From NCBI GenBank assembly GCA_031459235.1, contig JAVKIY010000002.1, forward strand, positions 5,026 to 69,025: 64,000 nt of DNA. Direction: 5' to 3'. A program made the translations under genes and the position numbers. Source of the stretch: Candidatus Fervidifonticultor tertius. Its GTDB lineage: Bacteria > Sysuimicrobiota > Sysuimicrobiia > Sysuimicrobiales > Humicultoraceae. Under the pieces are notes generated by a model, which worked only from the letters and a program-made list of their open reading frames with translations, ran no database searches and was not told the DNA's origin. Of the stretch, positions 1-64,000 are shown piece by piece (position 1 is the stretch's first letter; every line of letters begins with the position of its first letter).

Positions 1-1
1 G

Positions 2-187
2 TGCGCGCTGGAGCGCGGTCTAGCCGAGGGATCACCGATTTGGTGTGATTCGGCTACCGGTCAGGGTCGCCGCTCGCCGGCTGCGTGCCAGCCCGTGGGC
101 ACCGTGCCCGGGGTCTCGGTTGGCTGTTTCCCGGATCTCTACGCCGCGCTGGCCGGGAACCCGCCGGACCAGGTCATCACGCTGTAG
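2..187 (+). CDS. possible 3' end of a CDS entering from the left edge; product unknown
   Basis: Frame is open from nt 2 to TAG at 185-187 (...VGCFPDLYAALAGNPPDQVITL*). My manual count over nt 61-180 gives the highest G+C at codon position 3 and the lowest at position 2 for this frame, as in the confident genes. No start lies in the window, so it is absent from the ORF track. No motif recognised. Confidence 0.3.
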   Translation, partial: CALERGLAEGSPIWCDSATGQGRRSPAACQPVGTVPGVSVGCFPDLYAALAGNPPDQVITL

Positions 188-253
188 CATCAAGGGCGCC
201 GTCGCCGTGACTGCCGGCGCGGCGGTGAAGGGGCGCGGAATCGCGACGGTTCC

Positions 254-294
254 GGCCGCCGGGCCCGGGCAAGGTGCCACCAGGCCCGGCGGCC
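254..294. terminator. GC-rich hairpin between convergent genes (candidate bidirectional terminator)
   Basis: Perfect 12-bp inverted repeat GGCCGCCGGGCC (254-265) / GGCCCGGCGGCC (283-294) with a 17-nt loop, located between the stop at 187 and the PCuAC stop at 307. No U-tract. Confidence 0.45.
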
Positions 295-306
295 AGGAGT
301 CGACAC

Positions 307-828
307 TCAGGGCGCCGTCATGCGCACCGGGACGGGAACCGTGACCGTCTTGGCGCGCTCGAAGTGCAGCGTCGCCGTGAACTGCTCGCCCTCCTTGAGG
401 TCACGCCGCAGGCCCAACAGCATGATATGGAGGCCGCCGGGACGCAACTCCACCCGCCCTCGAGCGGGAATGGCGATGGCCGCAAGTTTGTGCATGCGGC
501 TGGTGCCGCCCTCCATGCGCGTCTCGTGGAGTTCCACGGCGGTGGCGACGTCCGCCTCGGCGCTCAGCAGTTGATCGCCGTCGGTGCCGTTGTTGTGGAT
601 GATCATGTAGATCGCCGATGTGCCAGGCCCCATGATCATGCTACTCCCATGAGCCCCGGGGGGTGCCGCGACACCCGGTCGTGCCCAAGGTTTTTCGATG
701 CGGATCGATGACGCGGTCGGCGCGGCGCCTCCTGGGACGATGGCCATACCGGTGAGGACGGCCGTGGCGAAGACCGCCGTGCCGTAATGCCAGAGGTTCC
801 TCAGACGTGAGAGACCCACACCCATCAC
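307..828 (-). CDS. copper chaperone PCu(A)C (DUF461 family), exported
   Basis: 173-aa ORF with a hydrophobic N-terminal signal-like segment. Met/His-rich copper-site region (YMIIHNNG...VELHETRMEGGTSRMHKL) is typical of PCuAC. It lies directly downstream of an SCO1/SenC gene, the usual pairing. Confidence 0.85.
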   Translation of the reverse strand: MMGVGLSRLRNLWHYGTAVFATAVLTGMAIVPGGAAPTASSIRIEKPWARPGVAAPPGAHGSSMIMGPGTSAIYMIIHNNGTDGDQLLSAEADVATAVELHETRMEGGTSRMHKLAAIAIPARGRVELRPGGLHIMLLGLRRDLKEGEQFTATLHFERAKTVTVPVPVRMTAP

Positions 829-869
829 TCCCTTGTCGTCGGCCGCGACGCGAAGGCGGTCGCGCCGGT

Positions 870-1445
870 CTAGTGTCGTAGCAGTACTCGGACATCGTGC
901 GCGACGTCGGCAGCGGTGGCCTCATGGCTCAGATTCAAACGCCAGCGTCCCTGCCGGTCGATGACGGGAACGTGCGTCGAGTGCGCCATGAGGTATCCCG
1001 CCGCGCTGCCGGGCACCGGGACCTTCTCGAACGCCGCGCCGAAGAATCGGTAGGTGGCGGCCAGGGCGTCCGGGGGGCCTGCCAGGCCCACGAACTCCGG
1101 ATTGAACAGCCGCAGGTACCGGTCGAGGAACGCCGGTGTGTCGATCTCCGGGTCCACCGTGACGAACACGAAGCGGACCCGCGCGGCATCTGGCCCCAGC
1201 CCCTCGGCGACCTGCCGGAACATCCCGAGGGTGAGCGGACACACGTCGGGGCACCGAGTGTAGCCGAAGAAGATCAGGACGACGCGACCCCGCTGCTCGG
1301 CCAGGTTGAAGGGCCGCCCATGCTGGTCGCTTAACGTGAGCGCCGGGACCGGGCGCGGAGGATCGAGCACGCGGCCCCGGAAGGTCGGGCGCTGGCAGGC
1401 GGGGAGCAGCAGTACCAGCAAGCTGGCGGCGATCCATCTGGGCAT
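870..1445 (-). CDS. SCO1/SenC family thioredoxin-fold copper chaperone
   Basis: CxxxC copper site in FGYTRCPDVCPLTL. I moved the start to ATG 1445 (MPRWIAASLLVLLLPAC, lipobox-like), which has GGGGAGG 6 nt upstream. The ORF-track start at 1529 adds a non-homologous extension. Confidence 0.85.
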   Translation of the reverse strand: MPRWIAASLLVLLLPACQRPTFRGRVLDPPRPVPALTLSDQHGRPFNLAEQRGRVVLIFFGYTRCPDVCPLTLGMFRQVAEGLGPDAARVRFVFVTVDPEIDTPAFLDRYLRLFNPEFVGLAGPPDALAATYRFFGAAFEKVPVPGSAAGYLMAHSTHVPVIDRQGRWRLNLSHEATAADVAHDVRVLLRH

Positions 1446-1547
1446 GATCGACCTCCCCATGAAGAGACGTGCGCCGAGGGATGTGCACCCCGGCCCGCCC
1501 GGCGAGCCGAGACGCGAGCCCCAATGCACGCGGTGGCGCGTGGGTCG

Positions 1548-2081
1548 TTAGATGGGAAGGTCTACGCGAGGTGGAGGGTCTGGGACGGGCAGGGCCTCGT
1601 GCATGACCCGCTGCGAAGCCGGGCGCGTGACCAGCCCCGTAGCCCGGGGTCCGGTCGGTCTCGCCGGTGCCGCCGCGGTGGCGACTACCAGGCCGGTGGC
1701 GCTGTGGACCACCGCGCCCGGAGCGGTCCCCGGCAGCACCGACACGACGCGCGGCGCGCGGCGGTCCTCCCGGGTCTCGCCGACGGTCCGCGGTGGACGT
1801 GAGCCCTTCCGTCCGAGGCCTCCGACGGAGCCGCGCGGTCGCTCGTGCCCGTGGTGACGGTGGTGGGCGAGCGCTTCAGCGCGCTGCGCGGGAGTACCGC
1901 CGATCACGAGGTGCAGGTGGTATGGATCGCGCTCTACTACCCGCGTGTCGGCGATCGGGAGGACGAGCCGTAAGACGGTCGCCAGCACCGCAACCGCGGC
2001 CACAACCGGGGATGGCCCGCCGCGGCCCGACCGGGCTACAGCCGTCGCGCGCCGTACGAGTGTCATGCTGGGCCCCTCCAT
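1548..2081 (-). CDS. hypothetical membrane-anchored protein with a His-rich motif
   Basis: 177-aa ORF with one predicted TM segment (SPVVAAVAVLATVLRLVLPIA) and the motif HHRHHGHE. Manual codon-position G+C count over 1921-1980 fits this minus-strand frame (position 2 lowest). No family recognised. An alternative start is ATG at 2066. Confidence 0.4.
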   Translation of the reverse strand: MEGPSMTLVRRATAVARSGRGGPSPVVAAVAVLATVLRLVLPIADTRVVERDPYHLHLVIGGTPAQRAEALAHHRHHGHERPRGSVGGLGRKGSRPPRTVGETREDRRAPRVVSVLPGTAPGAVVHSATGLVVATAAAPARPTGPRATGLVTRPASQRVMHEALPVPDPPPRVDLPI

Positions 2082-2169
2082 CGTACCCCCGCGCCGCGAG
2101 AGCGCGCAACACAGACAGAGGGTTGGAGAGGCGGCGCTTTCGACGGGGACTGCACTGTCATGGGTCGCG

Positions 2170-2198
2170 TTGACACGCCGTTCGGCCTGTCCTACAAT
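2170..2198 (+). promoter_or_regulatory. sigma70-type promoter of zur-znuACB
   Basis: TTGACA (2170-2175), 17-nt spacer, TACAAT (2193-2198). It sits in an AT-rich island about 40 nt upstream of the zur ATG. Confidence 0.7.
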
Positions 2199-2225
2199 TC
2201 AATCCGAGAACGATTATCATATTGA
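2199..2225. promoter_or_regulatory. AT-rich imperfect palindrome, candidate Zur/Fur-family operator
   Basis: TCAATCCGAGAACGATTATCATATTGA: 9 of 13 symmetric positions pair around G2212 (TCAAT/ATTGA ends). It contains the Fur-box half-site ATTATCA. It lies between the -10 box and the zur start codon. Confidence 0.45.
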
Positions 2226-2239
2226 GGAAGGGGGACTCC

Positions 2240-2638
2240 ATGAGGGGGCACGTTGGGGCTCGCCGCCGCAACACCTGGCAGCGGGCCGCCGTCCTGCAGG
2301 CCATCAGTCAGGCGCCCTGCCACATCACGGCCGAGGAGCTCCACGACCGACTCCGGCGGACGCGGCCGATCGGACTGGCGACGGTTTATCGAGCGCTCGA
2401 TGCGTTCGTCCGCGACGGGGTGCTGGAGCCCGCGCACGTCGGCGACGGCAAGGTCCGATACGGGTTGGCCGCCAGGCACCACGACCACCTGGTCTGTCTG
2501 CACTGCGGGGCCTGGGAGGCGCTGAAGGCGTGCCTCGTGCCTCGTCTCCCCAGGCGCCTGGCGCCCGGGTTCAAAGTCACCGGGCACCAGGTAGAAGTGT
2601 ACGGCTACTGCGCCCGGTGCCAGGCAGCCACGGCGTGA
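2240..2638 (+). CDS. zur: Fur-family transcriptional regulator, probable zinc uptake regulator
   Basis: Winged-helix region (ATVYRALDAFV) and HHDHLVCLHCG...CARC metal sites typical of the Fur family. It lies immediately upstream of znuACB. Start set at ATG 2240, behind GAGGAAGGGGG. Confidence 0.8.
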   Translation: MRGHVGARRRNTWQRAAVLQAISQAPCHITAEELHDRLRRTRPIGLATVYRALDAFVRDGVLEPAHVGDGKVRYGLAARHHDHLVCLHCGAWEALKACLVPRLPRRLAPGFKVTGHQVEVYGYCARCQAATA

Positions 2639-2670
2639 GCGGGCGCGCGGGACCACCGAGGGAGAGTGCC

Positions 2671-3618
2671 GTGAGAGCAACAATTGTTGTTCTGACCGCC
2701 GTGTTGGCGATGACCGCCTGTGGCCGGCTGGCCCCTGCGCCGTCGCCGCCAGCCCAGGCGCCGAAGATCGCCGTCGTCGCGTCGTTCTACCCGCTGTACG
2801 AGTTCGCGCGCCGGGTCGGTGGCGAGTTCGCCGAGGTCCGCAACCTGGTGCCGGCGGGCGCGGAGCCGCATGACTACGAGCCCACCCCGCAGGACGTCGC
2901 GGTGCTACACGCCGCCCGGCTGGTCATCTATAACGGCGCGGGCTTCGAGCCGTGGATCGAGAAGCTGCTGCCTGGCCTGCCGGCCGGCGTGGAGTCGGTC
3001 AACGCGACCGAGGGACTCCCCCTCGTCCGGGCTGACGCCGAGCACGACCACGGGCCCGGGAAGGAGCCCAAGGATACCCACGGGGAGAAGGCGCTCGACC
3101 CGCACGTCTGGCTCGACCCGGTGCTCGCGCAGCAGCAGGTGGACCTGATCGCCGCCGCGTTCGTGCGGGTCGACCCTGACCGCCGGACCACCTACGAGGC
3201 CAACGCCGCGGTCCTCAAGGACGAGCTGGCGGCCCTGGACGAGCGTTACCGGCGGACGCTGGCCGCCTGCCGGCGCAAGACGTTCATCACCAGCCACGCG
3301 GCCTTCGGGTACCTGGCGTCTCGCTATGGCCTGACCATGGTGCCGATCAGCGGGCTGTCGCCCGAGGCCGAGCCGCCGGCCGCGCGGCTGCGGGCGGTCG
3401 TCCGCGCGGCGCGCGCGCACCGCGCCACGGTCATCTACTTCGAAACGCTGGTCAGCCCGCGGGTGGCCGAGACGATCGCCCGCGAGGTGCGCGCGCGGAC
3501 CGCGGTGCTCAACCCCCTGGAGGGTCTCACCGCCGAGGAGCAGGCAGCGGGCGCGACCTACGTCACGGTGATGGATGCGAACCTTCGAAGCCTCGCCGAC
3601 GGCCTCGACTGCCGCTAG
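2671..3618 (+). CDS. znuA: zinc ABC transporter substrate-binding lipoprotein
   Basis: Trimmed from ORF 1945..3618 to GTG 2671 (GGGAGAG upstream). Lipobox LAMTAC. Cluster-9 SBP core (VVASFYPLYEF...AEPHDYEP). His/acidic loop DAEHDHGPGKEPKDTHGEKALDPH is typical of ZnuA. Confidence 0.85.
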   Translation: MRATIVVLTAVLAMTACGRLAPAPSPPAQAPKIAVVASFYPLYEFARRVGGEFAEVRNLVPAGAEPHDYEPTPQDVAVLHAARLVIYNGAGFEPWIEKLLPGLPAGVESVNATEGLPLVRADAEHDHGPGKEPKDTHGEKALDPHVWLDPVLAQQQVDLIAAAFVRVDPDRRTTYEANAAVLKDELAALDERYRRTLAACRRKTFITSHAAFGYLASRYGLTMVPISGLSPEAEPPAARLRAVVRAARAHRATVIYFETLVSPRVAETIAREVRARTAVLNPLEGLTAEEQAAGATYVTVMDANLRSLADGLDCR

Positions 3619-4375
3619 CGCGACGCCCGCCTCGCCGCTCGTCGCGCTGGAGCACGTGTGCTTCAGGTACGGCGGTGAGCAGGTGCTCCACGAGGTCAAC
3701 CTGGAAGTCCAAATCGGGGACTTCCTCGGCATCATCGGTCCCAACGGTGCCGGCAAGACCACGCTGCTGCGCATCATGCTCGGCCTGGCGCGCTCCGAGT
3801 GCGGCCACGTCCGGCTGTTTGGCCAGGACGTGCGCGCCTTCCGCGACTGGCACCAAATCGGCTACGTCCCGCAGAAGGCCGTGGCGTTCGAGGCGCGGTT
3901 CCCCGCGAGCGTCTTCGAGGTGGTGCTCTCCGGCCGCACCGGCGTCGCGGGGCTGGCCCGACGCTTCTCGGCGGCCGACCGTGAGGCGGCGCTGGGCGCG
4001 CTGGAGACCGTGGGCATGGCGGAGTACCGGGACCGGCTCATCGGCCGGCTCTCCTCGGGCCAGCAGCAGCGCGTCTTCATTGCCCGTGCGCTGGCGAGCC
4101 AGCCGGCGCTGCTGGTGCTCGACGAGCCGACGGTGGGCGTGGACGTGGAGGCGCAGGAGCAGTTCTACGGGCTGCTGCGTCGCCTCAACCGCGAGCGCGG
4201 CACGACGCTGGTACTCGTGTCCCATGATGTCGGCGTGATCGCGGCGGAGGTCACGCGGCTGGCATGTCTCAACCGCACGCTTGTCTTCCACGGCAGCCCG
4301 GAAGAGGCGATTCGCACCGGCGCGATCGCCCGCATGTACCGCGACGATTCGCTGCTGGTCACGCACCGCCACTAG
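3575..4375 (+). CDS. znuC: zinc ABC transporter ATP-binding protein
   Basis: Walker A GPNGAGKTT, signature LSSGQQQRV, Walker B LLVLDEP. ATG 3575 is the only in-frame start upstream of the conserved N-terminus, giving a 44-nt overlap with znuA. Confidence 0.85.
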   Translation: MRTFEASPTASTAASATPASPLVALEHVCFRYGGEQVLHEVNLEVQIGDFLGIIGPNGAGKTTLLRIMLGLARSECGHVRLFGQDVRAFRDWHQIGYVPQKAVAFEARFPASVFEVVLSGRTGVAGLARRFSAADREAALGALETVGMAEYRDRLIGRLSSGQQQRVFIARALASQPALLVLDEPTVGVDVEAQEQFYGLLRRLNRERGTTLVLVSHDVGVIAAEVTRLACLNRTLVFHGSPEEAIRTGAIARMYRDDSLLVTHRH

Positions 4376-4378
4376 CCG

Positions 4379-5188
4379 ATGCCCGAGATCCTCCAGTACG
4401 GGTTCATGCAGCGGGCGCTGCTGGCCGGCCTGATGATCGGCACCCTCGCCCCGCTCATCGGCGTCTTCCTGGTCCTGCGGCGGCTGAGCCTGATCGCGGA
4501 CACGCTCGCGCACGTCGCGCTCGCGGGCGTGGCCGCGGGTCTCCTGTTGCGCACCTACCCCGTGGCCGGTGCCCTGGCCGCCTCGGTGCTCGCCGCTGTA
4601 GGCATCGAGCGGCTGCGCGTCTCAGGGCGTCTGTTCGGGGAGGCGGCACTGGCGGTGTTTCTCTCGGGCGGCTTCGCGGTGGCGGTTGTGCTGATCAGCG
4701 TGGCCAACGGGTTCAACGTGGACCTGTTTGCCTACCTGTTCGGCGCCATCACCGTGGTGCAGCCAGGCGACCTGTGGGTGATCCTGGCGCTCGGGCTGGT
4801 CGTGCTCGGGGCGCTCGGCATCTTCTACAAGGAGCTGTTCGCCATCACCTTCGACGAGGAAGGCGCCCGCGTCCAGGGCGTGCCGGTGGACGCGCTCAAC
4901 CTCATGCTCACCGTGCTGGTCGCCGTCACGGTCGTCGTCGCCATGCGGATCGTCGGCATCCTGCTGACCAGCGCGCTCATCGTCGTTCCCTCGATCACGG
5001 CTCTGCGGCTCGCCCGCAGCTTCCAGGAGGTCCTGCGGATCGCGGTGGCCTGCTCGCTGGTCGCGGTGCTGGTCGGGATGGTGGCGTCGTTCTATTTCAA
5101 CATCGCCGCCGGCGGCGCGATCGTGCTCACCGCGCTGGCGCTTTTCGGACTCGCTTCGGTGGTCGGCCGCCGGGGCGCGCCTGGCTAG
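4379..5188 (+). CDS. znuB: zinc/manganese-type ABC transporter permease
   Basis: 269-aa polytopic membrane protein. Its position after znuC and its ABC-3 family-like sequence support the call. Confidence 0.85.
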   Translation: MPEILQYGFMQRALLAGLMIGTLAPLIGVFLVLRRLSLIADTLAHVALAGVAAGLLLRTYPVAGALAASVLAAVGIERLRVSGRLFGEAALAVFLSGGFAVAVVLISVANGFNVDLFAYLFGAITVVQPGDLWVILALGLVVLGALGIFYKELFAITFDEEGARVQGVPVDALNLMLTVLVAVTVVVAMRIVGILLTSALIVVPSITALRLARSFQEVLRIAVACSLVAVLVGMVASFYFNIAAGGAIVLTALALFGLASVVGRRGAPG

Positions 5189-5191
5189 GCG

Positions 5192-5779
5192 CTACTCCAC
5201 CCGGGGCACGCTGTCGGCGGCCAGGATCTCCGCGGCCACGACCTTCATGGGCCGGCGGGTGTCGCGGCTGGTGCGCTGGAGTCGCGCGAACGCCTCGGCC
5301 TCGGAGAGGCCCTCGCGCGCCATGAGCACGCCCTTCGCCCGCTCGATGAGCTTGCGGGTCTGCAGCGCCTCCTCCAGGCTGCGGATCTCGCCTGCCTGGT
5401 CCAGCATCGCGCGGAAGTTCGCCATGGCGACCTCGATGGTGGGCACCAGATCGGCTTCCTTGATGGGCTTGACCAGGTAGGCCATCACCCGCAGCCGCCG
5501 TGCGCGGTCCACGAAGCCGCGGTCGCCGTACGCCGAGAGCAGAATGATCGGCCGCAGCCCCTCGGCCAGGACCTGCTGGGCGACCGCCAGGCCGTCGGGC
5601 GGCGGCATCTTGATGTCGAGAAACACCAGGTCGGGGTCGAGCTTGCGGATCAGGTCGATGGCTCGTCGGCCGTCGCCGGCCTCGCCGACGACCTGGTAGC
5701 CAGCCTCGGTCAGCATCGTCCGCAGGCCCATGCGGATGAGGGCCTCGTCGTCCGCGATGAGGACGCGGAGCGCGGGCAC
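5192..5779 (-). CDS. pdtaR: response regulator with ANTAR RNA-binding output domain (PdtaR-like)
   Basis: Receiver residues are present (ADDE, FLDIKMP, LLSAY, LVKP). C-terminal ANTAR region LIERAKGVLMAREGLSEAEAFARLQRTSRDTRRPM. Confidence 0.85.
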   Translation of the reverse strand: MPALRVLIADDEALIRMGLRTMLTEAGYQVVGEAGDGRRAIDLIRKLDPDLVFLDIKMPPPDGLAVAQQVLAEGLRPIILLSAYGDRGFVDRARRLRVMAYLVKPIKEADLVPTIEVAMANFRAMLDQAGEIRSLEEALQTRKLIERAKGVLMAREGLSEAEAFARLQRTSRDTRRPMKVVAAEILAADSVPRVE

Positions 5780-5792
5780 TAGCGGTCCCCGC

Positions 5793-7460
5793 TCACGCCG
5801 CGCCCCCGGGCGCGGACTCGCGCGTGCGCGGGATGGTCATCACCGCGCGCGTGCCGCCGCCCGGGGCGGGCGCCACCTCGAACCGACCGCCCAGGTCCTC
5901 GGTGGCCAGCGCCTGGACGATCTTCAGCCCCAGGTTGTCGGTGGCCAGGGGATCGGTGCCCGGGGGCAGGCCCACCCCGTCGTCGCACACCTCGACGATC
6001 CACTCCGCGTCGGTCTGCGCGAGCAGGATGCGCAGCCGGCCGGCGGCGCGGTCGGCGAAGGCGTGCTCCAGCGCGTTCTGCGCGAGCTCGTTCACCGCCA
6101 GGGCCACCGAGGTCGCCTGCTGCGAGGGCATGAACAGGTCGTCGCCCTCGATCGCGACGTCCACCCGGAGCGCGGGACGCGCCATGGTCTGGCCCACCGT
6201 GTGGGTCACCCGCTCGAGGAGCTCGCGGACGTTGATGAGGCGGAACCCCTCGACCGAGAGGATCTCGTGAACCGCGGCGATGCTGAGCACGCGGTTGATG
6301 GTCTCGGTGAGCACCTCGCGCCCGGAGACCTCCCGGCCGTCGCGGAGCTGGAGGCGGAGCAGCATCGCGATCGTCTGAAGGTTGTTCTTCACCCGGTGGT
6401 GCATCTCGCGCACGACGGCGGAGCGCACGATCAGCGAGCTGTTCTCGATGGCCAGCGCGGTCTGGTTGGCGAGGGTGGAGAACAGCGAGATCTCCTCGGG
6501 CGTGAAGTGGTGGGGCGCGTCCATATAGCAGTTGAACACGCCGATCACGCGGTCGCGCACGACCAGCGGCACCGCGAGCAGCGCCCGCAGCCCCTCGCCG
6601 CGGGCCATCTCCTTGTGGACAAACCTGGGGTCGGCCAGCACATCGGGCACGACGATCGGCCGGCCGGTCTGGGCCACCAGGCCGACGATGCCTTCCCCGA
6701 TCCGCAGGCTGGGCCGCCCATGGTAGCGCTCGCCGGCGCGGTGCGAGGCGGTCAGCACGAGCTCGCCGGTCTCCTGGTCGAGCAGCATCAGCGAGCACAG
6801 CCGCGCCCCCAGGGTGCCGGTGGCCATCTCGACGATCAGCCGCAGCATTTCCTCCAGGTAGAGGGGCGAGGTGATGGTGCGGCTCGCCTCGGCGAGCGTG
6901 GAGAGCTCCATGATCTGCCGGCGCATGCTGTCGTAGAGCGTGGCCTTCTCGATGGCGCCGGCGGCCAGGTCGGCGATGACGGTGAGCAGCTCGATCTCGT
7001 CGGGCGCGTACTCGTGCACCGCGGTGGTCTGGACGTTCATGGCGCCGAGCACCCGGCCGGCCGTGCGCAGCGGCACCGCCAGCAGCGAGCGGAAGGCGTA
7101 CTCGCGCGTGCCGGGCACGTAGACGAAGCGCGGGTCGCTCGCCGCGTCGCTGCTGAAGACCGCCGCGCCCGTGCGCGCCGCGGTCCCGGTCAGACCCTCG
7201 CCGTAGCGCAGGCGGGCGCGGCCGATCGACTCCGGCGCCAGGCCAGTGGTTGCGCGGAGCACCAGGTGCTCGCCGCCGGCGTCGAGCAAGTAGATGGAGC
7301 AGGAGTCCATCGCCATGACCTCGGCGGTCTTGCGCGTGATGAGCTGCAGGGTGGAGTCCAGGTCGAGCGCGGCCCCGATCGCCTGGCTGATGTCGCGCAG
7401 CGCCGCGAACTCGGCCTCCTTGCGCTCGAGCCGGTCGCGTGCGGTGGGTAGCGTGCTCAT
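5793..7460 (-). CDS. pdtaS: cytoplasmic GAF-domain sensor histidine kinase, HisKA_2 type (PdtaS-like)
   Basis: Two GAF-like N-terminal modules and no TM segment. H-box HHRVKNNLQTIAMLLRLQ, N-box NELAQNALEHAF, G-box DDGVGLP. It lies 13 nt upstream of the ANTAR regulator. Confidence 0.85.
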   Translation of the reverse strand: MSTLPTARDRLERKEAEFAALRDISQAIGAALDLDSTLQLITRKTAEVMAMDSCSIYLLDAGGEHLVLRATTGLAPESIGRARLRYGEGLTGTAARTGAAVFSSDAASDPRFVYVPGTREYAFRSLLAVPLRTAGRVLGAMNVQTTAVHEYAPDEIELLTVIADLAAGAIEKATLYDSMRRQIMELSTLAEASRTITSPLYLEEMLRLIVEMATGTLGARLCSLMLLDQETGELVLTASHRAGERYHGRPSLRIGEGIVGLVAQTGRPIVVPDVLADPRFVHKEMARGEGLRALLAVPLVVRDRVIGVFNCYMDAPHHFTPEEISLFSTLANQTALAIENSSLIVRSAVVREMHHRVKNNLQTIAMLLRLQLRDGREVSGREVLTETINRVLSIAAVHEILSVEGFRLINVRELLERVTHTVGQTMARPALRVDVAIEGDDLFMPSQQATSVALAVNELAQNALEHAFADRAAGRLRILLAQTDAEWIVEVCDDGVGLPPGTDPLATDNLGLKIVQALATEDLGGRFEVAPAPGGGTRAVMTIPRTRESAPGGAA

Positions 7461-7461
7461 G

Positions 7462-7956
7462 CTAGCGCGCCGGGACGTACTCCAGCCGCGCGCCGGGCGC
7501 GATGCCGCGCCGCGCGAAGTAGCCGCGATTCACCTCGAGCGCGTAGCGGTACGCCTGGCGGGGCTCGTAGATCCGAAACGGCCCGTTGGCCGGGTCGGGG
7601 GCCACGTCCATGTCCTGGATCTCCAGCAGGCGCCAGGTGCGGTCGATGAAGCCGATGGAGAGCGGGATCAGGGTATTTTTCATCCAGAACCCCCACCGGC
7701 CGTCCTCCTCGAAGACGAACAGCATGCCGGCGTCCTCCGGCAGCGACGTCCGGTACATCAGCCCCTGCGAGCGAGCCTCGACCGTGCGCGCGACCTCGAG
7801 CGCCAGCGTGGCGACCCGCCGGGTGCCCTGGTAGACGTGCAGCGTACCGCGCTCGTAGCGGACCGACGGCGAGGGGCCGGCGGCGAGCGGCGGCGCCACG
7901 AGCGCGAGGCCCACGGCCACCGCCATGACGGCGAGGATCCAGCGCGGCGTTCTCAT
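7462..7956 (-). CDS. DUF192 domain-containing exported protein
   Basis: GLMYRTSLPEDAGMLFVF...MKNTLIPLSIGFID matches the DUF192 (COG1430) pattern. Start set at ATG 7956 (MRTPRWILAVMAVAVGLALVA signal peptide). An alternative is GTG 7995 behind GAAAGGAG. Its stop is 1 nt from the pdtaS start. Confidence 0.7.
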   Translation of the reverse strand: MRTPRWILAVMAVAVGLALVAPPLAAGPSPSVRYERGTLHVYQGTRRVATLALEVARTVEARSQGLMYRTSLPEDAGMLFVFEEDGRWGFWMKNTLIPLSIGFIDRTWRLLEIQDMDVAPDPANGPFRIYEPRQAYRYALEVNRGYFARRGIAPGARLEYVPAR

Positions 7957-7973
7957 ACTTTCATGGTATCCTA

Positions 7974-7983
7974 GCACATGTGC
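7974..7983. promoter_or_regulatory. perfect 10-bp palindrome in a divergent intergenic region
   Basis: GCACATGTGC lies inside the AT-richer 76-nt gap between the DUF192-pdtaSR start (7956) and the flavoprotein start (8033). Confidence 0.3.
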
Positions 7984-8032
7984 CCGCGTCTGCACGGTCG
8001 TCTCCTTTCGCGCGTCTGGCGACCCGCCGGCG

Positions 8033-9292
8033 ATGACGCCTGACGTCCTGGTGGTCGGCGCCGGTCCCGGCGGCGCGACAGCCGCGGCGGCGTGCGCGCG
8101 TCTGGGCCTGCGTACGCTCCTGCTGGAGGAGCACCCCGAGGTCGGGACCCCGACCCACTGCACCGGCAAGCTCTCGGTCCACGCCTTCGCGCGGTTCGGC
8201 CTCCCCGTCGCGCTCGCGCAGGCGTCGCTGCGCGCGGCCGCGCTCTACGCGCCTGACGGGACCCGGGCCCACGTGCGCCGCGCCGCGCTCGACTCCTACG
8301 TCGTGGACCGTCACCCCTTCGACCGGTTCCTGGCCGACCGCGCCGCCGCGGCCGGGGCCGAGGTGCTCACCGGCGCCCGCGCGCGGTCCGTGGCCCGCGA
8401 AGGCGGCCGACTCCGCGTCGAGGTCGACCGGCGCGGGGGGCGCCTCGTTGTCGTCACCCCCCTCGTCATCGACGCGGAAGGCGCCAGCCCGGTTCTCCCG
8501 GCCCAGCTGGGTGTGGCGCCGCGCCGGACGCTCGTGCACGGGCTGCAGTATGAGATGGACGGCGTGCGCCTCGAGGCCGACGACGCGCCCGAGCTCTACT
8601 TCGGCCGCGACGTGGCGCCCGGGTTCTTCGCGTGGATCATGCCAACCGGGCCCGGCCGCGGCCGGCTCGGCCTGGCCGTGGACCCGCGGCTGACCCGCCG
8701 GCCGCCGCTCTACTTCCTCGAGCGGCTCGCGGCCGGCCATCCGGTGGCCTCGCGTCGGGTCGCGGGCGCGCGCGTTGTGCGCAAGCTCGCGGGCCGCATC
8801 CCCATTCTGGGACTGCGGCGGCCTACCTGGACCGAGGGGATGCTGGTCGTGGGCGACGCGGCGGGCCAGGTGAAGGCCACGAGCGGCGGCGGCATCTACT
8901 TCGCCATGCTCGCGGGCGAGCTGTCCGCAGCCGCCGCGGCGCGCTACCTGGGCGGCGATCCGGGAGCGCTGCGCGCCTACGAGAGCGCCTGGCAGGCGGC
9001 GTTCGGCCGCGAGGTGCGCTTCACCACCATCGCCCGCCAGGCGCTCAACCGGCTCTCCGACCGGCACGTGAGCGCCATCATTCGCGCGCTCGCCACCGAC
9101 GCCGACGTGCGGCGCGCGGTCGAGGAGCACGGCGATACCCAGTATCAATCGCGCCTGCTGAGGCCGGTGCTGGCCGCGGCGCTACGCGCCGGGGCGCGCG
9201 ACCTAACGCTGGCGCCGACCGTGGCCGCGGCGCTGGGGGCCGCGATGCTGTCGCTGTGGGGCGACGGGGCGGCCCCCGCGGGCCGCGCCTGA
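8033..9292 (+). CDS. FAD-dependent oxidoreductase, geranylgeranyl reductase family
   Basis: Trimmed to ATG 8033. Rossmann motif DVLVVGAGPGGATAA...LLLEE. Length and overall pattern resemble the geranylgeranyl reductase family. Substrate unknown. Confidence 0.6.
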   Translation: MTPDVLVVGAGPGGATAAAACARLGLRTLLLEEHPEVGTPTHCTGKLSVHAFARFGLPVALAQASLRAAALYAPDGTRAHVRRAALDSYVVDRHPFDRFLADRAAAAGAEVLTGARARSVAREGGRLRVEVDRRGGRLVVVTPLVIDAEGASPVLPAQLGVAPRRTLVHGLQYEMDGVRLEADDAPELYFGRDVAPGFFAWIMPTGPGRGRLGLAVDPRLTRRPPLYFLERLAAGHPVASRRVAGARVVRKLAGRIPILGLRRPTWTEGMLVVGDAAGQVKATSGGGIYFAMLAGELSAAAAARYLGGDPGALRAYESAWQAAFGREVRFTTIARQALNRLSDRHVSAIIRALATDADVRRAVEEHGDTQYQSRLLRPVLAAALRAGARDLTLAPTVAAALGAAMLSLWGDGAAPAGRA

Positions 9293-9375
9293 GCCGGAGG
9301 ACCCGCGCCGGGCCAGGGAGAACCCAGGGGCGAGCCCGGGCACGCACGCCAGTCGAGGACCACGGACGCCGGCCG

Positions 9376-10626
9376 ATGCGCCTCATCGCGGACCTGCACC
9401 TGCACTCCCGGTACAGCCGGGCGACCAGCCGGGACATGGACGTCGAGCACATGGCCCGCTGGGCGAAGATCAAGGGTATCACCCTGCTCGGGACCGGCGA
9501 CTTCACCCATCCCGTCTGGCTCCGCGAGCTGCGCGCGAAGCTGACCCCGACTGACCGCGGCCTGTTCACCCACGATGGCGCGCACTTCATGCTCACCGTC
9601 GAGGTTTCGAACATCTACTCGGCGGGCGGCCGGCTGCGCAAGATCCACAACGTGGTGCTGGCGCCGTCGTTCGAGGTGGCCGACCGCATCAACGCGGTGC
9701 TCGGGCGGTTCGGCAACCTGCTCGCGGACGGCCGGCCGACGCTGTCGCTGCCCACCGACCGCATGGTGGAGTACCTGATGGAGATCTCGCCGGACTGCCT
9801 GGTCATCCCGGCGCACGTTTGGACGCCGTGGTTCTCGCTCTACGGGAGCATGTCCGGCTTCGACGCCATCGCCGAGTGCTTCGGCGACCAACTCGGGCAC
9901 ATCGCCGCGGTGGAGACCGGGCTATCCAGCGATCCGCCGATGAACTGGCGCCTCACCGAGCTCGACCGGGTGATGCTGGTGAGCAACTCGGACGCGCACT
10001 CGCCCGCCAAGCTCGGCCGCGAGGCGAACGTCTTCGCGTGCGCGCCGGACTACTTCGAGATCGTGCGCATCCTCCGCGAGAAGGACACGTCGCGCTTCCT
10101 CTATACCATCGAGTTCTTCCCCGAGGAGGGCAAGTACCACTACGACGGCCACCGCGCCTGCAACCGTCGGATGACGCCGAAGGAGACACGAGCGCACGGC
10201 AACCGCTGCCCGGTCTGCGGTCGGCCGCCGACCGTGGGCGTGCTGCACCGTGTCGAGGCGCTGGCGACCCGCGAGGAGGGTTACGTCCCCGAGGGCGCGG
10301 TGCCGTACCGCAACCTGATCCCGCTCGAGGAGATCATCGCGGAGGCCAACGGATCGAAGCCCGGCACCGTGGGCGTCCGCGAGGAGTACTTCAAGCTCTG
10401 CGGGGAGTTTGGGGGCGAGTTCAACGTGCTCCTGGACGTGCCGGTCGAGGAAGTCAGCCGCCACACCACGCCGCGCATCGCCGAGGGTCTCCGCCGTGTC
10501 CGCGAGGGCCGCGTGCGCATCGCGCCGGGCTACGACGGCGTCTTCGGCGAGATCAGCATCTTCAAGGACGGCGAAGAGGTCGTCCAGGCGCCCGAGCAGG
10601 AGCCGGCGCAGACCACGCTGTTCTGA
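9376..10626 (+). CDS. endoQ: endonuclease Q family protein (PHP domain plus zinc finger)
   Basis: Trimmed from ORF 8632..10626 to ATG 9376. PHP motif ADLHLHSRYSRATS. Conserved GKYHYDGHRACNRR...CPVCGRPPTVGVLHRV zinc-finger block, characteristic of EndoQ/TIGR00375-type proteins. Confidence 0.75.
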   Translation: MRLIADLHLHSRYSRATSRDMDVEHMARWAKIKGITLLGTGDFTHPVWLRELRAKLTPTDRGLFTHDGAHFMLTVEVSNIYSAGGRLRKIHNVVLAPSFEVADRINAVLGRFGNLLADGRPTLSLPTDRMVEYLMEISPDCLVIPAHVWTPWFSLYGSMSGFDAIAECFGDQLGHIAAVETGLSSDPPMNWRLTELDRVMLVSNSDAHSPAKLGREANVFACAPDYFEIVRILREKDTSRFLYTIEFFPEEGKYHYDGHRACNRRMTPKETRAHGNRCPVCGRPPTVGVLHRVEALATREEGYVPEGAVPYRNLIPLEEIIAEANGSKPGTVGVREEYFKLCGEFGGEFNVLLDVPVEEVSRHTTPRIAEGLRRVREGRVRIAPGYDGVFGEISIFKDGEEVVQAPEQEPAQTTLF

Positions 10627-10678
10627 CCCCTCCGATAGCAGGAGCACAGCACGCGCGCGGCGAACACGAGGAACTACT

Positions 10679-10711
10679 CTGTCGACAGAATACACCATAC
10701 ACGGTTGTATG
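10679..10711. promoter_or_regulatory. two adjacent palindromes upstream of the 19-gene array (candidate operator)
   Basis: CTGTCGACAG (10679-10688, perfect 10-bp palindrome), followed by CATACA-CGGT-TGTATG (10696-10711, perfect 6-4-6 inverted repeat). Both lie in the AT-richer 127-nt gap before ATG 10754. Confidence 0.4.
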
Positions 10712-10753
10712 TGTCGGGCATTGCTGAGCCAGGAGATCGCCGGTCGGAGGTGG

Positions 10754-11734
10754 ATGCTCATGAGGATGCTGCAGCACTGGCTCGCCGTGGTTGCTGCATG
10801 CGCGCTCGTGGCCGTCGGCGGCGCGATGCCGTCGGCGGCGCAGGCGCCGGTGCTCCTGCGGGCAGGAAAGATCACCGCGGACATGAGCGTTCTGCCCGTG
10901 GTGCTCGGCCAGGAGCGCGGCCAATACCAGCGGGCCGGACTGAACGTGCGGTTCGTCGACTTCGGCAGCGGCACGGACGCGATCCGCGCGCTCGTGTCCG
11001 GGGACATCGACATCTTCCTAACCACGATGTTCTCGACGCTGTCCCTGCTCAAGGCGCGGGGGCCCGTCGACGTCTGGGCAACCTTCCAGTTGAGCGACCA
11101 CCCGATCTTTCTCTTCGTGGTCAAGGCTGACTCGCGGGTCCGCGCGGTCGCCGACCTCCGCGGCCGCAAGGTGGGGATCACGCGGTTCGGGTCGGGGTCG
11201 GACTTCCTGGCACGCGCGATGCTGGTGAAGTACGGGCTGCGCGCCGACGAGGACGTGACGCTCGTCCAGACCGGGAGCATCCCTGCCGGCATCGCCGGCG
11301 TGGAGCGCGGCGAGCTCGACGCGGCGGTGGCCTGGCACCCGCTGGCCGCGGAGGGCACTGCGCGCGGGTCGCTGCGTGTGCTCGCGACGGCGCGGGACGA
11401 CGCGCCCGGGCTGGAGCCCACGACGCCGGCGTTCCGCGGCCCGTTCCTCGCGCAGAATGCGCCCGCCGCGCGGCGGTTCATCGAGGCCACCCTGGCCTCG
11501 CTGCGGCAGATCCGCGCGAACCCCGCGGCGGCCGCCCGCGAGGCCGCCGCGCTCCACCAGATCCCCGAGCCGATCGCCCGGACGACCATTGACTTCTACC
11601 TCGACATCTGGACGCGCGACGGGCAGTTCAACGAGAAGGGCCTCATCGACACCCAGCTCTGGCTTATCCGCATCCAGCAGATCGAGCGGATCGTGCCCCT
11701 CAACACGCTTCTCCGCAAGGATCTGCTGCCGTGA
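10754..11734 (+). CDS. ABC transporter substrate-binding protein, NitT/TauT (NMT1-like) family
   Basis: Trimmed to ATG 10754 (GGAGG 4 nt upstream). Signal peptide MLMRMLQHWLAVVAACALVAVGG. Periplasmic-binding-protein pattern resembles aliphatic sulfonate/nitrate/taurine-type SBPs. Confidence 0.7.
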   Translation: MLMRMLQHWLAVVAACALVAVGGAMPSAAQAPVLLRAGKITADMSVLPVVLGQERGQYQRAGLNVRFVDFGSGTDAIRALVSGDIDIFLTTMFSTLSLLKARGPVDVWATFQLSDHPIFLFVVKADSRVRAVADLRGRKVGITRFGSGSDFLARAMLVKYGLRADEDVTLVQTGSIPAGIAGVERGELDAAVAWHPLAAEGTARGSLRVLATARDDAPGLEPTTPAFRGPFLAQNAPAARRFIEATLASLRQIRANPAAAAREAAALHQIPEPIARTTIDFYLDIWTRDGQFNEKGLIDTQLWLIRIQQIERIVPLNTLLRKDLLP

Positions 11735-11750
11735 CCCGCGCGCCGCGGCC

Positions 11751-12530
11751 GTGAGCCTGATCGTCGTCGAGGGGCTCACCAAAGTGTTCCCGGGGCCGAC
11801 CGATGTCGTCGCCCTCGACGGTGTCTCGCTCACCGTGGAGGAGGGCGAGTTCGTCAGCCTGATCGGTCCCAGCGGCTGCGGCAAGAGCACCCTGCTGCAC
11901 ATCCTCGACGGCCTCGAGGCGGCCACAGCGGGGCGGGCCCTGGTCGCGGGCCGCCCGGTGGACGGGCCCGGGCCGGACCGCGGCATGGTGTTTCAGGAGT
12001 ACGCGCTGCTGCCCTGGCGCACAGTCCAGGCGAACGTGGAGCTCGGGCTCGAGTTGCGCCACCTGCCGGCCGCCGAGCGGCGCCGCGTCGCGGGGGACCG
12101 CCTGGCGCTGGTGGGCCTGCAGGGGTTCGAAGGGCGCTACCCCCACGAGCTCTCGGGCGGCATGCGCCAGCGCGTGAGCATCGCCCGGGCGCTCGCGCTT
12201 CAACCGCAGATTCTGTTGATGGACGAACCGTTCGCGAACCTGGACGCGCAGACGCGGTTGCTGCTGGAAGAGGAGCTACTCGCTATCTGGCAGCGGACCG
12301 GGCAGACCGTGCTCTTCGTCACACACGACCTGGCGGAGGCGATCGCGATGGCCGACCGCGTCGTGATCTTCACCGCGCGGCCGGGGCGTATCAAGGACGT
12401 CGTGCGCGTGCCGCTCCCGCGGCCGCGGGACGTGGTGCGCGTGCGCACGACGCCGGAGTTCGCGCGCGTCTACGACCACGTGTGGACCCAGCTGCGGGAC
12501 GAAGTGTTGAAGTCTCGCGAGGTGGCGTAG
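11751..12530 (+). CDS. ABC transporter ATP-binding protein, NitT/TauT family
   Basis: Trimmed to GTG 11751. Walker A GPSGCGKST, signature LSGGMRQRV, Walker B LLMDEP. Confidence 0.85.
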   Translation: MSLIVVEGLTKVFPGPTDVVALDGVSLTVEEGEFVSLIGPSGCGKSTLLHILDGLEAATAGRALVAGRPVDGPGPDRGMVFQEYALLPWRTVQANVELGLELRHLPAAERRRVAGDRLALVGLQGFEGRYPHELSGGMRQRVSIARALALQPQILLMDEPFANLDAQTRLLLEEELLAIWQRTGQTVLFVTHDLAEAIAMADRVVIFTARPGRIKDVVRVPLPRPRDVVRVRTTPEFARVYDHVWTQLRDEVLKSREVA

Positions 12531-12533
12531 CCA

Positions 12534-13334
12534 GTGACGATCGCCGCTACCGTGCGCCCGGGCCGCCCAGGCCTCTGGCGGCGGGACGGCGCGCTGTACC
12601 TGTGGCGGGGGGGCCTGCTCGTCGCGATCCTGGCGCTGTGGGAGCTGGCCGGGCGCTACTGGGTGAACCCGGTCTTCCTGAGCCCGCCCTCGGTGGTTGC
12701 CGGGCGTCTGGTCGCCATGCGCGCCGACCTCCTGCGCCACACCGTCATCACCCTTCAGGAGGTGCTCTCCGGGTTCGCGATCGCCGCGGCCTGGGGCATC
12801 CTGGCCGGCTACGTGCTCGGGGCCAACCGGACCGTGGAGCGCGTGGTCGAGCCGTTCCTGGCGGCGTTCTACGCTGTGCCGATCATCGCCATCGCACCGC
12901 TGCTCATTCTGGTGTTCGGCCTGGGAACGCGGTCGAAGGTGGCGACCGCGGCGATCTACGCCGGCCTGCCGATCGTCGTGAACGTGGTCACCGGCATCAA
13001 GAACGTGGACAGCGTCCTCGTCAAGGCGGTCCGGTCGCTCGGCGCGGGCCGGGCGCAGATCTTTCTCAAGGTGACTCTGCCGGCGTCGCTGCCGTACCTG
13101 CTCGCCGGCCTGCGGTTGGGGTTCACGCTTGCGCTGATCGCTGTGATCGTTTCGCAGATGCTGGCGGCCTACGCCGGGCTGGGGTGGCTGGTCGCGTACG
13201 CGGCCGGCACGTTCCGCACGCCGGACCTGTACGTGGGGCTGGTGGCGCTGGGCGTCCTCGGGATGATCGCCAACGAGGGCCTGCGGCGCCTGGAGTACCG
13301 TCTGATGCGCTGGCACTACGAGCGAGGACGATGA
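12534..13334 (+). CDS. ABC transporter permease, NitT/TauT family
   Basis: 266-aa polytopic protein with the BPD-transporter EAA-like region (VKAVRSLGAGRAQIFLKVTLPASLP). Confidence 0.85.
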   Translation: MTIAATVRPGRPGLWRRDGALYLWRGGLLVAILALWELAGRYWVNPVFLSPPSVVAGRLVAMRADLLRHTVITLQEVLSGFAIAAAWGILAGYVLGANRTVERVVEPFLAAFYAVPIIAIAPLLILVFGLGTRSKVATAAIYAGLPIVVNVVTGIKNVDSVLVKAVRSLGAGRAQIFLKVTLPASLPYLLAGLRLGFTLALIAVIVSQMLAAYAGLGWLVAYAAGTFRTPDLYVGLVALGVLGMIANEGLRRLEYRLMRWHYERGR

Positions 13335-14536
13335 GCGATCGGTCGCTGGATGACGGCATCCCCCACGCGGAGATCGCGCGGCGGCTGGAGCGGGTGCGGG
13401 CCGCGGCTGCGGAGCGCGGGCTGCGCGGGCTGCTGGCGGTCGCGCGGCCGTTCTTCGAGCGGCCTGCGAACGTGGCCTACCTCTCGAACCACTTCCCGCC
13501 CTTTCCCACGGGGATGTACTGGGGGGAGATGCGGGGGATCGGACACGCCGCCCTCGTGGTCCCGCTCGCGGCCGACCCGATCCTGATTGTCGACACGACG
13601 TTCCGCCGCGACCTGGTGGCGATCCAGGACGTCCGCCACGCCCGCTCGAAGTCGGGCCCGGCCATGTCGTTCCTGCCGAACTTCGCCGAGGCGATCGCCG
13701 ACGCGCTGGCGGAGCGGGACCTCGGGGCCGGTCGCGTCGGCCTGATCGGGGACGATGTGATGCCTGTCCGGATGCACCGCGACATCATGGCGCGGCTGCC
13801 GGGGCTCGTCCTCGAGCCGTTCGACGAGGTCATGGGGCGGCTGCGGATGGTCAAGAGCGAGGCGGAGCTGCGGCTCCAGCGTCGGGCCGCCCGCATCTGC
13901 GACGAGGGCTACGCTGGCATGCTGCCCGCGATCCGCGCGGGTGCACGAGAGACCGAGGTCTGCGCCGCGGGATACGCGGCGACGATGGGGGCCGGGGCCG
14001 ACTTCGTCCGCTACGTGCGGACCTACTCGGGGCCGCATTCGGCGATGGGCGTGCGGTGGCCGCAGGCCACCGACCGGCGCCTGGCCGACGGCGAGCTGCT
14101 GGTGACCGACGTTGTCGGCGCGTACTGGGGCCAGCAGTTTGACGTGAACCGCACGTTCGTGGTGGGCCGCCGGCCCTCGGACCGCCAGCGCCGGCAGCTT
14201 GACGCCGCGCTGGAGGCCACGCGCGCGGCCATCGCCGCCGCGCGGCCGGGCGCCCCGGCCGAGGCACTCGTCGCGGCCGCCAACCGGGTCATCGAGGCCC
14301 GCGGGTTCGGGGCGCACGCGCGGCCATTCATCGGACATGGAATCGGCTACGAGACGATGGAGCCGCCGCTGCTGTTCACCGGCGATACGACGCCGCTCGA
14401 GCCTGGGATGGTGCTGTGCGTCGAGCCCGGCATCGAGATCCCGGGCGAGGAAGGCGTGCGGATCGAAGAGGAGATCATCGTCACCGACGGCGAGCCCGAG
14501 GTGATCACGAGGTTCGAGCCGCGCCAGTGGGCGTGA
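13331..14536 (+). CDS. M24 family metallopeptidase (Xaa-Pro peptidase/creatinase fold)
   Basis: Trimmed to ATG 13331 (ATGA overlap with the permease stop). Creatinase-like N-domain plus pita-bread domain. Candidate metal ligands are retained (TDVVG, FDVNRT, GHGIG, VEPG, IEEE). Confidence 0.8.
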   Translation: MSDRSLDDGIPHAEIARRLERVRAAAAERGLRGLLAVARPFFERPANVAYLSNHFPPFPTGMYWGEMRGIGHAALVVPLAADPILIVDTTFRRDLVAIQDVRHARSKSGPAMSFLPNFAEAIADALAERDLGAGRVGLIGDDVMPVRMHRDIMARLPGLVLEPFDEVMGRLRMVKSEAELRLQRRAARICDEGYAGMLPAIRAGARETEVCAAGYAATMGAGADFVRYVRTYSGPHSAMGVRWPQATDRRLADGELLVTDVVGAYWGQQFDVNRTFVVGRRPSDRQRRQLDAALEATRAAIAAARPGAPAEALVAAANRVIEARGFGAHARPFIGHGIGYETMEPPLLFTGDTTPLEPGMVLCVEPGIEIPGEEGVRIEEEIIVTDGEPEVITRFEPRQWA

Positions 14537-15717
14537 TGACCGGGACGCTTCACCAGCGGGTGGGCGCGGCGGTCGACGCCGCAGCGGAGAGTCTCATCGC
14601 GCTCAGCCGCGCGATCCACGCCGCGCCGGAGCCCGCCTGGCAGGAGCACGCCACCGTCCGGCGGCTGGTGGAGTTCCTGCGCGCGCTCCCAGGTGTGGCG
14701 GTCGAGGAGCGGACCGCCGACCTGCCGACGGCCTTCCGGGCCTGGGCCGGCGCCGCGGAAGCCCCGGCCGTCGGGGTCGTCTGCGAGTACGACGCGTTGC
14801 CCGGGCTCGGGCATGCCTGCGGCCACAATCTCATCGCCGCCGCGGCGGCGGGCGCGCTAGTCGGCGTCACCGCGGTCGCCGACCGTCTGCCGGGCCGGGT
14901 GGTGGTGATCGGCTCGCCGGCGGAAGAGGGCGGCGGCGGCAAGATCGTGATGGCCGAGCGCGGAGCCTACGACGGACTGGCCGCGGTGCTCCAGGTGCAC
15001 CCGGCGGACCGCTCCCGGCTCAGCGGCCCGACGATCGGCCTGGCGGTGCGGGTGGTGGAGTTCCGCGGCCGCGCCGCGCACGCCGGTAGCGCGCCCGAGC
15101 GCGGGATCAACGCGCTCGACGCGGTCGTGCAGCTCTTCACCGCGCTCAACGCGATGCGCCAGCAGGTCCCCGACGGCTGCCGGCTGTACGGCATCATCAC
15201 CCGGGGCGGCGAGACGCTCCACACGGTGCCCGACCACACCGCGGCGCAGGTTGGCGTGCGCGCGCCTTCTATGCCGTTGCTGGAGGCGCTGGCGGCCCGG
15301 GTCGAGGACTGCGCGCGCGCCGCGGCGCTCGCGACGGGATGCACCGTGACGGTCGAGCGGCCGCCGCACTCGCAGTACCCGCCGATGCGGCTCAACCGCC
15401 CGCTGGGCCGCCTGCTGGCCGACGCGATGCGTAGCCTGGGTGAGGAGGTCGAGGACTTCCCGCCGGGCCATGAAGGCTACGCGAACGACGCCGCGGTCGT
15501 CAGCCGCCTGGCCCCCGCGGCCCTGCTCAACTTCGGCATCGGCCCGCGCGGGCTGGCCGAGCACTCCGCCGCCTTCGCCGAGGCCGCCGCCTCCGAGGCG
15601 GGCCACCGCGGCATGCTCCGGGCCGCGAAGGCGATGGCGATCGCCGCCATTGAGCTGATCACCGATCCCGCCCTGCGCCGGCGCGTGGGGGACGACTTCG
15701 AGCGAGGCGACACATGA
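14536..15717 (+). CDS. M20 family amidohydrolase/peptidase
   Basis: Trimmed to ATG 14536 (1-nt overlap with the M24 stop). Motif CEYDALPGLGHACGHNLIAAA and GSPAEEGGGGK, typical of M20 amidohydrolases. Confidence 0.8.
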   Translation: MTGTLHQRVGAAVDAAAESLIALSRAIHAAPEPAWQEHATVRRLVEFLRALPGVAVEERTADLPTAFRAWAGAAEAPAVGVVCEYDALPGLGHACGHNLIAAAAAGALVGVTAVADRLPGRVVVIGSPAEEGGGGKIVMAERGAYDGLAAVLQVHPADRSRLSGPTIGLAVRVVEFRGRAAHAGSAPERGINALDAVVQLFTALNAMRQQVPDGCRLYGIITRGGETLHTVPDHTAAQVGVRAPSMPLLEALAARVEDCARAAALATGCTVTVERPPHSQYPPMRLNRPLGRLLADAMRSLGEEVEDFPPGHEGYANDAAVVSRLAPAALLNFGIGPRGLAEHSAAFAEAAASEAGHRGMLRAAKAMAIAAIELITDPALRRRVGDDFERGDT

Positions 15718-16409
15718 AACCCTTCGACAACGTGACGCTCAGCCAGCGGGTGCGCGATCACCTGCGCGACCAGATCCTCGCCAACGCCCTGGCACCCGGC
15801 ACGCCGCTGCACGAGGAGGAGATTGCTGCCCAGCTCGGCATCAGCCGGGCGCCGGTGCGCGAGGCGCTGCGCCTGCTCGCCGCCGAGGACCTGGTGACGA
15901 TCGCCCCTCGCCGCGGCGCGATCGTCAAGGCGCTCTCCCCGCAGGAGTTCCTGGACGCCTATCAGGTGCGCGAGGCACTGGAGGTGCTGGCGATCCGGCT
16001 GGCGATCCCACGCCTGGCCGACGCCGACCTCCAGGGGCTGCGCGATCTGCACGGCGAGATGATGCTGGCCGCCGCGCGCGCCGACGTCGAAGGGTTCTTC
16101 GAGGCGAACACCGCGTTCCACACGGCCCTCGTGGAGGCCTCGGGCAACGCGCGGCTTGCCGAGCTGTACCGTCTGCTGATGAACCAGCTCCGGCGCTACC
16201 GCATGCGGTCGATGTCGCTGCGCGGGGGCTTGGAGCGCTCGATCGCCGAGCACGCCGCGATCCTCGAGGCGGTGACGCGGCGTGACAGCGAGACCGCGAG
16301 CCGCCTGCTGGGCGAGCACATCCGGATGCCGCAGCGGATCCTGGAGGCGGCGCCGGACGGGGAACTGCAGACGCCGGGCGGTCGGCCGGCGACCTCGGGA
16401 GGGCGATGA
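15714..16409 (+). CDS. GntR family transcriptional regulator (FadR-like FCD C-domain)
   Basis: N-terminal wHTH (EEEIAAQLGISRAPVREALRLLAAEDLV) plus a helical FCD-like domain. ATGA overlaps at both ends. Confidence 0.85.
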   Translation: MKPFDNVTLSQRVRDHLRDQILANALAPGTPLHEEEIAAQLGISRAPVREALRLLAAEDLVTIAPRRGAIVKALSPQEFLDAYQVREALEVLAIRLAIPRLADADLQGLRDLHGEMMLAAARADVEGFFEANTAFHTALVEASGNARLAELYRLLMNQLRRYRMRSMSLRGGLERSIAEHAAILEAVTRRDSETASRLLGEHIRMPQRILEAAPDGELQTPGGRPATSGGR

Positions 16410-17473
16410 CTGAAGATAGGAGCGGTGCACCGACGATGAGCGCGACCACCCTGCACTTCGGCGTCAACCTGAACAACCGGGAGCCGCTGCTGGCGCCCCA
16501 GTACGACGTTCCTGCGCTCCTCGACCTGTCGGCCGCCGCGGAGGAGGCGGGCTTCGAGTCGATGTGGGTGGGGGACAGCCTGTTCTCCAAGCCCCGCTAC
16601 GAGCCGCTCGCCCTGCTCGCCGCGATCTCGCAGCGCACGACGCGGGCGAAGCTCGGCACCGCCTGCCTGGTCACGGGCACGCGCAACCCGCTCTATCTGG
16701 CGCTGGAGTGGGCCACGCTGGACGTGATCTCCGGCGGCCGCACGATCCTGGGCGCCTGCATGGGGAACCCCGAGGAAGGCGTTCGACGGGAGTATCGGGC
16801 GCTGGGATTGGACTTCGAGCGCCGGGCCGAGATCTTCGAGGAGGGCCTCCACGTCCTGCGCACGCTGTGGACCGAGGGGCGGATCACCCACAAGGGCCGG
16901 TGGTTCGACTACCAGGACGTCAGCTTCTCCTCCGGCGTCGAGATGGGACCGCTCATGCCCGTGCAAACGCCTCCGCCGATGTGGATTGTCAGCAACCCGC
17001 GGCTCATCCGCGGCGTCGAGGAGCGGCGCGTCGCCCGGGTGATCGACCGCGCCGCGCTGCGGATCGTGCGATACGGCGACGGCTGGATGACGTGCTGCCG
17101 GGCACGACATCCCGAGGAACTCACCGCCCAGCTCGAGCGCATCCGCGAGGCCGCCGCGGCGGAGGGTCGGGACCCTTCCAGCCTGGCGGTGGCCTATCAG
17201 GTGACGATGAACATCGCGGACTCGGAGGCCGAGGCCCAGCGGGGCATCGATGAGTACATCTCCCAGTACTATCCCGAGCTGAGCAAGGCGGTGGACCTGG
17301 GCGAGTGGGGGCCCGTCGGCACGCCGGACCGCATCGCCGCGTGGATCGAGACGTTCGCCCGCGCCGGGGTCACGACGTTCATCTGCCGCTTCGGGGCGCT
17401 GGACCAGTTTGGGCAGGTAGCCCGGTTCGCGCGGGACGTGCTGCCGCGGTTTTCGGCGCGCGCCCGGCGATGA
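16406..17473 (+). CDS. LLM-class (luciferase-like) flavin/F420-dependent oxidoreductase
   Basis: TIM-barrel LLM pattern (FGVNLNN...AEEAGFESMWVGDSLF...LGTACLV). The cofactor cannot be decided from sequence by eye. Confidence 0.7.
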   Translation: MTEDRSGAPTMSATTLHFGVNLNNREPLLAPQYDVPALLDLSAAAEEAGFESMWVGDSLFSKPRYEPLALLAAISQRTTRAKLGTACLVTGTRNPLYLALEWATLDVISGGRTILGACMGNPEEGVRREYRALGLDFERRAEIFEEGLHVLRTLWTEGRITHKGRWFDYQDVSFSSGVEMGPLMPVQTPPPMWIVSNPRLIRGVEERRVARVIDRAALRIVRYGDGWMTCCRARHPEELTAQLERIREAAAAEGRDPSSLAVAYQVTMNIADSEAEAQRGIDEYISQYYPELSKAVDLGEWGPVGTPDRIAAWIETFARAGVTTFICRFGALDQFGQVARFARDVLPRFSARARR

Positions 17474-17519
17474 CCGTTGCGGCGGGGCGTTGGGGGATCC
17501 TTCGGGAGGAGGCACCACC

Positions 17520-18755
17520 ATGGCGTTGAGCACGCAGGGGGCGGGGCGGGCCGGGCGGGCGGAGCCGCCGCCCGGCGGTATCCGGGTCCGCCACCAGCCT
17601 GTGGGGAGCGACTTCGGGCTCGAGGAGATCCAGGCCATCGCCCAGACCCTGCAGCAGGACGCGCAGACCGACGGGCCGCAGAACCGCGCCTTCGAGGCAG
17701 AGTTCGCCTCGCTGTGCGGGGTGCCATACGCGTTCACGATGGCCAACTGCTCGGTCGCCCTGATCGTGGCCGGCCAGCTCTGCGGGCTGCGGGGGGGCGA
17801 CGAGGTCATTACGACGCCGCTGACGTTTGTGTCCACCAGCACGTCGGTGTTGAGCTGCGGGGCGACGCCGGTGTTCGTCGACGTCGACCCGCGCACATTC
17901 ACCCTGGATCCAGACGCGGTGGCCGCGGCTATCACGCCGCGGACGCGGGCGATCTACGCGGTGCACCTATTCGGCCAGTGCGCGGACATGGACGCCATCA
18001 CCGCGGTTGCGCGCCGCCACGGCCTGCGGGTCATCGAGGACGCCGCCCACGTGGCGGGGGCGACCTACAAGGGCCGGCCGGCGGGATCGCTCGGTGACGC
18101 GGCCGCGTTCAGCTTCCACTCGCGGAAGAACATCACGACGCTGGGCGAGGGTGGCATGCTCACGACCCGGGACGCCGCGTGGGCAGCCAAGGTGCCGCTG
18201 CTGCGCAGCATCGGGGTCAATCATGGCGTCGAGCACCCAGCCGCCGACTACTGGTTGCCCCTGCCCTACGACGTGGAGGCGCCCGACGGGTACATCCCGA
18301 CCAACTACCGGATGAGCGAGGCGCAGGCCGCGGTCGGCCGGGTCCAGCTCCGGCGCCTGGTTGCGAACAACGCCCGGCGTCGGGCGATCGCCCGCCGCTA
18401 CACCGAGGCGCTGGCCGACGTGCCCGGCCTGGTCCTGCCGCACGAGGCGCGAGCGGGCGAACACATCTACTACCTGTACGGCATCCTGGTGGATGAGGCG
18501 GAGGCGGGGTTCGGGCGTGACGCGCTGATGCGCACGCTGTTCTGCGACTACGGCGTGCAGACCATCACCGGGTACCCGCCGGCCTACTGGTTCAGCGTCT
18601 ACCAGAGCCGCGGCTACCCGCGGGGGCTGTGCCCGGTCGCGGAGCGCACTTATGACCGGATCCTGATGCTCCCGGTCTACGCGCGCCTGACCGATGCGGA
18701 GGTCGACTACGTAATCGAGAGCGTCGTCGGGGCCGCCCGCCGCCTGCGCGGGTGA
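17520..18755 (+). CDS. DegT/DnrJ/EryC1/StrS family PLP aminotransferase
   Basis: Start set at ATG 17520 (GGGAGGAGG upstream). Family pattern GDEVITTPLTFVST...IEDAAH...FSFHSRKNITTLGEGGML, with the Schiff-base Lys. Confidence 0.8.
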   Translation: MALSTQGAGRAGRAEPPPGGIRVRHQPVGSDFGLEEIQAIAQTLQQDAQTDGPQNRAFEAEFASLCGVPYAFTMANCSVALIVAGQLCGLRGGDEVITTPLTFVSTSTSVLSCGATPVFVDVDPRTFTLDPDAVAAAITPRTRAIYAVHLFGQCADMDAITAVARRHGLRVIEDAAHVAGATYKGRPAGSLGDAAAFSFHSRKNITTLGEGGMLTTRDAAWAAKVPLLRSIGVNHGVEHPAADYWLPLPYDVEAPDGYIPTNYRMSEAQAAVGRVQLRRLVANNARRRAIARRYTEALADVPGLVLPHEARAGEHIYYLYGILVDEAEAGFGRDALMRTLFCDYGVQTITGYPPAYWFSVYQSRGYPRGLCPVAERTYDRILMLPVYARLTDAEVDYVIESVVGAARRLRG

Positions 18756-18794
18756 GCCCGCGAGGCTCAGGGACGCGAGCGAGGGGAGGGCGAC

Positions 18795-19802
18795 ATGGCA
18801 GTATCCCGCAAGAGACTCCGGCGCGACGCCGAGCTGATCGTGGACGTCTGCATGTCGGTCGCGAAAGACGATGTCGTGACCATCATCACCGACGACGCGC
18901 ACCTCAAGGAAGCGCAGGCGCTCGCCGCGGCGGCGCTGGACCGGGGCGCCTTCCCGGTCATCATGAACAATGAGACCCAGGTCCGCCGCGGACTGGCGGA
19001 TGTGCGCTTCCCGATGGCGCCCCCGCGGAACCTGCACCAGGCGATGGTCGCCTCGGACGAGGTGATCATCATCACGAACCTGGAGTGGGCTAACCGGTTC
19101 GCGCACGTCTCGGCGGTGCGGGAAACCTGCGCGGCCAACGGTAAGATCGCCTCGGTGGAGGAAGGCATGGGCGCTTGGGACCTGACCGAGCGCGACATCC
19201 AGGAAGCCACGCGGCGCGCGCGCGACGCGATCGCGGCGCTACAGGGAGTTTCGCGCTGCCGCGTCACCGCGGCGAACGGGACCGACGTGGTGGTGAGCAT
19301 CGCCGGCCGGCCGGCGCTGGAGGTGACCCCCATCAAGAAGCGGGGGCAGATGATGGGTCCGGTGCCGCTGTGGGCGGAGGTGGCCTTCGCCGCCGTGGAG
19401 GACCAGACCGAGGGGCGCATCGTGGTGGACGGTGTGATGCTAGGGATCGGCGTGCCGGGTCAGGTCGCCCACCCAATCACCTGGACCGTCACGGGCGGCC
19501 GCGCGACCGCCATCGAGGGCGGCCCGGAGGCGGCGCGGCTGCGCGAGGTGATCGCCGGGGTCCCGGGGGCCAACGTGATCGGCGAGTTCGCCTTCGGGAC
19601 GAGCACGAAGTCGCCGTTCGGCTCGCCCTCCGAGAAGGGCCGGCTGGGGACCGTGCACTTCGCGCTCGGGGACAACCACAACGCCTACCCGGGCGGGCAG
19701 AACGTGAGCACGCTCCACCTGGACGGCGTCGTCCTCAACGCGTCCCTGCAGATCCTCGACAGCGGACGCTACATCCTCCGTGACGGGCAGTGGGTGCTCT
19801 GA
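18795..19802 (+). CDS. M29 (aminopeptidase T/NicX-fold) family protein
   Basis: C-terminal block GTVHFALGDNHNAYPGGQNVSTLHLDGV resembles the M29 thermophilic metalloprotease signature. At 335 aa it is shorter than classical AmpS/PepS. SD GAGGGGAGGG lies upstream. Confidence 0.6.
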   Translation: MAVSRKRLRRDAELIVDVCMSVAKDDVVTIITDDAHLKEAQALAAAALDRGAFPVIMNNETQVRRGLADVRFPMAPPRNLHQAMVASDEVIIITNLEWANRFAHVSAVRETCAANGKIASVEEGMGAWDLTERDIQEATRRARDAIAALQGVSRCRVTAANGTDVVVSIAGRPALEVTPIKKRGQMMGPVPLWAEVAFAAVEDQTEGRIVVDGVMLGIGVPGQVAHPITWTVTGGRATAIEGGPEAARLREVIAGVPGANVIGEFAFGTSTKSPFGSPSEKGRLGTVHFALGDNHNAYPGGQNVSTLHLDGVVLNASLQILDSGRYILRDGQWVL

Positions 19803-20164
19803 TGGCGCCGGTGAGGGTCGTCAACCTGGGCCAGGTGGAGCCCATCGCGCTCCCGCAGGGGAGCTGGAGCCGGATGCTCGTGACCGCCAGGACCGCCGGG
19901 GGGAACCGGTCCTCGCTCGGCTACTCGGTGTTCACCCCCGGGACCGTGCTCGGCATGGTCTCGCACGAGGTGGAGGAGGTGGCCTACGTCGTGGCCGGGC
20001 GCGGCGAGCTGCGGCTGGACGAGGGCGCGGTTACCTTCGGCCCGGGCGACGCGTTGTTCATCCCGCCGCACACCTGGCACGCGGTGGCGAACACTGGCGA
20101 CGAGGACGTGGTGATGGTCTTCGGGTTCCCGCATCCCGACTACCCGCCGACGGCGCGGCGGTGA
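19802..20164 (+). CDS. cupin domain protein
   Basis: Start set at ATG 19802 (1-nt overlap with the upstream stop). Cupin motif 2 is GPGDALFIPPHTWHAVAN. Motif 1 is degenerate (SHEVEEVAYVVAG, single His). Confidence 0.7.
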   Translation: MAPVRVVNLGQVEPIALPQGSWSRMLVTARTAGGNRSSLGYSVFTPGTVLGMVSHEVEEVAYVVAGRGELRLDEGAVTFGPGDALFIPPHTWHAVANTGDEDVVMVFGFPHPDYPPTARR

Positions 20165-20174
20165 GGACGGCGGC

Positions 20175-21344
20175 GTGACCGACTGGCCGTACCTCTCGGC
20201 GGCCTCCGGTCCGGGCGAGGTGACCAACCGGACGCTGCGGGACCATGCGCGCCAGGTGGTCAACCACTACGACCCGGCGTTCGTCGAGACGTTCGCGCGC
20301 GCGACCGACCATCTGAAGCACATCTTCCGCACGGCGCACGACATCGTTATCCCCCAGGGCGAGGTTGTGCTCGGGATGGAGGCCGTGGCGGCGAGTCTGT
20401 TCTCGCCGGGCGACCGGGTCCTCAACCTGGTCTCGGGGATCTTCGGGAAGTGGTTCGAGACTTTCATCGCGCGGGCCGGCGCCGAGCCCCTCGAGGTGGC
20501 GGTGCCGTACGATCAGGCGATCGACCCCGAGGACGTCCGCCGCGCGCTGCGCCGGCATCCTGACGTGGGGTTCCTGGCGGTCGTCCACGCGGAGACGCCG
20601 TCGGGCACCGTGAACCCCGTGGACGACATCTGCCGGATCGCGTCCGAGGCCGGTGTGATCACCATCGTGGACACCGCGCTCGGTCTGGGCAGCCATCCCT
20701 TCGAGGCGGACGCCTGGGGGGTCGACATCGCGGTCGCCGGGCCGCAGAAGGCGCTCGGCGGCGTGCCCGGGCTGTGCCCCATCGCGGTTAGCCCGCGCGC
20801 GTGGGAGGCCATGGCCCGGCGCCGGCCCACGCCGCTGCGCGAGAGCTACCTCTCTCTGCTCGACTGGCGCGAGAGCTGGGTGGAGAAGCGCGCGTTCCCC
20901 TACACCGCGTCGGTCAGCCTGGTCTACGCCCTGGAGTCGGTGGCGGCGCAGGTGCTGGAGGTCGGGCTGGAGCGGCACATCGCGCGGCACACCCGGGTGG
21001 GCCGGGCGTGCCGCGCCGCGGTGCGGGCGCTGGGGCTGGCGCCGTGGCCGGCGCGCGACGAGATCGCCTGCAATGCCGTGACCACGGTCCGGACGCCCGA
21101 GGGCCTCGACGCGGGCGCCCTGGTGGCCCGCATGCGGCGGCCGTACGGGGTGAAGATCTCGGGCGGGTACAAGGAGCTGGCGGGTGTGACCTTCCGGCTC
21201 GGCCACATGGGTGTCTCCGCCCACCCCACGCATCTGGCCGCACTGCTGGCGGTGCTGGAGCGCAGCCTGGCTGATCTGGGCCGGTCGGTGCGACTGGGCG
21301 CGGGGGTCGGGGCGGCGATGGCCCTGCTGGGCGAGTGGGAGTGA
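20175..21344 (+). CDS. class V PLP aminotransferase (AGXT/serine-pyruvate/PhnW-like)
   Basis: VVHAETPSGTVNP...IVDTALGLG...AVAGPQKALGG, with the Schiff-base Lys. Length is typical of class V enzymes. Confidence 0.8.
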   Translation: MTDWPYLSAASGPGEVTNRTLRDHARQVVNHYDPAFVETFARATDHLKHIFRTAHDIVIPQGEVVLGMEAVAASLFSPGDRVLNLVSGIFGKWFETFIARAGAEPLEVAVPYDQAIDPEDVRRALRRHPDVGFLAVVHAETPSGTVNPVDDICRIASEAGVITIVDTALGLGSHPFEADAWGVDIAVAGPQKALGGVPGLCPIAVSPRAWEAMARRRPTPLRESYLSLLDWRESWVEKRAFPYTASVSLVYALESVAAQVLEVGLERHIARHTRVGRACRAAVRALGLAPWPARDEIACNAVTTVRTPEGLDAGALVARMRRPYGVKISGGYKELAGVTFRLGHMGVSAHPTHLAALLAVLERSLADLGRSVRLGAGVGAAMALLGEWE

Positions 21345-21363
21345 CGCGCATGGAGGCGATGCG

Positions 21364-22314
21364 ATGAACGGCGATGACGTGCGCACGGTGGCGCTGATCG
21401 GCGCCGGCACGATGGGGCCCGGGATGGCCGCGATGTTCGCCACCCACGGTTTCGACGTCCGGCTGGCGGACATCAAGCCCGACGTGCTGGAGCGGGCCCG
21501 CGGCACGGTGGAGACGGTGTATGCGACCCTGCAGCAGGGCGAGCTCCTCTCCGCCGACCAGGTGGCCGCGGCCCGGCCGCGGCTCACCTTCACCTCTGAT
21601 CCGATGGACGCGCTGGCAGGCGTCGATTTCGTGGTGGAGGCCATCCCCGAGCGCGCCGATCTCAAACAGCAGTTCTTCGCCGAGGCCGAGCGGCGCATCG
21701 GGCCCGAGGCGATCCTGGCCTCCAACACCTCCGGCATCCCGATCACCGAGCTCGGGCGCGCCGTGCAGCGGCCCGAGCGCGTGGTGGGCATGCACTGGTC
21801 GAACCCGCCGCACCTGATCCCCGTCATCGAGGTCATCCGCGGCGAGCGCACCGGCGACGCCGCGGTCGCCGCCACGCGCCGTGTGGTCGAGCGCCTGGGC
21901 ATGATCCCGGTCGTCGTGCGGCGCGACGTGCCGGGGTTTGTCGAGAACCGCATCCTCTACGCGATCATGCGCGAGGCGCTCCACCTGCTGGAGGAAGGGA
22001 TCGCCTCGGCCGAGGACATCGACACGATCGTGAAGTGGGGGATCGGTTACAAGCTCGCGGTCATCGGGCCGCTGGAGCTGCTGGACGTCGCCGGACTCGA
22101 TATCTACCACAGCGTGGCGTCCTACCTGAACGCCGACCTGAGCAGCCGCCGCGACGTGAGCCCGCTCGTCCGGCAGAAGGTCGAGGCCGGCGAGCTTGGC
22201 ATCAAGACGGGCCGCGGCCTGTTCGCCTACACGCCCGAGAGCATCCCGCCGCTGATGCAGCGGCGCATGCGCCTGCTGCTCGCGACGCGGAAGGCGCTGT
22301 CGGTGACGGCATGA
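21364..22314 (+). CDS. 3-hydroxyacyl-CoA dehydrogenase family NAD-dependent dehydrogenase
   Basis: Trimmed to ATG 21364. Rossmann VALIGAGTMGPGMA and the conserved SNTSGIPI and HWSNPPHLIPVIEV blocks. Confidence 0.8.
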   Translation: MNGDDVRTVALIGAGTMGPGMAAMFATHGFDVRLADIKPDVLERARGTVETVYATLQQGELLSADQVAAARPRLTFTSDPMDALAGVDFVVEAIPERADLKQQFFAEAERRIGPEAILASNTSGIPITELGRAVQRPERVVGMHWSNPPHLIPVIEVIRGERTGDAAVAATRRVVERLGMIPVVVRRDVPGFVENRILYAIMREALHLLEEGIASAEDIDTIVKWGIGYKLAVIGPLELLDVAGLDIYHSVASYLNADLSSRRDVSPLVRQKVEAGELGIKTGRGLFAYTPESIPPLMQRRMRLLLATRKALSVTA

Positions 22315-23054
22315 CCGCGCGCCGCCCCTCCGACGGCGACCTCCGCGCGCAGGTCGCGTGGGCGTGCCGGATCCTGGCGGCCTACGGCCACGGTGACCTG
22401 ACGCTCGGCCACGTGAGCGCCCGCGCCGGCGACCGCGTGTTCATGAAGCGCAAGGGGCTCGCGCTCGAGGAGGTGGCGCCGCGGGACGTGCTGACGCTCG
22501 ACCTGGACGGCCGGCGCCTGCGGGGCGACGGCGCCGTCCACCTGGAGGTGCCGCTCCACACCGAGGTCTACAAGGCGCGCCCTGATGTCGGCGCGGTCAT
22601 CCACACGCACCCCATCTACACCACCGCGCTCGGCGCCGCCGGGGCGCGGCTGCTCCCGCTCTCGCACGACGCGCTGCTCTTCCCCGACGGCCTGGCGGTC
22701 TTCGAGGACACGGCCGACCTGATCATGTCGGCTCAGGTGGGCGCGGACATCGCCCGCGCGCTCGGGGCGCGGCGGGCCGTGCTGCTCCGCAATCACGGCG
22801 TGCTGGTGGTCGGCAAGGACGTGCGGTGGGCCGTGTTCGCGGCGCTGACCCTGGAGCGCGCGGTCATGGTGCAGGCGGTCGCCTCGCGGCTCGGCGAGCC
22901 CCGACCGATTCCCCAGGCGTTGCTCGGGCCGTTGCACGCCTCCAAGTACCGTGACGAGTTCATGGACGAGTACTGGGCCTACTGGCTGCGCACGGTGCGC
23001 CGGATGGGGCTCGACGAGGGCATGCCCCGCGCGCACCGCCGGAGGGCGCGGTGA
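22311..23054 (+). CDS. class II aldolase/adducin family protein
   Basis: Trimmed to ATG 22311 (ATGA overlap). Zinc-site pattern EVPLHTEVY...VIHTHPIYTTALG. Confidence 0.8.
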   Translation: MTARRPSDGDLRAQVAWACRILAAYGHGDLTLGHVSARAGDRVFMKRKGLALEEVAPRDVLTLDLDGRRLRGDGAVHLEVPLHTEVYKARPDVGAVIHTHPIYTTALGAAGARLLPLSHDALLFPDGLAVFEDTADLIMSAQVGADIARALGARRAVLLRNHGVLVVGKDVRWAVFAALTLERAVMVQAVASRLGEPRPIPQALLGPLHASKYRDEFMDEYWAYWLRTVRRMGLDEGMPRAHRRRAR

Positions 23055-25357
23055 GCACGGGCGGCCGCGTGGTCGGGACGTCGGTCCGCCGGGTCGACGT
23101 CGACAAGGTCACCGGCGCCGCGCGCTTCGCCGGCGACCTGCGCGAGCCCGGCATGCTCTACGGGCAGGTCCTGCGCAGCCCGCACGCCTCGGCGCGGATC
23201 GTGCGCGTGGACCCCACCCCGGCGCTCGCGGTCCCCGGCGTGCGCGCGGTGCTGACCGGCGCGGACCTCGACCCCCAGACGGCGCTCTACGGGCACGCGA
23301 TCAAGGATCGGCCCATCGTTGCGATCGACCGCGTGCGGTTCGCGGGCGAGCCGGTGGCGGCTGTGGCGGCCGACAGCCCCCAGGCCGCCGCCGAGGCGGC
23401 CGAGCGCATCGAGGTCGTCTACGAGCCGCTGCCGGGCGTCACCACGCTCGCCGCGGCCCTGGCCCCAGGGGCGCCCCGCGTGCACGAGGCGACCTACCAG
23501 CGCGGCTTGTTCCACGGCCTGGGCGAGTTCGCCGACGAGGGCGGCAACGTCTGCTACCACTACCGGGTGGCGCGCGGCGAGGGGCGCGCGGCGTTCGAGG
23601 CGCCCGGGCTGGTGGTCGTCGAGAACGAATACACGTTTCCCGCCGTCTACCAGTACGCGATGGAGCCCCACACCGTCATCGCGCGGTGGGGCAGCGACGG
23701 CCTGACCGTGCACGCCTGCTGCCAGCACCCCTACCTGGTGCGCGCCGAGCTCGCGGACCTGTTCGGATTGCCGCTGGCGGCGGTGCGCGTGATCGTGCCC
23801 TACATCGGCGGCGGGTTCGGCAGCAAGTCCTACACGAAGATGGAACCGATCACGGCCGCGCTCGCGCGGAAGGCCGGGGCGCCGGTAAGGATCGCGAACC
23901 GCGTCGACGAAGCGATGGTGACCACGCGGCGGCACAACATGCGCTGCTGGATGCGCTCCGCGGCGACGCGCGACGGCCGCGTGGTCGCTCGGGAGTGCCG
24001 CGCGTGGCTGGACACCGGGGCCTACGCGGACAACGGTCCGCGCGTGGCCGCCACCGCCGGGGACGCGGCGCCCGGGCCCTACCGCTGGGACGCCGTCGCG
24101 GTGGACGCCTGGGCGATCTACACCAACACGCCGCCGGCCGGGTCGTACCGCGGGTTCGGCGCCACGCACCTGCAGTGGATCGGCGAGGCCCAGATCGACG
24201 CGCTGGCGCGCGCGGTCGGCATGGACCGGTTGGAGTTCCGCCGCCGTAACCTCCTGCGGCCCGGCGAGGAGGTCCGGCCCGGCGGCAAGCCGCTCGACGC
24301 GGACCTGGTGGGCGACGTGGAGCGGGCAGCGGCCGCCATCGGGTGGGGCACGCCGGCCGGGCCCGAGGTGGGGCGCGGGCTCAGCGTCGGGCTGCTGGCG
24401 GCCGGGGCGAACCCGGTCTCGGTGGCCGCGGTGCGGCTGCAGGCCGACGGGACCGCGGTCGTGCTGGCCAGTACCTCCGAGCTCGGCCAGGGCGCGCGGA
24501 CGGTGTTCGCGCAGATCGTGGGCGAGGAGCTGGCGCTGCCGGTCGAGCGCGTCCGGGTGATGGGCGCGGACACGCAGTTCACGCCCTACGACCGGTCCAC
24601 GGGTGCCAGCCGCTCGACCACGCTGGCGGGCACCGCGGTGCTGCGCGCCGCGGTGCACCTGCGCGAGCAGCTCCTCGACATCGCCGCTTCCCGCTGGGGG
24701 CTGCCCGCGTCCGCGCTCCGGGTGCGCGACGGCGCCGTCTGGCACGAGACCGAGCGGCTCACGTATCCCGACCTGCTCCGGGAGCACTTCGGCATGCCCG
24801 GCGGCGAGCTGATCGGTCGGGGCGAGGTGCGACCGCAGCGCGGCACCGGGTCGTTCGCCGAGGGGCCGGTTTTCTGGGAGGTGTGCGTCGGCGGCGCGGA
24901 GGTCGAGGTGGACCGCGAGACGGGCCGCGTCCGGGTGCGGCGGCTCGCGAGCGTGGCGGACGTGGGGAAGGCGATCAACCCGCAGCTCGTCGAGGCGCAG
25001 GACGAGGGCGGGAGTCTGCAGGGGGTGGGCAACGCGCTCTACGAGGAGATGGTCTTCGAGGACGGGCAGCTGCTGAACGGCTCGCTCGTCGATTACCACG
25101 TGCCAACGATCGCGGATGTCCCCGACGAGATGGTCTCCGTGCTCGTGGAGAACGCGGACGGGCCGGGGCCCTACGGCGCCAAGGGGGTCGGCGAGGGGTC
25201 GCTCGCCTTCGTGCCCGGGGCGATCGTGGGTGCGCTCGCCGAGCTGGGGATCGAGGTGACGGGGCTGCCCCTTACGCCCGAGCGGGTCTGGCGCCGGTTG
25301 AGGGGCGCAGGGGACGGAGCGCGCACGGACATGCACGTCGAGATCAGGGGGGGATGA
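23051..25357 (+). CDS. xanthine dehydrogenase/aldehyde oxidase family molybdopterin-binding large subunit (paralogue 1)
   Basis: 768 aa. N-terminal a/b-hammerhead start (VGTSVRRVDVDKVTGAARFAGDL). Blocks GGGFGSKS and SYRGFGATH. C-terminal catalytic-Glu block GAKGVGEGS. No [2Fe-2S] domain is fused. Confidence 0.85.
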   Translation: MSTGGRVVGTSVRRVDVDKVTGAARFAGDLREPGMLYGQVLRSPHASARIVRVDPTPALAVPGVRAVLTGADLDPQTALYGHAIKDRPIVAIDRVRFAGEPVAAVAADSPQAAAEAAERIEVVYEPLPGVTTLAAALAPGAPRVHEATYQRGLFHGLGEFADEGGNVCYHYRVARGEGRAAFEAPGLVVVENEYTFPAVYQYAMEPHTVIARWGSDGLTVHACCQHPYLVRAELADLFGLPLAAVRVIVPYIGGGFGSKSYTKMEPITAALARKAGAPVRIANRVDEAMVTTRRHNMRCWMRSAATRDGRVVARECRAWLDTGAYADNGPRVAATAGDAAPGPYRWDAVAVDAWAIYTNTPPAGSYRGFGATHLQWIGEAQIDALARAVGMDRLEFRRRNLLRPGEEVRPGGKPLDADLVGDVERAAAAIGWGTPAGPEVGRGLSVGLLAAGANPVSVAAVRLQADGTAVVLASTSELGQGARTVFAQIVGEELALPVERVRVMGADTQFTPYDRSTGASRSTTLAGTAVLRAAVHLREQLLDIAASRWGLPASALRVRDGAVWHETERLTYPDLLREHFGMPGGELIGRGEVRPQRGTGSFAEGPVFWEVCVGGAEVEVDRETGRVRVRRLASVADVGKAINPQLVEAQDEGGSLQGVGNALYEEMVFEDGQLLNGSLVDYHVPTIADVPDEMVSVLVENADGPGPYGAKGVGEGSLAFVPGAIVGALAELGIEVTGLPLTPERVWRRLRGAGDGARTDMHVEIRGG

Positions 25358-26451
25358 AGATGCGAGATGGACGTACTGCCCGCACGGCGAGGGGCGCGCT
25401 GGGGCTTCTCGTCGTCCTGCTCGTCATCGCGGCCGGCCTCTCCACCGGCCAGGCCGCGCCGGCGCGCCGGCTAGTCGTCTACAGCGCGGCACCACGCGAC
25501 TTCACCGAGTCGCTCAAGCGCGACTTCGAGGCGGAGAACCCCGGCGTGACGGTCGAGATTCTGCCGGGGCTGGGCGCGGAGGCCATCCTGACGCGGCTCG
25601 ACGCCGAGCGCGCCTCGCCGCGCGCGGACGTCTTCCACTCCGGCGCGGTGTTCGAGTTCATCGAGGCCACCAAGAAGGGACTGCTGGAACCCACCAACCC
25701 CCGGGAGATCGCCGGCGTCGCCCCGTCCACCCTGTTCCTGGGCGGCTCCCGCATCCCGCTGCACGACCGGGAGGGCCACTGGTACGTGTGGGGGTACTCG
25801 CTCGGCGTGATCGGCTACAACCGGGACCGGCTCGCCGCGCTGCGCCTGCCGGTGCCCCGCACCTGGTCCGATCTGACCAACCCGGCCTACAAGGGCCACG
25901 TGGTGTTCAACATGCCGCAACTCTCCTCGTCGGCGTTCAACACGATCGTCGCGCTCTACCAGATCATGGGGCCGCAGGGCCTGTGGAGTTACTGGGATCG
26001 GCTCAACGAGAACCTGGCGTTCTACTCCCGGTCCACCTCGGCGCTCTACACGCTGGTGGGCCGCGGCGAGATCCCGATCAGCTTCGGCACCGCCCGCTCC
26101 TACCACGAGGGCAAGGTCCGCGGGCAGGCCGTCGAGGTCGTCTACCCGACCGAGGGCGCGTGGGTCTTCGCCACCGCGGTGGGGGTGGTCCGCGGCGCGC
26201 CCAACGCCGATCTGGCGCGGCAGTTCATCAAGTTCATCCTGTCCCCGTCGGGGCAGATCAACTCGGCGAACAACTACCAGAACCCGGTGCGTGCCGGGAT
26301 CCGTGCCACCGTCCACCCCGTCGACCTGTCCATCGAGGCGGTCGTGCGCGAGGTGCCCAAGGTGGTCGTTGTGGACATCGAGACGGCGACCCGCATCCGG
26401 CCCGAGGTGATGCGGCGCTTCGACCAGTACACGTCCGGGCGTGCGCGCTGA
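25354..26451 (+). CDS. ABC transporter substrate-binding protein (FbpA/thiamine/2-aminoethylphosphonate-type, family 1)
   Basis: Trimmed to ATG 25354 (ATGA overlap). Signal peptide. The VVYSAAP...VFHSG...YPTEGAWV pattern resembles Fe(III)/PhnS-type SBPs. Confidence 0.7.
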   Translation: MKMRDGRTARTARGALGLLVVLLVIAAGLSTGQAAPARRLVVYSAAPRDFTESLKRDFEAENPGVTVEILPGLGAEAILTRLDAERASPRADVFHSGAVFEFIEATKKGLLEPTNPREIAGVAPSTLFLGGSRIPLHDREGHWYVWGYSLGVIGYNRDRLAALRLPVPRTWSDLTNPAYKGHVVFNMPQLSSSAFNTIVALYQIMGPQGLWSYWDRLNENLAFYSRSTSALYTLVGRGEIPISFGTARSYHEGKVRGQAVEVVYPTEGAWVFATAVGVVRGAPNADLARQFIKFILSPSGQINSANNYQNPVRAGIRATVHPVDLSIEAVVREVPKVVVVDIETATRIRPEVMRRFDQYTSGRAR

Positions 26452-28132
26452 GCCCGTCGCCATCGAGCGGACGCGAGCGTGGGGCCGGCCCGCCGGCCCC
26501 ACGCTCGACCCGCTGCGCGTCCTCGAGGTCCTGACCGGGGCGTTCCTGATCGCGTTCCTCATCGTCCCCATCGGCGCCATCGTCGTGGACTCGGCCGCGC
26601 TGATCGCGCGCGGCGGCCTGTGGGAGTTTCCGGACTTCGTCGGCTATCTCGTGCGCCTCACCCGTAACTCGCTGGTGGTGGCCTCGATCGTCACGGTGAT
26701 CTGCGTCGCGGTGAGCCTGCCGCTCGCGGTGCTGGTCGGGCGGGTGCTGCCGGCGCAGCGGCTGCTGCCCGTCGCGCTCACGCTCCCCCTGCTGGCGCCG
26801 CCATTCGTGTACGCGTTCGCCACCATCATCCTGTTCGGGCGCGTGGGTGTCATCACCCAGCTCCTGGCGCCGTTGGGCATCCGTATGCCCGAGATCTACG
26901 GGTTGCCGGGGATTGTGGTCACACACGTGCTGCACTTGATCCCGCTCTCCTACCTGACGATCGCCGCCGGGCTGCGGACCGTGCCGAAGGCGATCGAGGA
27001 GTGCGCGATCTCGCTCGGCAGCACCCCGATGCAGGTCCTGGTCCGGATCGTCTTGCCGTATGTCTCCTCGTACGTCTACATGGCGTCGTTGCTCGTCTTC
27101 CTGGCGTCGTTCGGCGATGTGGGCGCGCCCTTGCTGGTCGGCGGCCAGTACCTGGTACTGCCCACCGAGGCGTTCACGCGGTTCACGAGCTTCATCGCGG
27201 ACCGGCGCGTGCCGGTGCTGCTGTCGAGCTGGATCGTCGCGATCTCGGTGGTGATCCTGGTCGTGGTGCGCGCGCTCATGCGGCGGACCGCGATCGTGCA
27301 CACCTTCGGGGTCGAGACCTATACCTATGCGCAGCCGTCGTGGCGGGTCGTCGGCGCGGTGTTCTGCTGGGGCATCGCCGCGGTGCTGTTCGTCCCCTAC
27401 CTGGTGATCTTCGTCTCCTCGCTGGCGACCGTGTGGGGCCCCGACCTGCTCCCGAAGGGCTACACCCTCAACCACTACCAGGCCCTGTGGCGGTCGGTGG
27501 AGCCGCTGCGCAACTCGCTGCTCGTCTCCGGGCTCGCCACGCCCATCGCCGTCATGCTGGCGGTGGTCATCGGCCGCATGATGCGGGACGGCGGCCGGCT
27601 CGGCGCCGCGTTGGACTACGTCACGCTGCTGCCGTTCGTCGTCTCGGGGGTGGTCGTGGGCATCGGGCTCGTCCGTGTCTACTCTCCGCTGGACACCCTC
27701 TCGCCCGTCGTGCCGCTGATCACCGGCCCCGCCCTGTTGGTGGTCGCGATGGTGAGTCGCCGCGTCTCGTATCCGATGCGCGTGCTCGCCGCCGCCTACA
27801 CGCGCATCGACCGCAGTCTGGAGGAGAGCTCGCTCAGCCTGGGGGCCTCGCCCGCGACGACGTTCTGGCGCATCACGCTGCCTCAGCTCGCGCCGGCGAT
27901 CGTCGCGGCGCTCATCATCACCTTCATCCAGATCATCAAGGAACTCGGCGCGACCCTGATCGTCTACCGGCCGGGATGGGTGACCCTGCCGGTGCAAATC
28001 TACGCCTACGCGCTGGAGGGCAACCTGGGCCGCGCCGGCGCCGTGTCCATGGTCCTGCTGGCCATCGTGGCGGCTGGCACCGCGGCCGCGGGCCTGTTGG
28101 GCCGGCGGACCCGGGGGGAGGTCGCGTCATGA
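26441..28132 (+). CDS. ABC transporter permease, duplicated two-module type
   Basis: 563-aa polytopic protein with two BPD-transporter modules, as in FbpB/ThiP-type permeases. Confidence 0.85.
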   Translation: MRAEPVAIERTRAWGRPAGPTLDPLRVLEVLTGAFLIAFLIVPIGAIVVDSAALIARGGLWEFPDFVGYLVRLTRNSLVVASIVTVICVAVSLPLAVLVGRVLPAQRLLPVALTLPLLAPPFVYAFATIILFGRVGVITQLLAPLGIRMPEIYGLPGIVVTHVLHLIPLSYLTIAAGLRTVPKAIEECAISLGSTPMQVLVRIVLPYVSSYVYMASLLVFLASFGDVGAPLLVGGQYLVLPTEAFTRFTSFIADRRVPVLLSSWIVAISVVILVVVRALMRRTAIVHTFGVETYTYAQPSWRVVGAVFCWGIAAVLFVPYLVIFVSSLATVWGPDLLPKGYTLNHYQALWRSVEPLRNSLLVSGLATPIAVMLAVVIGRMMRDGGRLGAALDYVTLLPFVVSGVVVGIGLVRVYSPLDTLSPVVPLITGPALLVVAMVSRRVSYPMRVLAAAYTRIDRSLEESSLSLGASPATTFWRITLPQLAPAIVAALIITFIQIIKELGATLIVYRPGWVTLPVQIYAYALEGNLGRAGAVSMVLLAIVAAGTAAAGLLGRRTRGEVAS

Positions 28133-29238
28133 CGAAGATCCGGCTGGCCGAGCTGAGCCGCGCGTTCGGCCCGGTGTGGGCCGTCCGCGGCGTCTCCCTG
28201 GAGGTGCGCGAGGGGGAGTTCTTCTCGCTGCTCGGCCCCTCGGGGTGCGGCAAGACCACGACGCTGCGCATGGTGGCCGGCCTCGAGCGTCCCACCGCCG
28301 GGCACATCTACTTCGGCGACGACGATGTCACGCACACCCCCCCGCAGCACCGCAACGTGGGGCTGGTGTTCCAGAGCTACGCCGTGTTCCCGACGATGTC
28401 GGTCGCCGACAACGTGGCGTACGGGCTGCGCATCCGCAGGGTGCCCGGCGCGGAGATACGTCGGCGCGTGGCCCAGATGCTCGAGATCGTAGGGCTCGGG
28501 GCCCTCGGCGCCCGCATGCCCGGCCAGCTCAGCGGCGGTCAGCTCCAGCGGGTCGCGCTCGCGCGGGCACTGGCCATCCAGCCGCGTGTCCTGCTCCTGG
28601 ATGAGCCGCTCTCGAATCTCGACGCCAAGCTCCGGGTCGAGGTGCGCGCCGAGATCCGACGCCTGCAGCGTGAGCTCGAGATCACCACGCTCTACGTTAC
28701 CCACGACCAGGAGGAGGCGCTGTCGATGTCCGACCGTATCGGCGTCATGCACGCCGGCCGGCTGGATCAGGTCGGCGTGCCCGACGAGATCTATCGCCGT
28801 CCGGCGACGCGGTTCGTCGCGCGGTTCGTGGGCGAGGGTACCCTGCTGGACGGGGTGCTCGTCCGCGACGGCGCCCGCGCACGTGTCGCGGTCGGTGGGT
28901 TCGAGGTGCCGGTCGGCGAAGTGTCTGCGCCGCGCGCCGGAGCGGTCTGGGTGTGCATCCGGCCCGAGGGGGTGCGGCTCCTGGACAGGACCGCGGCCGG
29001 CGGTATCGGCGGAATCGTCGAGTACGTGGAGTTTGTAGGCCCGTCGCTGCGCGCCGACGTGCGCGTCCCCGGCCTGCCTAGACTGTTGCGGCTCGCGGGG
29101 TCGTCGGTGGATCTGGCCGGCCGCGTGCGCACGGGCGACGCGGTTCGCCTGGCGGTGGATCCGGCCGGGGTCGCGGTGGGCCCGGCGGAAGCGCCGGAGG
29201 CCGAGCCGGTCGCCGCGGGTGGCGGCGCGCGAGCGTGA
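28129..29238 (+). CDS. ABC transporter ATP-binding protein (PotA/FbpC-like with C-terminal TOBE-type domain)
   Basis: Trimmed to ATG 28129 (ATGA overlap). Walker A GPSGCGKTT, signature LSGGQLQRV, Walker B LLLDEP. Confidence 0.85.
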   Translation: MTKIRLAELSRAFGPVWAVRGVSLEVREGEFFSLLGPSGCGKTTTLRMVAGLERPTAGHIYFGDDDVTHTPPQHRNVGLVFQSYAVFPTMSVADNVAYGLRIRRVPGAEIRRRVAQMLEIVGLGALGARMPGQLSGGQLQRVALARALAIQPRVLLLDEPLSNLDAKLRVEVRAEIRRLQRELEITTLYVTHDQEEALSMSDRIGVMHAGRLDQVGVPDEIYRRPATRFVARFVGEGTLLDGVLVRDGARARVAVGGFEVPVGEVSAPRAGAVWVCIRPEGVRLLDRTAAGGIGGIVEYVEFVGPSLRADVRVPGLPRLLRLAGSSVDLAGRVRTGDAVRLAVDPAGVAVGPAEAPEAEPVAAGGGARA

Positions 29239-29987
29239 CCACCGCCGGCGCCATCCGCGCGGTGCTGTTCGACTTCCACGAGACACTGATCTCCGCGGAC
29301 CGCTGGTTTGCGATGGAGATCGGCGGCATCGCGGTCGAGATGCTCCAGCACCTGGGGCTGTGGGCCGGCGCACCGCCCGAGGAGGACCGACGCCGGATCG
29401 AGGCCGCCTTCGCGCGGCTGCGCGCGGTCATCAACGGCGCCGGCGTGGAGTACTCGGCGCAGGAGATCGGCCGCCGGATGTTGCGCGCCGTCGGCCGGGA
29501 CGGCGTGTCGGTCGAGGCGCTCGACGCCGCAGCCGCGCGGCTGTTCCGCGCCTACCTCGCCGACGTCACGGTGAAGCCCGGCGCCGCGCGCGCGCTCGAC
29601 GCGCTGGCGGTCGCGGGACTGCGCCTGGGCATCGTGTCGAACGTCGCCTATGGGCCGTTCATCGCCTGGGCGCTTGAGGCGCACGGGCTGCGCGAGCGCT
29701 TCCACGCGATCGTGGCCTCCGCCGAGGTCGGCCTGCGCAAGCCGCGGCGCGAGATCTTCGCAGCCGGCCTCGAGGCCGTGGGCGTGGCGGCGGCCGAGGC
29801 GGTCTACGTCGGCAACGACTACCTCAAGGACGTCGTGGGGGCGAAGCTCGCCGGGATGCGGGCGATCTGGATGCCCGACGCCGGGGCCGCAGACTACCGA
29901 CCGGACACGGCCATCCACCCCGACGCCGTGGTCGGGGGACTCGACGAGGTGCCGGCCGTCCTGGCCGCGTGGGCGGGCGCGGCGTGA
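29235..29987 (+). CDS. HAD superfamily hydrolase, non-canonical motif I
   Basis: GTGA overlap start. Motif I reads LFDFHET (29271-29285), so the Asp+2 general acid is replaced by His. Motif II is GIVSN, motif III is RKP, motif IV is VGNDYLKDVVG. Confidence 0.7.
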   Translation: MTTAGAIRAVLFDFHETLISADRWFAMEIGGIAVEMLQHLGLWAGAPPEEDRRRIEAAFARLRAVINGAGVEYSAQEIGRRMLRAVGRDGVSVEALDAAAARLFRAYLADVTVKPGAARALDALAVAGLRLGIVSNVAYGPFIAWALEAHGLRERFHAIVASAEVGLRKPRREIFAAGLEAVGVAAAEAVYVGNDYLKDVVGAKLAGMRAIWMPDAGAADYRPDTAIHPDAVVGGLDEVPAVLAAWAGAA

Positions 29988-32140
29988 TCGCCCCCGAGGT
30001 GCGCCGGCTGCTGCTCGGCGAGGGACGGTTCCTCGACGACCTGACCGTCGACGGCGCGCTGCACGCCCGCTTCGTGCGTAGCCCGCACGCGCACGCGGCC
30101 GTGCGCGCGGTCGACGCCGCCGGCGCTCTGGCCCTGCCCGGTGTGGTGGCCGTGTTGACCGGCGCCGACCTCGGGTCGGTCAATGCGCCGCTGCCCCTGC
30201 GCTTCGGCCACCCCGGTCTATGCGCCCCCCAGCTCCCCCGGCCACTCGCCACGGAGGTGGTCCGTCACGTGGGCGAACCGGTCGCGGTCGTCCTCGCCGG
30301 GTCGCGGTACGCGGCCGCGGACGCGGTGGACCACGTGGTCGTGGACTACGCGGCGCTGCCTGCGGTCGCCTCCGTGGACGCCGCGCTGGCCCCCGGCGCG
30401 CCGCGGGTGCACGCCGTCCTGGAGGACAACGTCGCCGGCACCTACCGGTGGCGGGTGGGCGATCCCGACGCCGCGTTCGACGGGGCGCCCGTGCGGTTCG
30501 CCGTGCGCCTGACCATCAGCCGCGGCGCGGCGGTGCCCATCGAGACGCGGGGCATCCTGGCCGTCCCCGACGACGGCGGCCTCCGCGTCTACGCGTCTAC
30601 GCAGAGCCCCCATTACCTCAGGCGCACGCTGGCCCGTGTGCTCGGGTTGCCGGAGGCCGCCATCCGGGTAACCGCGCCCGACGTGGGCGGCGCCTTCGGC
30701 TCCAAGGGCGGCCTGCCTCGCGAGTACGCCGTGGTGGCCGCGGCGGCGCTGCGGCTCGGGCGCCCCGTCCGGTGGGTCGAGGAGCGGCGCGAGTCGTTCG
30801 TTGCCTGCCACCAGGACCGCGACCAGGTCCACGAGGTCGAGGTCGCCGCCACGCGCGCCGGCGAGCTGCTGGCCCTGCGCGACCGGTTCGTGCTCGACCT
30901 CGGCGCGTACGCGTCCTACGAGCACCTGCTCGGCATCCACACCGTGAACCATCTGATCGGGCCCTATCGGCTGCCGCACTTGGAGGTGGATTTGCGGTCG
31001 GTCTACACGCACCGCGTGCCCACCGGCGCGTACCGGGGCGCGGGGCGCCCCCAGGGCACCTTCGTCATCGAGCGCGTCATGGACCACCTGGCGCGCGCGG
31101 TGGGCGCCGATCCGGCGGTCGTGCGGGCGCGCAACCTGATCGCGCCCGAGGCCATGCCCTACGACACCGGGCTGCGCGCGCCCGGCGGGCACGAGGTCCG
31201 CTACGACAGCGGTGACTTCCCGGCGGTGCTGCGCACCGCGCTCGACCGTTTCGGCTACGAGGCCTGGCGCGAGCAGCAGCGGCGCCGGCGCGCGCAGGAT
31301 GGCGTGCGCCTGGGCCTGGGCGTCGCCCTCTACGTCGAGGAGACCGCCTCGCACGGTCACGAGACCGTGACCCTGCGGCTGGAACCCTCCGGGACCGCCA
31401 CGCTCTCCGCGGGGCCGCCTGCGGCCGGGCAGGGTCTGGCGCCGCTGCTGGCGCAGATCGTCGCGCGCGAGGTCGGGATCGCGCCGTCGGCGGTCACGGT
31501 GGCCAGCGGGGACACCGCCGCGGTGGACGAGAGCTTCGGGACGTTCGGGAGTCGGGTGGCGACCATGCTCGGCAACGCCACCGCGCTCGCCGCCCGAGAG
31601 CTGGCCGCGCGGCTGCGCGCCGGCGCGCGCGACGGCCCGATCGAGGTACGCGCGGCGTTCGCGCCCTCGGGCGCCGCGTGGTCCAGTGGCGCGCACGTGG
31701 CCGCGGTCGAGGTGGACCCCCAAGCCGGCACGGTGCGCGTGGTCCGCTACCTCATTGTGCACGACTCGGGCGCGGTGCTCGACGAGGCCGCGGTCCGGCG
31801 CCAGATCCTGGGCGCCGCGGTGCAGGCCATCGGCGGCGCGCTGGCCGAGCGCCTGGTCTACGACGGCGACGGGCAGCCGCTGGTGACCACGCTGGCCGAC
31901 TACGCGGTGCCGCGCGCTACCGACGTCCCGCCGATCGAGGTCGTGCGCCTGGAGACGCCGTCACCGCATAACCCGCTGGGTCTCAAAGGCGCCGGGGAGA
32001 GCGGCATCATGCCCGCCTACGCCGCGCTCGCCGCGGCGGTCGAGGACGCCGTGGACGACCCGGCGGTGACCGTGGATGCCTTGCCGGTCTCCTCGCAGGA
32101 CGTGTGGCGGTGGCTGGCGAGGGCGAGGGGGCCCGCCTGA
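29984..32140 (+). CDS. molybdopterin-binding large subunit, form II CoxL-like (paralogue 2)
   Basis: Start set at GTG 29984 (GTGA overlap). Active-site loop AYRGAGR (31028-31048). Blocks GGAFGSKG and the C-terminal GAGESGI. Confidence 0.85.
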   Translation: MIAPEVRRLLLGEGRFLDDLTVDGALHARFVRSPHAHAAVRAVDAAGALALPGVVAVLTGADLGSVNAPLPLRFGHPGLCAPQLPRPLATEVVRHVGEPVAVVLAGSRYAAADAVDHVVVDYAALPAVASVDAALAPGAPRVHAVLEDNVAGTYRWRVGDPDAAFDGAPVRFAVRLTISRGAAVPIETRGILAVPDDGGLRVYASTQSPHYLRRTLARVLGLPEAAIRVTAPDVGGAFGSKGGLPREYAVVAAAALRLGRPVRWVEERRESFVACHQDRDQVHEVEVAATRAGELLALRDRFVLDLGAYASYEHLLGIHTVNHLIGPYRLPHLEVDLRSVYTHRVPTGAYRGAGRPQGTFVIERVMDHLARAVGADPAVVRARNLIAPEAMPYDTGLRAPGGHEVRYDSGDFPAVLRTALDRFGYEAWREQQRRRRAQDGVRLGLGVALYVEETASHGHETVTLRLEPSGTATLSAGPPAAGQGLAPLLAQIVAREVGIAPSAVTVASGDTAAVDESFGTFGSRVATMLGNATALAARELAARLRAGARDGPIEVRAAFAPSGAAWSSGAHVAAVEVDPQAGTVRVVRYLIVHDSGAVLDEAAVRRQILGAAVQAIGGALAERLVYDGDGQPLVTTLADYAVPRATDVPPIEVVRLETPSPHNPLGLKGAGESGIMPAYAALAAAVEDAVDDPAVTVDALPVSSQDVWRWLARARGPA

Positions 32141-32147
32141 GCGCCGC

Positions 32148-32840
32148 CTAGACGCCGAGCAACTCGGCCTTGCGGGCTTCGTCCGCCCACAGCGCCGCGG
32201 GCGAGCCGTCGTAGACCACGCGCCCCTTGCTCAGGACGTAGGCGTGGTCGGCGAGCCCGACCGCCATGGGGAGGTTCTGCTCCACCAGGAGGATCGCCAT
32301 CCCCTGGGCCCGCAGCTGCCCCAGTGCCCTGGCGACCTCGGCGACCAGCAGCGGGGCCAGGCCCTCCGAGGGTTCGTCCAGCAGCAGCAGGTCGGGGTTG
32401 GTCATCAGCGCGCGGGCGATGGCGAGCATCTGCTGCTCGCCGCCGGAGAGCTGGTGCCCGCGGTTGGCCGCGCGCTCGTGGAGTCGCGGGAAGAGGGCGT
32501 AGACCCCGTCGAGGTCCCATCGCCCCGGCCTCGCCGCCACCCGCAGGTTTTCCTGCACGCTGAGCGAGGGGAAGATACGCCGGCCCTGCGGCACCAGGCC
32601 GATGCCCAGCCGCGCAATGGCGAAGGGCCGCAGTCCGTGGATCGGCGCTCCCCGGAAGCTGACCGTGCCGCGTCGCGGCGGGGTGAACCCCACGATGGAC
32701 CGGATGAGCGTGGTCTTGCCCATGCCGTTGCGGCCCAGAACGGTGATCACCTGCCCGGCTGCCACGCGCAGGGACACCCCGTGCAGCACATGGCTGCTTC
32801 CGTAGAAGGTGTGGATGTCGCTGACCTCGAGCACCGTCAC
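32148..32840 (-). CDS. livF: branched-chain amino acid-type ABC transporter ATP-binding protein (LivF-like)
   Basis: Trimmed to GTG 32840 (GTGA overlap with livG). Walker A GRNGMGKTT, signature LSGGEQQML, Walker B LLLDEP. Confidence 0.85.
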   Translation of the reverse strand: MTVLEVSDIHTFYGSSHVLHGVSLRVAAGQVITVLGRNGMGKTTLIRSIVGFTPPRRGTVSFRGAPIHGLRPFAIARLGIGLVPQGRRIFPSLSVQENLRVAARPGRWDLDGVYALFPRLHERAANRGHQLSGGEQQMLAIARALMTNPDLLLLDEPSEGLAPLLVAEVARALGQLRAQGMAILLVEQNLPMAVGLADHAYVLSKGRVVYDGSPAALWADEARKAELLGV

Positions 32841-33580
32841 GCGCTCCCCAGGTAGATTTCCTGGACGCGGGGGTTCCGACGTACCGCCTCCGGGGTGTCC
32901 TCCGCGAGGATTCGTCCCTGGTGCATTACGACCATTCGGTCGGCCAAATCGAAGGCCACGCCCATGTCGTGCTCGATCAGCAGCACCGTGATCGTCCGCG
33001 GCAACCCCTGGAGCAGCGCGTGCACGATGCGCGTCTCGGCCGCCGACAGCCCGGACGTCGGCTCGTCCAGCAGGAGCACGGTCGGGCCGGGCGCCATGGC
33101 CAGGGCGATCTCGACCTGCCGCTGCTCGCCGTAGGAGAGTTCCGCGACCGGATCGTCGCGCCGCTCCCACAACCCCAGCGGTGCCAGCAGCGCCTGCGCC
33201 CGGTCGAGGGGATCGCGATAGGCGGCTAGCGGCCACCAGGCCACGTACCGCATCGGGCGGAGCGCCACCACCGCAAGCAGGGTGTTCTCCAGCACCGACA
33301 GGCGCGGGAACAGATTCGTGAGCTGGTAGGTCCGGCCCAGCCCGAGCGCGGCGCGGCGGTGCGGGGGCATGCGGGTCACGTCTCGGCCCAGCAGTTCGAT
33401 CCGTCCCCCGGTCGGCGCTAACTCACCGCTGATGAGATTGAACAGCGTCGTCTTCCCCGCGCCGTTGGGGCCGATGATGGCGATGCGCTCGCCGGCCGAG
33501 GCGGTCAGGCTGAAGTCGACGACCGCCTGCAGTCCGCCGAACCGGCGCGCCACGCGCTCCAGGCGCAGCCGGATGCTCAC
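32837..33580 (-). CDS. livG: branched-chain amino acid-type ABC transporter ATP-binding protein (LivG-like)
   Basis: Trimmed to GTG 33580 (GTGA overlap). Walker A GPNGAGKTT, signature LSYGEQRQV, Walker B LLLDEP. Confidence 0.85.
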   Translation of the reverse strand: MSIRLRLERVARRFGGLQAVVDFSLTASAGERIAIIGPNGAGKTTLFNLISGELAPTGGRIELLGRDVTRMPPHRRAALGLGRTYQLTNLFPRLSVLENTLLAVVALRPMRYVAWWPLAAYRDPLDRAQALLAPLGLWERRDDPVAELSYGEQRQVEIALAMAPGPTVLLLDEPTSGLSAAETRIVHALLQGLPRTITVLLIEHDMGVAFDLADRMVVMHQGRILAEDTPEAVRRNPRVQEIYLGSA

Positions 33581-34596
33581 CGGCCCCACCCGTTCCGATC
33601 GCCGGCCGTCGGCAGCACCGCGGGTGTCGCGACGCGCTCCTCGGGCCGACCCGCGCGCCGCCGACGAATCTGCGTCACCAGGCCGGCCAGCCCCGAGGGC
33701 TGGTAGAGCACGACCACGATGTAGAGCAGGCCGAGCACCGACATCCATCGCTGCGTGACGCTGCTCAGCAGGTTCTGCATGAAGACCAGCAGGGTCGCGC
33801 CGGCCGCGGGCCCCCAGAATGAGCCGGCGCCGCCGATGATGACCATGAGCGCCACCTGCGCGGAGACCGCGATCTGCATGTTCTGGTGGCTGACGAAGCC
33901 GTTGTAGTAGACGTAGAGCACCCCGGCCACCGACGCGAAGAACGCGGAGACCACGAACGCCGCGTACGCGTATCCCCAGACCGGATAGCCGAGGGTCCGC
34001 ATGCGCGAGGGGCTCTCGCGGATGCCCCGGAGCGCGTGGCCGAACGGCGATGCCACGACGAGCGCCAGCAATGCCACGCAGATGCCGGCGATGAGCAGCG
34101 CGAACAGGTAGTAGCCGCGCACGTCCGCCAGCGGCCACCCCAGCCAGAGGTCCGGCCGCGTGATGCCCGGCAGGCCGTTGTCGCCGCCGGTCATGCTCAC
34201 CCAGCGGAGGGTCAGGCCCCAGGTGACCTGTCCGAGGGCCAGAGTGATCAGCAGGAAGTAGACCCCGCGCGAGCCCGCCACCAGGATTCCGTACGCCGCG
34301 CCGAGCAGGGTGCCGACGGCGATCCCCGCGGCCGCCGCCGGCCAGAACGGGACGCCGTAGCGGAGCGAGAGGATGCCGGCCGCGTAGGCCGCGGCGCCGA
34401 AGAACGCCGCGTGCCCGAAGCTTGTGAGCCCAGCATACCCCATGAGCAGGTTCAGGCTCATGGCGAGCAGGCTGTAGACAAGCGCGAGCACCGCCAGGTT
34501 GACGTAGTACGTCGGCGCCGCGACGACGACCAGCAGCGCGGCCACGACGAGCGCGCCCAGGACCGGCCACGCGCGACGCGTCGCCGGCCTGCTCAC
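33577..34596 (-). CDS. livM: branched-chain amino acid-type ABC transporter permease (LivM-like)
   Basis: Trimmed to GTG 34596 (GTGA overlap with the livH stop). Polytopic, with the LivM-type GYAGLTSFGHAAFFG block. Confidence 0.8.
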   Translation of the reverse strand: MSRPATRRAWPVLGALVVAALLVVVAAPTYYVNLAVLALVYSLLAMSLNLLMGYAGLTSFGHAAFFGAAAYAAGILSLRYGVPFWPAAAAGIAVGTLLGAAYGILVAGSRGVYFLLITLALGQVTWGLTLRWVSMTGGDNGLPGITRPDLWLGWPLADVRGYYLFALLIAGICVALLALVVASPFGHALRGIRESPSRMRTLGYPVWGYAYAAFVVSAFFASVAGVLYVYYNGFVSHQNMQIAVSAQVALMVIIGGAGSFWGPAAGATLLVFMQNLLSSVTQRWMSVLGLLYIVVVLYQPSGLAGLVTQIRRRRAGRPEERVATPAVLPTAGDRNGWGR

Positions 34597-35441
34597 CGTC
34601 CGAAGAGGCCCCGCGGCCTCACCGCCAGGATCAGCGCCATTGGGGCGAAGAACGCGATGTACGACAGCTCGGGGAAGAGCGCCTTGCCGATATTGTCGGC
34701 GAGCCCCACGAACAGGCTGCCGACCAGCGTCCCCGGGAAGCTGCCGAGCCCGCCGATGATCACCACAGCCAGCGCGAGCGTGAGGATCTCCAGGTCCGCG
34801 CCGGGGAAGACGCCCAGGATCGGGCTCCCCAGCACGCCGGCCAGGCCGGCGAGCGCAGCGCCGAGCGCGAACATCGCCGTGGAGAGGCGCGGCACGTTGA
34901 CGCCCAGTCCCTGTGCCATCTCCGGGTCGTCCACCGCCGCGCGCACCTGCGCGCCCAGGCGGGTGCGCTCCAGGACCAGGTACAGCGCCAGCGCCACCAG
35001 CGCGCTGAGGAGCGAGATGAACAGGCGGTAGCGGGGGAAGACGAACCCGCCGGCGCGCACGCTGCCGCTCAGGGCATCGGGGATCGCCAAAATCTGCGGC
35101 GTCCCGCCCCAGACCCACAGGGAGAGGTCCGCCAGCAGCAGCAGGAAGCCCATCGTGAGCAGGACCTGAGCCAGGATCTGGCCCCCGAAGCGCTCGAGAA
35201 ACGCGGTCTGCATCACGACGCCCAGCAGCATCGTCGCGACCACGCCGGCGGCGATGCCGAGGAGGAAGCTGTTCGTGGCGGCCGCGACGCCCGTGCCCAG
35301 ATAGGCTCCGATCAGGTAGTACGAGCCGTGCGCCAGGTTGACCACGCGCATCACGCCGAAGATGAGCGACAGCCCGCTGCCGATAAGGAACAGCAGCATG
35401 CCGAAGGCGACGCCGTTTGCCACCAGCGTGATCCAGAACAC
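34593..35441 (-). CDS. livH: branched-chain amino acid-type ABC transporter permease (LivH-like)
   Basis: 282-aa polytopic protein with LivH-type blocks (VVNLAHGSYYLIGAY, GGLGSFPG). Confidence 0.85.
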   Translation of the reverse strand: MFWITLVANGVAFGMLLFLIGSGLSLIFGVMRVVNLAHGSYYLIGAYLGTGVAAATNSFLLGIAAGVVATMLLGVVMQTAFLERFGGQILAQVLLTMGFLLLLADLSLWVWGGTPQILAIPDALSGSVRAGGFVFPRYRLFISLLSALVALALYLVLERTRLGAQVRAAVDDPEMAQGLGVNVPRLSTAMFALGAALAGLAGVLGSPILGVFPGADLEILTLALAVVIIGGLGSFPGTLVGSLFVGLADNIGKALFPELSYIAFFAPMALILAVRPRGLFGR

Positions 35442-35488
35442 GGGGAGCCTACCGGGGCCGTCTCATCACGCCGCGGCGCGCCCTCCGA

Positions 35489-35519
35489 GGCCCGGGAGGC
35501 CGCGCCGCGCTCCCGGGCC
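35489..35519 (-). other. intercistronic GC hairpin between the SBP and permease genes
   Basis: Perfect 10-bp inverted repeat GGCCCGGGAG (35489-35498) / CTCCCGGGCC (35510-35519) with an 11-nt loop, in the 98-nt gap after the livK-like stop. Confidence 0.5.
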
Positions 35520-35539
35520 CCGACGCGCCCGGCGGTCCT

Positions 35540-36775
35540 TCACCGTCCGCAGAACTGGCAGGGCGGGTAGTCGCGAGAGTAGACGGGGTTGCGCAGGAAC
35601 TCGGCCGCGTTGTACGTCCAGAACTGGGAGACGTTGGGGTACGTGTGGATTACGGAGTTCTGGAGCGCGGTGCCGACGCGCTCCACACGCCGGATGTAGA
35701 TGTTCTGCACGATGTTGCCGTGGCTGTCGAGGCGCAACGGGCCGCGCGGCGTGTCTGCGACGACCAGCCCCTCCATGGCGCGGATGAACGCCGCCCGGTC
35801 GGTGACCTGGCCGCCCACCCGCTGCAGCGCCCGGTCGATCCACAGCGCCGTCGAATAGCCCGCGTCCGCGTACGCGTTGGGGATTTTGTTGAACCGCGCC
35901 CGGTACTCCTGGACGAACGTCCGGTTCCACTGGTTCTCGAGCGCGGCGCTGTAGTGCAGCGTGGTTACCAGGCCCACCGCCTCCGGCCCCATCTGGAGCA
36001 GGTTGACCTCGTCGGTCATGTGCCCGGGGCCGATGAGCGGCAGCCGGTCGCGCAGGCCGAACTCCTGGTACTGCCGCACGAACCGCAACGCCACCGGCCC
36101 GACCACCGCGCCGACGACGGCATCCACGTCGCGCGGGATGCGCGCCAGGTAGGGGCTGAAGTCGGCGCTGCCCAGCGGCGTCCAGATCTTGGCGACCACG
36201 CGACCGCCCGCCTCCTCGAACGCCCGCTGGAACCCGCCGATCCACTCGTGGCCGAACGCGAAGTCGTCGGCGAGCGTCGCGACGCGGCGGTAGCCGAGCT
36301 GCCGGGCGGCGTAGTCGCCGAAGGGATGGGCGAACTGGCTCGAGGCGCCCCACCCGATGCGCACGAGGAACCGGGCGCGCCCGCGCTGGGTCAGGTCGTC
36401 CCCGCCGGCGACCGCGATGACCGTGGGGATCGCCTGCTGGTCGATGTACCCTCGCATCGCGTAGGCCGCGGCCGAGTTGATGATGCCGGTGAGCAGGTGG
36501 ACGCGGTCGGACTCGTGCAGCTTCCGGATCTTGGTGAGGGCGACCTCCGGGCTGAACTGATCGTCCTCGACGATGAAGCGCACGGGCCGGTTGGCCAGCC
36601 GTTGCTGGGTCTTCGCCAGGTAGAGGTTGAAGCCGTTGAGCAGGTCCTGCCCCGTGGGTGCGAATACCCCGGTCAGCGGCGCCACGAAGCCCACCACCAC
36701 GGGCGATGGGGGCGCGGCGCCCACCGTGCCGGCTATGAGTGCGACGAGCGCGAGTCCGAGCAGAGCCCAGCGCAT
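35540..36775 (-). CDS. Leu/Ile/Val-type (family 4) ABC substrate-binding protein
   Basis: Start set at ATG 36775 (AGGAGGGA about 8 nt upstream). Signal peptide MRWALLGLALVALIAG. LivK-type pattern VGFVAPLTGVFAPTG...AAYAM. The ligand may not be an amino acid. Confidence 0.8.
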   Translation of the reverse strand: MRWALLGLALVALIAGTVGAAPPSPVVVGFVAPLTGVFAPTGQDLLNGFNLYLAKTQQRLANRPVRFIVEDDQFSPEVALTKIRKLHESDRVHLLTGIINSAAAYAMRGYIDQQAIPTVIAVAGGDDLTQRGRARFLVRIGWGASSQFAHPFGDYAARQLGYRRVATLADDFAFGHEWIGGFQRAFEEAGGRVVAKIWTPLGSADFSPYLARIPRDVDAVVGAVVGPVALRFVRQYQEFGLRDRLPLIGPGHMTDEVNLLQMGPEAVGLVTTLHYSAALENQWNRTFVQEYRARFNKIPNAYADAGYSTALWIDRALQRVGGQVTDRAAFIRAMEGLVVADTPRGPLRLDSHGNIVQNIYIRRVERVGTALQNSVIHTYPNVSQFWTYNAAEFLRNPVYSRDYPPCQFCGR

Positions 36776-36801
36776 GACTGCCGTCCCTCCTGTGAGGTTT
36801 G

Positions 36802-39222
36802 TCACGGAGCGAGATTCGCCGCCCCTGTGGCCGGGACCCCCCGGCGGGCGTCAGGCCCGCGCCGTCCCTCGGCGGCGGTCAGCAGCGCGGTCAGGCACGG
36901 TGGCGTGACCGGGTAGCGGGCGATGCGCGCCCCGGTGCCGGGCGCGACGCCGTCGAGCGCGTCGGCGATCGCGTTCACGACGGCGGCCGGGGCCGCGATG
37001 GTCCCACCCTCGGCCATGCCCTTGTGGCCGCCCGGGCTGATTGGAGACGGTGTCTCCAGGTGCGCCAGCACGGCGGGCGGCACGTCCCGGACGGTCGGCA
37101 GCAGGTAGTCCATGAAGGTGCCCGAGAGCAGCTGCCCGCTCTCGTCGTAGACGAGCTCCTCGAGCAGCGCGGCCCCGACGCCCTGCGCCAGCGCGCCGTG
37201 GAGCTGGCCCTCGACGAGATTCGGCGCGATGAGCGGGCCGCAGTCGTGGGCGATCCAGTAGCCGAGGAACGAGACCGTGCCCAGGTCGCGATCCACCTCC
37301 ACCGCCGCCACGTGCACCCCGGCCGGGAAGATCCAGTTGGCGGGCGTGTAGGTGGACTGCGCTTCCAGGCCCGGTTCCATCTCAGGCGGCAGCCGGTGGG
37401 CGCCATAGGCCTCGCGCGCGATCTGGGCCAGGGTGAGCGCGCGCTGCGGGCTACCGCGCACCCGGCAGACGCCGCCGGTCAGCTCGACGTCCTCGACGCG
37501 CGCTTCGAGCAGGTGCGCCGCCAGCCGCAGGATTTTCTCCCGGACGCGCTTTGCGGCCAGGAGAGTGGCGCTCCCGCCCATGACGGCGCCGCGGCTGGCC
37601 GCGGTGCCGTAGGCGCTGTAGGGCGCGCGGTGCGTGTCGCCCAGCACGACCGTGACCCGTTCGGGAGGCAGGGTGAGCACCCGCGCCGCGACCCGCGCGA
37701 GCGAGGCGCGGATGCCCTGGCCGAGCTCGATGACCCCGCAGAGCACGGTCGCGTCGCCGTCGGGCTCCACGCGAACGACGGCGGTCTCGTATCCGCCCTG
37801 CAGGTTCCCCAGCGCGCCCATCAGCGGCGAGGGCCCCATCGCCGTGTACTCCGTGTACGCCGACAGGCCGATGCCGATCAGGCGCCCGGCCGCACGCGCC
37901 TCGGTCTGGGCGCGGCGAAGCGCCGCGTAGCCGGACAGCGCGAGCGCCCGGTCGAGCAGCGCCGGGTAGTTGCCGCTGTCGTAGACGAACCCGCCCGCAC
38001 TCCGGTAGGGAAACGCCTCGGGCGGCAGCAGGTTGCGGCGGCGCACCTCCGCCGGATCGAGCCCGAGCTGCCCCGCGGCCATGTCCATCAGCCGCTCCAT
38101 CACGAACGTGGACTGCTGCATGCCGAAGGCGCGGTACGCGCCGAACGGCATCTTGTTGGTGACGACGACCTCGACGCGCGCCCGGTAGTCCTCCAACCGG
38201 TAGGGGCCGGGGAGCATGAGCCCGGTGACGAAGATGGGCGCGACGCCCTTGGTGTGCAGATGGGCGCCGGCATCCCCGCGCACGCGCGCCTGGAGCGCCA
38301 CCAGCCGGCCGTCGGCGTCGAAGCCGGCCCGGGCGCGCACGCGCTGCTGGCGCGCGTGCACCAGGCTCAGGTAGTGCTCGCGGCGGTCAGCGATCCACCG
38401 CACCGGCCGCCGGAGCCGTCGAGCCAGCAGGCAGACCAGCACCTCTTCCGGGTAGTAGTGCAGCTTTGCGCCGAAGCCGCCGCCCACGTCCGGGACGATC
38501 ACGCGGATCGCCGCCTCGTCCATCCCGAGGACCTCGGCCAGGATCGTCCGGTACTGGTGCGGGGCCTGGGTGGAGACCCACAGCGTGAGTTCGCCGGTCG
38601 CAGGGTCCACCGAGGCGAGCGCCGCGCCGCCTTCGAGCGGCGAGGCGGTCTGGCGCGGCAGGTCGAACGTCGCCTCGACCGTCACCGCGGCCGTCCGAAA
38701 GGCGGCGTCCGGGTCGCCCCGCCCGACGTCCCGCCACGCCACCAGGTTGTCGGGCCAGTCCTCGTAGAGCCGCGGCGCCGCCGGCGCCAGGGCCGCGTCC
38801 ACGTCCACAACCGCCGGGAGCGGGTCGTAGTCCACAGCGACCAGGGCCGCGGCGTCCTCGGCCACGTACCGGTCTGCGGCCGCCACCGCGGCGACCGGTT
38901 GCCCGGCGTAGCGGACCCGGTCGGCGGGGAGCACAGGATAGCCCGTCTGCCGCTGGCCCGCCGGCCGGAAGAGCACAGGGAGTTCCGGGAGCGCGCGCAC
39001 GTCGTCGGGGACGAGCGCCGCGGCGACCCCCGGCAGGCGGAGCGCGGCCGAGGCGTCCACGCCCCGCAGGCGGGCGTGCGCGTGCGGGCTGCGGACGATC
39101 GCGACGTCCAGGGTGCCCGGCAGGGCGAGGTCGGCCACGTAGCGTCCCCGCCCGCGCAGGAGCCGGGGATCCTCGGGCCGCCCGACTGTCTCGTCGTGCA
39201 AGGATGAGCGCACCGGCGGCAT
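36802..39222 (-). CDS. xanthine dehydrogenase family molybdopterin-binding large subunit (paralogue 3)
   Basis: 806 aa. N-terminus VGRPEDPRLLRGRGRYVADL. Blocks GGGFGAKL and AYRAFGM, and the C-terminal GHKGMAEGG. No SD before ATG 39222. First gene of the liv-type array. Confidence 0.85.
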   Translation of the reverse strand: MPPVRSSLHDETVGRPEDPRLLRGRGRYVADLALPGTLDVAIVRSPHAHARLRGVDASAALRLPGVAAALVPDDVRALPELPVLFRPAGQRQTGYPVLPADRVRYAGQPVAAVAAADRYVAEDAAALVAVDYDPLPAVVDVDAALAPAAPRLYEDWPDNLVAWRDVGRGDPDAAFRTAAVTVEATFDLPRQTASPLEGGAALASVDPATGELTLWVSTQAPHQYRTILAEVLGMDEAAIRVIVPDVGGGFGAKLHYYPEEVLVCLLARRLRRPVRWIADRREHYLSLVHARQQRVRARAGFDADGRLVALQARVRGDAGAHLHTKGVAPIFVTGLMLPGPYRLEDYRARVEVVVTNKMPFGAYRAFGMQQSTFVMERLMDMAAGQLGLDPAEVRRRNLLPPEAFPYRSAGGFVYDSGNYPALLDRALALSGYAALRRAQTEARAAGRLIGIGLSAYTEYTAMGPSPLMGALGNLQGGYETAVVRVEPDGDATVLCGVIELGQGIRASLARVAARVLTLPPERVTVVLGDTHRAPYSAYGTAASRGAVMGGSATLLAAKRVREKILRLAAHLLEARVEDVELTGGVCRVRGSPQRALTLAQIAREAYGAHRLPPEMEPGLEAQSTYTPANWIFPAGVHVAAVEVDRDLGTVSFLGYWIAHDCGPLIAPNLVEGQLHGALAQGVGAALLEELVYDESGQLLSGTFMDYLLPTVRDVPPAVLAHLETPSPISPGGHKGMAEGGTIAAPAAVVNAIADALDGVAPGTGARIARYPVTPPCLTALLTAAEGRRGPDARRGVPATGAANLAP

Positions 39223-39300
39223 GAATACTGTTCTCTACAGCAGACGCCGCCGACTCCCCTCCTGCGCGGGTGCGGGCACGGCGCTGCGCGAGGGGGACGC

Positions 39301-40293
39301 ATGAGGCCCGGCAAGCTGACCGCGCGCGACCTGCGCGAGCGCATCTTTCCGTTCCTCGGCCGCCGCGACGATGTGCTGGTCCACGCCACCGTGGGTCAGG
39401 ACTGCGCCATCCTGGACTTCGGCCCGTCGGTGTGCGTCGTGACCACCGATCCGATCACCGGGGCCGGCGAGCACCTGGGTCGGCTGGCCGTGCACGTCGC
39501 CTGCAACGACCTGGCGACCACGGGTGCCGAGCCCGTGGGTCTCCTGCTCACGCTCCTGCTGGCCGAAGCGACCGCCGAGGCCGACCTGGAGGCGATCATG
39601 CGCGAGGCCGGCGCCGCGGCCAGGGCGGTCGGCGTGGAGATCGTGGGCGGCCACACCGAGGTGACGCCCGGTCTCCCGCACTCGATCGTGGTGACCGCGG
39701 CCATCGGCCGCGCGCCGCGGGACCGCTACGTCTCGGCCTCCGGCGGTCGGCCGGGCGAGGCGCTCGTGCTGACCAAGACCGCGGGCATCGAGGGGACGGC
39801 CATCCTGGCCGCGGATCTGGCGGACCGGCTCCGCGGCACCGTGGACGAGGCCACGCTGGCCCGCGCCCGCGCGTTCATCGACCGGATCAGCGTGGTGCCC
39901 GACGGCCGGATCGGCGCGCGCTTCGGGGCGACCGCGATGCACGACGTCACCGAGGGTGGCGTGCTCACCGGCGCGTGGGAGCTCGCCGACGCCTCGGGCT
40001 GCGGGGTGCGGCTCGACGCCGACGCGGTGCCGGTGGCGCCGGAGACGCGGGTCATCTGTGACGCGCTGGGGGCCGACCCGCTGGCGCTGATCAGCAGCGG
40101 CGCGATGCTGATCGCGGTACCCGATCCCTGGCCGCTGCAGACCGAGCTCGCGCGCGCCGGCATCGCCTCGGCCGTGATCGGGACGCTGGTGGAGCGCGAG
40201 CGGGTGGTCACGCGGGACGGCCGCACGGCCGAGCTCGCGCCGCCGGACCGCGACGAGCTGTGGCGGCTGCTGGAAGCCGCCGGCGTGGGGTGA
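39301..40293 (+). CDS. AIR synthase-related protein (PurM/HypE/ThiL superfamily)
   Basis: VGQDCAILDF...VVTTDPITG...VHVACNDLATTGAEP...GGHTEV pattern of the AIRS N- and C-domains. It lacks the C-terminal Cys motif of HypE and the N-terminal Cys/Sec-Lys loop of SelD. SD GAGGGGGA lies upstream. Confidence 0.7.
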   Translation: MRPGKLTARDLRERIFPFLGRRDDVLVHATVGQDCAILDFGPSVCVVTTDPITGAGEHLGRLAVHVACNDLATTGAEPVGLLLTLLLAEATAEADLEAIMREAGAAARAVGVEIVGGHTEVTPGLPHSIVVTAAIGRAPRDRYVSASGGRPGEALVLTKTAGIEGTAILAADLADRLRGTVDEATLARARAFIDRISVVPDGRIGARFGATAMHDVTEGGVLTGAWELADASGCGVRLDADAVPVAPETRVICDALGADPLALISSGAMLIAVPDPWPLQTELARAGIASAVIGTLVERERVVTRDGRTAELAPPDRDELWRLLEAAGVG

Positions 40294-40301
40294 CCGCCGC
40301 C

Positions 40302-40330
40302 TTGCCCGGCCGCGGTCCCGCCGGTATACT
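40302..40330 (+). promoter_or_regulatory. sigma70-type promoter
   Basis: TTGCCC (40302-40307), 17-nt spacer, TATACT (40325-40330). It lies 36 nt before GTG 40367, which has GGAGGG upstream. Confidence 0.55.
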
Positions 40331-40366
40331 GCAACGCAATACCGAAGCGACCCTGGAGGGACCACC

Positions 40367-41929
40367 GTGAAGATGCTGCGCGGCCTGCTCGGCGCCGCGA
40401 TCATGCTCGTGCTGGCCCTGGTTCTGGTCCTGCCCACCGAGGGGCAACCCCAGCCGCAGCCCCGTCGGGGCGGGGTGCTGCGCATCGCCCACATCGGCGA
40501 ACCGCCGACGCTGGACTGGCACTGGTCGAGCGGCGCCATCGTCAGCCATATCCTGAACAACCTCTACGAGGCGCCGGTCGCGATGGACAGCAAGTTCCAG
40601 GTGCGGCCCATGCTGGCGGAGCGCGTGACCATGAGCGCCGACCGGCTGACCTACACGTTTGCGCTGCGCCGCGGCGTCCGGTTCCACCATGGCCGCGAGA
40701 TGACCAGCGACGACGTGCGGGCGTCGCTCGAGCGCTGGGGCCGCGTCAACTTCCGCGGGCGCATCGTCTTCGCCAACGTGGCCGCCGTGTCGAACCCCGA
40801 CCCCTACACGGTGGTGCTGCGGCTCAAGGAGCCCTACGCGCTGCTCCTCGCCGACCTGGGCTCGTTCCAGTCGCCGGCGGCGGTCTACCCGAAGGAGGTC
40901 GTGGACGAGGCCGGCGCCACCGGGCCGATCCGCCGATTCATCGGCACCGGGCCGTACCGGCTCGCGGAGCGGGTGCCCGACCGTCACATCCGGCTCGAGC
41001 GGTTCGACGGCTACGCGAGCCGGACCGAGGCCGCCGACGGCAATACCGGCCAGAAGCACGCCTACCTCGACGCCATCGTCTTCATCCCGGTGCCCGATCT
41101 GTCGGTGCGCATCGCCGGCACGCAGCGCAACGAGTTCCAGTTCGCCGAGCAGATCCCGAGCGACCAGTACGACCGGCTGCGGGGCGACCAGAGCCTGGTG
41201 CCCTACGTCGCGACGCTGCCGTTCTGGAACGCGGCGATCTTCAACAACCGCCAGGGCCTCATGGCCAACCCGAAGGTGCGCCAGGCGTTCCAGGCCGCGC
41301 TCGACCACGGCCCGATCATGCAGGCGGCGTTCGGCCCGCAGCGGTTCTGGCGCCTGGACGCCGGCATCATGCCCAAAGAGCACCCGATGTACACGGACGC
41401 GGGGAAGGAGTACTACAGCCCGAACAACCCGCAGCGCGCGCGGCAGCTCCTCCAGGAGGCCGGCTACCGCGGCGAGCCGGTCCGGTACATGACCACCACC
41501 GAGTTCCCGCACCAGGCGGTCTCCGCCCAGGTGGCCAAGCCCATGCTCGAGCGCGCGGGATTCGTCATCGACCTGCAGGTGAGCGACTGGGCGACCATCG
41601 TCAGCCGGCGGGTGCGGCCCGAGCTGTGGGACGTCTTCAGCACGCAGATCGCGTTCTTCCCCGACCCGGTGTTCCAGGTGCCGCTGCAGCACACGTGGCC
41701 GGGCTGGTGGAGCAACCGCGACGGCATGGCGATGATGGAGCTGCTGCGCCGCCATACAAACCCCCGCACGCGCTACGAGATCTGGCAGCGGCTCCAGCGC
41801 ACCTGGTACGCGGACGCCGGGTCGATCAAGTTTGGGGACTTCTTCGAGATGCACCTGCACCGGCGCGAGCTGCGCGGGTTCGTCGAGAACCCGACGCACA
41901 CGTGGTACAATGCCTGGCTGGAGCGGTGA
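40367..41929 (+). CDS. ABC transporter substrate-binding protein, family 5 (peptide/nickel/opine type), orphan
   Basis: 520 aa with a signal peptide. The LRIAHIGEPPTLDWH...GTGPYRL pattern is typical of family 5 SBPs. No cognate permease or ATPase genes are adjacent. Confidence 0.8.
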   Translation: MKMLRGLLGAAIMLVLALVLVLPTEGQPQPQPRRGGVLRIAHIGEPPTLDWHWSSGAIVSHILNNLYEAPVAMDSKFQVRPMLAERVTMSADRLTYTFALRRGVRFHHGREMTSDDVRASLERWGRVNFRGRIVFANVAAVSNPDPYTVVLRLKEPYALLLADLGSFQSPAAVYPKEVVDEAGATGPIRRFIGTGPYRLAERVPDRHIRLERFDGYASRTEAADGNTGQKHAYLDAIVFIPVPDLSVRIAGTQRNEFQFAEQIPSDQYDRLRGDQSLVPYVATLPFWNAAIFNNRQGLMANPKVRQAFQAALDHGPIMQAAFGPQRFWRLDAGIMPKEHPMYTDAGKEYYSPNNPQRARQLLQEAGYRGEPVRYMTTTEFPHQAVSAQVAKPMLERAGFVIDLQVSDWATIVSRRVRPELWDVFSTQIAFFPDPVFQVPLQHTWPGWWSNRDGMAMMELLRRHTNPRTRYEIWQRLQRTWYADAGSIKFGDFFEMHLHRRELRGFVENPTHTWYNAWLER

Positions 41930-41946
41930 TGCGCGGGGCCCGTCTG

Positions 41947-41975
41947 TTGCACCCCGCACCCCGGGCACCTATAAT
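41947..41975 (+). promoter_or_regulatory. sigma70-type promoter upstream of the R3H-ATPase/tmk/darA/holB genes
   Basis: TTGCAC (41947-41952), 17-nt spacer, TATAAT (41970-41975), a perfect -10 box. Confidence 0.6.
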
Positions 41976-42063
41976 AAGAGGTGAGTGATCGAGCAGCGCC
42001 CGAGCATCGCTTGAGTCAGCGGACGCGGTTCGCGCCGCAGCGCACACCGGACGGTACGACCTC

Positions 42064-42095
42064 GAGGGGAGCCCGCGGGTTCCCCTCCATCTTTT
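42064..42095 (+). other. terminator-like hairpin plus U-tract inside the putative 5' leader
   Basis: GAGGGGA (42064-42070) / TCCCCTC (42081-42087), with additional inner CCC/GGG pairing, followed by CATCTTTTCC. It lies between the promoter and GTG 42125. A second GGGCCC/GGGCCC stem (42098-42103 / 42117-42122) encloses the SD. Confidence 0.35.
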
Positions 42096-42124
42096 CCGGG
42101 CCCGCGCGCCGGGAGGGGGCCCCC

Positions 42125-43663
42125 GTGGCCGGACGCCAGATCCAGATCACCGACAACCTCGACCTGCTCCTCGACGTGCTGCCGCCGCACCTGCGCGCGG
42201 CGCTCGAGCGCCGCGGCGCCACCGACCAGCTGCTCGAGGTCGTCCTGGACCTGGGGCGGCGGCCGGAGGCCCGGTTTCCCAACGACACCCTCGTCCTCGA
42301 CGACGCCTACGTGGACCGCGCAACCCTCAAATACATCACCGATCGTGTCGGCGCGTTCGGCAAGGACAATCGCGCGGGCATCGAGCGCACGCTCCACCGC
42401 ATCAGCGCCATCCGCAACCGGCAGGGCGAGATCATCGGGCTCACCTGCCGCGTGGGCCGAGCCGTGATCGGCACCGTGGACATCGTCCGCGATGTCATCG
42501 AGTCCGGCCGCTCGATCCTCCTGCTCGGGCGGCCGGGGGTGGGGAAGACCACGTTGCTCCGCGAGGCGGCGCGCGTGCTCGCGGACGAGCTGCGCAAGCG
42601 CGTCGTCGTGGTGGACACGTCCAACGAGATCGCCGGCGACGGCGACATCCCACACCCCGGCATCGGCGCGGCGCGCCGGATGCAGGTCCCGGTGCCCGCG
42701 CTCCAGCACGCGGTGATGATCGAGGCGGTCGAGAACCACATGCCCGAGGTCATCGTCATCGACGAGATCGGGACCGAGGCCGAGGCGCAGGCGGCGCGCA
42801 CCATCGCCGAGCGCGGGGTGCAGCTCATCGCCACCGCCCACGGCAACACCCTGGACAACCTCCTCCAGAACCCGACGCTCTCGGACCTGGTCGGCGGCAT
42901 CCAGGCCGTCACGCTTTCCGACGAGGAGGCGCGACGCCGCGGCACCCAGAAGACCGTGCTCGAGCGCAAGGCGCCGCCCACCTTCGACGTCGTCATCGAG
43001 ATCCAGGAGAAGGACCGCCTGGCGGTGCACCACGACGTCGCGACGGTGGTGGATCGCTACCTGCGGGGCGTGCTGCCGCGGCCCGAGCTGCGCACCCGCA
43101 CCGAGGCCGGCGAGGTGCAGATCGCCCCGCCCGCGCCGGCGGCGCCGGGCTGGGCGCCGGAGGGGCCCTTCGCCCCGCCGCCCCCGGAGGACCGCGGGCG
43201 GCCGGGCCGGCGGATCCTCCGCATCTACCCCTACGCGGTGAGCCGCAACCGGCTGGAGCGCGCGATCCGCGAGATGCACGTGCCGGCCTACATCGTGGAC
43301 GCTTCCGGCGAGGCGGACCTGGTCCTCACCGTGAAGTCGCAGGAGCGCCGCCAGCCGATGCGGCTGCGCGACGCGGCCAGCCGCGGGGTGCCCGTCCACG
43401 TCCTGCGCAGCAACACCGGTGCACAGATCCAGCAGTTCCTCCGCGAGCACTTCGACGTGGATGAGGGCCCCGACCACGAGGCCGCCCTCACCGAGGTCGA
43501 GCGCGCGATTGCCCAGGTGTTGGCCTCGGCGCGCGCCGTGGAGCTCGAGCCGCAGAACTCGTACATCCGGCGCCTGCAGCACCAGCTCGTGCAGCGGTAC
43601 GGCTTGGCGTCCGAGAGCAAGGGGGACGAGCCGTTCCGCCGCGTGGTGATCTACCCCCGGTAG
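42125..43663 (+). CDS. Ycf45/SpoIIIAA-like AAA ATPase with C-terminal R3H nucleic-acid-binding domain
   Basis: Start set at GTG 42125 (GGGAGGGGG 5 nt upstream), matching the usual N-terminus [14 protein letters not shown]. Walker [10 protein letters not shown], Walker [10 protein letters not shown]3H block [15 protein letters not shown]. The ORF-track start at GTG 41981 is an alternative. Confidence 0.75.
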
Positions 43664-43670
43664 CGCGGCG

Positions 43671-44348
43671 ATGACCCCGCCGCTGGCCGCCGGGCGCGGC
43701 CTGTTCCTCACCGTCGAGGGGCCCGAGGGTGCCGGCAAGAGCACCCACGCGCGCCGCCTCTACGAGACCCTGCGGGTGGAGCTGCCGCTGGTGCTCACGC
43801 GCGAGCCGGGCGGGACGCCCCTCGGCGAGGCCATCCGGGCGGTGCTGCTCGACGAGCGCCACCGCGGCATGAGACCCGAGGCCGAGATGTTGCTCTTCGC
43901 CGCCAGCCGGGCCCAGCTCGTCGCGGAGGTTATCCTGCCGGCGCTGGCCGCCGGCACCTGCGTGCTCTCCGAGCGGTTCGTGGACGCGTCCATCGCCTAC
44001 CAGGGGTACGGCCGGGGCCTGCCGGTGGAGCTGGTGCGGCGAGTGAACGAGGTGGCGACGCAGGGGCTGCGGCCCGACCTGACCTTGTTGATCGACATTG
44101 AACCGCATCTGGGCCTGCAGCGCGCGCGCGGCGCCGACGGGAAGGACGCGCCGGCGGGCCGCGGCGACCGGCTGGAACAGGAAGACGGTGCGTTCCACGC
44201 GCGGGTCCGCGAAGGATTCCTCGAACTGGCACGCGAAGACCCCGGGCGATTTGTCGTCGTGAACGGCGCGCTGCCGCGCGACGACGTGCACCGCGCGCTG
44301 CTGGAGGCGGTCAGGCGCCTGCTGCGGGACCGCGGCTGGTCCCGGTGA
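43671..44348 (+). CDS. tmk: dTMP (thymidylate) kinase
   Basis: P-loop FLTVEGPEGAGKST, the DRF/LID region and the TREPGGT block. Confidence 0.9.
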   Translation: MTPPLAAGRGLFLTVEGPEGAGKSTHARRLYETLRVELPLVLTREPGGTPLGEAIRAVLLDERHRGMRPEAEMLLFAASRAQLVAEVILPALAAGTCVLSERFVDASIAYQGYGRGLPVELVRRVNEVATQGLRPDLTLLIDIEPHLGLQRARGADGKDAPAGRGDRLEQEDGAFHARVREGFLELAREDPGRFVVVNGALPRDDVHRALLEAVRRLLRDRGWSR

Positions 44349-44391
44349 GGCCGGCGGTGCCTGCCCGGCCGCGCGACGGGGGGTGCCGCCG

Positions 44392-44721
44392 ATGAAACTG
44401 GTCCTCACCATTGTCCAGGAGAAGGACGCCAATCGGCTCATCGACGCCCTCAACGAGGCGAACATCCACGCCACCATGCTGGCCAGCACGGGCGGGTTCC
44501 TGCGCGAGGGAAACGCTACCATCCTCACCGGCGTGGAAGACCACCTGGTCGAGACCGTGCTCGGCGTCATCGGCCGTGTCTGTCACCGCCGCGAGCAGCT
44601 CATGACGCCGATCCCGCCCGTCGTGGAACCCGTCGACTCGTACGTGACGTACCCCGTGAAGGTCGAGGTGGGCGGGGCGATCGTGTTCGTGCTGAACATC
44701 GAGCGCATGGAGCGCGTCTAA
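44392..44721 (+). CDS. darA: cyclic-di-AMP receptor, PII-like (DarA/YaaQ family)
   Basis: MKLVLTIVQEKDANRL...TGGFLREGNATILTGVED...YPVKVEVGGAIVFVL is closely similar to B. subtilis YaaQ/DarA as I recall it. The tmk-darA-holB order is the same. Start set at ATG 44392. Confidence 0.85.
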   Translation: MKLVLTIVQEKDANRLIDALNEANIHATMLASTGGFLREGNATILTGVEDHLVETVLGVIGRVCHRREQLMTPIPPVVEPVDSYVTYPVKVEVGGAIVFVLNIERMERV

Positions 44722-44734
44722 CCCGGGGGGCCGC

Positions 44735-45775
44735 ATGGCGTTTCGCGACGTCGTCAACCAGGATCACGCGGTCATGCTGCTCCGGGCGGCGGCGCGCAGC
44801 GGCAAGGTCGGCCACGCCTACCTGCTCGTCGGGCCCGCCGGCGTTGGGCGTCGCGCCCTGGCGCTCGCCTTCGCGCAGCTCCTCAACTGCGCGCGCGCCG
44901 ACGGCGACGCGTGCGGCGACTGCGTGTCGTGCCGGAAGATCGTCTCGGGCAGCCACCCCGACGTCCGCATTCTCGACGTCGCCCGCGGGCAGTACCTCGA
45001 GGCGCCCGGCAAGGAGCACCGGGGCAAGGAGATCCCCGTCGACCAGATTCGCGCGCTGCGGCGCGAGGCCGCCTTTCCGCCCTACGAGGGGAAGTGGAAG
45101 GTCTTCGTCATCGCCGACGCCGAGCGCATGAACCCCAGCTCGGCCAACAGCCTGCTCAAGATCCTGGAGGAGCCCCCGGCCCGGGTCGTCTTCCTGCTCG
45201 TCGCCGAGTCGTCGGTGGCGCTGCCGCCGACCGTGGTGTCGCGCTGCCAGCTCGTCCGGTGCGCGTTCCTGCGCGCCGACCAGATCGAGCGAGCGCTGGT
45301 GGACCGCTGGCAGATCGCGCCGGATCGGGCGCGCGTCCTGGCCGTGCTCGCCGACGGCCGCCTCGGCCGGGCGCTGGAGTGGGCTGCCTCCGAGGAGCGG
45401 CTCGAGGCCCGCGACCGGCTGCTCGACCTGCTGCCGACGCTGGAGGGCAGCGACCCGCTCACCCGCCTCGACGCCGCCGAGGCGCTCAGCCGCCAGCCCG
45501 ACCTGCTGCCCGAGCTGCTCGATCTCGCCGTACTGTGGTACCGCGACCTGCTGGTCTGGAAGCAGCTCCCGGAGCCGGCGCTGCTCACGAACCGCGACCG
45601 CCAGACGCAGATCGAAGCACTGGCCCCGCGGTTCAGCGAGACCACGCTCGGCGCGCGGATCGAGGCGGTGGAGGCGGCGAAGGAGTCGCTGCGGCGCAAC
45701 GTGAACGCGCGCCTGGCGCTGGAGAAGCTGTTCCTGTCGTTTCAAGACGCGCCGGCGCCGGCGACCTCACCCTGA
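44735..45775 (+). CDS. holB: DNA polymerase III subunit delta'
   Basis: HAYLLVGPAGVGRRALA...C..C..C zinc module (CGDCVSCRK)...HPDV, with an SRC-type block (VVSRCQ). Confidence 0.85.
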   Translation: MAFRDVVNQDHAVMLLRAAARSGKVGHAYLLVGPAGVGRRALALAFAQLLNCARADGDACGDCVSCRKIVSGSHPDVRILDVARGQYLEAPGKEHRGKEIPVDQIRALRREAAFPPYEGKWKVFVIADAERMNPSSANSLLKILEEPPARVVFLLVAESSVALPPTVVSRCQLVRCAFLRADQIERALVDRWQIAPDRARVLAVLADGRLGRALEWAASEERLEARDRLLDLLPTLEGSDPLTRLDAAEALSRQPDLLPELLDLAVLWYRDLLVWKQLPEPALLTNRDRQTQIEALAPRFSETTLGARIEAVEAAKESLRRNVNARLALEKLFLSFQDAPAPATSP

Positions 45776-45814
45776 GCGGGGCGGCGGCCGCACGACTGCT
45801 TGCCAGCGTTTCGA

Positions 45815-46141
45815 CTACTGCTTGAGGACCGGAACGACGTCCGTGTGCGCGAAGTGGTCGCCCTTGAAGAGCAGGGGCTCTCGCATCGTCTTCGAGAGGG
45901 CGTAGGCGAAGCAATCGCCGAAGTTCAGGCGGGCGCGATGTCCGCTGCCCTTGCCGAAGTCGCGGTAGGCTTCGCGCGCGACGCGAGCCTGAGCCGCGGT
46001 GACTGGCTCGACCACGATTCGCGCTTCCGTCAGGAAGTCGTCGAAACGGCGACTGGCGATCGGAGAGCGGCTTCCGTCGATGACCGCCGCGGCCTCGACG
46101 CCGTGGGAACCGCGACCGAACGTGGGCTGCAGGCTACCCGA
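45815..46141 (-). pseudogene. 5'-truncated VapC (PIN-domain toxin) remnant
   Basis: The ORF-track 66-aa peptide ...AREAYRDFGKGSGHRARLNFGDCFAYALSKTMREPLLFKGDHFAHTD is the C-terminal half of a VapC. Homology continues upstream in frame (EAAAVIDGSRSPIASRRFDDFLTEARIVVEP) to a TGA at 46142-46144, inside the rlmI 3' end. There is no ATG in this stretch. The N-terminal acidic residues and any vapB are absent. Confidence 0.7.
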
Positions 46142-47321
46142 TCACCTGCAGGATCAGGCACTTCAGGTACCGCGTCTCCGGCATCGCCGCCAGCATCGGG
46201 TGGTCCCGCGCCTGTGACCGGAACTCGATGAGCCGCAGCTGCCGCCTCGCGTCCGCCGCCGCCTCGGTCACCGCCGACCAGAAGCTCCCCTCGTCCACGT
46301 GCCAGGAGCACGAGCAGGTCACCAGCAGGCCGCCGGGCCGCAGCAGCCGCAGCGCCTGCAGGTTGATCTCCTTGTACCCGGCGAGCGCGCGGGGCACCGC
46401 GGCGCGGGAGCGCGCGAACGCCGGCGGGTCCAGGATCACCATGTCGGCGGGGTGCCCGGCCGCGGCTAGCCGCCGCAGCTCGTCGAAGGCGTCGGCCTCG
46501 CGGAACGTGCACCGATCCTCCACGCCGTTGTGCGCCGCGTGGCGACGCGCCCGGGCCAGGGCGTCCGCGCTCGCGTCGATCCCCAGCACCGACGCCGCGC
46601 CGGCGAGCGCGGCGTGCACCCCGAAGGCGCCGGTGTGGCAGAAGGCATCGATCAGGTGCGCGTCCTGGGCCAGGGGCGCCACGGCGAGCCGGTTTTCGCG
46701 CTGGTCGCAGAACCAGCCGGTCTTCTGACCGCGCGCCACGTCCACCACGAACCGCGCCGGGCCCTCCTGGATCTCGACCTCCGTCGGCCCATCGCCATGG
46801 GCGAACCCCTGGTCGAGCGGTAGCCCCTCGAGGGCGCGGCTCTTCGCGTCGTTGCGCAGGTAGACGGCGCGGGCGCCGCGCAGCCGGACGAGCAGCTCCA
46901 CGAGCATCGGCAGCCGGCGGTCGATGCCGGCGGTCAGCGCTTGGGCGACCAGCGCGTCGCCGTAGACGTCCACGATCAGACCCGGGAGCAGGTCGCCCTC
47001 ACCGAAGACGAGCCGGTACGCCGTGGTGCCCCTCACCACGCGCGCGCGCAGCGCGGCCGCCGCCCCGAGTCGGCGGGCGAAGAACGCCTCGTCCACGCGC
47101 TCCTCGGCCCGCGTGAACAGCCGGACGCGGATTTTGGAGCGGGGGTTGATCGTGCCGCGGCCGAGGAAGTGGCCGCGGTCGGTCAGGACGTCGGCCAGGT
47201 CGCCGGGCGCGGGGTTCCCCTCGACGCGGTCGATCTCGTTGTCGTAGACCCAGAGGTGACCGCCCGCGACACGGCGCTCACGGCCCGGGCGCAGCCTGAC
47301 CCGCGCGCGCACGTCGTGCAT
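46134..47321 (-). CDS. rlmI: class I SAM-dependent rRNA (cytosine-C5) methyltransferase, RlmI-like with PUA domain
   Basis: Trimmed from ORF 46134..48032 to ATG 47321. N-terminus RLRPGRERRVAGGHLWVY, QKTGWFCDQRENR, ILDPPAF, catalytic TCSCS. C-terminus PETRYLKCLILQV. Confidence 0.8.
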   Translation of the reverse strand: MHDVRARVRLRPGRERRVAGGHLWVYDNEIDRVEGNPAPGDLADVLTDRGHFLGRGTINPRSKIRVRLFTRAEERVDEAFFARRLGAAAALRARVVRGTTAYRLVFGEGDLLPGLIVDVYGDALVAQALTAGIDRRLPMLVELLVRLRGARAVYLRNDAKSRALEGLPLDQGFAHGDGPTEVEIQEGPARFVVDVARGQKTGWFCDQRENRLAVAPLAQDAHLIDAFCHTGAFGVHAALAGAASVLGIDASADALARARRHAAHNGVEDRCTFREADAFDELRRLAAAGHPADMVILDPPAFARSRAAVPRALAGYKEINLQALRLLRPGGLLVTCSCSWHVDEGSFWSAVTEAAADARRQLRLIEFRSQARDHPMLAAMPETRYLKCLILQVIG

Positions 47322-48969
47322 GGTCCCTCCCATAGGCGGCCAGGCCGGCCTCGGTGACGTAGCCTTCCGCCAGGTCGCGCTCGACGAGCTCGTCGGGCCG
47401 GGCGCGCGGGTCGCCGAACCCGCTGCCGCCCGCTGACCACACGGTGATGGCGTCGGAGGCCGCGCGCAGCTCGACCAGCGCGCTGGGCTCGTCGCGGCCG
47501 GTCGCGGTGCCGCCGGCGATCTCCAGACCGGGGCCGGCGCCCTCGGCGCCGCCGAGCAGCCCGCCGATCGGCGAGTTCTCCCCGTGCGTGAGCACGTTGA
47601 CCAGCACGGGCAGGCCGTCGTCGTAGAGCTTCCGCAACACCATGCGCTGACCCAGGCCGCCGCGGTGGCGGCCCGGGCCGCCCGAGTCGGGGATGAGCTC
47701 CTTGCGCTCGACCAGCAGCGCGGTGCGCGCCTCGAACATCTCCACCGGTACGTTGCCGGCCGAGGTGGGGTACATGAGGGCTGCGGTGCCGTCGCCGTGG
47801 TGGCTGGCGCCCTGGCCGCCGCCGAACATGATGTGGTCGTTGAACAGCCGGCCGTCCGCCGTCCGGCCGTACGCGGTGCAGGGAACCGGCAGCCCGGTGA
47901 ACGCCTGCACCTGCCGCGGCAGCACGGGCGCGAGCGCGCGGAAGATCGCCGGGCCGCAGTACCACCCGACCATCGTACGCTGGTTGACGGCCGCCGGATA
48001 GCGGCAGTTGAGCACGCTGCCCTCCGGCGCACGGACGTGCAGCGGCCGGAAGCAGCCGGCGTTGGAGGGGATCTCGGGCGTCAGGATGGACTTGAGCGCG
48101 TAGGTCGTGTGCGCGGAGGCGTAGGAGTAGGTGCAGTTCACCCCGCCCATCGGTAGCTCCGGCGGCGCGCCGGTCCAGTCCACGGTGAGCTCGTCGCCGG
48201 CGACGATCACGGCGCAGGGCAGCGTCAGGTCCCAGGTCGCGATGCGGAAGCGGACCTCGCTGCGGTACGTGCCGTCCGGCACCGCGGCGATGGCCTGGCG
48301 CATGGCGAGCTCGGCGCGCCGCTGGACCTCGTGCGCGAGCGGCGCGAGCGAGTCCAACCCGTACTCGTCCATGAACGCGAGCAGCCGCTCGCTACCCACG
48401 TGGTTGCTCGCGACCTGCGCCTGGATGTCGCCCCAGACCATGGCCGAGTGCCGCACGTTGCGCCGGATCATGGCGGCCAGATCATCGTTGAGGCGGCCCG
48501 CCCGGTAGAGCCTCAGCGGCGGGATCTGGAGCCCTTCGTCGTAGATCTCGCGCGCCCGGCCCGAGGCCTTTGTGCCGCCGATGTCGGAGCAGTGGGCGAT
48601 GGAGCCCACGAGCCCGACCAGCGTGCCACGGCGGAAGACCGGCGTCACCACCGCGACGTCGAAGAGGTGGCCGGCGCAGACCCACGGGTCGTTGGTAACT
48701 AGCACGTCGCCCTCGGCCAGCGTCTCGGGCGGGATCGCTGTGAGGATCTCCTGGACCGCGCGCGGCAGGGTCAGGTTGAACGAGGGCATCGAGCGCGGCG
48801 AGTGCGCGATCGAGTTGGCCCCCGCGTCGAGGATCTCGCACCCGAAGTCCTGGGCCTCGCCGATGATCGTGGAGAACGCCGTGCGGAGGATGGTGACCCA
48901 GCACTCCTCCGTGATGTTGATCAGCCGGCTCCACATGATCTCCAGCGAGATGGGGTCAAACGTCGTCAT
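47278..48969 (-). CDS. hyuB: hydantoinase B/oxoprolinase family protein
   Basis: N-terminus DPISLEIMWSRLINITEE and conserved blocks throughout its 563 aa. ATGA overlap with the hyuA stop. Confidence 0.85.
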   Translation of the reverse strand: MTTFDPISLEIMWSRLINITEECWVTILRTAFSTIIGEAQDFGCEILDAGANSIAHSPRSMPSFNLTLPRAVQEILTAIPPETLAEGDVLVTNDPWVCAGHLFDVAVVTPVFRRGTLVGLVGSIAHCSDIGGTKASGRAREIYDEGLQIPPLRLYRAGRLNDDLAAMIRRNVRHSAMVWGDIQAQVASNHVGSERLLAFMDEYGLDSLAPLAHEVQRRAELAMRQAIAAVPDGTYRSEVRFRIATWDLTLPCAVIVAGDELTVDWTGAPPELPMGGVNCTYSYASAHTTYALKSILTPEIPSNAGCFRPLHVRAPEGSVLNCRYPAAVNQRTMVGWYCGPAIFRALAPVLPRQVQAFTGLPVPCTAYGRTADGRLFNDHIMFGGGQGASHHGDGTAALMYPTSAGNVPVEMFEARTALLVERKELIPDSGGPGRHRGGLGQRMVLRKLYDDGLPVLVNVLTHGENSPIGGLLGGAEGAGPGLEIAGGTATGRDEPSALVELRAASDAITVWSAGGSGFGDPRARPDELVERDLAEGYVTEAGLAAYGRDHARRARAGQAAPGP

Positions 48970-51131
48970 CGGCGGCCTCCGGGGCGCGCGGCGGCGCGCG
49001 GCGCGCCCTCGGCCAGGCCGCTTTCGGCGGCCGGGGCCTGCGGCGCCGCCCCGACGCGGATCACCAGGTTGCGGCCGGCGTCCACGGTCAGCTGGTCACC
49101 CGCCCACAGCAGGGTGGTGGCCTCGGCCTCCTCGATCACCGCCGGACCGGCGACCGCGGCCCCGCGATCGAGCCGGTAGCGGTCGTAGACCGGCACCTCG
49201 ACGAACCCGCGGTCGGGCAGGTAGACCGGACGCGTCCCCTTGCGCGCGCCGGCCTCACCTGCGGCGTCGCCCAGGCTCCCGCGGAGGTCCACGCGCGGGG
49301 TCGGGCCGCTGACCAGCACGCGCCAGTTGAGGGTTTGGATCGGATAGCCGTCCAGCGGCACGCCGTAGCGCCGCACGTACTCGGCGCGGAACCGCGCGGC
49401 CAGCTCACCGGTCGGGTCGCCGTCCAGGTCAGGCGGCAGCGCGACCTCGATATCGTGGAACTGGCCGGCGTAGCGCATCTCCACGCGGCGCTCGACGGTC
49501 GCGCCATCGGCGGCCGCGCCCGCGGCCGCGACCATCCGCCGGCCCTCGTCTTCCATGCGGGCGAGCAGCCACCTGACCTCCCCCCACGGTAGCTCGGCCA
49601 GCTCGCCGGCGAGCGAGTGCCCGAACTCGAAGCCGGGCGGCGCCGCCAGCAGGCCGAGCGCCGAGGCCAGCCCGGAGGCGGGTGGGATGAGCACCTGCTC
49701 CATGCCGAGCAGCCGCGCGACGCGCGCGGCCACGGCGGGCCCGGCGCCGCCGAAGGCTACCAGCGCGAAGCGCCGCGGGTCCACCCCGCGTTCGATCAGG
49801 TACAGCCGTGCCGCCGACGCCATGGACTCGCAGACGATTGCGAAGATGCCCCACGCGGCCGCGGCCACATCCAGGCCGAGCGGCGCGCCGGCGCGCGCCA
49901 GCGCCTCCGCCGCGGCCCGCGCGTCGAGCGGCATCGCGCCGCCGAGGAAGGCGGCCGGGTCGTAGTAGCCGAGCGCCACGCACGCGTCGGTGACCGTAGC
50001 CTCCGCGCCGCCCTGGCCGTAGCAGGCCGGCCCCGGGTCGGCACCCGCGCTCTGCGGCCCGACGCGCAGCAGGCCCAGCGCGTCCACGCGCGCCAGCGAC
50101 CCGCCGCCCGCGCCGATCTCGATCATGTCCACGACCGGCGTCTTCACCGGCAGCCCGGAGCCAGGTTTGAAGCGGTGCACGCGCGCGACCTCCATGGTCG
50201 GGACCACGCTGGGCCGGCCGTCGCGCACCAGACAGATCTTCGCGGTGGTTCCGCCCATGTCGAACCCGACCACGTCGCGCCGGCCCGCCTCCAGGCCCAG
50301 GTGGCCGGCGATAAGCGCGCCCGCGGCCGGTCCGGACTCGAGCAGGCGCACCGGGAACCGTCGCGCTACCTCGGGCGCGGCCAGCGTCCCCGAGGAGAGC
50401 ATCAGGAGGAACCGGCCCCCGAAACCGGCCTCGGCCAGCGCGGTCTCCATGCGGCGCAGGTAGCGGTCCACCAGCGGCTGGACGTACGCGTTGCAGACCG
50501 TGGTGCTGGTCCGCTCGAACTCCCGGATCTCCGGGCTCACCTCGCTGCTGATCGAGACCGCGAGCCCCGGGAACTCCGCCTCCAGCAGGCCCTTGATCTG
50601 CCGCTCGTGGTCCGGGTTCACATAGGCGTGCAGCAGGCAGACGGCGACCGCCTCGACGCCCTCGGCCGTCAGGACCGCGACCCGCCGGCGCACAGCCTCC
50701 AGGTCGAGGGGTCGGCGGACCGTGCCGTCGCGGGTAATGCGCTCCGGCACGTCCACCCGCCACCGCCGGGGCACCAGCGGCTCGGGGTACCGCAGGAACA
50801 GGTCGTAGATGTCGTAGCGTTGTTCCTTGCCAATCTCCAGCGTGTCGCGGAAGCCGTCGGTGGCGAGCAGCGCGGTGCGCGCGCCGCGGCGCTCGATGAG
50901 CGCGTTGGTGACCAGCGTGGTCGCGTGCACCAGCGTGCCGACGTCGGCGAGCGCAATTCCCTCGCGCGCGCACAGCGCGTGCAGCCCGGCGAGCGCGCCG
51001 TCGGCCGGGGCCCGCGGGGTGGTCAACACCTTGTGCCAGGCCAGGCGGCCGGTCGGGTCGTGCACCAGTACCAGGTCGGTGAAGGTGCCGCCGATGTCGA
51101 GCCCGATCCGGTAGGGACGCATCCCGCTCAT
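48966..51131 (-). CDS. hyuA: hydantoinase A/oxoprolinase family protein (ATP-dependent)
   Basis: Trimmed from ORF 48966..51953 to ATG 51131 (ATGA overlap). YRIGLDIGGTFTDLVL, DMGGTTAKI and other ASKHA-fold motifs. Confidence 0.85.
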   Translation of the reverse strand: MSGMRPYRIGLDIGGTFTDLVLVHDPTGRLAWHKVLTTPRAPADGALAGLHALCAREGIALADVGTLVHATTLVTNALIERRGARTALLATDGFRDTLEIGKEQRYDIYDLFLRYPEPLVPRRWRVDVPERITRDGTVRRPLDLEAVRRRVAVLTAEGVEAVAVCLLHAYVNPDHERQIKGLLEAEFPGLAVSISSEVSPEIREFERTSTTVCNAYVQPLVDRYLRRMETALAEAGFGGRFLLMLSSGTLAAPEVARRFPVRLLESGPAAGALIAGHLGLEAGRRDVVGFDMGGTTAKICLVRDGRPSVVPTMEVARVHRFKPGSGLPVKTPVVDMIEIGAGGGSLARVDALGLLRVGPQSAGADPGPACYGQGGAEATVTDACVALGYYDPAAFLGGAMPLDARAAAEALARAGAPLGLDVAAAAWGIFAIVCESMASAARLYLIERGVDPRRFALVAFGGAGPAVAARVARLLGMEQVLIPPASGLASALGLLAAPPGFEFGHSLAGELAELPWGEVRWLLARMEDEGRRMVAAAGAAADGATVERRVEMRYAGQFHDIEVALPPDLDGDPTGELAARFRAEYVRRYGVPLDGYPIQTLNWRVLVSGPTPRVDLRGSLGDAAGEAGARKGTRPVYLPDRGFVEVPVYDRYRLDRGAAVAGPAVIEEAEATTLLWAGDQLTVDAGRNLVIRVGAAPQAPAAESGLAEGAPRAAARPGGRR

Positions 51132-51931
51132 CGCGGCCCTCCCCAGGCGATCGATTCCAGCCCCACCAGGCGGTGGATGATCAGGACGATGGCCACGCTC
51201 ATGAGCACGCTCACCGTGGAGACCGCCGCCGCGGTCGGGTCGAACGAGAAGCGCAGGTAGTCGAAGAGCTGCAGCGGCAGGGTAGTGTTCCCGACGCTCA
51301 CCAGGAGCAGCGAGATCGGAAACTGGTCGAACGACGTGATGAAGGCGAACAGTGCGCCGGAGATCACGCCGCCCTTGATGAGCGGCAGCGTGACCCGGCG
51401 GAAGGTGGTCAGCGGGCCAGCCCCGAGCGACCGGGCCGCCTCCTCGAGCGACCGGTCGAAGCCCACGAGCACCGTCGAGATCGTGAGGAAGACGTAGGGC
51501 AGGCAGACCAGCGTATGCCCGAGCAGCAGGGCGCGCATCCCGCGCGTGCCGAGGCCGGTCCCGTAGAAGAAGAGCAGCAGCGCGATGCCCGTGAGGATCG
51601 CCGGGAGCTGGAGCGGCGAGACCACCAGCAGCCGCAGCGTGTCGCGGAACCGGCCCGCGTGGCGGACCACGTAGAACGCCGCCATGCCGCCGAGCACGGT
51701 GGCGAGGATGGTGGTGGCCGCGGCGAGCTGGAGGCTGAAGACGAACGCACGCACGAACGGCCCGCTCTGCGCGAACTTCACGAACCACCGGATGGACAAC
51801 CCGTCGGGCGGGAAGCGCAGGTACTCGCCCGCGTTGAACGCGGCGAGCACGATGATGACGATCGGCGCGAGCAGGAACGCGTAGAGCACCACGACGACCG
51901 CGACGAACAGCGGGGAACGGCCCTCGCTCAT
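51128..51931 (-). CDS. ABC transporter permease (PotC-like)
   Basis: Trimmed to ATG 51931 (ATGA overlap). Polytopic, with EAA region LEEAARSLGAGPLTTFRRVTLPL. Confidence 0.85.
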   Translation of the reverse strand: MSEGRSPLFVAVVVVLYAFLLAPIVIIVLAAFNAGEYLRFPPDGLSIRWFVKFAQSGPFVRAFVFSLQLAAATTILATVLGGMAAFYVVRHAGRFRDTLRLLVVSPLQLPAILTGIALLLFFYGTGLGTRGMRALLLGHTLVCLPYVFLTISTVLVGFDRSLEEAARSLGAGPLTTFRRVTLPLIKGGVISGALFAFITSFDQFPISLLLVSVGNTTLPLQLFDYLRFSFDPTAAAVSTVSVLMSVAIVLIIHRLVGLESIAWGGPR

Positions 51932-52767
51932 CGCAGGCTCCAGCGCAGCGCACGGTTCATCAGCTTCACGTACCCCCAGAGCACGACGGCGGTCAGGCCG
52001 AAGAACACCATGGCCAGGGCCGAGCCCACCGGCCAGTTGAACGCGTCGAGCAAGAGCTGCACCACCAGCATGGGGATGACGAGGACGTTGTTCCCGCCGA
52101 GCAGGATCGGGATGACGTAGGAGCTGACCGCGAGCACGAACACGAGCAGCATGCCGGCGAACACGCCGGGCAGCGAGAGCGGCCAGGTCACCCGCCAGAA
52201 CGTCTTCCAGGGCGAGGCGCCGAGCGAGCGCGCCGCCCGCTCCACGTCCGGGGAGATGTTCTGGAGCGCGCCCGCGATGGACAGCGCCATGAACGGCATG
52301 AACACGTGCACCAGGCCGATGGTCATGCCCGTGACGTTGTACATGAGCTCCACGGGCTGGCGGCCGGCGTAGCGCAACAGTTGGTTGACCAGGCCGACGC
52401 GCCCGAGCAGGATCAGCCAGCCGTACGCCCGGATGACCACCCCGACCAGCAGCGGCGCGATCAGCAGCATCAGCAGCAGCGGCCGCCGGCGGTTGGGCGC
52501 CCGCGCGATCGCGTAGGCGAGCGGGTAGCCGAGCAGCAACGTGAGCGCCGTGGTGAGCACCGCGTACCAGACGGTGTTGGCCAGGATACGCCAGTAGAAG
52601 CCGTCGCGCAGCACGCGCGCGTAGTTGTCGAGGGTGAACACGTTCAGGTAGCGTTCGCCCGGCGGTTTCACCAGGAAGCTCATGCGCACCATGTTGACGT
52701 AGGGCACGATGAGCAGCACGATCAGGAACAGGACCACCGGGGCGATCAGCAGGTGGCGGCGCCACAT
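51928..52767 (-). CDS. ABC transporter permease (PotB-like)
   Basis: Trimmed to ATG 52767. Polytopic, with EAA region VERAARSLGASPWKTFWRVTWPL. Confidence 0.85.
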   Translation of the reverse strand: MWRRHLLIAPVVLFLIVLLIVPYVNMVRMSFLVKPPGERYLNVFTLDNYARVLRDGFYWRILANTVWYAVLTTALTLLLGYPLAYAIARAPNRRRPLLLMLLIAPLLVGVVIRAYGWLILLGRVGLVNQLLRYAGRQPVELMYNVTGMTIGLVHVFMPFMALSIAGALQNISPDVERAARSLGASPWKTFWRVTWPLSLPGVFAGMLLVFVLAVSSYVIPILLGGNNVLVIPMLVVQLLLDAFNWPVGSALAMVFFGLTAVVLWGYVKLMNRALRWSLR

Positions 52768-52769
52768 GG

Positions 52770-53831
52770 TCAGGCGGGGTCGGCGGCCGGGACGGTCCAG
52801 GCGTCGCCGGCCGCGAAGCTGAGCTCGACCCGCTCCCCGGGCTCGTAGCGGCGCGAGGGGTCGGCCTGCACGCGCAGGGTCAGGTCGGGCGCGCACTCGA
52901 TCCGGTAGTCGAGCAGGTTGCCCAGGAACGCCCGTTCCCGCACGACGCCCGCCAGCCGGTTGGGGTGCCCGCCGCCGAAGTGCAGGGCCTCGGGCCGCAG
53001 TACCACCAGCACGTCGCGCGCGCCGTCGCCGGCGGCCCCCCCCGAGGTCTCGAAGGTGCCTACCGCCGTGCGGACCGTGACCCGGCCGTTCTGCGCGGCG
53101 GCCGTGCCGCGGATGAAGTTCGACAGCCCGATGAAGTCGGCCACCCAGGCCGACCGCGGCCGCCGGTAGAGCTCGTCGGGCGCGCCCAGCTGCTGGAGCA
53201 CTCCGTCGCGCAGGACGACGATCCGGTCAGCCAGGACCATCGCCTCTGCCTGGTCGTGCGTGACGTAGACCGTGGTGATGCCGAACTCGCGCTGGAGGTG
53301 GCGGATGTAGAACCGCATCTCCTCGCGCAGCTTCGCGTCCAGGTTGGCCAGCGGCTCGTCGAGCAACAGCACCTGCGGGTTGATGACCAGGGCGCGCGCC
53401 AGCGCCGTGCGCTGCTGCTGCCCGCCCGAGAGCTGGTGCGGGTAGCGGCCGCCGAGCCCGCCGAGCTGCACCTTGTCGAGGATGGCGGCGACGCGGGCGG
53501 CGATCTCGGCGCGTGGCACCCCGCGGACATCCAGGCCGAAGGCGACGTTCTCGTTGACCGTCAGGTGCGGGAACAGCGCATAGTTCTGGAAGACGATGCC
53601 GGTGTCGCGCCGCTCGGGCGGTAGCGCGGTGACCGCGCGGTCGCCGAAGAACACCTCGCCGCCGTCGGGGTGCTCGAACCCCCCGATGATGCGTAGCGTG
53701 GTGGTCTTGCCACACCCGGAGGGACCCAGGAGGGTGATGAGCTCACCCTCCTGGATCTGCAGGCTCAGGCGGTTCACCGCGACGACGCGGCCGAACCGTT
53801 TGGTCAGCTCGTGCAGGCGGATCGACGCCAT
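52770..53831 (-). CDS. ABC transporter ATP-binding protein (PotA-like)
   Basis: Walker A GPSGCGKTT, signature LSGGQQQRT, Walker B LLLDEP, and a C-terminal TOBE-like domain. Confidence 0.85.
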   Translation of the reverse strand: MASIRLHELTKRFGRVVAVNRLSLQIQEGELITLLGPSGCGKTTTLRIIGGFEHPDGGEVFFGDRAVTALPPERRDTGIVFQNYALFPHLTVNENVAFGLDVRGVPRAEIAARVAAILDKVQLGGLGGRYPHQLSGGQQQRTALARALVINPQVLLLDEPLANLDAKLREEMRFYIRHLQREFGITTVYVTHDQAEAMVLADRIVVLRDGVLQQLGAPDELYRRPRSAWVADFIGLSNFIRGTAAAQNGRVTVRTAVGTFETSGGAAGDGARDVLVVLRPEALHFGGGHPNRLAGVVRERAFLGNLLDYRIECAPDLTLRVQADPSRRYEPGERVELSFAAGDAWTVPAADPA

Positions 53832-53856
53832 GGACGGCGCGGGCGCTCCGAGCGGC

Positions 53857-54924
53857 CTAGCGGCCGACGATCTCCCGATTCCACCGTTCGATCATCTGCT
53901 CGCGCGCCCCCGTGTTGAACCAGTCCCAGTCCCACTTGATGATCGACCGGATCTGCGGGGCGGTGTGCACGGGGACAAGCTGGGCCAGCTCGCCGCTGAA
54001 CCGCAGCGTCCGGTTGGCTGGGGTGAGGTAGTACTGGTTGACCCACCGCTCCTGCGTCTGGCGGCTCAGCATGTAGTTGACGAACGCGAACGCCGCGGCC
54101 TTGTTCTTCGAGCCCACGGTGACGTTCGTGTCCTGTTCGAACATGAACATGCCCTCGATGGGCGGGACGAACTCCAGCGGCGCGCCCTGGCGCTTGAGGC
54201 GCGAGACCGCCGGCGCGTCGATGATGCCGACGTGGACCTCGCCGCGGGTCAGCAGGATCTCCATGTCACCCGAGAAGTCGCTCTGTCGGAACGGCCGCAG
54301 CTCCTTGATCTTGTTGATGCCGGCCTCGATGTTCTTGGGGTCGTTGGCGAAGAGCTTGGCGGCCAGCATGATGAACATCGGCCCGGCGGAGTTGTTGATG
54401 CTGTAGATGCCGAGCCGGCCGCGGTACTCGGGGTTCCACAGGTCGGTCCACCGCTTGGGCGGGTTCTGGACTAGGTCCTTGCGGTAGCCGATGCCCAGCG
54501 GGTTCAGCCCGAAGATGACCCCCACGTCGTTCTTGTTGCGCAGCTCGGGCCAGACGTCCTTGAGGTTCGGCACGTTCTGCTCGGTCAGGCGCTCGAAGTG
54601 GCCTTCGAGCCGGGCCGCCGAGACCCACACGGCGTTCGCGATGACCACGTCGTAGGGCGGGTCGTTCTTGCCGGCCGCCCGGATCTTGGCGATCCAGTCG
54701 CGCGACAGTCCGACCGCCAGCTCGACGCGCACGCCCGGGTGCTCCGCCTGGAACCCCGGCACGATCGTGCTCCGCATGAACTGCTCCCAGGGGCCGCCGT
54801 AGCTGGTGACCACCAGGGTCCCCGAGAGCGCCGGACCGGCCGTCCCGGGGAGCGGGCCGGCCGCCATCACCACCAGCGCGACCAGCGCGACGAGCGCGGT
54901 GCGCCACCGGGTCTGCCACATCAT
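53857..54924 (-). CDS. ABC substrate-binding protein, family 1 (PotD/PotF-like)
   Basis: Start set at ATG 54924 (ATGA overlap with the iclR stop, GAGGAGG 8 nt upstream). Signal peptide. The VVTSYGGPWEQ pattern resembles polyamine-type SBPs. Confidence 0.75.
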   Translation of the reverse strand: MMWQTRWRTALVALVALVVMAAGPLPGTAGPALSGTLVVTSYGGPWEQFMRSTIVPGFQAEHPGVRVELAVGLSRDWIAKIRAAGKNDPPYDVVIANAVWVSAARLEGHFERLTEQNVPNLKDVWPELRNKNDVGVIFGLNPLGIGYRKDLVQNPPKRWTDLWNPEYRGRLGIYSINNSAGPMFIMLAAKLFANDPKNIEAGINKIKELRPFRQSDFSGDMEILLTRGEVHVGIIDAPAVSRLKRQGAPLEFVPPIEGMFMFEQDTNVTVGSKNKAAAFAFVNYMLSRQTQERWVNQYYLTPANRTLRFSGELAQLVPVHTAPQIRSIIKWDWDWFNTGAREQMIERWNREIVGR

Positions 54925-55730
54925 GCCGTCCACCTCCTCGACTTGGTGTGCGTGGCTGTGCCTTCCAGATCGTGAACGATGCCCGCCGCCGCGGCGCGGA
55001 GTTGCGCCACCAGGTGCGGCACGTCGCGCGGCCCGACGCGGGACGTGGGCCCGGCGACCGCGATGGCGCCCAGCAGCCGGCCGCCGCCGTGGACCGGGAC
55101 CGCGACGCCGAGCACCCCGGGCGTGAGCTCGCCGACCGAGTACGCGTACCCGCGCCGGCGAATGCGCCGTAGCTCGGCCGCGAGCCGCCGCGGGTCCGTC
55201 ACGGTGCGGGCCGTGATGCGCGGCAGCGGCCCGCGCAGGTGCCGCGCCTGCGCATCGGCCGGCAGGTGCGCCAGCAGCACCTTGTTGGTGGCGCCGGCGT
55301 GCAGCGGCCAGGGTGTGCCCACCGGCCGCGTGAGCTTGAGCGGCTCGTCGGTCTCCACCGTGTCGATGACGATCGCCGCATCGCCCTCGACCACCAGCAG
55401 GAACGACGACTCGCCGGTGGCCTCCATCAGGCGGCGCAGGTGGGGCCGCGCCACCGCGCGCAGGTCGACGCCGGCGAGCGCGACCTGACCCAGCCGCGCC
55501 AGCGCGAGGCTCAGCCGGTACGCGCGCCGGGGCTCGTCGTAGACGAGCAGCCGCCCGGCCTCCAGCGAGCGGAGGACCCGGTACGCCGTGCTCCGCGGCG
55601 CGTGCAGCGCGGCCGCGGCCGCCGCCAGATCCACCGAGGGGCGCTCGGCGGTGAACAGGTTGAGCACGGCGACGGCGCGCTCGACGCCCTTCAGCAGGTC
55701 GTCGGGTTCGTGCGCGCGCGGGCGGGCCAT
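54921..55730 (-). CDS. IclR family transcriptional regulator
   Basis: N-terminal wHTH (RAVAVLNLF...STAYRVLRSLE) plus a C-terminal IclR effector domain (GVLGVAVPV). Confidence 0.85.
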   Translation of the reverse strand: MARPRAHEPDDLLKGVERAVAVLNLFTAERPSVDLAAAAAALHAPRSTAYRVLRSLEAGRLLVYDEPRRAYRLSLALARLGQVALAGVDLRAVARPHLRRLMEATGESSFLLVVEGDAAIVIDTVETDEPLKLTRPVGTPWPLHAGATNKVLLAHLPADAQARHLRGPLPRITARTVTDPRRLAAELRRIRRRGYAYSVGELTPGVLGVAVPVHGGGRLLGAIAVAGPTSRVGPRDVPHLVAQLRAAAAGIVHDLEGTATHTKSRRWTA

Positions 55731-55813
55731 GGCTGAGTTTCCCTCTATGCGGGATAGCCTCCCGGATATGTGGGTATGGGGATTCGGCGGCCGGCGGCGC
55801 GCTCCTCCCGCGG

Positions 55814-56233
55814 TCAGCGGACGACCAGGACCGGACAGGGCGCGTCGTGGAGCACGCGGTAGGAGACCGACCCGAGCAGCGCCGCGCTCACCGGCGCCAG
55901 CCCGCGGGACCCCATGACGATCAGGTCGGCGCGCCGCGCGCGCGCGACCTCGAGGATGACCGCCGCGGGGGTGCCCTCGATGGCGTTCTCATCGTATCGC
56001 ACACCCCGCGCCGCGAGCTCCGCCGCGGCGGCCTTGACGATGCGGTCCGCGGCCGCCGTGTAGCGGGCCATCAGCTCGTCGATGAACGGGCTTCCCAGGT
56101 CACGGGGCACCGGGCCGAAGACATGTAGCACCACGACCGTAGCGCCGTAGCGGGCGGCCAGGTCGGCGGCGACCGCCAGCGCCTTGCGGGCGTGCTCGGA
56201 ACCGTCGGTGGGGTGCAGGATGGTCGTGAACAT
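55814..56233 (-). CDS. universal stress protein (UspA family)
   Basis: Trimmed to ATG 56233 (GGGAGG upstream). ILHPTDGSEHARKAL...DLIVMGSRG...GSVSYRVLHDAPCPVLVV. Confidence 0.85.
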   Translation of the reverse strand: MFTTILHPTDGSEHARKALAVAADLAARYGATVVVLHVFGPVPRDLGSPFIDELMARYTAAADRIVKAAAAELAARGVRYDENAIEGTPAAVILEVARARRADLIVMGSRGLAPVSAALLGSVSYRVLHDAPCPVLVVR

Positions 56234-56309
56234 GCGTGCGCCTCCCGAAATCGTGATGCGCGAGTCGTGCCGGCGCGCCGGGCGCCCCCCTCGCGTGACG
56301 TGAGCCGCG

Positions 56310-56558
56310 TTACAGGAGCCGCGCCGCGAGCAGGATGACCGCGGCCGCCGCCGCCGCGGCACCGACGACGACCCACAGGCGCGACCGCGGCGGCGCGCGC
56401 CGCTCCACCGGTCGGTGGCCGGGTGTTCGCGCGCACGCCTCGCAGTAGTTGCCCGCGCTCAGCCGGACCAGGCAGGTGGAGCACAACGGCTTCCCGCACC
56501 CGGCGCAGTACCCCAGCGCCAGGCGGTCGGCGTGGTGCGCGCACGCGATCCCGTTCAC
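56310..56558 (-). CDS. small B-box-like zinc-ribbon protein with C-terminal TM anchor
   Basis: Trimmed to GTG 56558 (GTGA overlap with the hydrolase stop). 82 aa. Cys/His ladder CAHH-x8-CAGC-x4-CSTC-x9-CEAC, then WVVVGAAAAAAAVILLAARLL. Confidence 0.55.
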   Translation of the reverse strand: MNGIACAHHADRLALGYCAGCGKPLCSTCLVRLSAGNYCEACARTPGHRPVERRAPPRSRLWVVVGAAAAAAAVILLAARLL

Positions 56559-57409
56559 CGGGCTACCCCTGCTGGCCGCGCGGCTACCTCCGAGAGGAAG
56601 CCCGTCAGCGCGGCGGTGAACGCCTCGGCGTCCTCGAGGTACGGCACGTGGCCCAGCCCGGGCAACAGCCGCAGCCGGGCGGTCGGAATCGCCGCGGCGA
56701 CCGCCTGCGCCTGCGCACACGGGATGACGCGGTCGGCCGTGCCCCAAATGACCAGCGTCGGGACGCCGATCCGCGCCGCCGCGTCGCGGATGGCACCGAC
56801 CAGCTCGGGCCGCACCCCGCCGCGGCCGAGCGTCTCGCGCAGCACGCGGAGGATCGTCCGGCGCACCTGGGGCCGCGCCAGGTTCCGCCGTGCGACCTCG
56901 ACCAGCCATCCGGGCACGAGAGCCGGGTCGGCGTAGGCACCCTCCATGCTGCGTCGGGGATGCCAGCGCAGGTAGGCGAGCAGCACCTCGCCGACCGCCG
57001 GAAGGGCGAGCCACCAGACCCCTCGGCCCACCGGCCGGGCGAAGCCGGCGGGCGCGGCGAGCACGAGCGAGGTGAACAGGTCCGGGGCGCGCCCGGCCGT
57101 GAGCGTCGCGATGCCTCCGCCCAGCGACGTCCCCACGAGCGCGGCGCCGGCGACATCCAGCGCGGCGAGGATGGCCAGCACCGCCTCGACCGCCCCCTCG
57201 GGCGTGTACGCACCTGGCAGCGAGTCGGACAATCCGAACCCCGGGAAGTCGAACCGCACGACTGTGTGGCGGTCGGCGAGCGCCGGCGCCGTGAGGTCCC
57301 ACGACTCCAGCGAGGCCCCCAATCCGTGGATGAGCACGACGGCCGGTCCGGTCCCCTCGCGCCGGTAGCGGATGCGCGCGCCCCGCACCTCGACGTACCG
57401 GTCAGCCAC
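56555..57409 (-). CDS. alpha/beta hydrolase fold protein
   Basis: VVLIHGLGAS oxyanion region, nucleophile elbow GTSLGG, and a C-terminal His (GLGHVPYLE). Confidence 0.8.
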   Translation of the reverse strand: MADRYVEVRGARIRYRREGTGPAVVLIHGLGASLESWDLTAPALADRHTVVRFDFPGFGLSDSLPGAYTPEGAVEAVLAILAALDVAGAALVGTSLGGGIATLTAGRAPDLFTSLVLAAPAGFARPVGRGVWWLALPAVGEVLLAYLRWHPRRSMEGAYADPALVPGWLVEVARRNLARPQVRRTILRVLRETLGRGGVRPELVGAIRDAAARIGVPTLVIWGTADRVIPCAQAQAVAAAIPTARLRLLPGLGHVPYLEDAEAFTAALTGFLSEVAARPAGVAR

Positions 57410-58274
57410 GGCGTGGCGCCCCCGCGGCGCGCCCGACCGTGCGCAACCTCCGGAGGCGGGCCAGGTTCTTGCCGTCCGGCCCGCGCCGGTCGAAGCCCGG
57501 CGTCTCGATGATGCCCGGCAGCGGCCGCACCGCGGGGTGGGTGAGCAGCGCGCGGAACCCGGCGAGGCCGATCTCCCCCTCGCCGATGTTGGCGTGCCGG
57601 TCCAACCCAGAGCCCAGCCCGGCCGCAGAGTCGTTCAGGTGGAAGAGCCGCACGCGCGCCCACCCGAAGGCCCGATCGGCGGCCCGGACCATCGCCTCCA
57701 CGCCGTCGGGCGTGCGGAGGTCCCACCCGGCGGCAAAGAGGTGCGCGCTGTCCAGGCAGACGCCCACGCGCGGGTGACCGTCCAGGTGCCCGAGCACGGC
57801 TGCCAGGTCGTCGAACGACGCGCCGAGCGTGCCGCCGGCGCCCGCCCCGTTCTCCAGCAGTACCATCGTGCCCGGCACCGCCTCGAGGACCGCCCGCACA
57901 GCCGATGCGACTCGCCGCAGGGCCGGCGCGCGCGCGCCGTCCCGCCGGCTGCCCAGGTGGGTGACCGCGCCCAGCCCGCCCAGCCGCGCGATGCCGGCGG
58001 TGGTGGCGCGTAGCGAGGCGATCGAGCGGCGTCGGTCCGGGCCGGAGGCCGCGGCCAGATTCACCAGGTAGGCGGCGTGGCCGACGAGCGGGTCGAGCCC
58101 TGCCCGCGCCCGCTTCTCGACGAACCGCGCGACCGCGGCCTCCGGGTAGGTCACGATGCGCCACTGCCGTGGCGACCCGTAGAAGATCTGCAGGCACTCG
58201 CACCCCAGCGCGCGCGCCCGGTCCACCGCCAGGTCGAGCGAGCCGCTGATCGACACGTGCGCGCCGAGGACCAT
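57402..58274 (-). CDS. nfo: deoxyribonuclease IV (endonuclease IV)
   Basis: HAAYLVNLA, LENGAG, CLDSAHLFAAGWD, HLNDS and DRHANIGEGEIG match the Endo IV metal-site blocks. Confidence 0.85.
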   Translation of the reverse strand: MVLGAHVSISGSLDLAVDRARALGCECLQIFYGSPRQWRIVTYPEAAVARFVEKRARAGLDPLVGHAAYLVNLAAASGPDRRRSIASLRATTAGIARLGGLGAVTHLGSRRDGARAPALRRVASAVRAVLEAVPGTMVLLENGAGAGGTLGASFDDLAAVLGHLDGHPRVGVCLDSAHLFAAGWDLRTPDGVEAMVRAADRAFGWARVRLFHLNDSAAGLGSGLDRHANIGEGEIGLAGFRALLTHPAVRPLPGIIETPGFDRRGPDGKNLARLRRLRTVGRAAGAPRRG

Positions 58275-58320
58275 CGTCGCACCGATTCTCCAAGCGGTCG
58301 CACGGCCCTGCGGCGCCGCC

Positions 58321-60117
58321 TCACAGCGGCCAGCGCAGGGCGATCACCGCCAGCATCGTCGCCGTCAGCAGCACCGCGAGCGGCGCGCCGACGCGGGTGT
58401 AGTCGGCGAACCGGTACCCGCCCGGCCCCATGACCATCAGCGAGACCGGGTGGCTGATCGGGGTGAGCAATGTCACCGAGGTCGCCGAGGCCACCGCGAT
58501 CGCGAACGGCGCCGGGGGCGCGCCCACCGCGGCGGCCGCGGCCAGGGCGATCGGCATCATGATGATCGTGTTGGGCACGCTCGTGACAACGTGTCCCAGC
58601 GCGACCGCGAGCAGCACGACGATCGCCAGCACGGCCAGCGGGTTCGCGCCGGCCAGCGGCACGACCGCGTGCGCGACCGCGTCCGCCACGCCGGTGAACT
58701 GCAGCACCGCGCCCAGCGGCAGCAAGCCGCCGGTGACGACCACGACCGGCCAGTCGATCGACTGGAACGCCTCCTGGGTGGTGACGCAGCCGCCGACCAC
58801 GACGATCCCGGCGGCCAGCAGCGCCGCGAGGCTGAGCGGCAGCGCGCCCGAGGTCGCCAGGACGATCAAGACCAGCGCCGCGGCCACCGCCACGGCCGCG
58901 CGCGACTCGCGCAGCACGGGCGCCTCGTCCAGCGAGATGTAGTTGGGGTCCTGACGGAGGAAGCGGATGCGCTCGCGCGGCCCCTGGACCAGGAGCGCGT
59001 CGCCGTACTGGAGCGGGAGGTCCGCGAGCCAGGTCCGCCGCGGCCGACCCTCGCGCCAGATCGCGGCCACCGTGAGGCCGTAGCGCTGCCGGAACTCCAG
59101 CTCGCGCAGGCTCTTGCCGATCAGGTCGGAGCGCGGCGCCAGCACCACCTCGGCCAGGCCGATGTCCTCGCTTTCCAGCGACGCGCGCGAGGCCTCGGTC
59201 TCGGGGTTGACTTCCACGCCGTTGCCCTCGCGGAGGCGCGCGACGTCGTGTGGGCGCGCCTCGACGATGAGAGCGTCGCCGGCGGCCAGCCGCTCCTCGG
59301 GCCCCGGTGCCTGGATCCAGCGATGGTGCCGCCGCAGCGCGAGCACGATGACGCCGAACTCGGCGCTGAGCGACGTCTGTGCGATGGGACGCCCCGCCAG
59401 CGGCGAGCCCTCGGGGATGCGGATGCGGTAGAGCCGCTCAGCGAGCTGGTAGGTCTCGGCCAGGCCGCGCCGGCGTCTCACCGGAACCTGCGCGGGGACG
59501 GCGGTCCCTGTCGGCAATAGGCGCCGACCGACGGTCGCCATGAAGGCGGTCCCGATGACCAGCATCGCCGCCCCGACCGGGAAGAAGCTGAAAAACCCCA
59601 GCGGTGGGGCGCCGCTCTCGATGAGCAGCCCGTTGGCGACCAGGTTGGACGGCTTGCCGATCAGCGTCAGCGCGCCGCCCAGCCGCCCGCCGATCGCGAG
59701 CGGCATCAGCAGCCGGGCCGGGCTCACCCCGGCCTCCCGGCTGACCGCGATGGTCACCGGCAGCAGCATCGCGATCGCACCGAAGATGTTCATGATGCCC
59801 GACAGCGCGCCCGCCAGGCCCATCAAGGCCACGAGCAGCGCGGCCTCGCTGCCGCCGGCCGCGCGCAGCAGCCACCGCGCGAGCCGCACCGCCACGCCGG
59901 TGCGCTCGAGCCCGGCGCTCAGCACGAAGACCGCGGTGATCGTCAACACGTTGGGATCGCCGAACCCGGCGAACGCCGCGGCCGGCGAGAGCAGGCGACT
60001 GACGCCCAGCGCCAGCACCACCGCCATCGCGATCAGCTCCGGGCGCAGTCGGCCCCAGGCGAACGCGGCCACGGCGGCGGCGAGGATGGCGACGACGATC
60101 CAGCCTTCGGTCGTCAT
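58321..60117 (-). CDS. SLC13/DASS-type permease with two central TrkA-C (RCK_C) domains
   Basis: 598 aa. Polytopic halves flank two RCK_C-like repeats (RIRIPEGSPLAGRPI...; EVVLAPRSDLIGKSL...). Confidence 0.75.
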   Translation of the reverse strand: MTTEGWIVVAILAAAVAAFAWGRLRPELIAMAVVLALGVSRLLSPAAAFAGFGDPNVLTITAVFVLSAGLERTGVAVRLARWLLRAAGGSEAALLVALMGLAGALSGIMNIFGAIAMLLPVTIAVSREAGVSPARLLMPLAIGGRLGGALTLIGKPSNLVANGLLIESGAPPLGFFSFFPVGAAMLVIGTAFMATVGRRLLPTGTAVPAQVPVRRRRGLAETYQLAERLYRIRIPEGSPLAGRPIAQTSLSAEFGVIVLALRRHHRWIQAPGPEERLAAGDALIVEARPHDVARLREGNGVEVNPETEASRASLESEDIGLAEVVLAPRSDLIGKSLRELEFRQRYGLTVAAIWREGRPRRTWLADLPLQYGDALLVQGPRERIRFLRQDPNYISLDEAPVLRESRAAVAVAAALVLIVLATSGALPLSLAALLAAGIVVVGGCVTTQEAFQSIDWPVVVVTGGLLPLGAVLQFTGVADAVAHAVVPLAGANPLAVLAIVVLLAVALGHVVTSVPNTIIMMPIALAAAAAVGAPPAPFAIAVASATSVTLLTPISHPVSLMVMGPGGYRFADYTRVGAPLAVLLTATMLAVIALRWPL

Positions 60118-60162
60118 TCGGCGGCGGACCGCGCGTGCGCGCGGCCTTGCTGAGCAGTTCGA

Positions 60163-60191
60163 TTGACACCGCCAGGCCGCCTCTCTATCCT
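60163..60191 (+). promoter_or_regulatory. sigma70-type promoter giving a near-leaderless transcript
   Basis: TTGACA (60163-60168), 17-nt spacer, TATCCT (60186-60191). ATG 60201 is only 9 nt past the -10 box and has no SD. Confidence 0.55.
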
Positions 60192-60200
60192 TGGGGCATC

Positions 60201-61106
60201 ATGGCGCAGGCGCGCCCCGTGCCCCGCCTGGCCGCAGACCTCGCGCTGCTCGTCGTCGCCGGTTTCTGGGGGCTGACCTTCCCGTTCGGCAAGCTTGTCC
60301 TGGGCGTGCTGCCACCGTTCACCTACCTGGCAGCGCGATTCACGCTCGGTGCCGTGCTGCTCGTCGTCGGGCACACTACTGCGGCCCGGGAGTCTCATCC
60401 GCGTCGGTGGGGCGCGGCCGGGGCAGTCGGCGCGGTCTTCTTCCTGGGCTACGCGTTCCAGACCGTGGGGCTGCGCCTGACGACCGCCTCGAAGGCCGCG
60501 TTCATCACCGGTCTCTCGGTGGTGCTGGTGCCGGTGATCGCCGCCCTCTGGCTGCGCCGCGCCCCGCCACCGGCGGTGTGGGGAGGCATCGCCGCGGCGA
60601 CGGCCGGCCTCGGGCTGCTGTCGCTCGACGGCCCGGCCGCGGTGCAGGCGGGCGACCTGCTCGTGCTGGCCGGCGCGGTGTGCTTCGCGTTGCACATCGT
60701 CCTCGTGGGCCGGCTGGCCGCCACCATCGCCCCGCCGGCCTTCGCGGCCGCGCAGATCGTGGCCGTGATGGCGCTGAGCACGCTGGCGGCGCTTCCCGAG
60801 CGGCCGCTCGCCGCGCTCGGCGCGGCGCCGGCGGACGTCTGGGCGATGGTCGCTTTCATGGCCGCCACGGCCACGGTCGGCGCGCTGCTCGTACAGACGT
60901 GGGCCCAGCGGTTCACCCCGCCGGCCCACGTGGGCCTGATGTTCACGTTCGAACCGGTGGCGGCGGCGATCGCGGCGTACCTGCTGCTGGGCGAGGTCCT
61001 GGCAGTCCGGCAGACCCTCGGCGCGCTGTTGATCCTCGGCGGGATCGTGCTCGCCGAGGCCCCAGGCAGCCTACCTGCCACGACGCGGCCGGTGCCGGGC
61101 GACTGA
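60201..61106 (+). CDS. DMT superfamily (EamA-like) transporter
   Basis: Start set at ATG 60201. Ten-TM pattern with two EamA repeats (FWGLTFPFGK..., FIAATATVGALLVQTWAQR...). Confidence 0.8.
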   Translation: MAQARPVPRLAADLALLVVAGFWGLTFPFGKLVLGVLPPFTYLAARFTLGAVLLVVGHTTAARESHPRRWGAAGAVGAVFFLGYAFQTVGLRLTTASKAAFITGLSVVLVPVIAALWLRRAPPPAVWGGIAAATAGLGLLSLDGPAAVQAGDLLVLAGAVCFALHIVLVGRLAATIAPPAFAAAQIVAVMALSTLAALPERPLAALGAAPADVWAMVAFMAATATVGALLVQTWAQRFTPPAHVGLMFTFEPVAAAIAAYLLLGEVLAVRQTLGALLILGGIVLAEAPGSLPATTRPVPGD

Positions 61107-61170
61107 GCCGACGGGCCGGTCCGGTGGTGCGGCGGGCCGGGTGTTCTCTATTCCTCGAGGAGGAACGGCG

Positions 61171-62358
61171 ATGCGGGACCGCAGGGGGTTCCAGACACGA
61201 GCGATCCACGGCGGGGCGGTGCGCGACGGGCTGCGGGCCGTGACCTTTCCGATCTACGAAAGCTCGACGTTTTGGTACGACACCGTCGCCGAGGGCGCGG
61301 CACTGGGGGCCGACCGCGGGGAAGGATGGTACTACACGCGGTGGGGCAACCCGACCACGCGCCTGTTCGAGGAGCGGATCGCGCTGCTCGAAGGCGGCGA
61401 GGACGCGCTGGCGACAGCATCGGGCATGGCCGCGATCACGACGGCCGTGCTCAGCACAGCCCCGCCCGGGACGCACGTGGTCGCCCCCCGCGCCATCTAC
61501 CAGGCGACCTCCGAGCTCCTCCGCGTGGTCGCGCCTCGCCTGGGCATCGAGGTGACCTTCATCGACGGCATGGACGTCGAGGCCTACGAGCGCGCGCTGC
61601 GGCCGGTCACCCGCCTGCTCTACATCGAGACGCCCAACAACCCGCTCCTTCAGGTGGGCGACATCGCGGCGATCGTCGCGCTCGCCCGTGGGGCGGGCGC
61701 GGCCACGATCGTGGACAACACTTTCGCGTCACCGTTCAACCAGCGGCCGCTCGAGCTGGGCGCCGACCTGGTCGTGCACAGCGCGACCAAGTACCTGGGT
61801 GGCCACGCCGACGTCACCGCCGGGGTCATCGTCGGGAGCCGCGAGCGGATCGCCGAGGCGAAGCGCCTGTTCCGCATCCTGGGCCCGGTGCTCGACCCGA
61901 TGGCGGCCTGGCTGCTGCTCCGGGGGCTCAAGACCCTGGGCGTGCGCGTCGAGCGGCACAACCACAACGCGATGCGGCTCGCCCAGTTCCTGGCCGGCCA
62001 CCCGCAGGTGGCTGTCGTCCACTACCCGGGGTTGCCGTCGCACCCGCAACACGCGGTCGCCGCGCGTCAGATGCGCGGGTTCGGCGGGATGCTCTCGTTC
62101 GAGGTGCGCGGTGGCCTCGACGCCGGGGTGCGGTGCGTGGAGGCGCTGCGGACCTGCCTGATGGCGGTCAGCCTGGGTGGGGTGGAGACCTTGGTGGCGC
62201 ACCCGGCGTCCACCACGAGCGTCGGCATCCCGCAGGCGGAGCGGGAACGCGCGGGGATCACCGACGGGCTGATCCGGGTCTCGGTCGGGATCGAGGACGT
62301 CGAGGACCTGATCGCCGACTTCGATCAGGCGCTGCGCGCGGCGGGTGCGCAGGGTTGA
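61171..62358 (+). CDS. Cys/Met-metabolism PLP enzyme (cystathionine gamma-synthase/gamma-lyase/methionine gamma-lyase family)
   Basis: Start set at ATG 61171 (GAGGAGGA upstream). YTRWGNPT, DNTFASP and HSATKYLGGH (PLP Lys) blocks. Confidence 0.85.
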   Translation: MRDRRGFQTRAIHGGAVRDGLRAVTFPIYESSTFWYDTVAEGAALGADRGEGWYYTRWGNPTTRLFEERIALLEGGEDALATASGMAAITTAVLSTAPPGTHVVAPRAIYQATSELLRVVAPRLGIEVTFIDGMDVEAYERALRPVTRLLYIETPNNPLLQVGDIAAIVALARGAGAATIVDNTFASPFNQRPLELGADLVVHSATKYLGGHADVTAGVIVGSRERIAEAKRLFRILGPVLDPMAAWLLLRGLKTLGVRVERHNHNAMRLAQFLAGHPQVAVVHYPGLPSHPQHAVAARQMRGFGGMLSFEVRGGLDAGVRCVEALRTCLMAVSLGGVETLVAHPASTTSVGIPQAERERAGITDGLIRVSVGIEDVEDLIADFDQALRAAGAQG

Positions 62359-62410
62359 GTTCGGCGTCCCGGGTGAGCCGGCGCTGGTCGGCGGGGCCGC
62401 GAGACGCCGA

Positions 62411-62434
62411 GGGGCGGCGCCTGCGCGCCGCCCC
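62411..62434. terminator. GC hairpin between convergent genes (candidate bidirectional terminator)
   Basis: Perfect 10-bp stem GGGGCGGCGC (62411-62420) / GCGCCGCCCC (62425-62434) with a 4-nt loop (CTGC). No U-tract. Confidence 0.55.
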
Positions 62435-62459
62435 CGGTGAGCGTCAGACCGCGCGGCCG

Positions 62460-63152
62460 CTAACGCCTGATCGTCACCGCGCCGACGACACCGCTGAACT
62501 GGAAGTTGCACCCGCTTGGGCACCCGGGTGAGGTCGGGATCGTCCAGTTGACCACCCGCCAGCCGAGCTCGAGGCCGACCCCGCTCTGCATCTCGTAGCC
62601 GAGGGCCGCCTTGAAGTCGGTAACGTTCCCCGCGGCCGTGCCGGTGAAGCCCTGGATTGTGGTCGACCACGATGGACCGTACGCGCCGTCGGCCGTGAAA
62701 TAAAAGCCGCCGGGTTGGCGCACGAGGAACTCGGCCCCAATCCGGAATCCGGAGCCGGTGCCCCTTACCGCGGTGTCGCCGCGGAACGCCGACACGGACC
62801 CGTAGCCTGCGAACAGCCCGAAGTACTGATCCAGCGTGCCTCCGCCGAACCGGTAGTGCACGTTGGCATCCCACAGGTACGCGCTCGTGAACGGCCACGC
62901 CGACGGCGTCACCGACATTGAGTCGTAGCGTCCCGAGAACGACCAGGGTGAGGTGCGCGAGTCGAGCCGAAGCGTCCCGCCCCAGGTGCTCGCGGAGTCC
63001 GTGGCCGTGATAGCGCCTGCGCCCGACCCGAACCCGGCACCCCAGTATCGGAGCTGGAACGTGGTCTGGAAGTTCGTGTTCTGCGCCGCCGCGGGCAGGC
63101 TCGTCCCCAGGATGAGCGCTGTGGCAACGAGTGTGATGGCAAGTGTGCGCAT
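62460..63152 (-). CDS. predicted outer-membrane beta-barrel protein
   Basis: Start set at ATG 63152 (GGGAGGG upstream). Signal peptide MRTLAITLVATALILGTSLPAAAQ. Repeated amphipathic, aromatic-girdle strands (YLWDANVHYRF, FGLFAGYGSVSAF, GFRIGAEFLV, FKAALGYEM, VGLELGWRVVNW). Confidence 0.6.
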   Translation of the reverse strand: MRTLAITLVATALILGTSLPAAAQNTNFQTTFQLRYWGAGFGSGAGAITATDSASTWGGTLRLDSRTSPWSFSGRYDSMSVTPSAWPFTSAYLWDANVHYRFGGGTLDQYFGLFAGYGSVSAFRGDTAVRGTGSGFRIGAEFLVRQPGGFYFTADGAYGPSWSTTIQGFTGTAAGNVTDFKAALGYEMQSGVGLELGWRVVNWTIPTSPGCPSGCNFQFSGVVGAVTIRR

Positions 63153-63266
63153 GATTACCCTCCCTTGCTGGAATGCGCGGCTCCCACTCCCATCTATACC
63201 GCCCAACTATACCATCCGAACCTGCATGTGGCCAAGTCCCGCGCGGCCCAGACCCGTCGGGCCCGG

Positions 63267-64000
63267 CTAGTCCTCCCGCGCCCACTCCAGGAGAACCCGT
63301 CCCGCCTCGGCCAGGGTCCCGGCCTCGGCGTCGGCGCGGATGTGCAGGTGCGCCGCGTTTTCCGGGTTCGGTCGCATCGTGACGTAGACCGACCGTATGC
63401 CGGCGCCGCGCGCGCCCGCAATGTCTGTCGCCAGCGTGTCGCCGACCATCGCCACGCGGTCGGGGGTCAGGTTCCACTGCTGGAGGACCGAGTGGAAGAT
63501 CGCCGGGTCGGGCTTGGGCCGTCCGAACCCGGCCGAGGAGACCACCGGGTCGAAGAACGGCCCAAACCCCATGCCGTCCACGATGCGCTGAATGAGCCAG
63601 TGCGACGTCGCGTTGGAGATGCATGCCAGCGCCAGGCCGGCGCGCGCGAGCTGGTGCAGCAGTCGCACGGCGCCCGGGAACGGCCGGTAGCCGGCGAGCT
63701 CGGGCTCGAAGAAGACGTGCTCCGCAGCCTCGATGAAGGCCGGCCCCGGGGAACGGTCCGCGAACTGCCGAAGCGCGCGCCGGATCCCTTCCTGCATCGT
63801 GTGCTGGCGTCCGGTCGCGGCCGTGGACTCGAGCACCCATTGGCGCGCCTCGCGGAGCGCCTCGCCGACGGCCTCGGGCCAGCCCTGCTCCACGAGCCAG
63901 TCGGTCAGCCGCCGGATGCCGTCCTCGTCCGTCGTGGACGGATAGATGAGGGTGCCGCCGAGGTCGAAGATGACACCGGCCAGCCGGGCGGGGCGCAGGG
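63267..64000 (-). CDS. HAD superfamily hydrolase (5' end beyond window)
   Basis: The ORF-track start at 63893 is an internal GTG. The frame stays open to the window edge and contains motif I VIFDLGGTLI (DLGGT at 63951-63965). Motif II is CISNA, motif III is RPKP, motif IV is MVGDTLATDIAG. Confidence 0.75.
   Translation of the reverse strand, partial: LRPARLAGVIFDLGGTLIYPSTTDEDGIRRLTDWLVEQGWPEAVGEALREARQWVLESTAATGRQHTMQEGIRRALRQFADRSPGPAFIEAAEHVFFEPELAGYRPFPGAVRLLHQLARAGLALACISNATSHWLIQRIVDGMGFGPFFDPVVSSAGFGRPKPDPAIFHSVLQQWNLTPDRVAMVGDTLATDIAGARGAGIRSVYVTMRPNPENAAHLHIRADAEAGTLAEAGRVLLEWARED

Follow-up and report, generated by a model that had tools for sequence, protein, structure and literature searches.

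Vitamin B6 breakdown by pathway I of Mesorhizobium loti includes the steps from pyridoxamine to pyridoxal, from 5-formyl-3-hydroxy-2-methylpyridine-4-carboxylate (FHMPC) to the dicarboxylate HMPDC, and from HMPDC to 3-hydroxy-2-methylpyridine-5-carboxylate (MHPC). In the window, the whole stretch of 64,000 nucleotides that was analysed, sequence comparison finds homologues of the enzymes for these steps in g11, g12, and g13, respectively, within a run of 19 genes. The run is probably a gene island for the catabolism of B6 compounds (pyridoxamine and pyridoxal with their phosphates, and 4-pyridoxate), and would most likely allow its host, an uncultured hot-spring bacterium, to import and degrade the vitamin. 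The original prediction that an imported nitrogen heterocycle is broken down is thereby retained and narrowed to a pyridine, B6, by g11-g13 and by gene neighbourhoods; its view that the pathway could not be assigned is superseded by the matches of g11-g13 to M. loti enzymes.

Layout of the gene run

10678-10689, no strand: candidate GntR operator, perfect palindrome TCTGTCGACAGA, 65 nt upstream of the g1 ATG
10754-11734, plus: g1, substrate-binding protein of ABC importer 1, NMT1/THI5 fold, NitT/TauT type (Pfam NMT1, E 1e-20)
11751-12530, plus: g2, ATPase of ABC importer 1 (Pfam ABC_tran)
12534-13334, plus: g3, permease of ABC importer 1 (Pfam BPD_transp_1)
13331-14536, plus: g4, M24 metallohydrolase (Pfam Creatinase_N and M24), accessory, putative lower-pathway amide hydrolase
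14536-15717, plus: g5, M20 amidohydrolase of the N-acyl hydrolase subfamily (NCBIfam TIGR01891), accessory, proposed deacylase
15714-16409, plus: g6, GntR/FCD transcription regulator of the cluster (Pfam GntR and FCD)
16406-17473, plus: g7, luciferase-like (LLM) oxidoreductase, F420-type by best matches, core (Pfam Bac_luciferase)
17520-18755, plus: g8, DegT/DnrJ-type PLP aminotransferase, accessory (Pfam, E 2.5e-108)
18795-19802, plus: g9, NicX/M29-fold metalloprotein, core signature gene, proposed ring-opening enzyme or amide hydrolase
19802-20164, plus: g10, small cupin with a 2-His-1-Glu motif (H55, E59, H93), core (Pfam Cupin_2)
20175-21344, plus: g11, pyridoxamine-pyruvate transaminase (PPAT) homologue (NCBIfam, PDB)
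21364-22314, plus: g12, FHMPC dehydrogenase homologue (NCBIfam, PDB)
22311-23054, plus: g13, class-II-aldolase-fold metalloenzyme, proposed HMPDC decarboxylase analogue (Pfam Aldolase_II)
23051-25357, plus: g14 (Mo1), Mo-hydroxylase large subunit, core, proposed ring C6 hydroxylase (three Pfam domains)
25354-26451, plus: g15, substrate-binding protein of ABC importer 2, PhnS2/ThiB-like (Pfam SBP_bac_6)
26441-28132, plus: g16, fused double permease of ABC importer 2 (Pfam BPD_transp_1, two stretches)
28129-29238, plus: g17, ATPase of ABC importer 2 with a TOBE domain (Pfam ABC_tran and TOBE_2)
29235-29987, plus: g18, HAD-family hydrolase, putative B6-vitamer phosphatase (Pfam HAD)
29984-32140, plus: g19 (Mo2), second Mo-hydroxylase large subunit, accessory, proposed pyridoxal-to-4-pyridoxate oxidase
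32148-36775, minus: Liv-type ABC importer, five genes, convergent with the run (Pfam)
36802-39222, minus: Mo3, third Mo-hydroxylase large subunit, first gene of the convergent operon (Pfam)

Independent gene calling by GC3 frame analysis and start-codon scanning confirmed the predicted 19 co-directional genes, from ATG 10754 to the last stop at 32140, and found no credible minus-strand gene within 10754-32140; the named Pfam assignments were all reproduced when each protein was checked against profile HMMs. With the starts used here, start/stop overlaps occur, as predicted, at 12 of the 18 junctions (g3/4, g4/5, g5/6, g6/7, g9/10, and g12/13 in the first half; g13/14, g14/15, g15/16, g16/17, g17/18, and g18/19 in the second), and the other six have gaps of 16, 3, 46, 39, 10, and 19 nt, the largest being 46 nt. 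Alternative GTG starts for g5 (14527), g10 (19790), and g19 (29969) shift overlap lengths and leave the count of 12 unchanged; the first two are those in the gene calls of a 95%-identical relative. The layout is no assembly artefact, since independent contigs from two hot-spring sequencing runs cover 16417-19406 and 21792-27000, and a 197-kb contig from another sample has identical gene order, left flank included. On the left, an AT-richer spacer of 127 nt separates the run from two genes unrelated to it, one of the geranylgeranyl-reductase family and one of the TIGR00375 family; on the right, a convergent gene ends 7 nt from the run. The plus strand showed no terminator-like site. The island probably reaches as far as 39222.

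Homologues of vitamin B6 enzymes

The top NCBIfam model for g11 is NF046070 (351 bits against a cut-off of 600; next family, 206 bits), and that for g12 is NF042925 (402 against 500; next, 245). Since both scores lie under the NCBI equivalog cut-offs, the exact substrates of these enzymes could differ. The top PDB match of g12 is 4OM8 (333 bits; next, 190) and that of g11 is 2Z9U (278 bits; next, 174), which we take to be M. loti PPAT, the PDB entry itself being labelled aspartate aminotransferase. By sequence, g13 shares its fold and metal motif with the HMPDC decarboxylase family; its residues H98, H100, H162, and E79 are conserved among 59 sequences, and the gene is present in 47/47 related loci of at least 17 kb. 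However, its PDB relatives (pyruvic oxime dioxygenase, 102 bits; NovR, 84; Mlr6791/2Z7B, 80) place it nearer to pyruvic oxime dioxygenase than to Mlr6791, which speaks against B6 as the substrate. The same can be said of the three importers and three Mo enzymes, which exceed the apparent need for one vitamin. The families first named for g11-g13 (class V aminotransferase, 3-hydroxyacyl-CoA-dehydrogenase-like enzyme, class II aldolase) stand, and NCBIfam and PDB comparisons specify them as vitamin B6 pathway homologues.

Neighbourhoods of g9 relatives also point to B6. At least one B6 marker is found in 44/47 of these loci, and all five in 19/47. In L001, an SDR neighbour passes the pyridoxal 4-dehydrogenase equivalog (383 bits, cut-off 325), an MBL protein passes that for 4-pyridoxolactonase (351, cut-off 325), and a Bmp protein passes the model 'putative B6 ABC transporter substrate-binding protein' (411, cut-off 400); the dehydrogenase and lactonase calls agree with the top PDB matches, 3NDR and 3AJ3. 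The window is without pyridoxal 4-dehydrogenase, 4-pyridoxolactonase, or a recognisable 4-pyridoxate dehydrogenase, and this too weighs against B6. It could be hypothesized that its enzymes were recruited from B6-pathway families to another substituted pyridine or a compound resembling nicotinate (such as an alkaloid from plants or microbes, or a pyridine with hydroxymethyl or carboxy groups), B6 not being the physiological substrate of this variant. The sub-threshold scores of g11 and g12 would fit, as would the lack of two enzymes that pass curated B6 models in relatives, the absence of visible B6 markers around the core in L089 and likewise in 3/47 loci, and the additional Mo-hydroxylases and importers, which suggest a wider substrate range. 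However, this is unlikely given that B6 enzymes lead the matches of g11 and g12 by a wide margin, that markers are so frequent in related loci, and that the homologues of PPAT and FHMPC dehydrogenase stand in unchanged order in L007 and L012, the loci with the most similar architectures.

Vitamer import and interconversion for PLP supply, rather than catabolism, would be compatible with the importers, the HAD phosphatase candidate, and the pyridoxamine transaminase homologue. Such salvage is very improbable, as pyridoxal kinase and PNP oxidase are absent, the FHMPC dehydrogenase and decarboxylase homologues act downstream of irreversible vitamin oxidation, and the Mo-hydroxylases and the NicX/M29-fold and cupin metalloproteins would have no role in it.

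The original prediction had drawn an analogy with ectoine catabolism (Doe), for which the M24 hydrolase, deacylase, and aminotransferases would be the logic; for 2-aminoethylphosphonate catabolism (PhnW/PhnX/PhnSTUV), the suggestive parts are the class V aminotransferase, HAD hydrolase, and PhnS2/PhnT2/PhnU2-like importer. Both are scarcely credible, being contradicted by the model scores. Doe models give g4 52-55 bits against cut-offs of 575-613 and g5 43 against 550 (DoeB2); g11 scores 351 bits as a pyridoxamine transaminase versus 126 as PhnW; g18 has no match to phosphonoacetaldehyde hydrolase models; and importer scores are far under the Phn cut-offs, with the binding protein g15 at 135 bits against 393 for phnS2 (and 71 against 93 for sfuA).

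Conserved core and lineage-specific additions

Relatives of the signature gene g9 occur in at least 264 bacterial species genomes (GTDB), across which the proposed ring-opening set recurs. Co-occurrence was counted over the 47 related loci with at least 17 kb, and for some counts over 80. Besides g13, the genes travelling with g9 are GntR (45-46/47, by threshold), LLM (45), cupin (46), Fer2 (46), and Mo-hydroxylase (43), and LLM-g9-cupin-aldolase is contiguous in about 70 loci. Genes rare beside g9 are M24 (2/47), close (at least 40% identical) M20 (2), DegT (1), HAD (2-3), Mo2 (2), ABC1 (0), and ABC2 (0). A travelling core of M24-M20-GntR-LLM-DegT-M29-cupin, as first proposed, is contradicted by the M24, M20, and DegT counts. 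By these comparisons, the lineage-specific additions are M24, M20, DegT, HAD, Mo2, ABC1, and ABC2.

Among these additions, g4 has the intact M24 metal ligands originally predicted (D259, D271, H336, E365, and the E379-381 run); its close homologues (at least 60% identity) are found only in this lineage, and those at 44-48% lie in unrelated housekeeping contexts in the two loci examined. The M20 protein g5 passes TIGR01891 (165 bits, cut-off 154). DegT has the widest gaps of the run on either side (46 and 39 nt), and in L012 it occupies a different position, after Mo2. The B6 scheme proposed below gives g8 no step.

The g1 family is rare: a search of 5.8 billion proteins gave 13 homologues at E<1e-15. 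In L089 and L090, g1 homologues (65-68% identical) lie between the cupin and the aldolase-fold gene; g2 accompanies g1 in L089, L090, and L091 (66-73% identity), and g3 also accompanies it in related loci. The g1 protein probably carries the pathway substrate. Importer 2 protein g15 was found in 0/80 related loci. The Liv-type importer (two ATPases, two permeases, and a Peripla_BP_6 binding protein) probably belongs to the same island, as L089 has an orthologue of its binding protein (65% identity) after the core cluster. Mo3 probably belongs to it as well, with orthologues directly downstream of the core in L090 (72% identity) and L089 (52%).

The nearest solved relative of Mo1 is the alpha subunit of 4-hydroxybenzoyl-CoA reductase (329 bits), and those of Mo2 are 6-hydroxypseudooxynicotine dehydrogenase (380) and quinoline 2-oxidoreductase (365). 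Mo1 is preceded in related loci by Fer2 and FAD_binding_5 (36-37/47), but no FeS or FAD partner genes for Mo1, Mo2, or Mo3 were found in the 64 kb or the next 10 kb. Mo2 orthologues occur only in L007 and L012 among related loci; compared with its orthologue, Mo2 is shortened in frame by a deletion of about 48 aa but keeps the GAGE motif. The missing partner genes and this deletion count against the B6 reading. The multi-Mo loci are the window, L007, L012, L089, and L090, and SDR and MBL are missing in 5/5.

The palindrome TCTGTCGACAGA occurs once in the window, and its core CTGTCGACAG is retained in the 95% relative while the remaining spacer has diverged. In related loci, 38 of the 122 occurrences of the motif TGTNNACA in 1.25 Mb fall within 220 bp upstream of the cluster GntR gene (26-fold enrichment; 36/68 loci); in the window, the palindrome precedes g1 and not GntR.

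Unrelated operons (two importers, peptidases, a sugar aminotransferase, and Mo enzymes) might also abut by chance on a small B6 core, with several promoters and inducers. The rarity of accessory genes and the position of DegT would agree with this, but it is decidedly unlikely: M24-M20 and HAD-Mo2 (g18-g19) are placed around the core in the same way in L007 and L012, L089 and L090 have ABC1 within the core, 12 junctions overlap, no plus-strand terminator-like site was found, the operator-type palindrome stands before g1, and the entire order is kept in the 95% relative. The counter-case named with the original prediction, independent abutting operons, holds in that the run is a mosaic of conserved core and accessory modules; it fails in that these modules do not correspond to well-characterised operons of their own, and several accompany the core in other genomes.

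Proposed pathway and ring opening

In the proposed catabolism of B6, ABC1 and ABC2 would take up vitamers, and HAD g18 would strip their phosphate. Mo2, perhaps with Mo3, would oxidise pyridoxal to 4-pyridoxate, replacing the dehydrogenase and lactonase pair of other clusters, and the F420-type LLM g7 may oxidise the 5'-alcohol of 4-pyridoxate or act as a later reductase. On chemical grounds, Mo1 might hydroxylate C6, the sole free ring carbon, beside the nitrogen, turning a 3-hydroxypyridine into a 2,5-dihydroxypyridine-type (2-pyridone) compound. The ever-adjacent g9 and g10 would then open the ring, and the resulting N-acetyl and amide compounds would be hydrolysed by M20 g5 and M24 g4, yielding acetate, ammonia, and a C4 acid. 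GntR g6 would repress the unit at the palindrome upstream of g1. Taken alone, this Mo-first lower pathway has a somewhat less than even chance of being correct.

For ring opening itself, g9 is a candidate NicX-like Fe(II) dioxygenase, tentatively put first on a rough estimate. Its homologues carry the precomputed Pfam family PF26233 'NicX', its AF2 model (pLDDT 70) has NicX 7CN3/7CUP as top fold match (TM 0.73/0.71), and NicX is its best solved relative in profile searches (E 0.012). Residues E195, E202, E264, H288, H308, and D310 are conserved in the wider family. However, NicX has His265 at the position of the M29 peptidase metal-ligand Glu (PMC7910607), whereas g9 keeps the M29-type Glu, E264, so dioxygenase chemistry is not secured. 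A slightly less probable arrangement, again roughly estimated, has the cupin g10 as the dioxygenase and g9 as an M29-type amidohydrolase; g10 lies directly downstream of g9 in 75/76 loci, and its motif residues are each at least 95% conserved in 74 sequences. More doubtful by the same rough reckoning is reduction of the ring by g7 followed by hydrolytic opening by g9. The top NCBIfam model of g7 is TIGR03619 (F420 family; 145 bits against a cut-off of 167), its best solved relatives are F420-dependent enzymes (at most 50 bits), and it is very strongly conserved and directly upstream of g9 in 68/73 loci.

As originally predicted, the gene set fits no textbook operon: the known ring-opening enzymes are absent from the run, no FAD_binding_3 monooxygenase or alpha/beta hydrolase was found in the cluster or inspected relatives, and no published description of such a B6 ring-opening route was found in the searchable literature. 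Altogether, known early B6 enzymes are combined here with a putative ring-opening set that has no match in that literature. Where the known B6 route uses MHPC oxygenase and AAMS hydrolase, this locus has a Mo-hydroxylase, a NicX/M29-fold protein, a cupin, and an F420-type LLM oxidoreductase instead.

Gene run and vitamin B6 pathway homologues

Because the window has a G+C content of 72%, genes were called by third-position GC together with start-codon context. The 19 plus-strand genes (g1 to g19) of the original prediction were thereby recovered, from the ATG at 10754 to the stop at 32140; 12 of the 18 junctions are start/stop overlaps, as had been counted, and the remaining gaps measure 3-46 nt. 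Its Pfam assignments were all reproduced, and the metal-ligand motifs of the M24 protein (g4), said to be intact, are present. The DNA originates from hot-spring metagenomes, critical junctions are covered by independent contigs from two runs, and the same gene order with the same left flank was found on a contig from another sample (M24 protein 95% identical). The two genes upstream of the run belong to the geranylgeranyl-reductase and TIGR00375 families and are unrelated to it. Downstream lies a convergent six-gene operon (32148-39222, minus strand) that encodes Mo3, a molybdenum-hydroxylase large subunit, and an ABC importer of Liv type; 7 nt separate its end from the g19 stop (32140-32148). 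An AIR-synthase-family gene (39301-40293, plus strand) lies divergent from Mo3; it is weakly similar to HypE, ThiL and SelD, all below cut-offs, no orthologue was seen in the related loci L089-L091, and a role in cofactor maturation is conceivable. Elsewhere in the window, a minus-strand cluster at 46134-55730 (hydantoinase/oxoprolinase A and B subunits, an SBP_bac_6-type ABC importer and an IclR regulator) looks like another catabolic unit, lactam- or hydantoin-type, and at 5192-7460 (minus strand) genes for an ANTAR-domain response regulator and a double-GAF histidine kinase adjoin each other, with a ZnuA-type metal importer (2701-5188) alongside.

By sequence comparison, g11, g12 and g13 are homologues of enzymes for three consecutive steps of vitamin B6 pathway I in Mesorhizobium loti. 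The top NCBIfam match of g11 is pyridoxamine-pyruvate transaminase (PPAT; 351 bits against an equivalog cut-off of 600, next family 206) and its top PDB match is 2Z9U (278 bits, next 174). For g12, the corresponding matches are the dehydrogenase of 5-formyl-3-hydroxy-2-methylpyridine-4-carboxylate (FHMPC; 402 bits, cut-off 500, next 245) and 4OM8 (333 bits, next 190). The step after FHMPC dehydrogenase is catalyzed in M. loti by Mlr6791, a decarboxylase of the dicarboxylate product (HMPDC) with a class II aldolase fold. This fold and a His/His/His/Glu motif are found in g13, which scores only 80 bits to Mlr6791 (2Z7B) and has pyruvic oxime dioxygenases as its closest solved relatives, closer than Mlr6791. 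All three scores fall below the NCBI equivalog cut-offs, so g11 to g13 are treated as homologues, not as proven isofunctional enzymes. To our knowledge, the established bacterial genes for B6 catabolism are essentially those of the M. loti-type route, and we take the pathway I cluster of M. loti MAFF303099 to be mlr6785-mlr6807 (PDB entries 2Z9U, 3NDR, 3AJ3, 4OM8 and 2Z7B).

Other steps of that route were sought by domain type and homology. Neither pyridoxal 4-dehydrogenase nor 4-pyridoxolactonase was found in the window by tblastn or Pfam; both are present, above curated cut-offs, in related loci of other genomes such as L001. In M. loti, the ring is opened by the oxygenase of 3-hydroxy-2-methylpyridine-5-carboxylate (MHPC) and the breakdown finished by AAMS hydrolase. 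The corresponding domain types (FAD monooxygenase and alpha/beta hydrolase) are absent from 10754-39222, and from L001 and a second related locus, L004, with 10 kb of flank in either direction. The FAD protein encoded at 8033-9292 was ruled out as an MHPC oxygenase, being a member of the geranylgeranyl reductase family. A tblastn search of plasmids with g12 for a canonical annotated B6 cluster returned generic 3-hydroxybutyryl-CoA dehydrogenases only. The likeness to ectoine catabolism (DoeA/DoeB) previously suggested for the run did not hold, as the curated models for ectoine hydrolase and N-acetyl-diaminobutyrate deacetylase gave 52-55 and 43 bits, where the cut-offs are 550-613. Curated-model scores also ruled out a 2-aminoethylphosphonate pathway.

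Genes that travel with g9

Relatives of g9, a NicX/M29-fold protein, were found in at least 264 species when one genome per species was scanned. The best 80 are all metagenome-assembled genomes (MAGs), mostly Thermoleophilia and Chloroflexota, with a few labelled Armatimonadota, Bacillota or Bipolaricaulia. Neighborhoods were counted in 47 loci of at least 17 kb.

Gene types found with g9 relatives (loci out of 47)
Class II aldolase fold: 47
Cupin: 46
2Fe-2S subunit (Fer2): 46
GntR regulator: 45-46
LLM protein: 45
Molybdenum-hydroxylase large subunit: 43
FAD subunit: 36-37
Metallo-beta-lactamase (MBL) protein: 34-36
FHMPC dehydrogenase homologue: 33
Transaminase, SDR, Bmp binding protein: 25-26 each

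In L001, three of these proteins score above curated models, the SDR as pyridoxal 4-dehydrogenase, the MBL protein as 4-pyridoxolactonase and the Bmp protein as a putative B6 ABC transporter binding protein, and the best PDB matches agree with the curated-model calls for the B6 enzymes of related loci. At least one B6 marker occurs in 44 of the 47 loci and all five in 19. Together, these enzymes and markers tie the core to vitamin B6. The travelling core originally proposed, M24-M20-GntR-LLM-DegT-M29-cupin, is not the conserved set, since M24, M20 and DegT, like HAD and the second Mo-hydroxylase, accompany g9 in only 1-3 of the 47 loci; both importers do so in none.

The architectures closest to the window are those of L007 and L012, which read LLM2-M24-M20-GntR-LLM-g9-cupin-transaminase-FHMPC dehydrogenase-aldolase-(FAD)-Fer2-Mo1-HAD-Mo2, with no cupin detected in L012. 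Compared with them, in the window importer 1 (g1-g3) precedes M24, DegT (g8) stands between LLM and g9, importer 2 (g15-g17) stands between Mo1 and HAD, and the FAD and Fer2 genes are gone. The M20 protein (g5) passes the N-acyl amidohydrolase subfamily model, and distant M24 homologues at two loci lie in unrelated gene contexts. The importer 1 family is rare (13 homologues), and in the related loci L089 and L090 its members are embedded in the core, flanked by the cupin and the aldolase-fold gene, which argues that importer 1 carries the substrate of the pathway. On L091, a contig of the same MAG as L012 and separate from its core, an importer 1 homologue adjoins another LLM gene and a distant importer of SBP_bac_6 type that shares about 29% identity with g15 and g16. 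Orthologues of Mo3 directly follow the core in L090 (72% identity) and L089 (52%), as does an orthologue of the Liv-type binding protein in L089 (65%), so the functional island probably runs to 39222, beyond the end first assigned to it. The taxon names attached to close homologues point, tentatively, to Armatimonadota.

A candidate operator, the perfect palindrome TCTGTCGACAGA, is positioned 65 nt before g1 and is found nowhere else in the window; its core is kept in the 95% relative, and the surrounding spacer has diverged. A strict operator pattern of FadR type proved too restrictive (6 of 68 loci), and the looser related motif TGTNNACA was informative, being 26-fold enriched just upstream of the cluster GntR gene in other genomes. 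Palindrome and enrichment fit one regulated unit that would start at g1. A second operator-like core, TGTCGACA, at 13588-13595 inside the M24 coding sequence, may be due to chance, because the window holds five TGTNNACA sites. In a related MAG (L025, 2650-2800), a promoter-like site, TTGACA-N17-TAGAAT, is followed after about 10 nt by the 12-nt palindrome TCTGTCGACAGA, which thereby occupies the classical place of a repressor operator. Promoter and terminator scans of this 72% GC DNA gave nothing useful, and no plus-strand terminator-like site was seen. Metatranscriptome contigs span many junctions of the run. In a library labelled as metatranscriptome (X12, window 9000-46000), depth is flat at about 8 over coding and intergenic DNA, flanks, and convergent and divergent junctions, so this library probably carries genomic DNA and yields no operon mapping.

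Molybdenum hydroxylases, g9 and a proposed lower pathway

Three molybdenum-hydroxylase large subunits are encoded, each with the Pfam domains Ald_Xan_dh_C, MoCoBD_1 and MoCoBD_2.

Molybdenum-hydroxylase large subunits
23051-25357, plus strand: Mo1 (g14)
29984-32140, plus strand: Mo2 (g19)
36802-39222, minus strand: Mo3

Orthologous clusters keep 2Fe-2S and FAD subunit genes adjacent to the large subunit; none was found for Mo1 to Mo3 in the 64 kb (seven queries) or in 10 kb past the right end, and the stop of the aldolase-fold gene g13 overlaps the Mo1 start exactly where these genes would sit. Compared with its L012 orthologue and its paralogue in the window, Mo2 lacks about 48 residues of the C-terminal molybdenum-cofactor domain through an in-frame deletion, and it keeps the GAGE motif, which presumably holds the catalytic Glu. 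Each of the five loci that encode additional Mo large subunits (the window, L007, L012, L089 and L090, which are not phylogenetically independent) lacks the dehydrogenase and lactonase pair, and one or both enzymes are present in 36 of the other 45 loci.

Searched by sequence, g9 has no match in the PDB. It has 1368 scored homologues, the best 120 of them 76-92% identical, and its homologues carry the precomputed Pfam family 'NicX' (PF26233). With an AlphaFold model of g9 (pLDDT 70), the top Foldseek matches are the NicX structures 7CN3 and 7CUP (TM 0.73 and 0.71), ahead of the longer M29 aminopeptidases, so that g9 (335 aa) has both the fold and the approximate size of NicX (348 aa). Identity to NicX is about 17%, and a profile search against the PDB gives only a marginal NicX match, for which reason the placement of ligands in g9 is partial. 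NicX binds Fe(II) via His265, Ser302, His318 and Asp320 (PMC7910607). The g9 motif H308-x-D310 fits His318-x-Asp320, no equivalent of Ser302 could be placed, and the region of His265 holds E264, matched in the alignment to Glu319, a metal ligand in the M29 peptidase PepS. Six residues (E195, E202, E264, H288, H308 and D310) are conserved across 69 diverse relatives, a pattern that resembles the five-ligand site of M29 hydrolases; H104, likewise conserved, is the likely equivalent of NicX His105. True NicX orthologues were sought for the ligand alignment, and the best 150 representatives (to E 1e-24) held only closer g9 relatives. No NCBIfam model matched g9 or the cupin g10; a 2-His-1-Glu motif of the cupin is retained across 74 sequences, and the nearest families of the LLM protein g7 are F420-dependent. 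The g9 family is highly conserved (70-92% identity across phyla) and is named 'leucyl aminopeptidase (aminopeptidase T)' or 'aminopeptidase' in JGI and NCBI. Its 2078 representatives at 50% clustering (E<=0.001) make up a large uncharacterised superfamily of short M29/NicX-like proteins.

Once the known ring-opening enzymes are found absent, the Mo-hydroxylase, g9, the cupin and the LLM protein are the core genes left without an assigned step. Pyridines derived from vitamin B6 have a single free ring carbon, C6, next to the nitrogen, and this is the position attacked by molybdenum hydroxylases. The substrate class of NicX is the 2,5-dihydroxypyridine-type ring (PMC7910607). As C6 is both the sole free carbon and the site of molybdenum-dependent attack, and the product would belong to the NicX substrate class, hydroxylation by the Mo enzyme followed by opening by g9 and the cupin is proposed. 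A 3-hydroxypyridine would be hydroxylated at C6 to a 2,5-dihydroxypyridine-type ring, this ring would be opened by the g9 and cupin pair, and amide hydrolysis would follow, in the window by M20 (g5) and M24 (g4). Upstream of these steps, Mo2, and perhaps Mo3, may convert pyridoxal to 4-pyridoxate. Ring opening could take several forms: g9 could be the dioxygenase; the cupin could be the dioxygenase and g9 an amidohydrolase; or an F420H2-dependent ring reduction could precede hydrolytic opening, as in nicotinate fermentation. Altogether, the core (GntR, F420-type LLM, NicX/M29-fold protein, cupin, aldolase-fold decarboxylase and Mo-hydroxylase) might represent a third, undescribed bacterial route for destroying the B6 ring, begun by water-derived C6 hydroxylation through a molybdenum enzyme and not by the textbook flavin oxygenase, a tentative reading to which we give slightly less than even credence.

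Significance and comparison with known systems

Literature searches outside subscription journals turned up no paper that describes a B6 route of Mo-hydroxylase or NicX type. NCBIfam already covers components of such clusters, as its curated B6 models for lactonase, SDR and Bmp binding protein show. The breakdown of cofactors belongs to the least mapped areas of microbial metabolism. If the proposed route is correct, a different B6 lower pathway would prevail in soil and hot-spring phyla that are abundant and mostly uncultured, which would account for who recycles B6, and the 4-pyridoxate excreted as its end product, in these habitats, and the large conserved g9 family, now mis-annotated as 'aminopeptidase T', would gain its first function. 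The island would also offer new Mo-hydroxylase, F420-LLM and NicX/M29-fold chemistries, testable with defined, purchasable substrates.

With M. loti pathway I, the window shares homologues of PPAT, FHMPC dehydrogenase and the aldolase-fold decarboxylase and a GntR-family regulator, and the related loci share pyridoxal 4-dehydrogenase and 4-pyridoxolactonase above curated models. In contrast to that pathway, it lacks MHPC oxygenase, AAMS hydrolase, FAD-dependent 4-pyridoxate dehydrogenase and pyridoxine 4-oxidase, and has instead a three-subunit-type Mo-hydroxylase, the NicX/M29-fold protein, the cupin and an F420-type LLM; the dehydrogenase and lactonase are also missing, and extra Mo large subunits are present. 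The M29 aminopeptidases AmpS, PepS and AmpT share with g9 the fold and candidate metal ligands (E264 with PepS E319, and the H-x-D motif), but they are longer (about 400-415 aa against 335 aa), the target-normalised TM of the g9 model is 0.55-0.62 with them against 0.71 with NicX, and the genomic context of g9 is catabolic, not proteolytic.

The proposed route resembles the nic cluster of Pseudomonas putida KT2440 and 2,5-dihydroxypyridine pathways, in which a Mo-hydroxylase places oxygen beside the ring nitrogen and a NicX-fold metalloenzyme has a 2,5-dihydroxypyridine-type ring as its substrate, before an amide is hydrolysed (PMC7910607, PMC3831237), and NicX is the top structural match of g9. 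It differs in that g9 is only about 17% identical to NicX, with Glu at the His265 ligand region, and in that, among NicAB, NicC, NicX, NicD, NicF and NicE, homologues of NicC, NicD, NicF and NicE are absent from the window. The published Hpo enzyme, moreover, did not oxidize pyridoxal or pyridoxamine (PMC3831237). Anaerobic nicotinate fermentation in Eubacterium barkeri uses nicotinate dehydrogenase (PDB 3HRD), 6-hydroxynicotinate reductase and enamidase. Its sequence of Mo-hydroxylation, ring reduction and hydrolytic opening by a metallo-amidohydrolase is a possible parallel, by analogy, to the F420H2-dependent form of ring opening, but here an F420-type LLM would act as reductase and an M29-fold protein as hydrolase, both unrelated to the E. 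barkeri enzymes.
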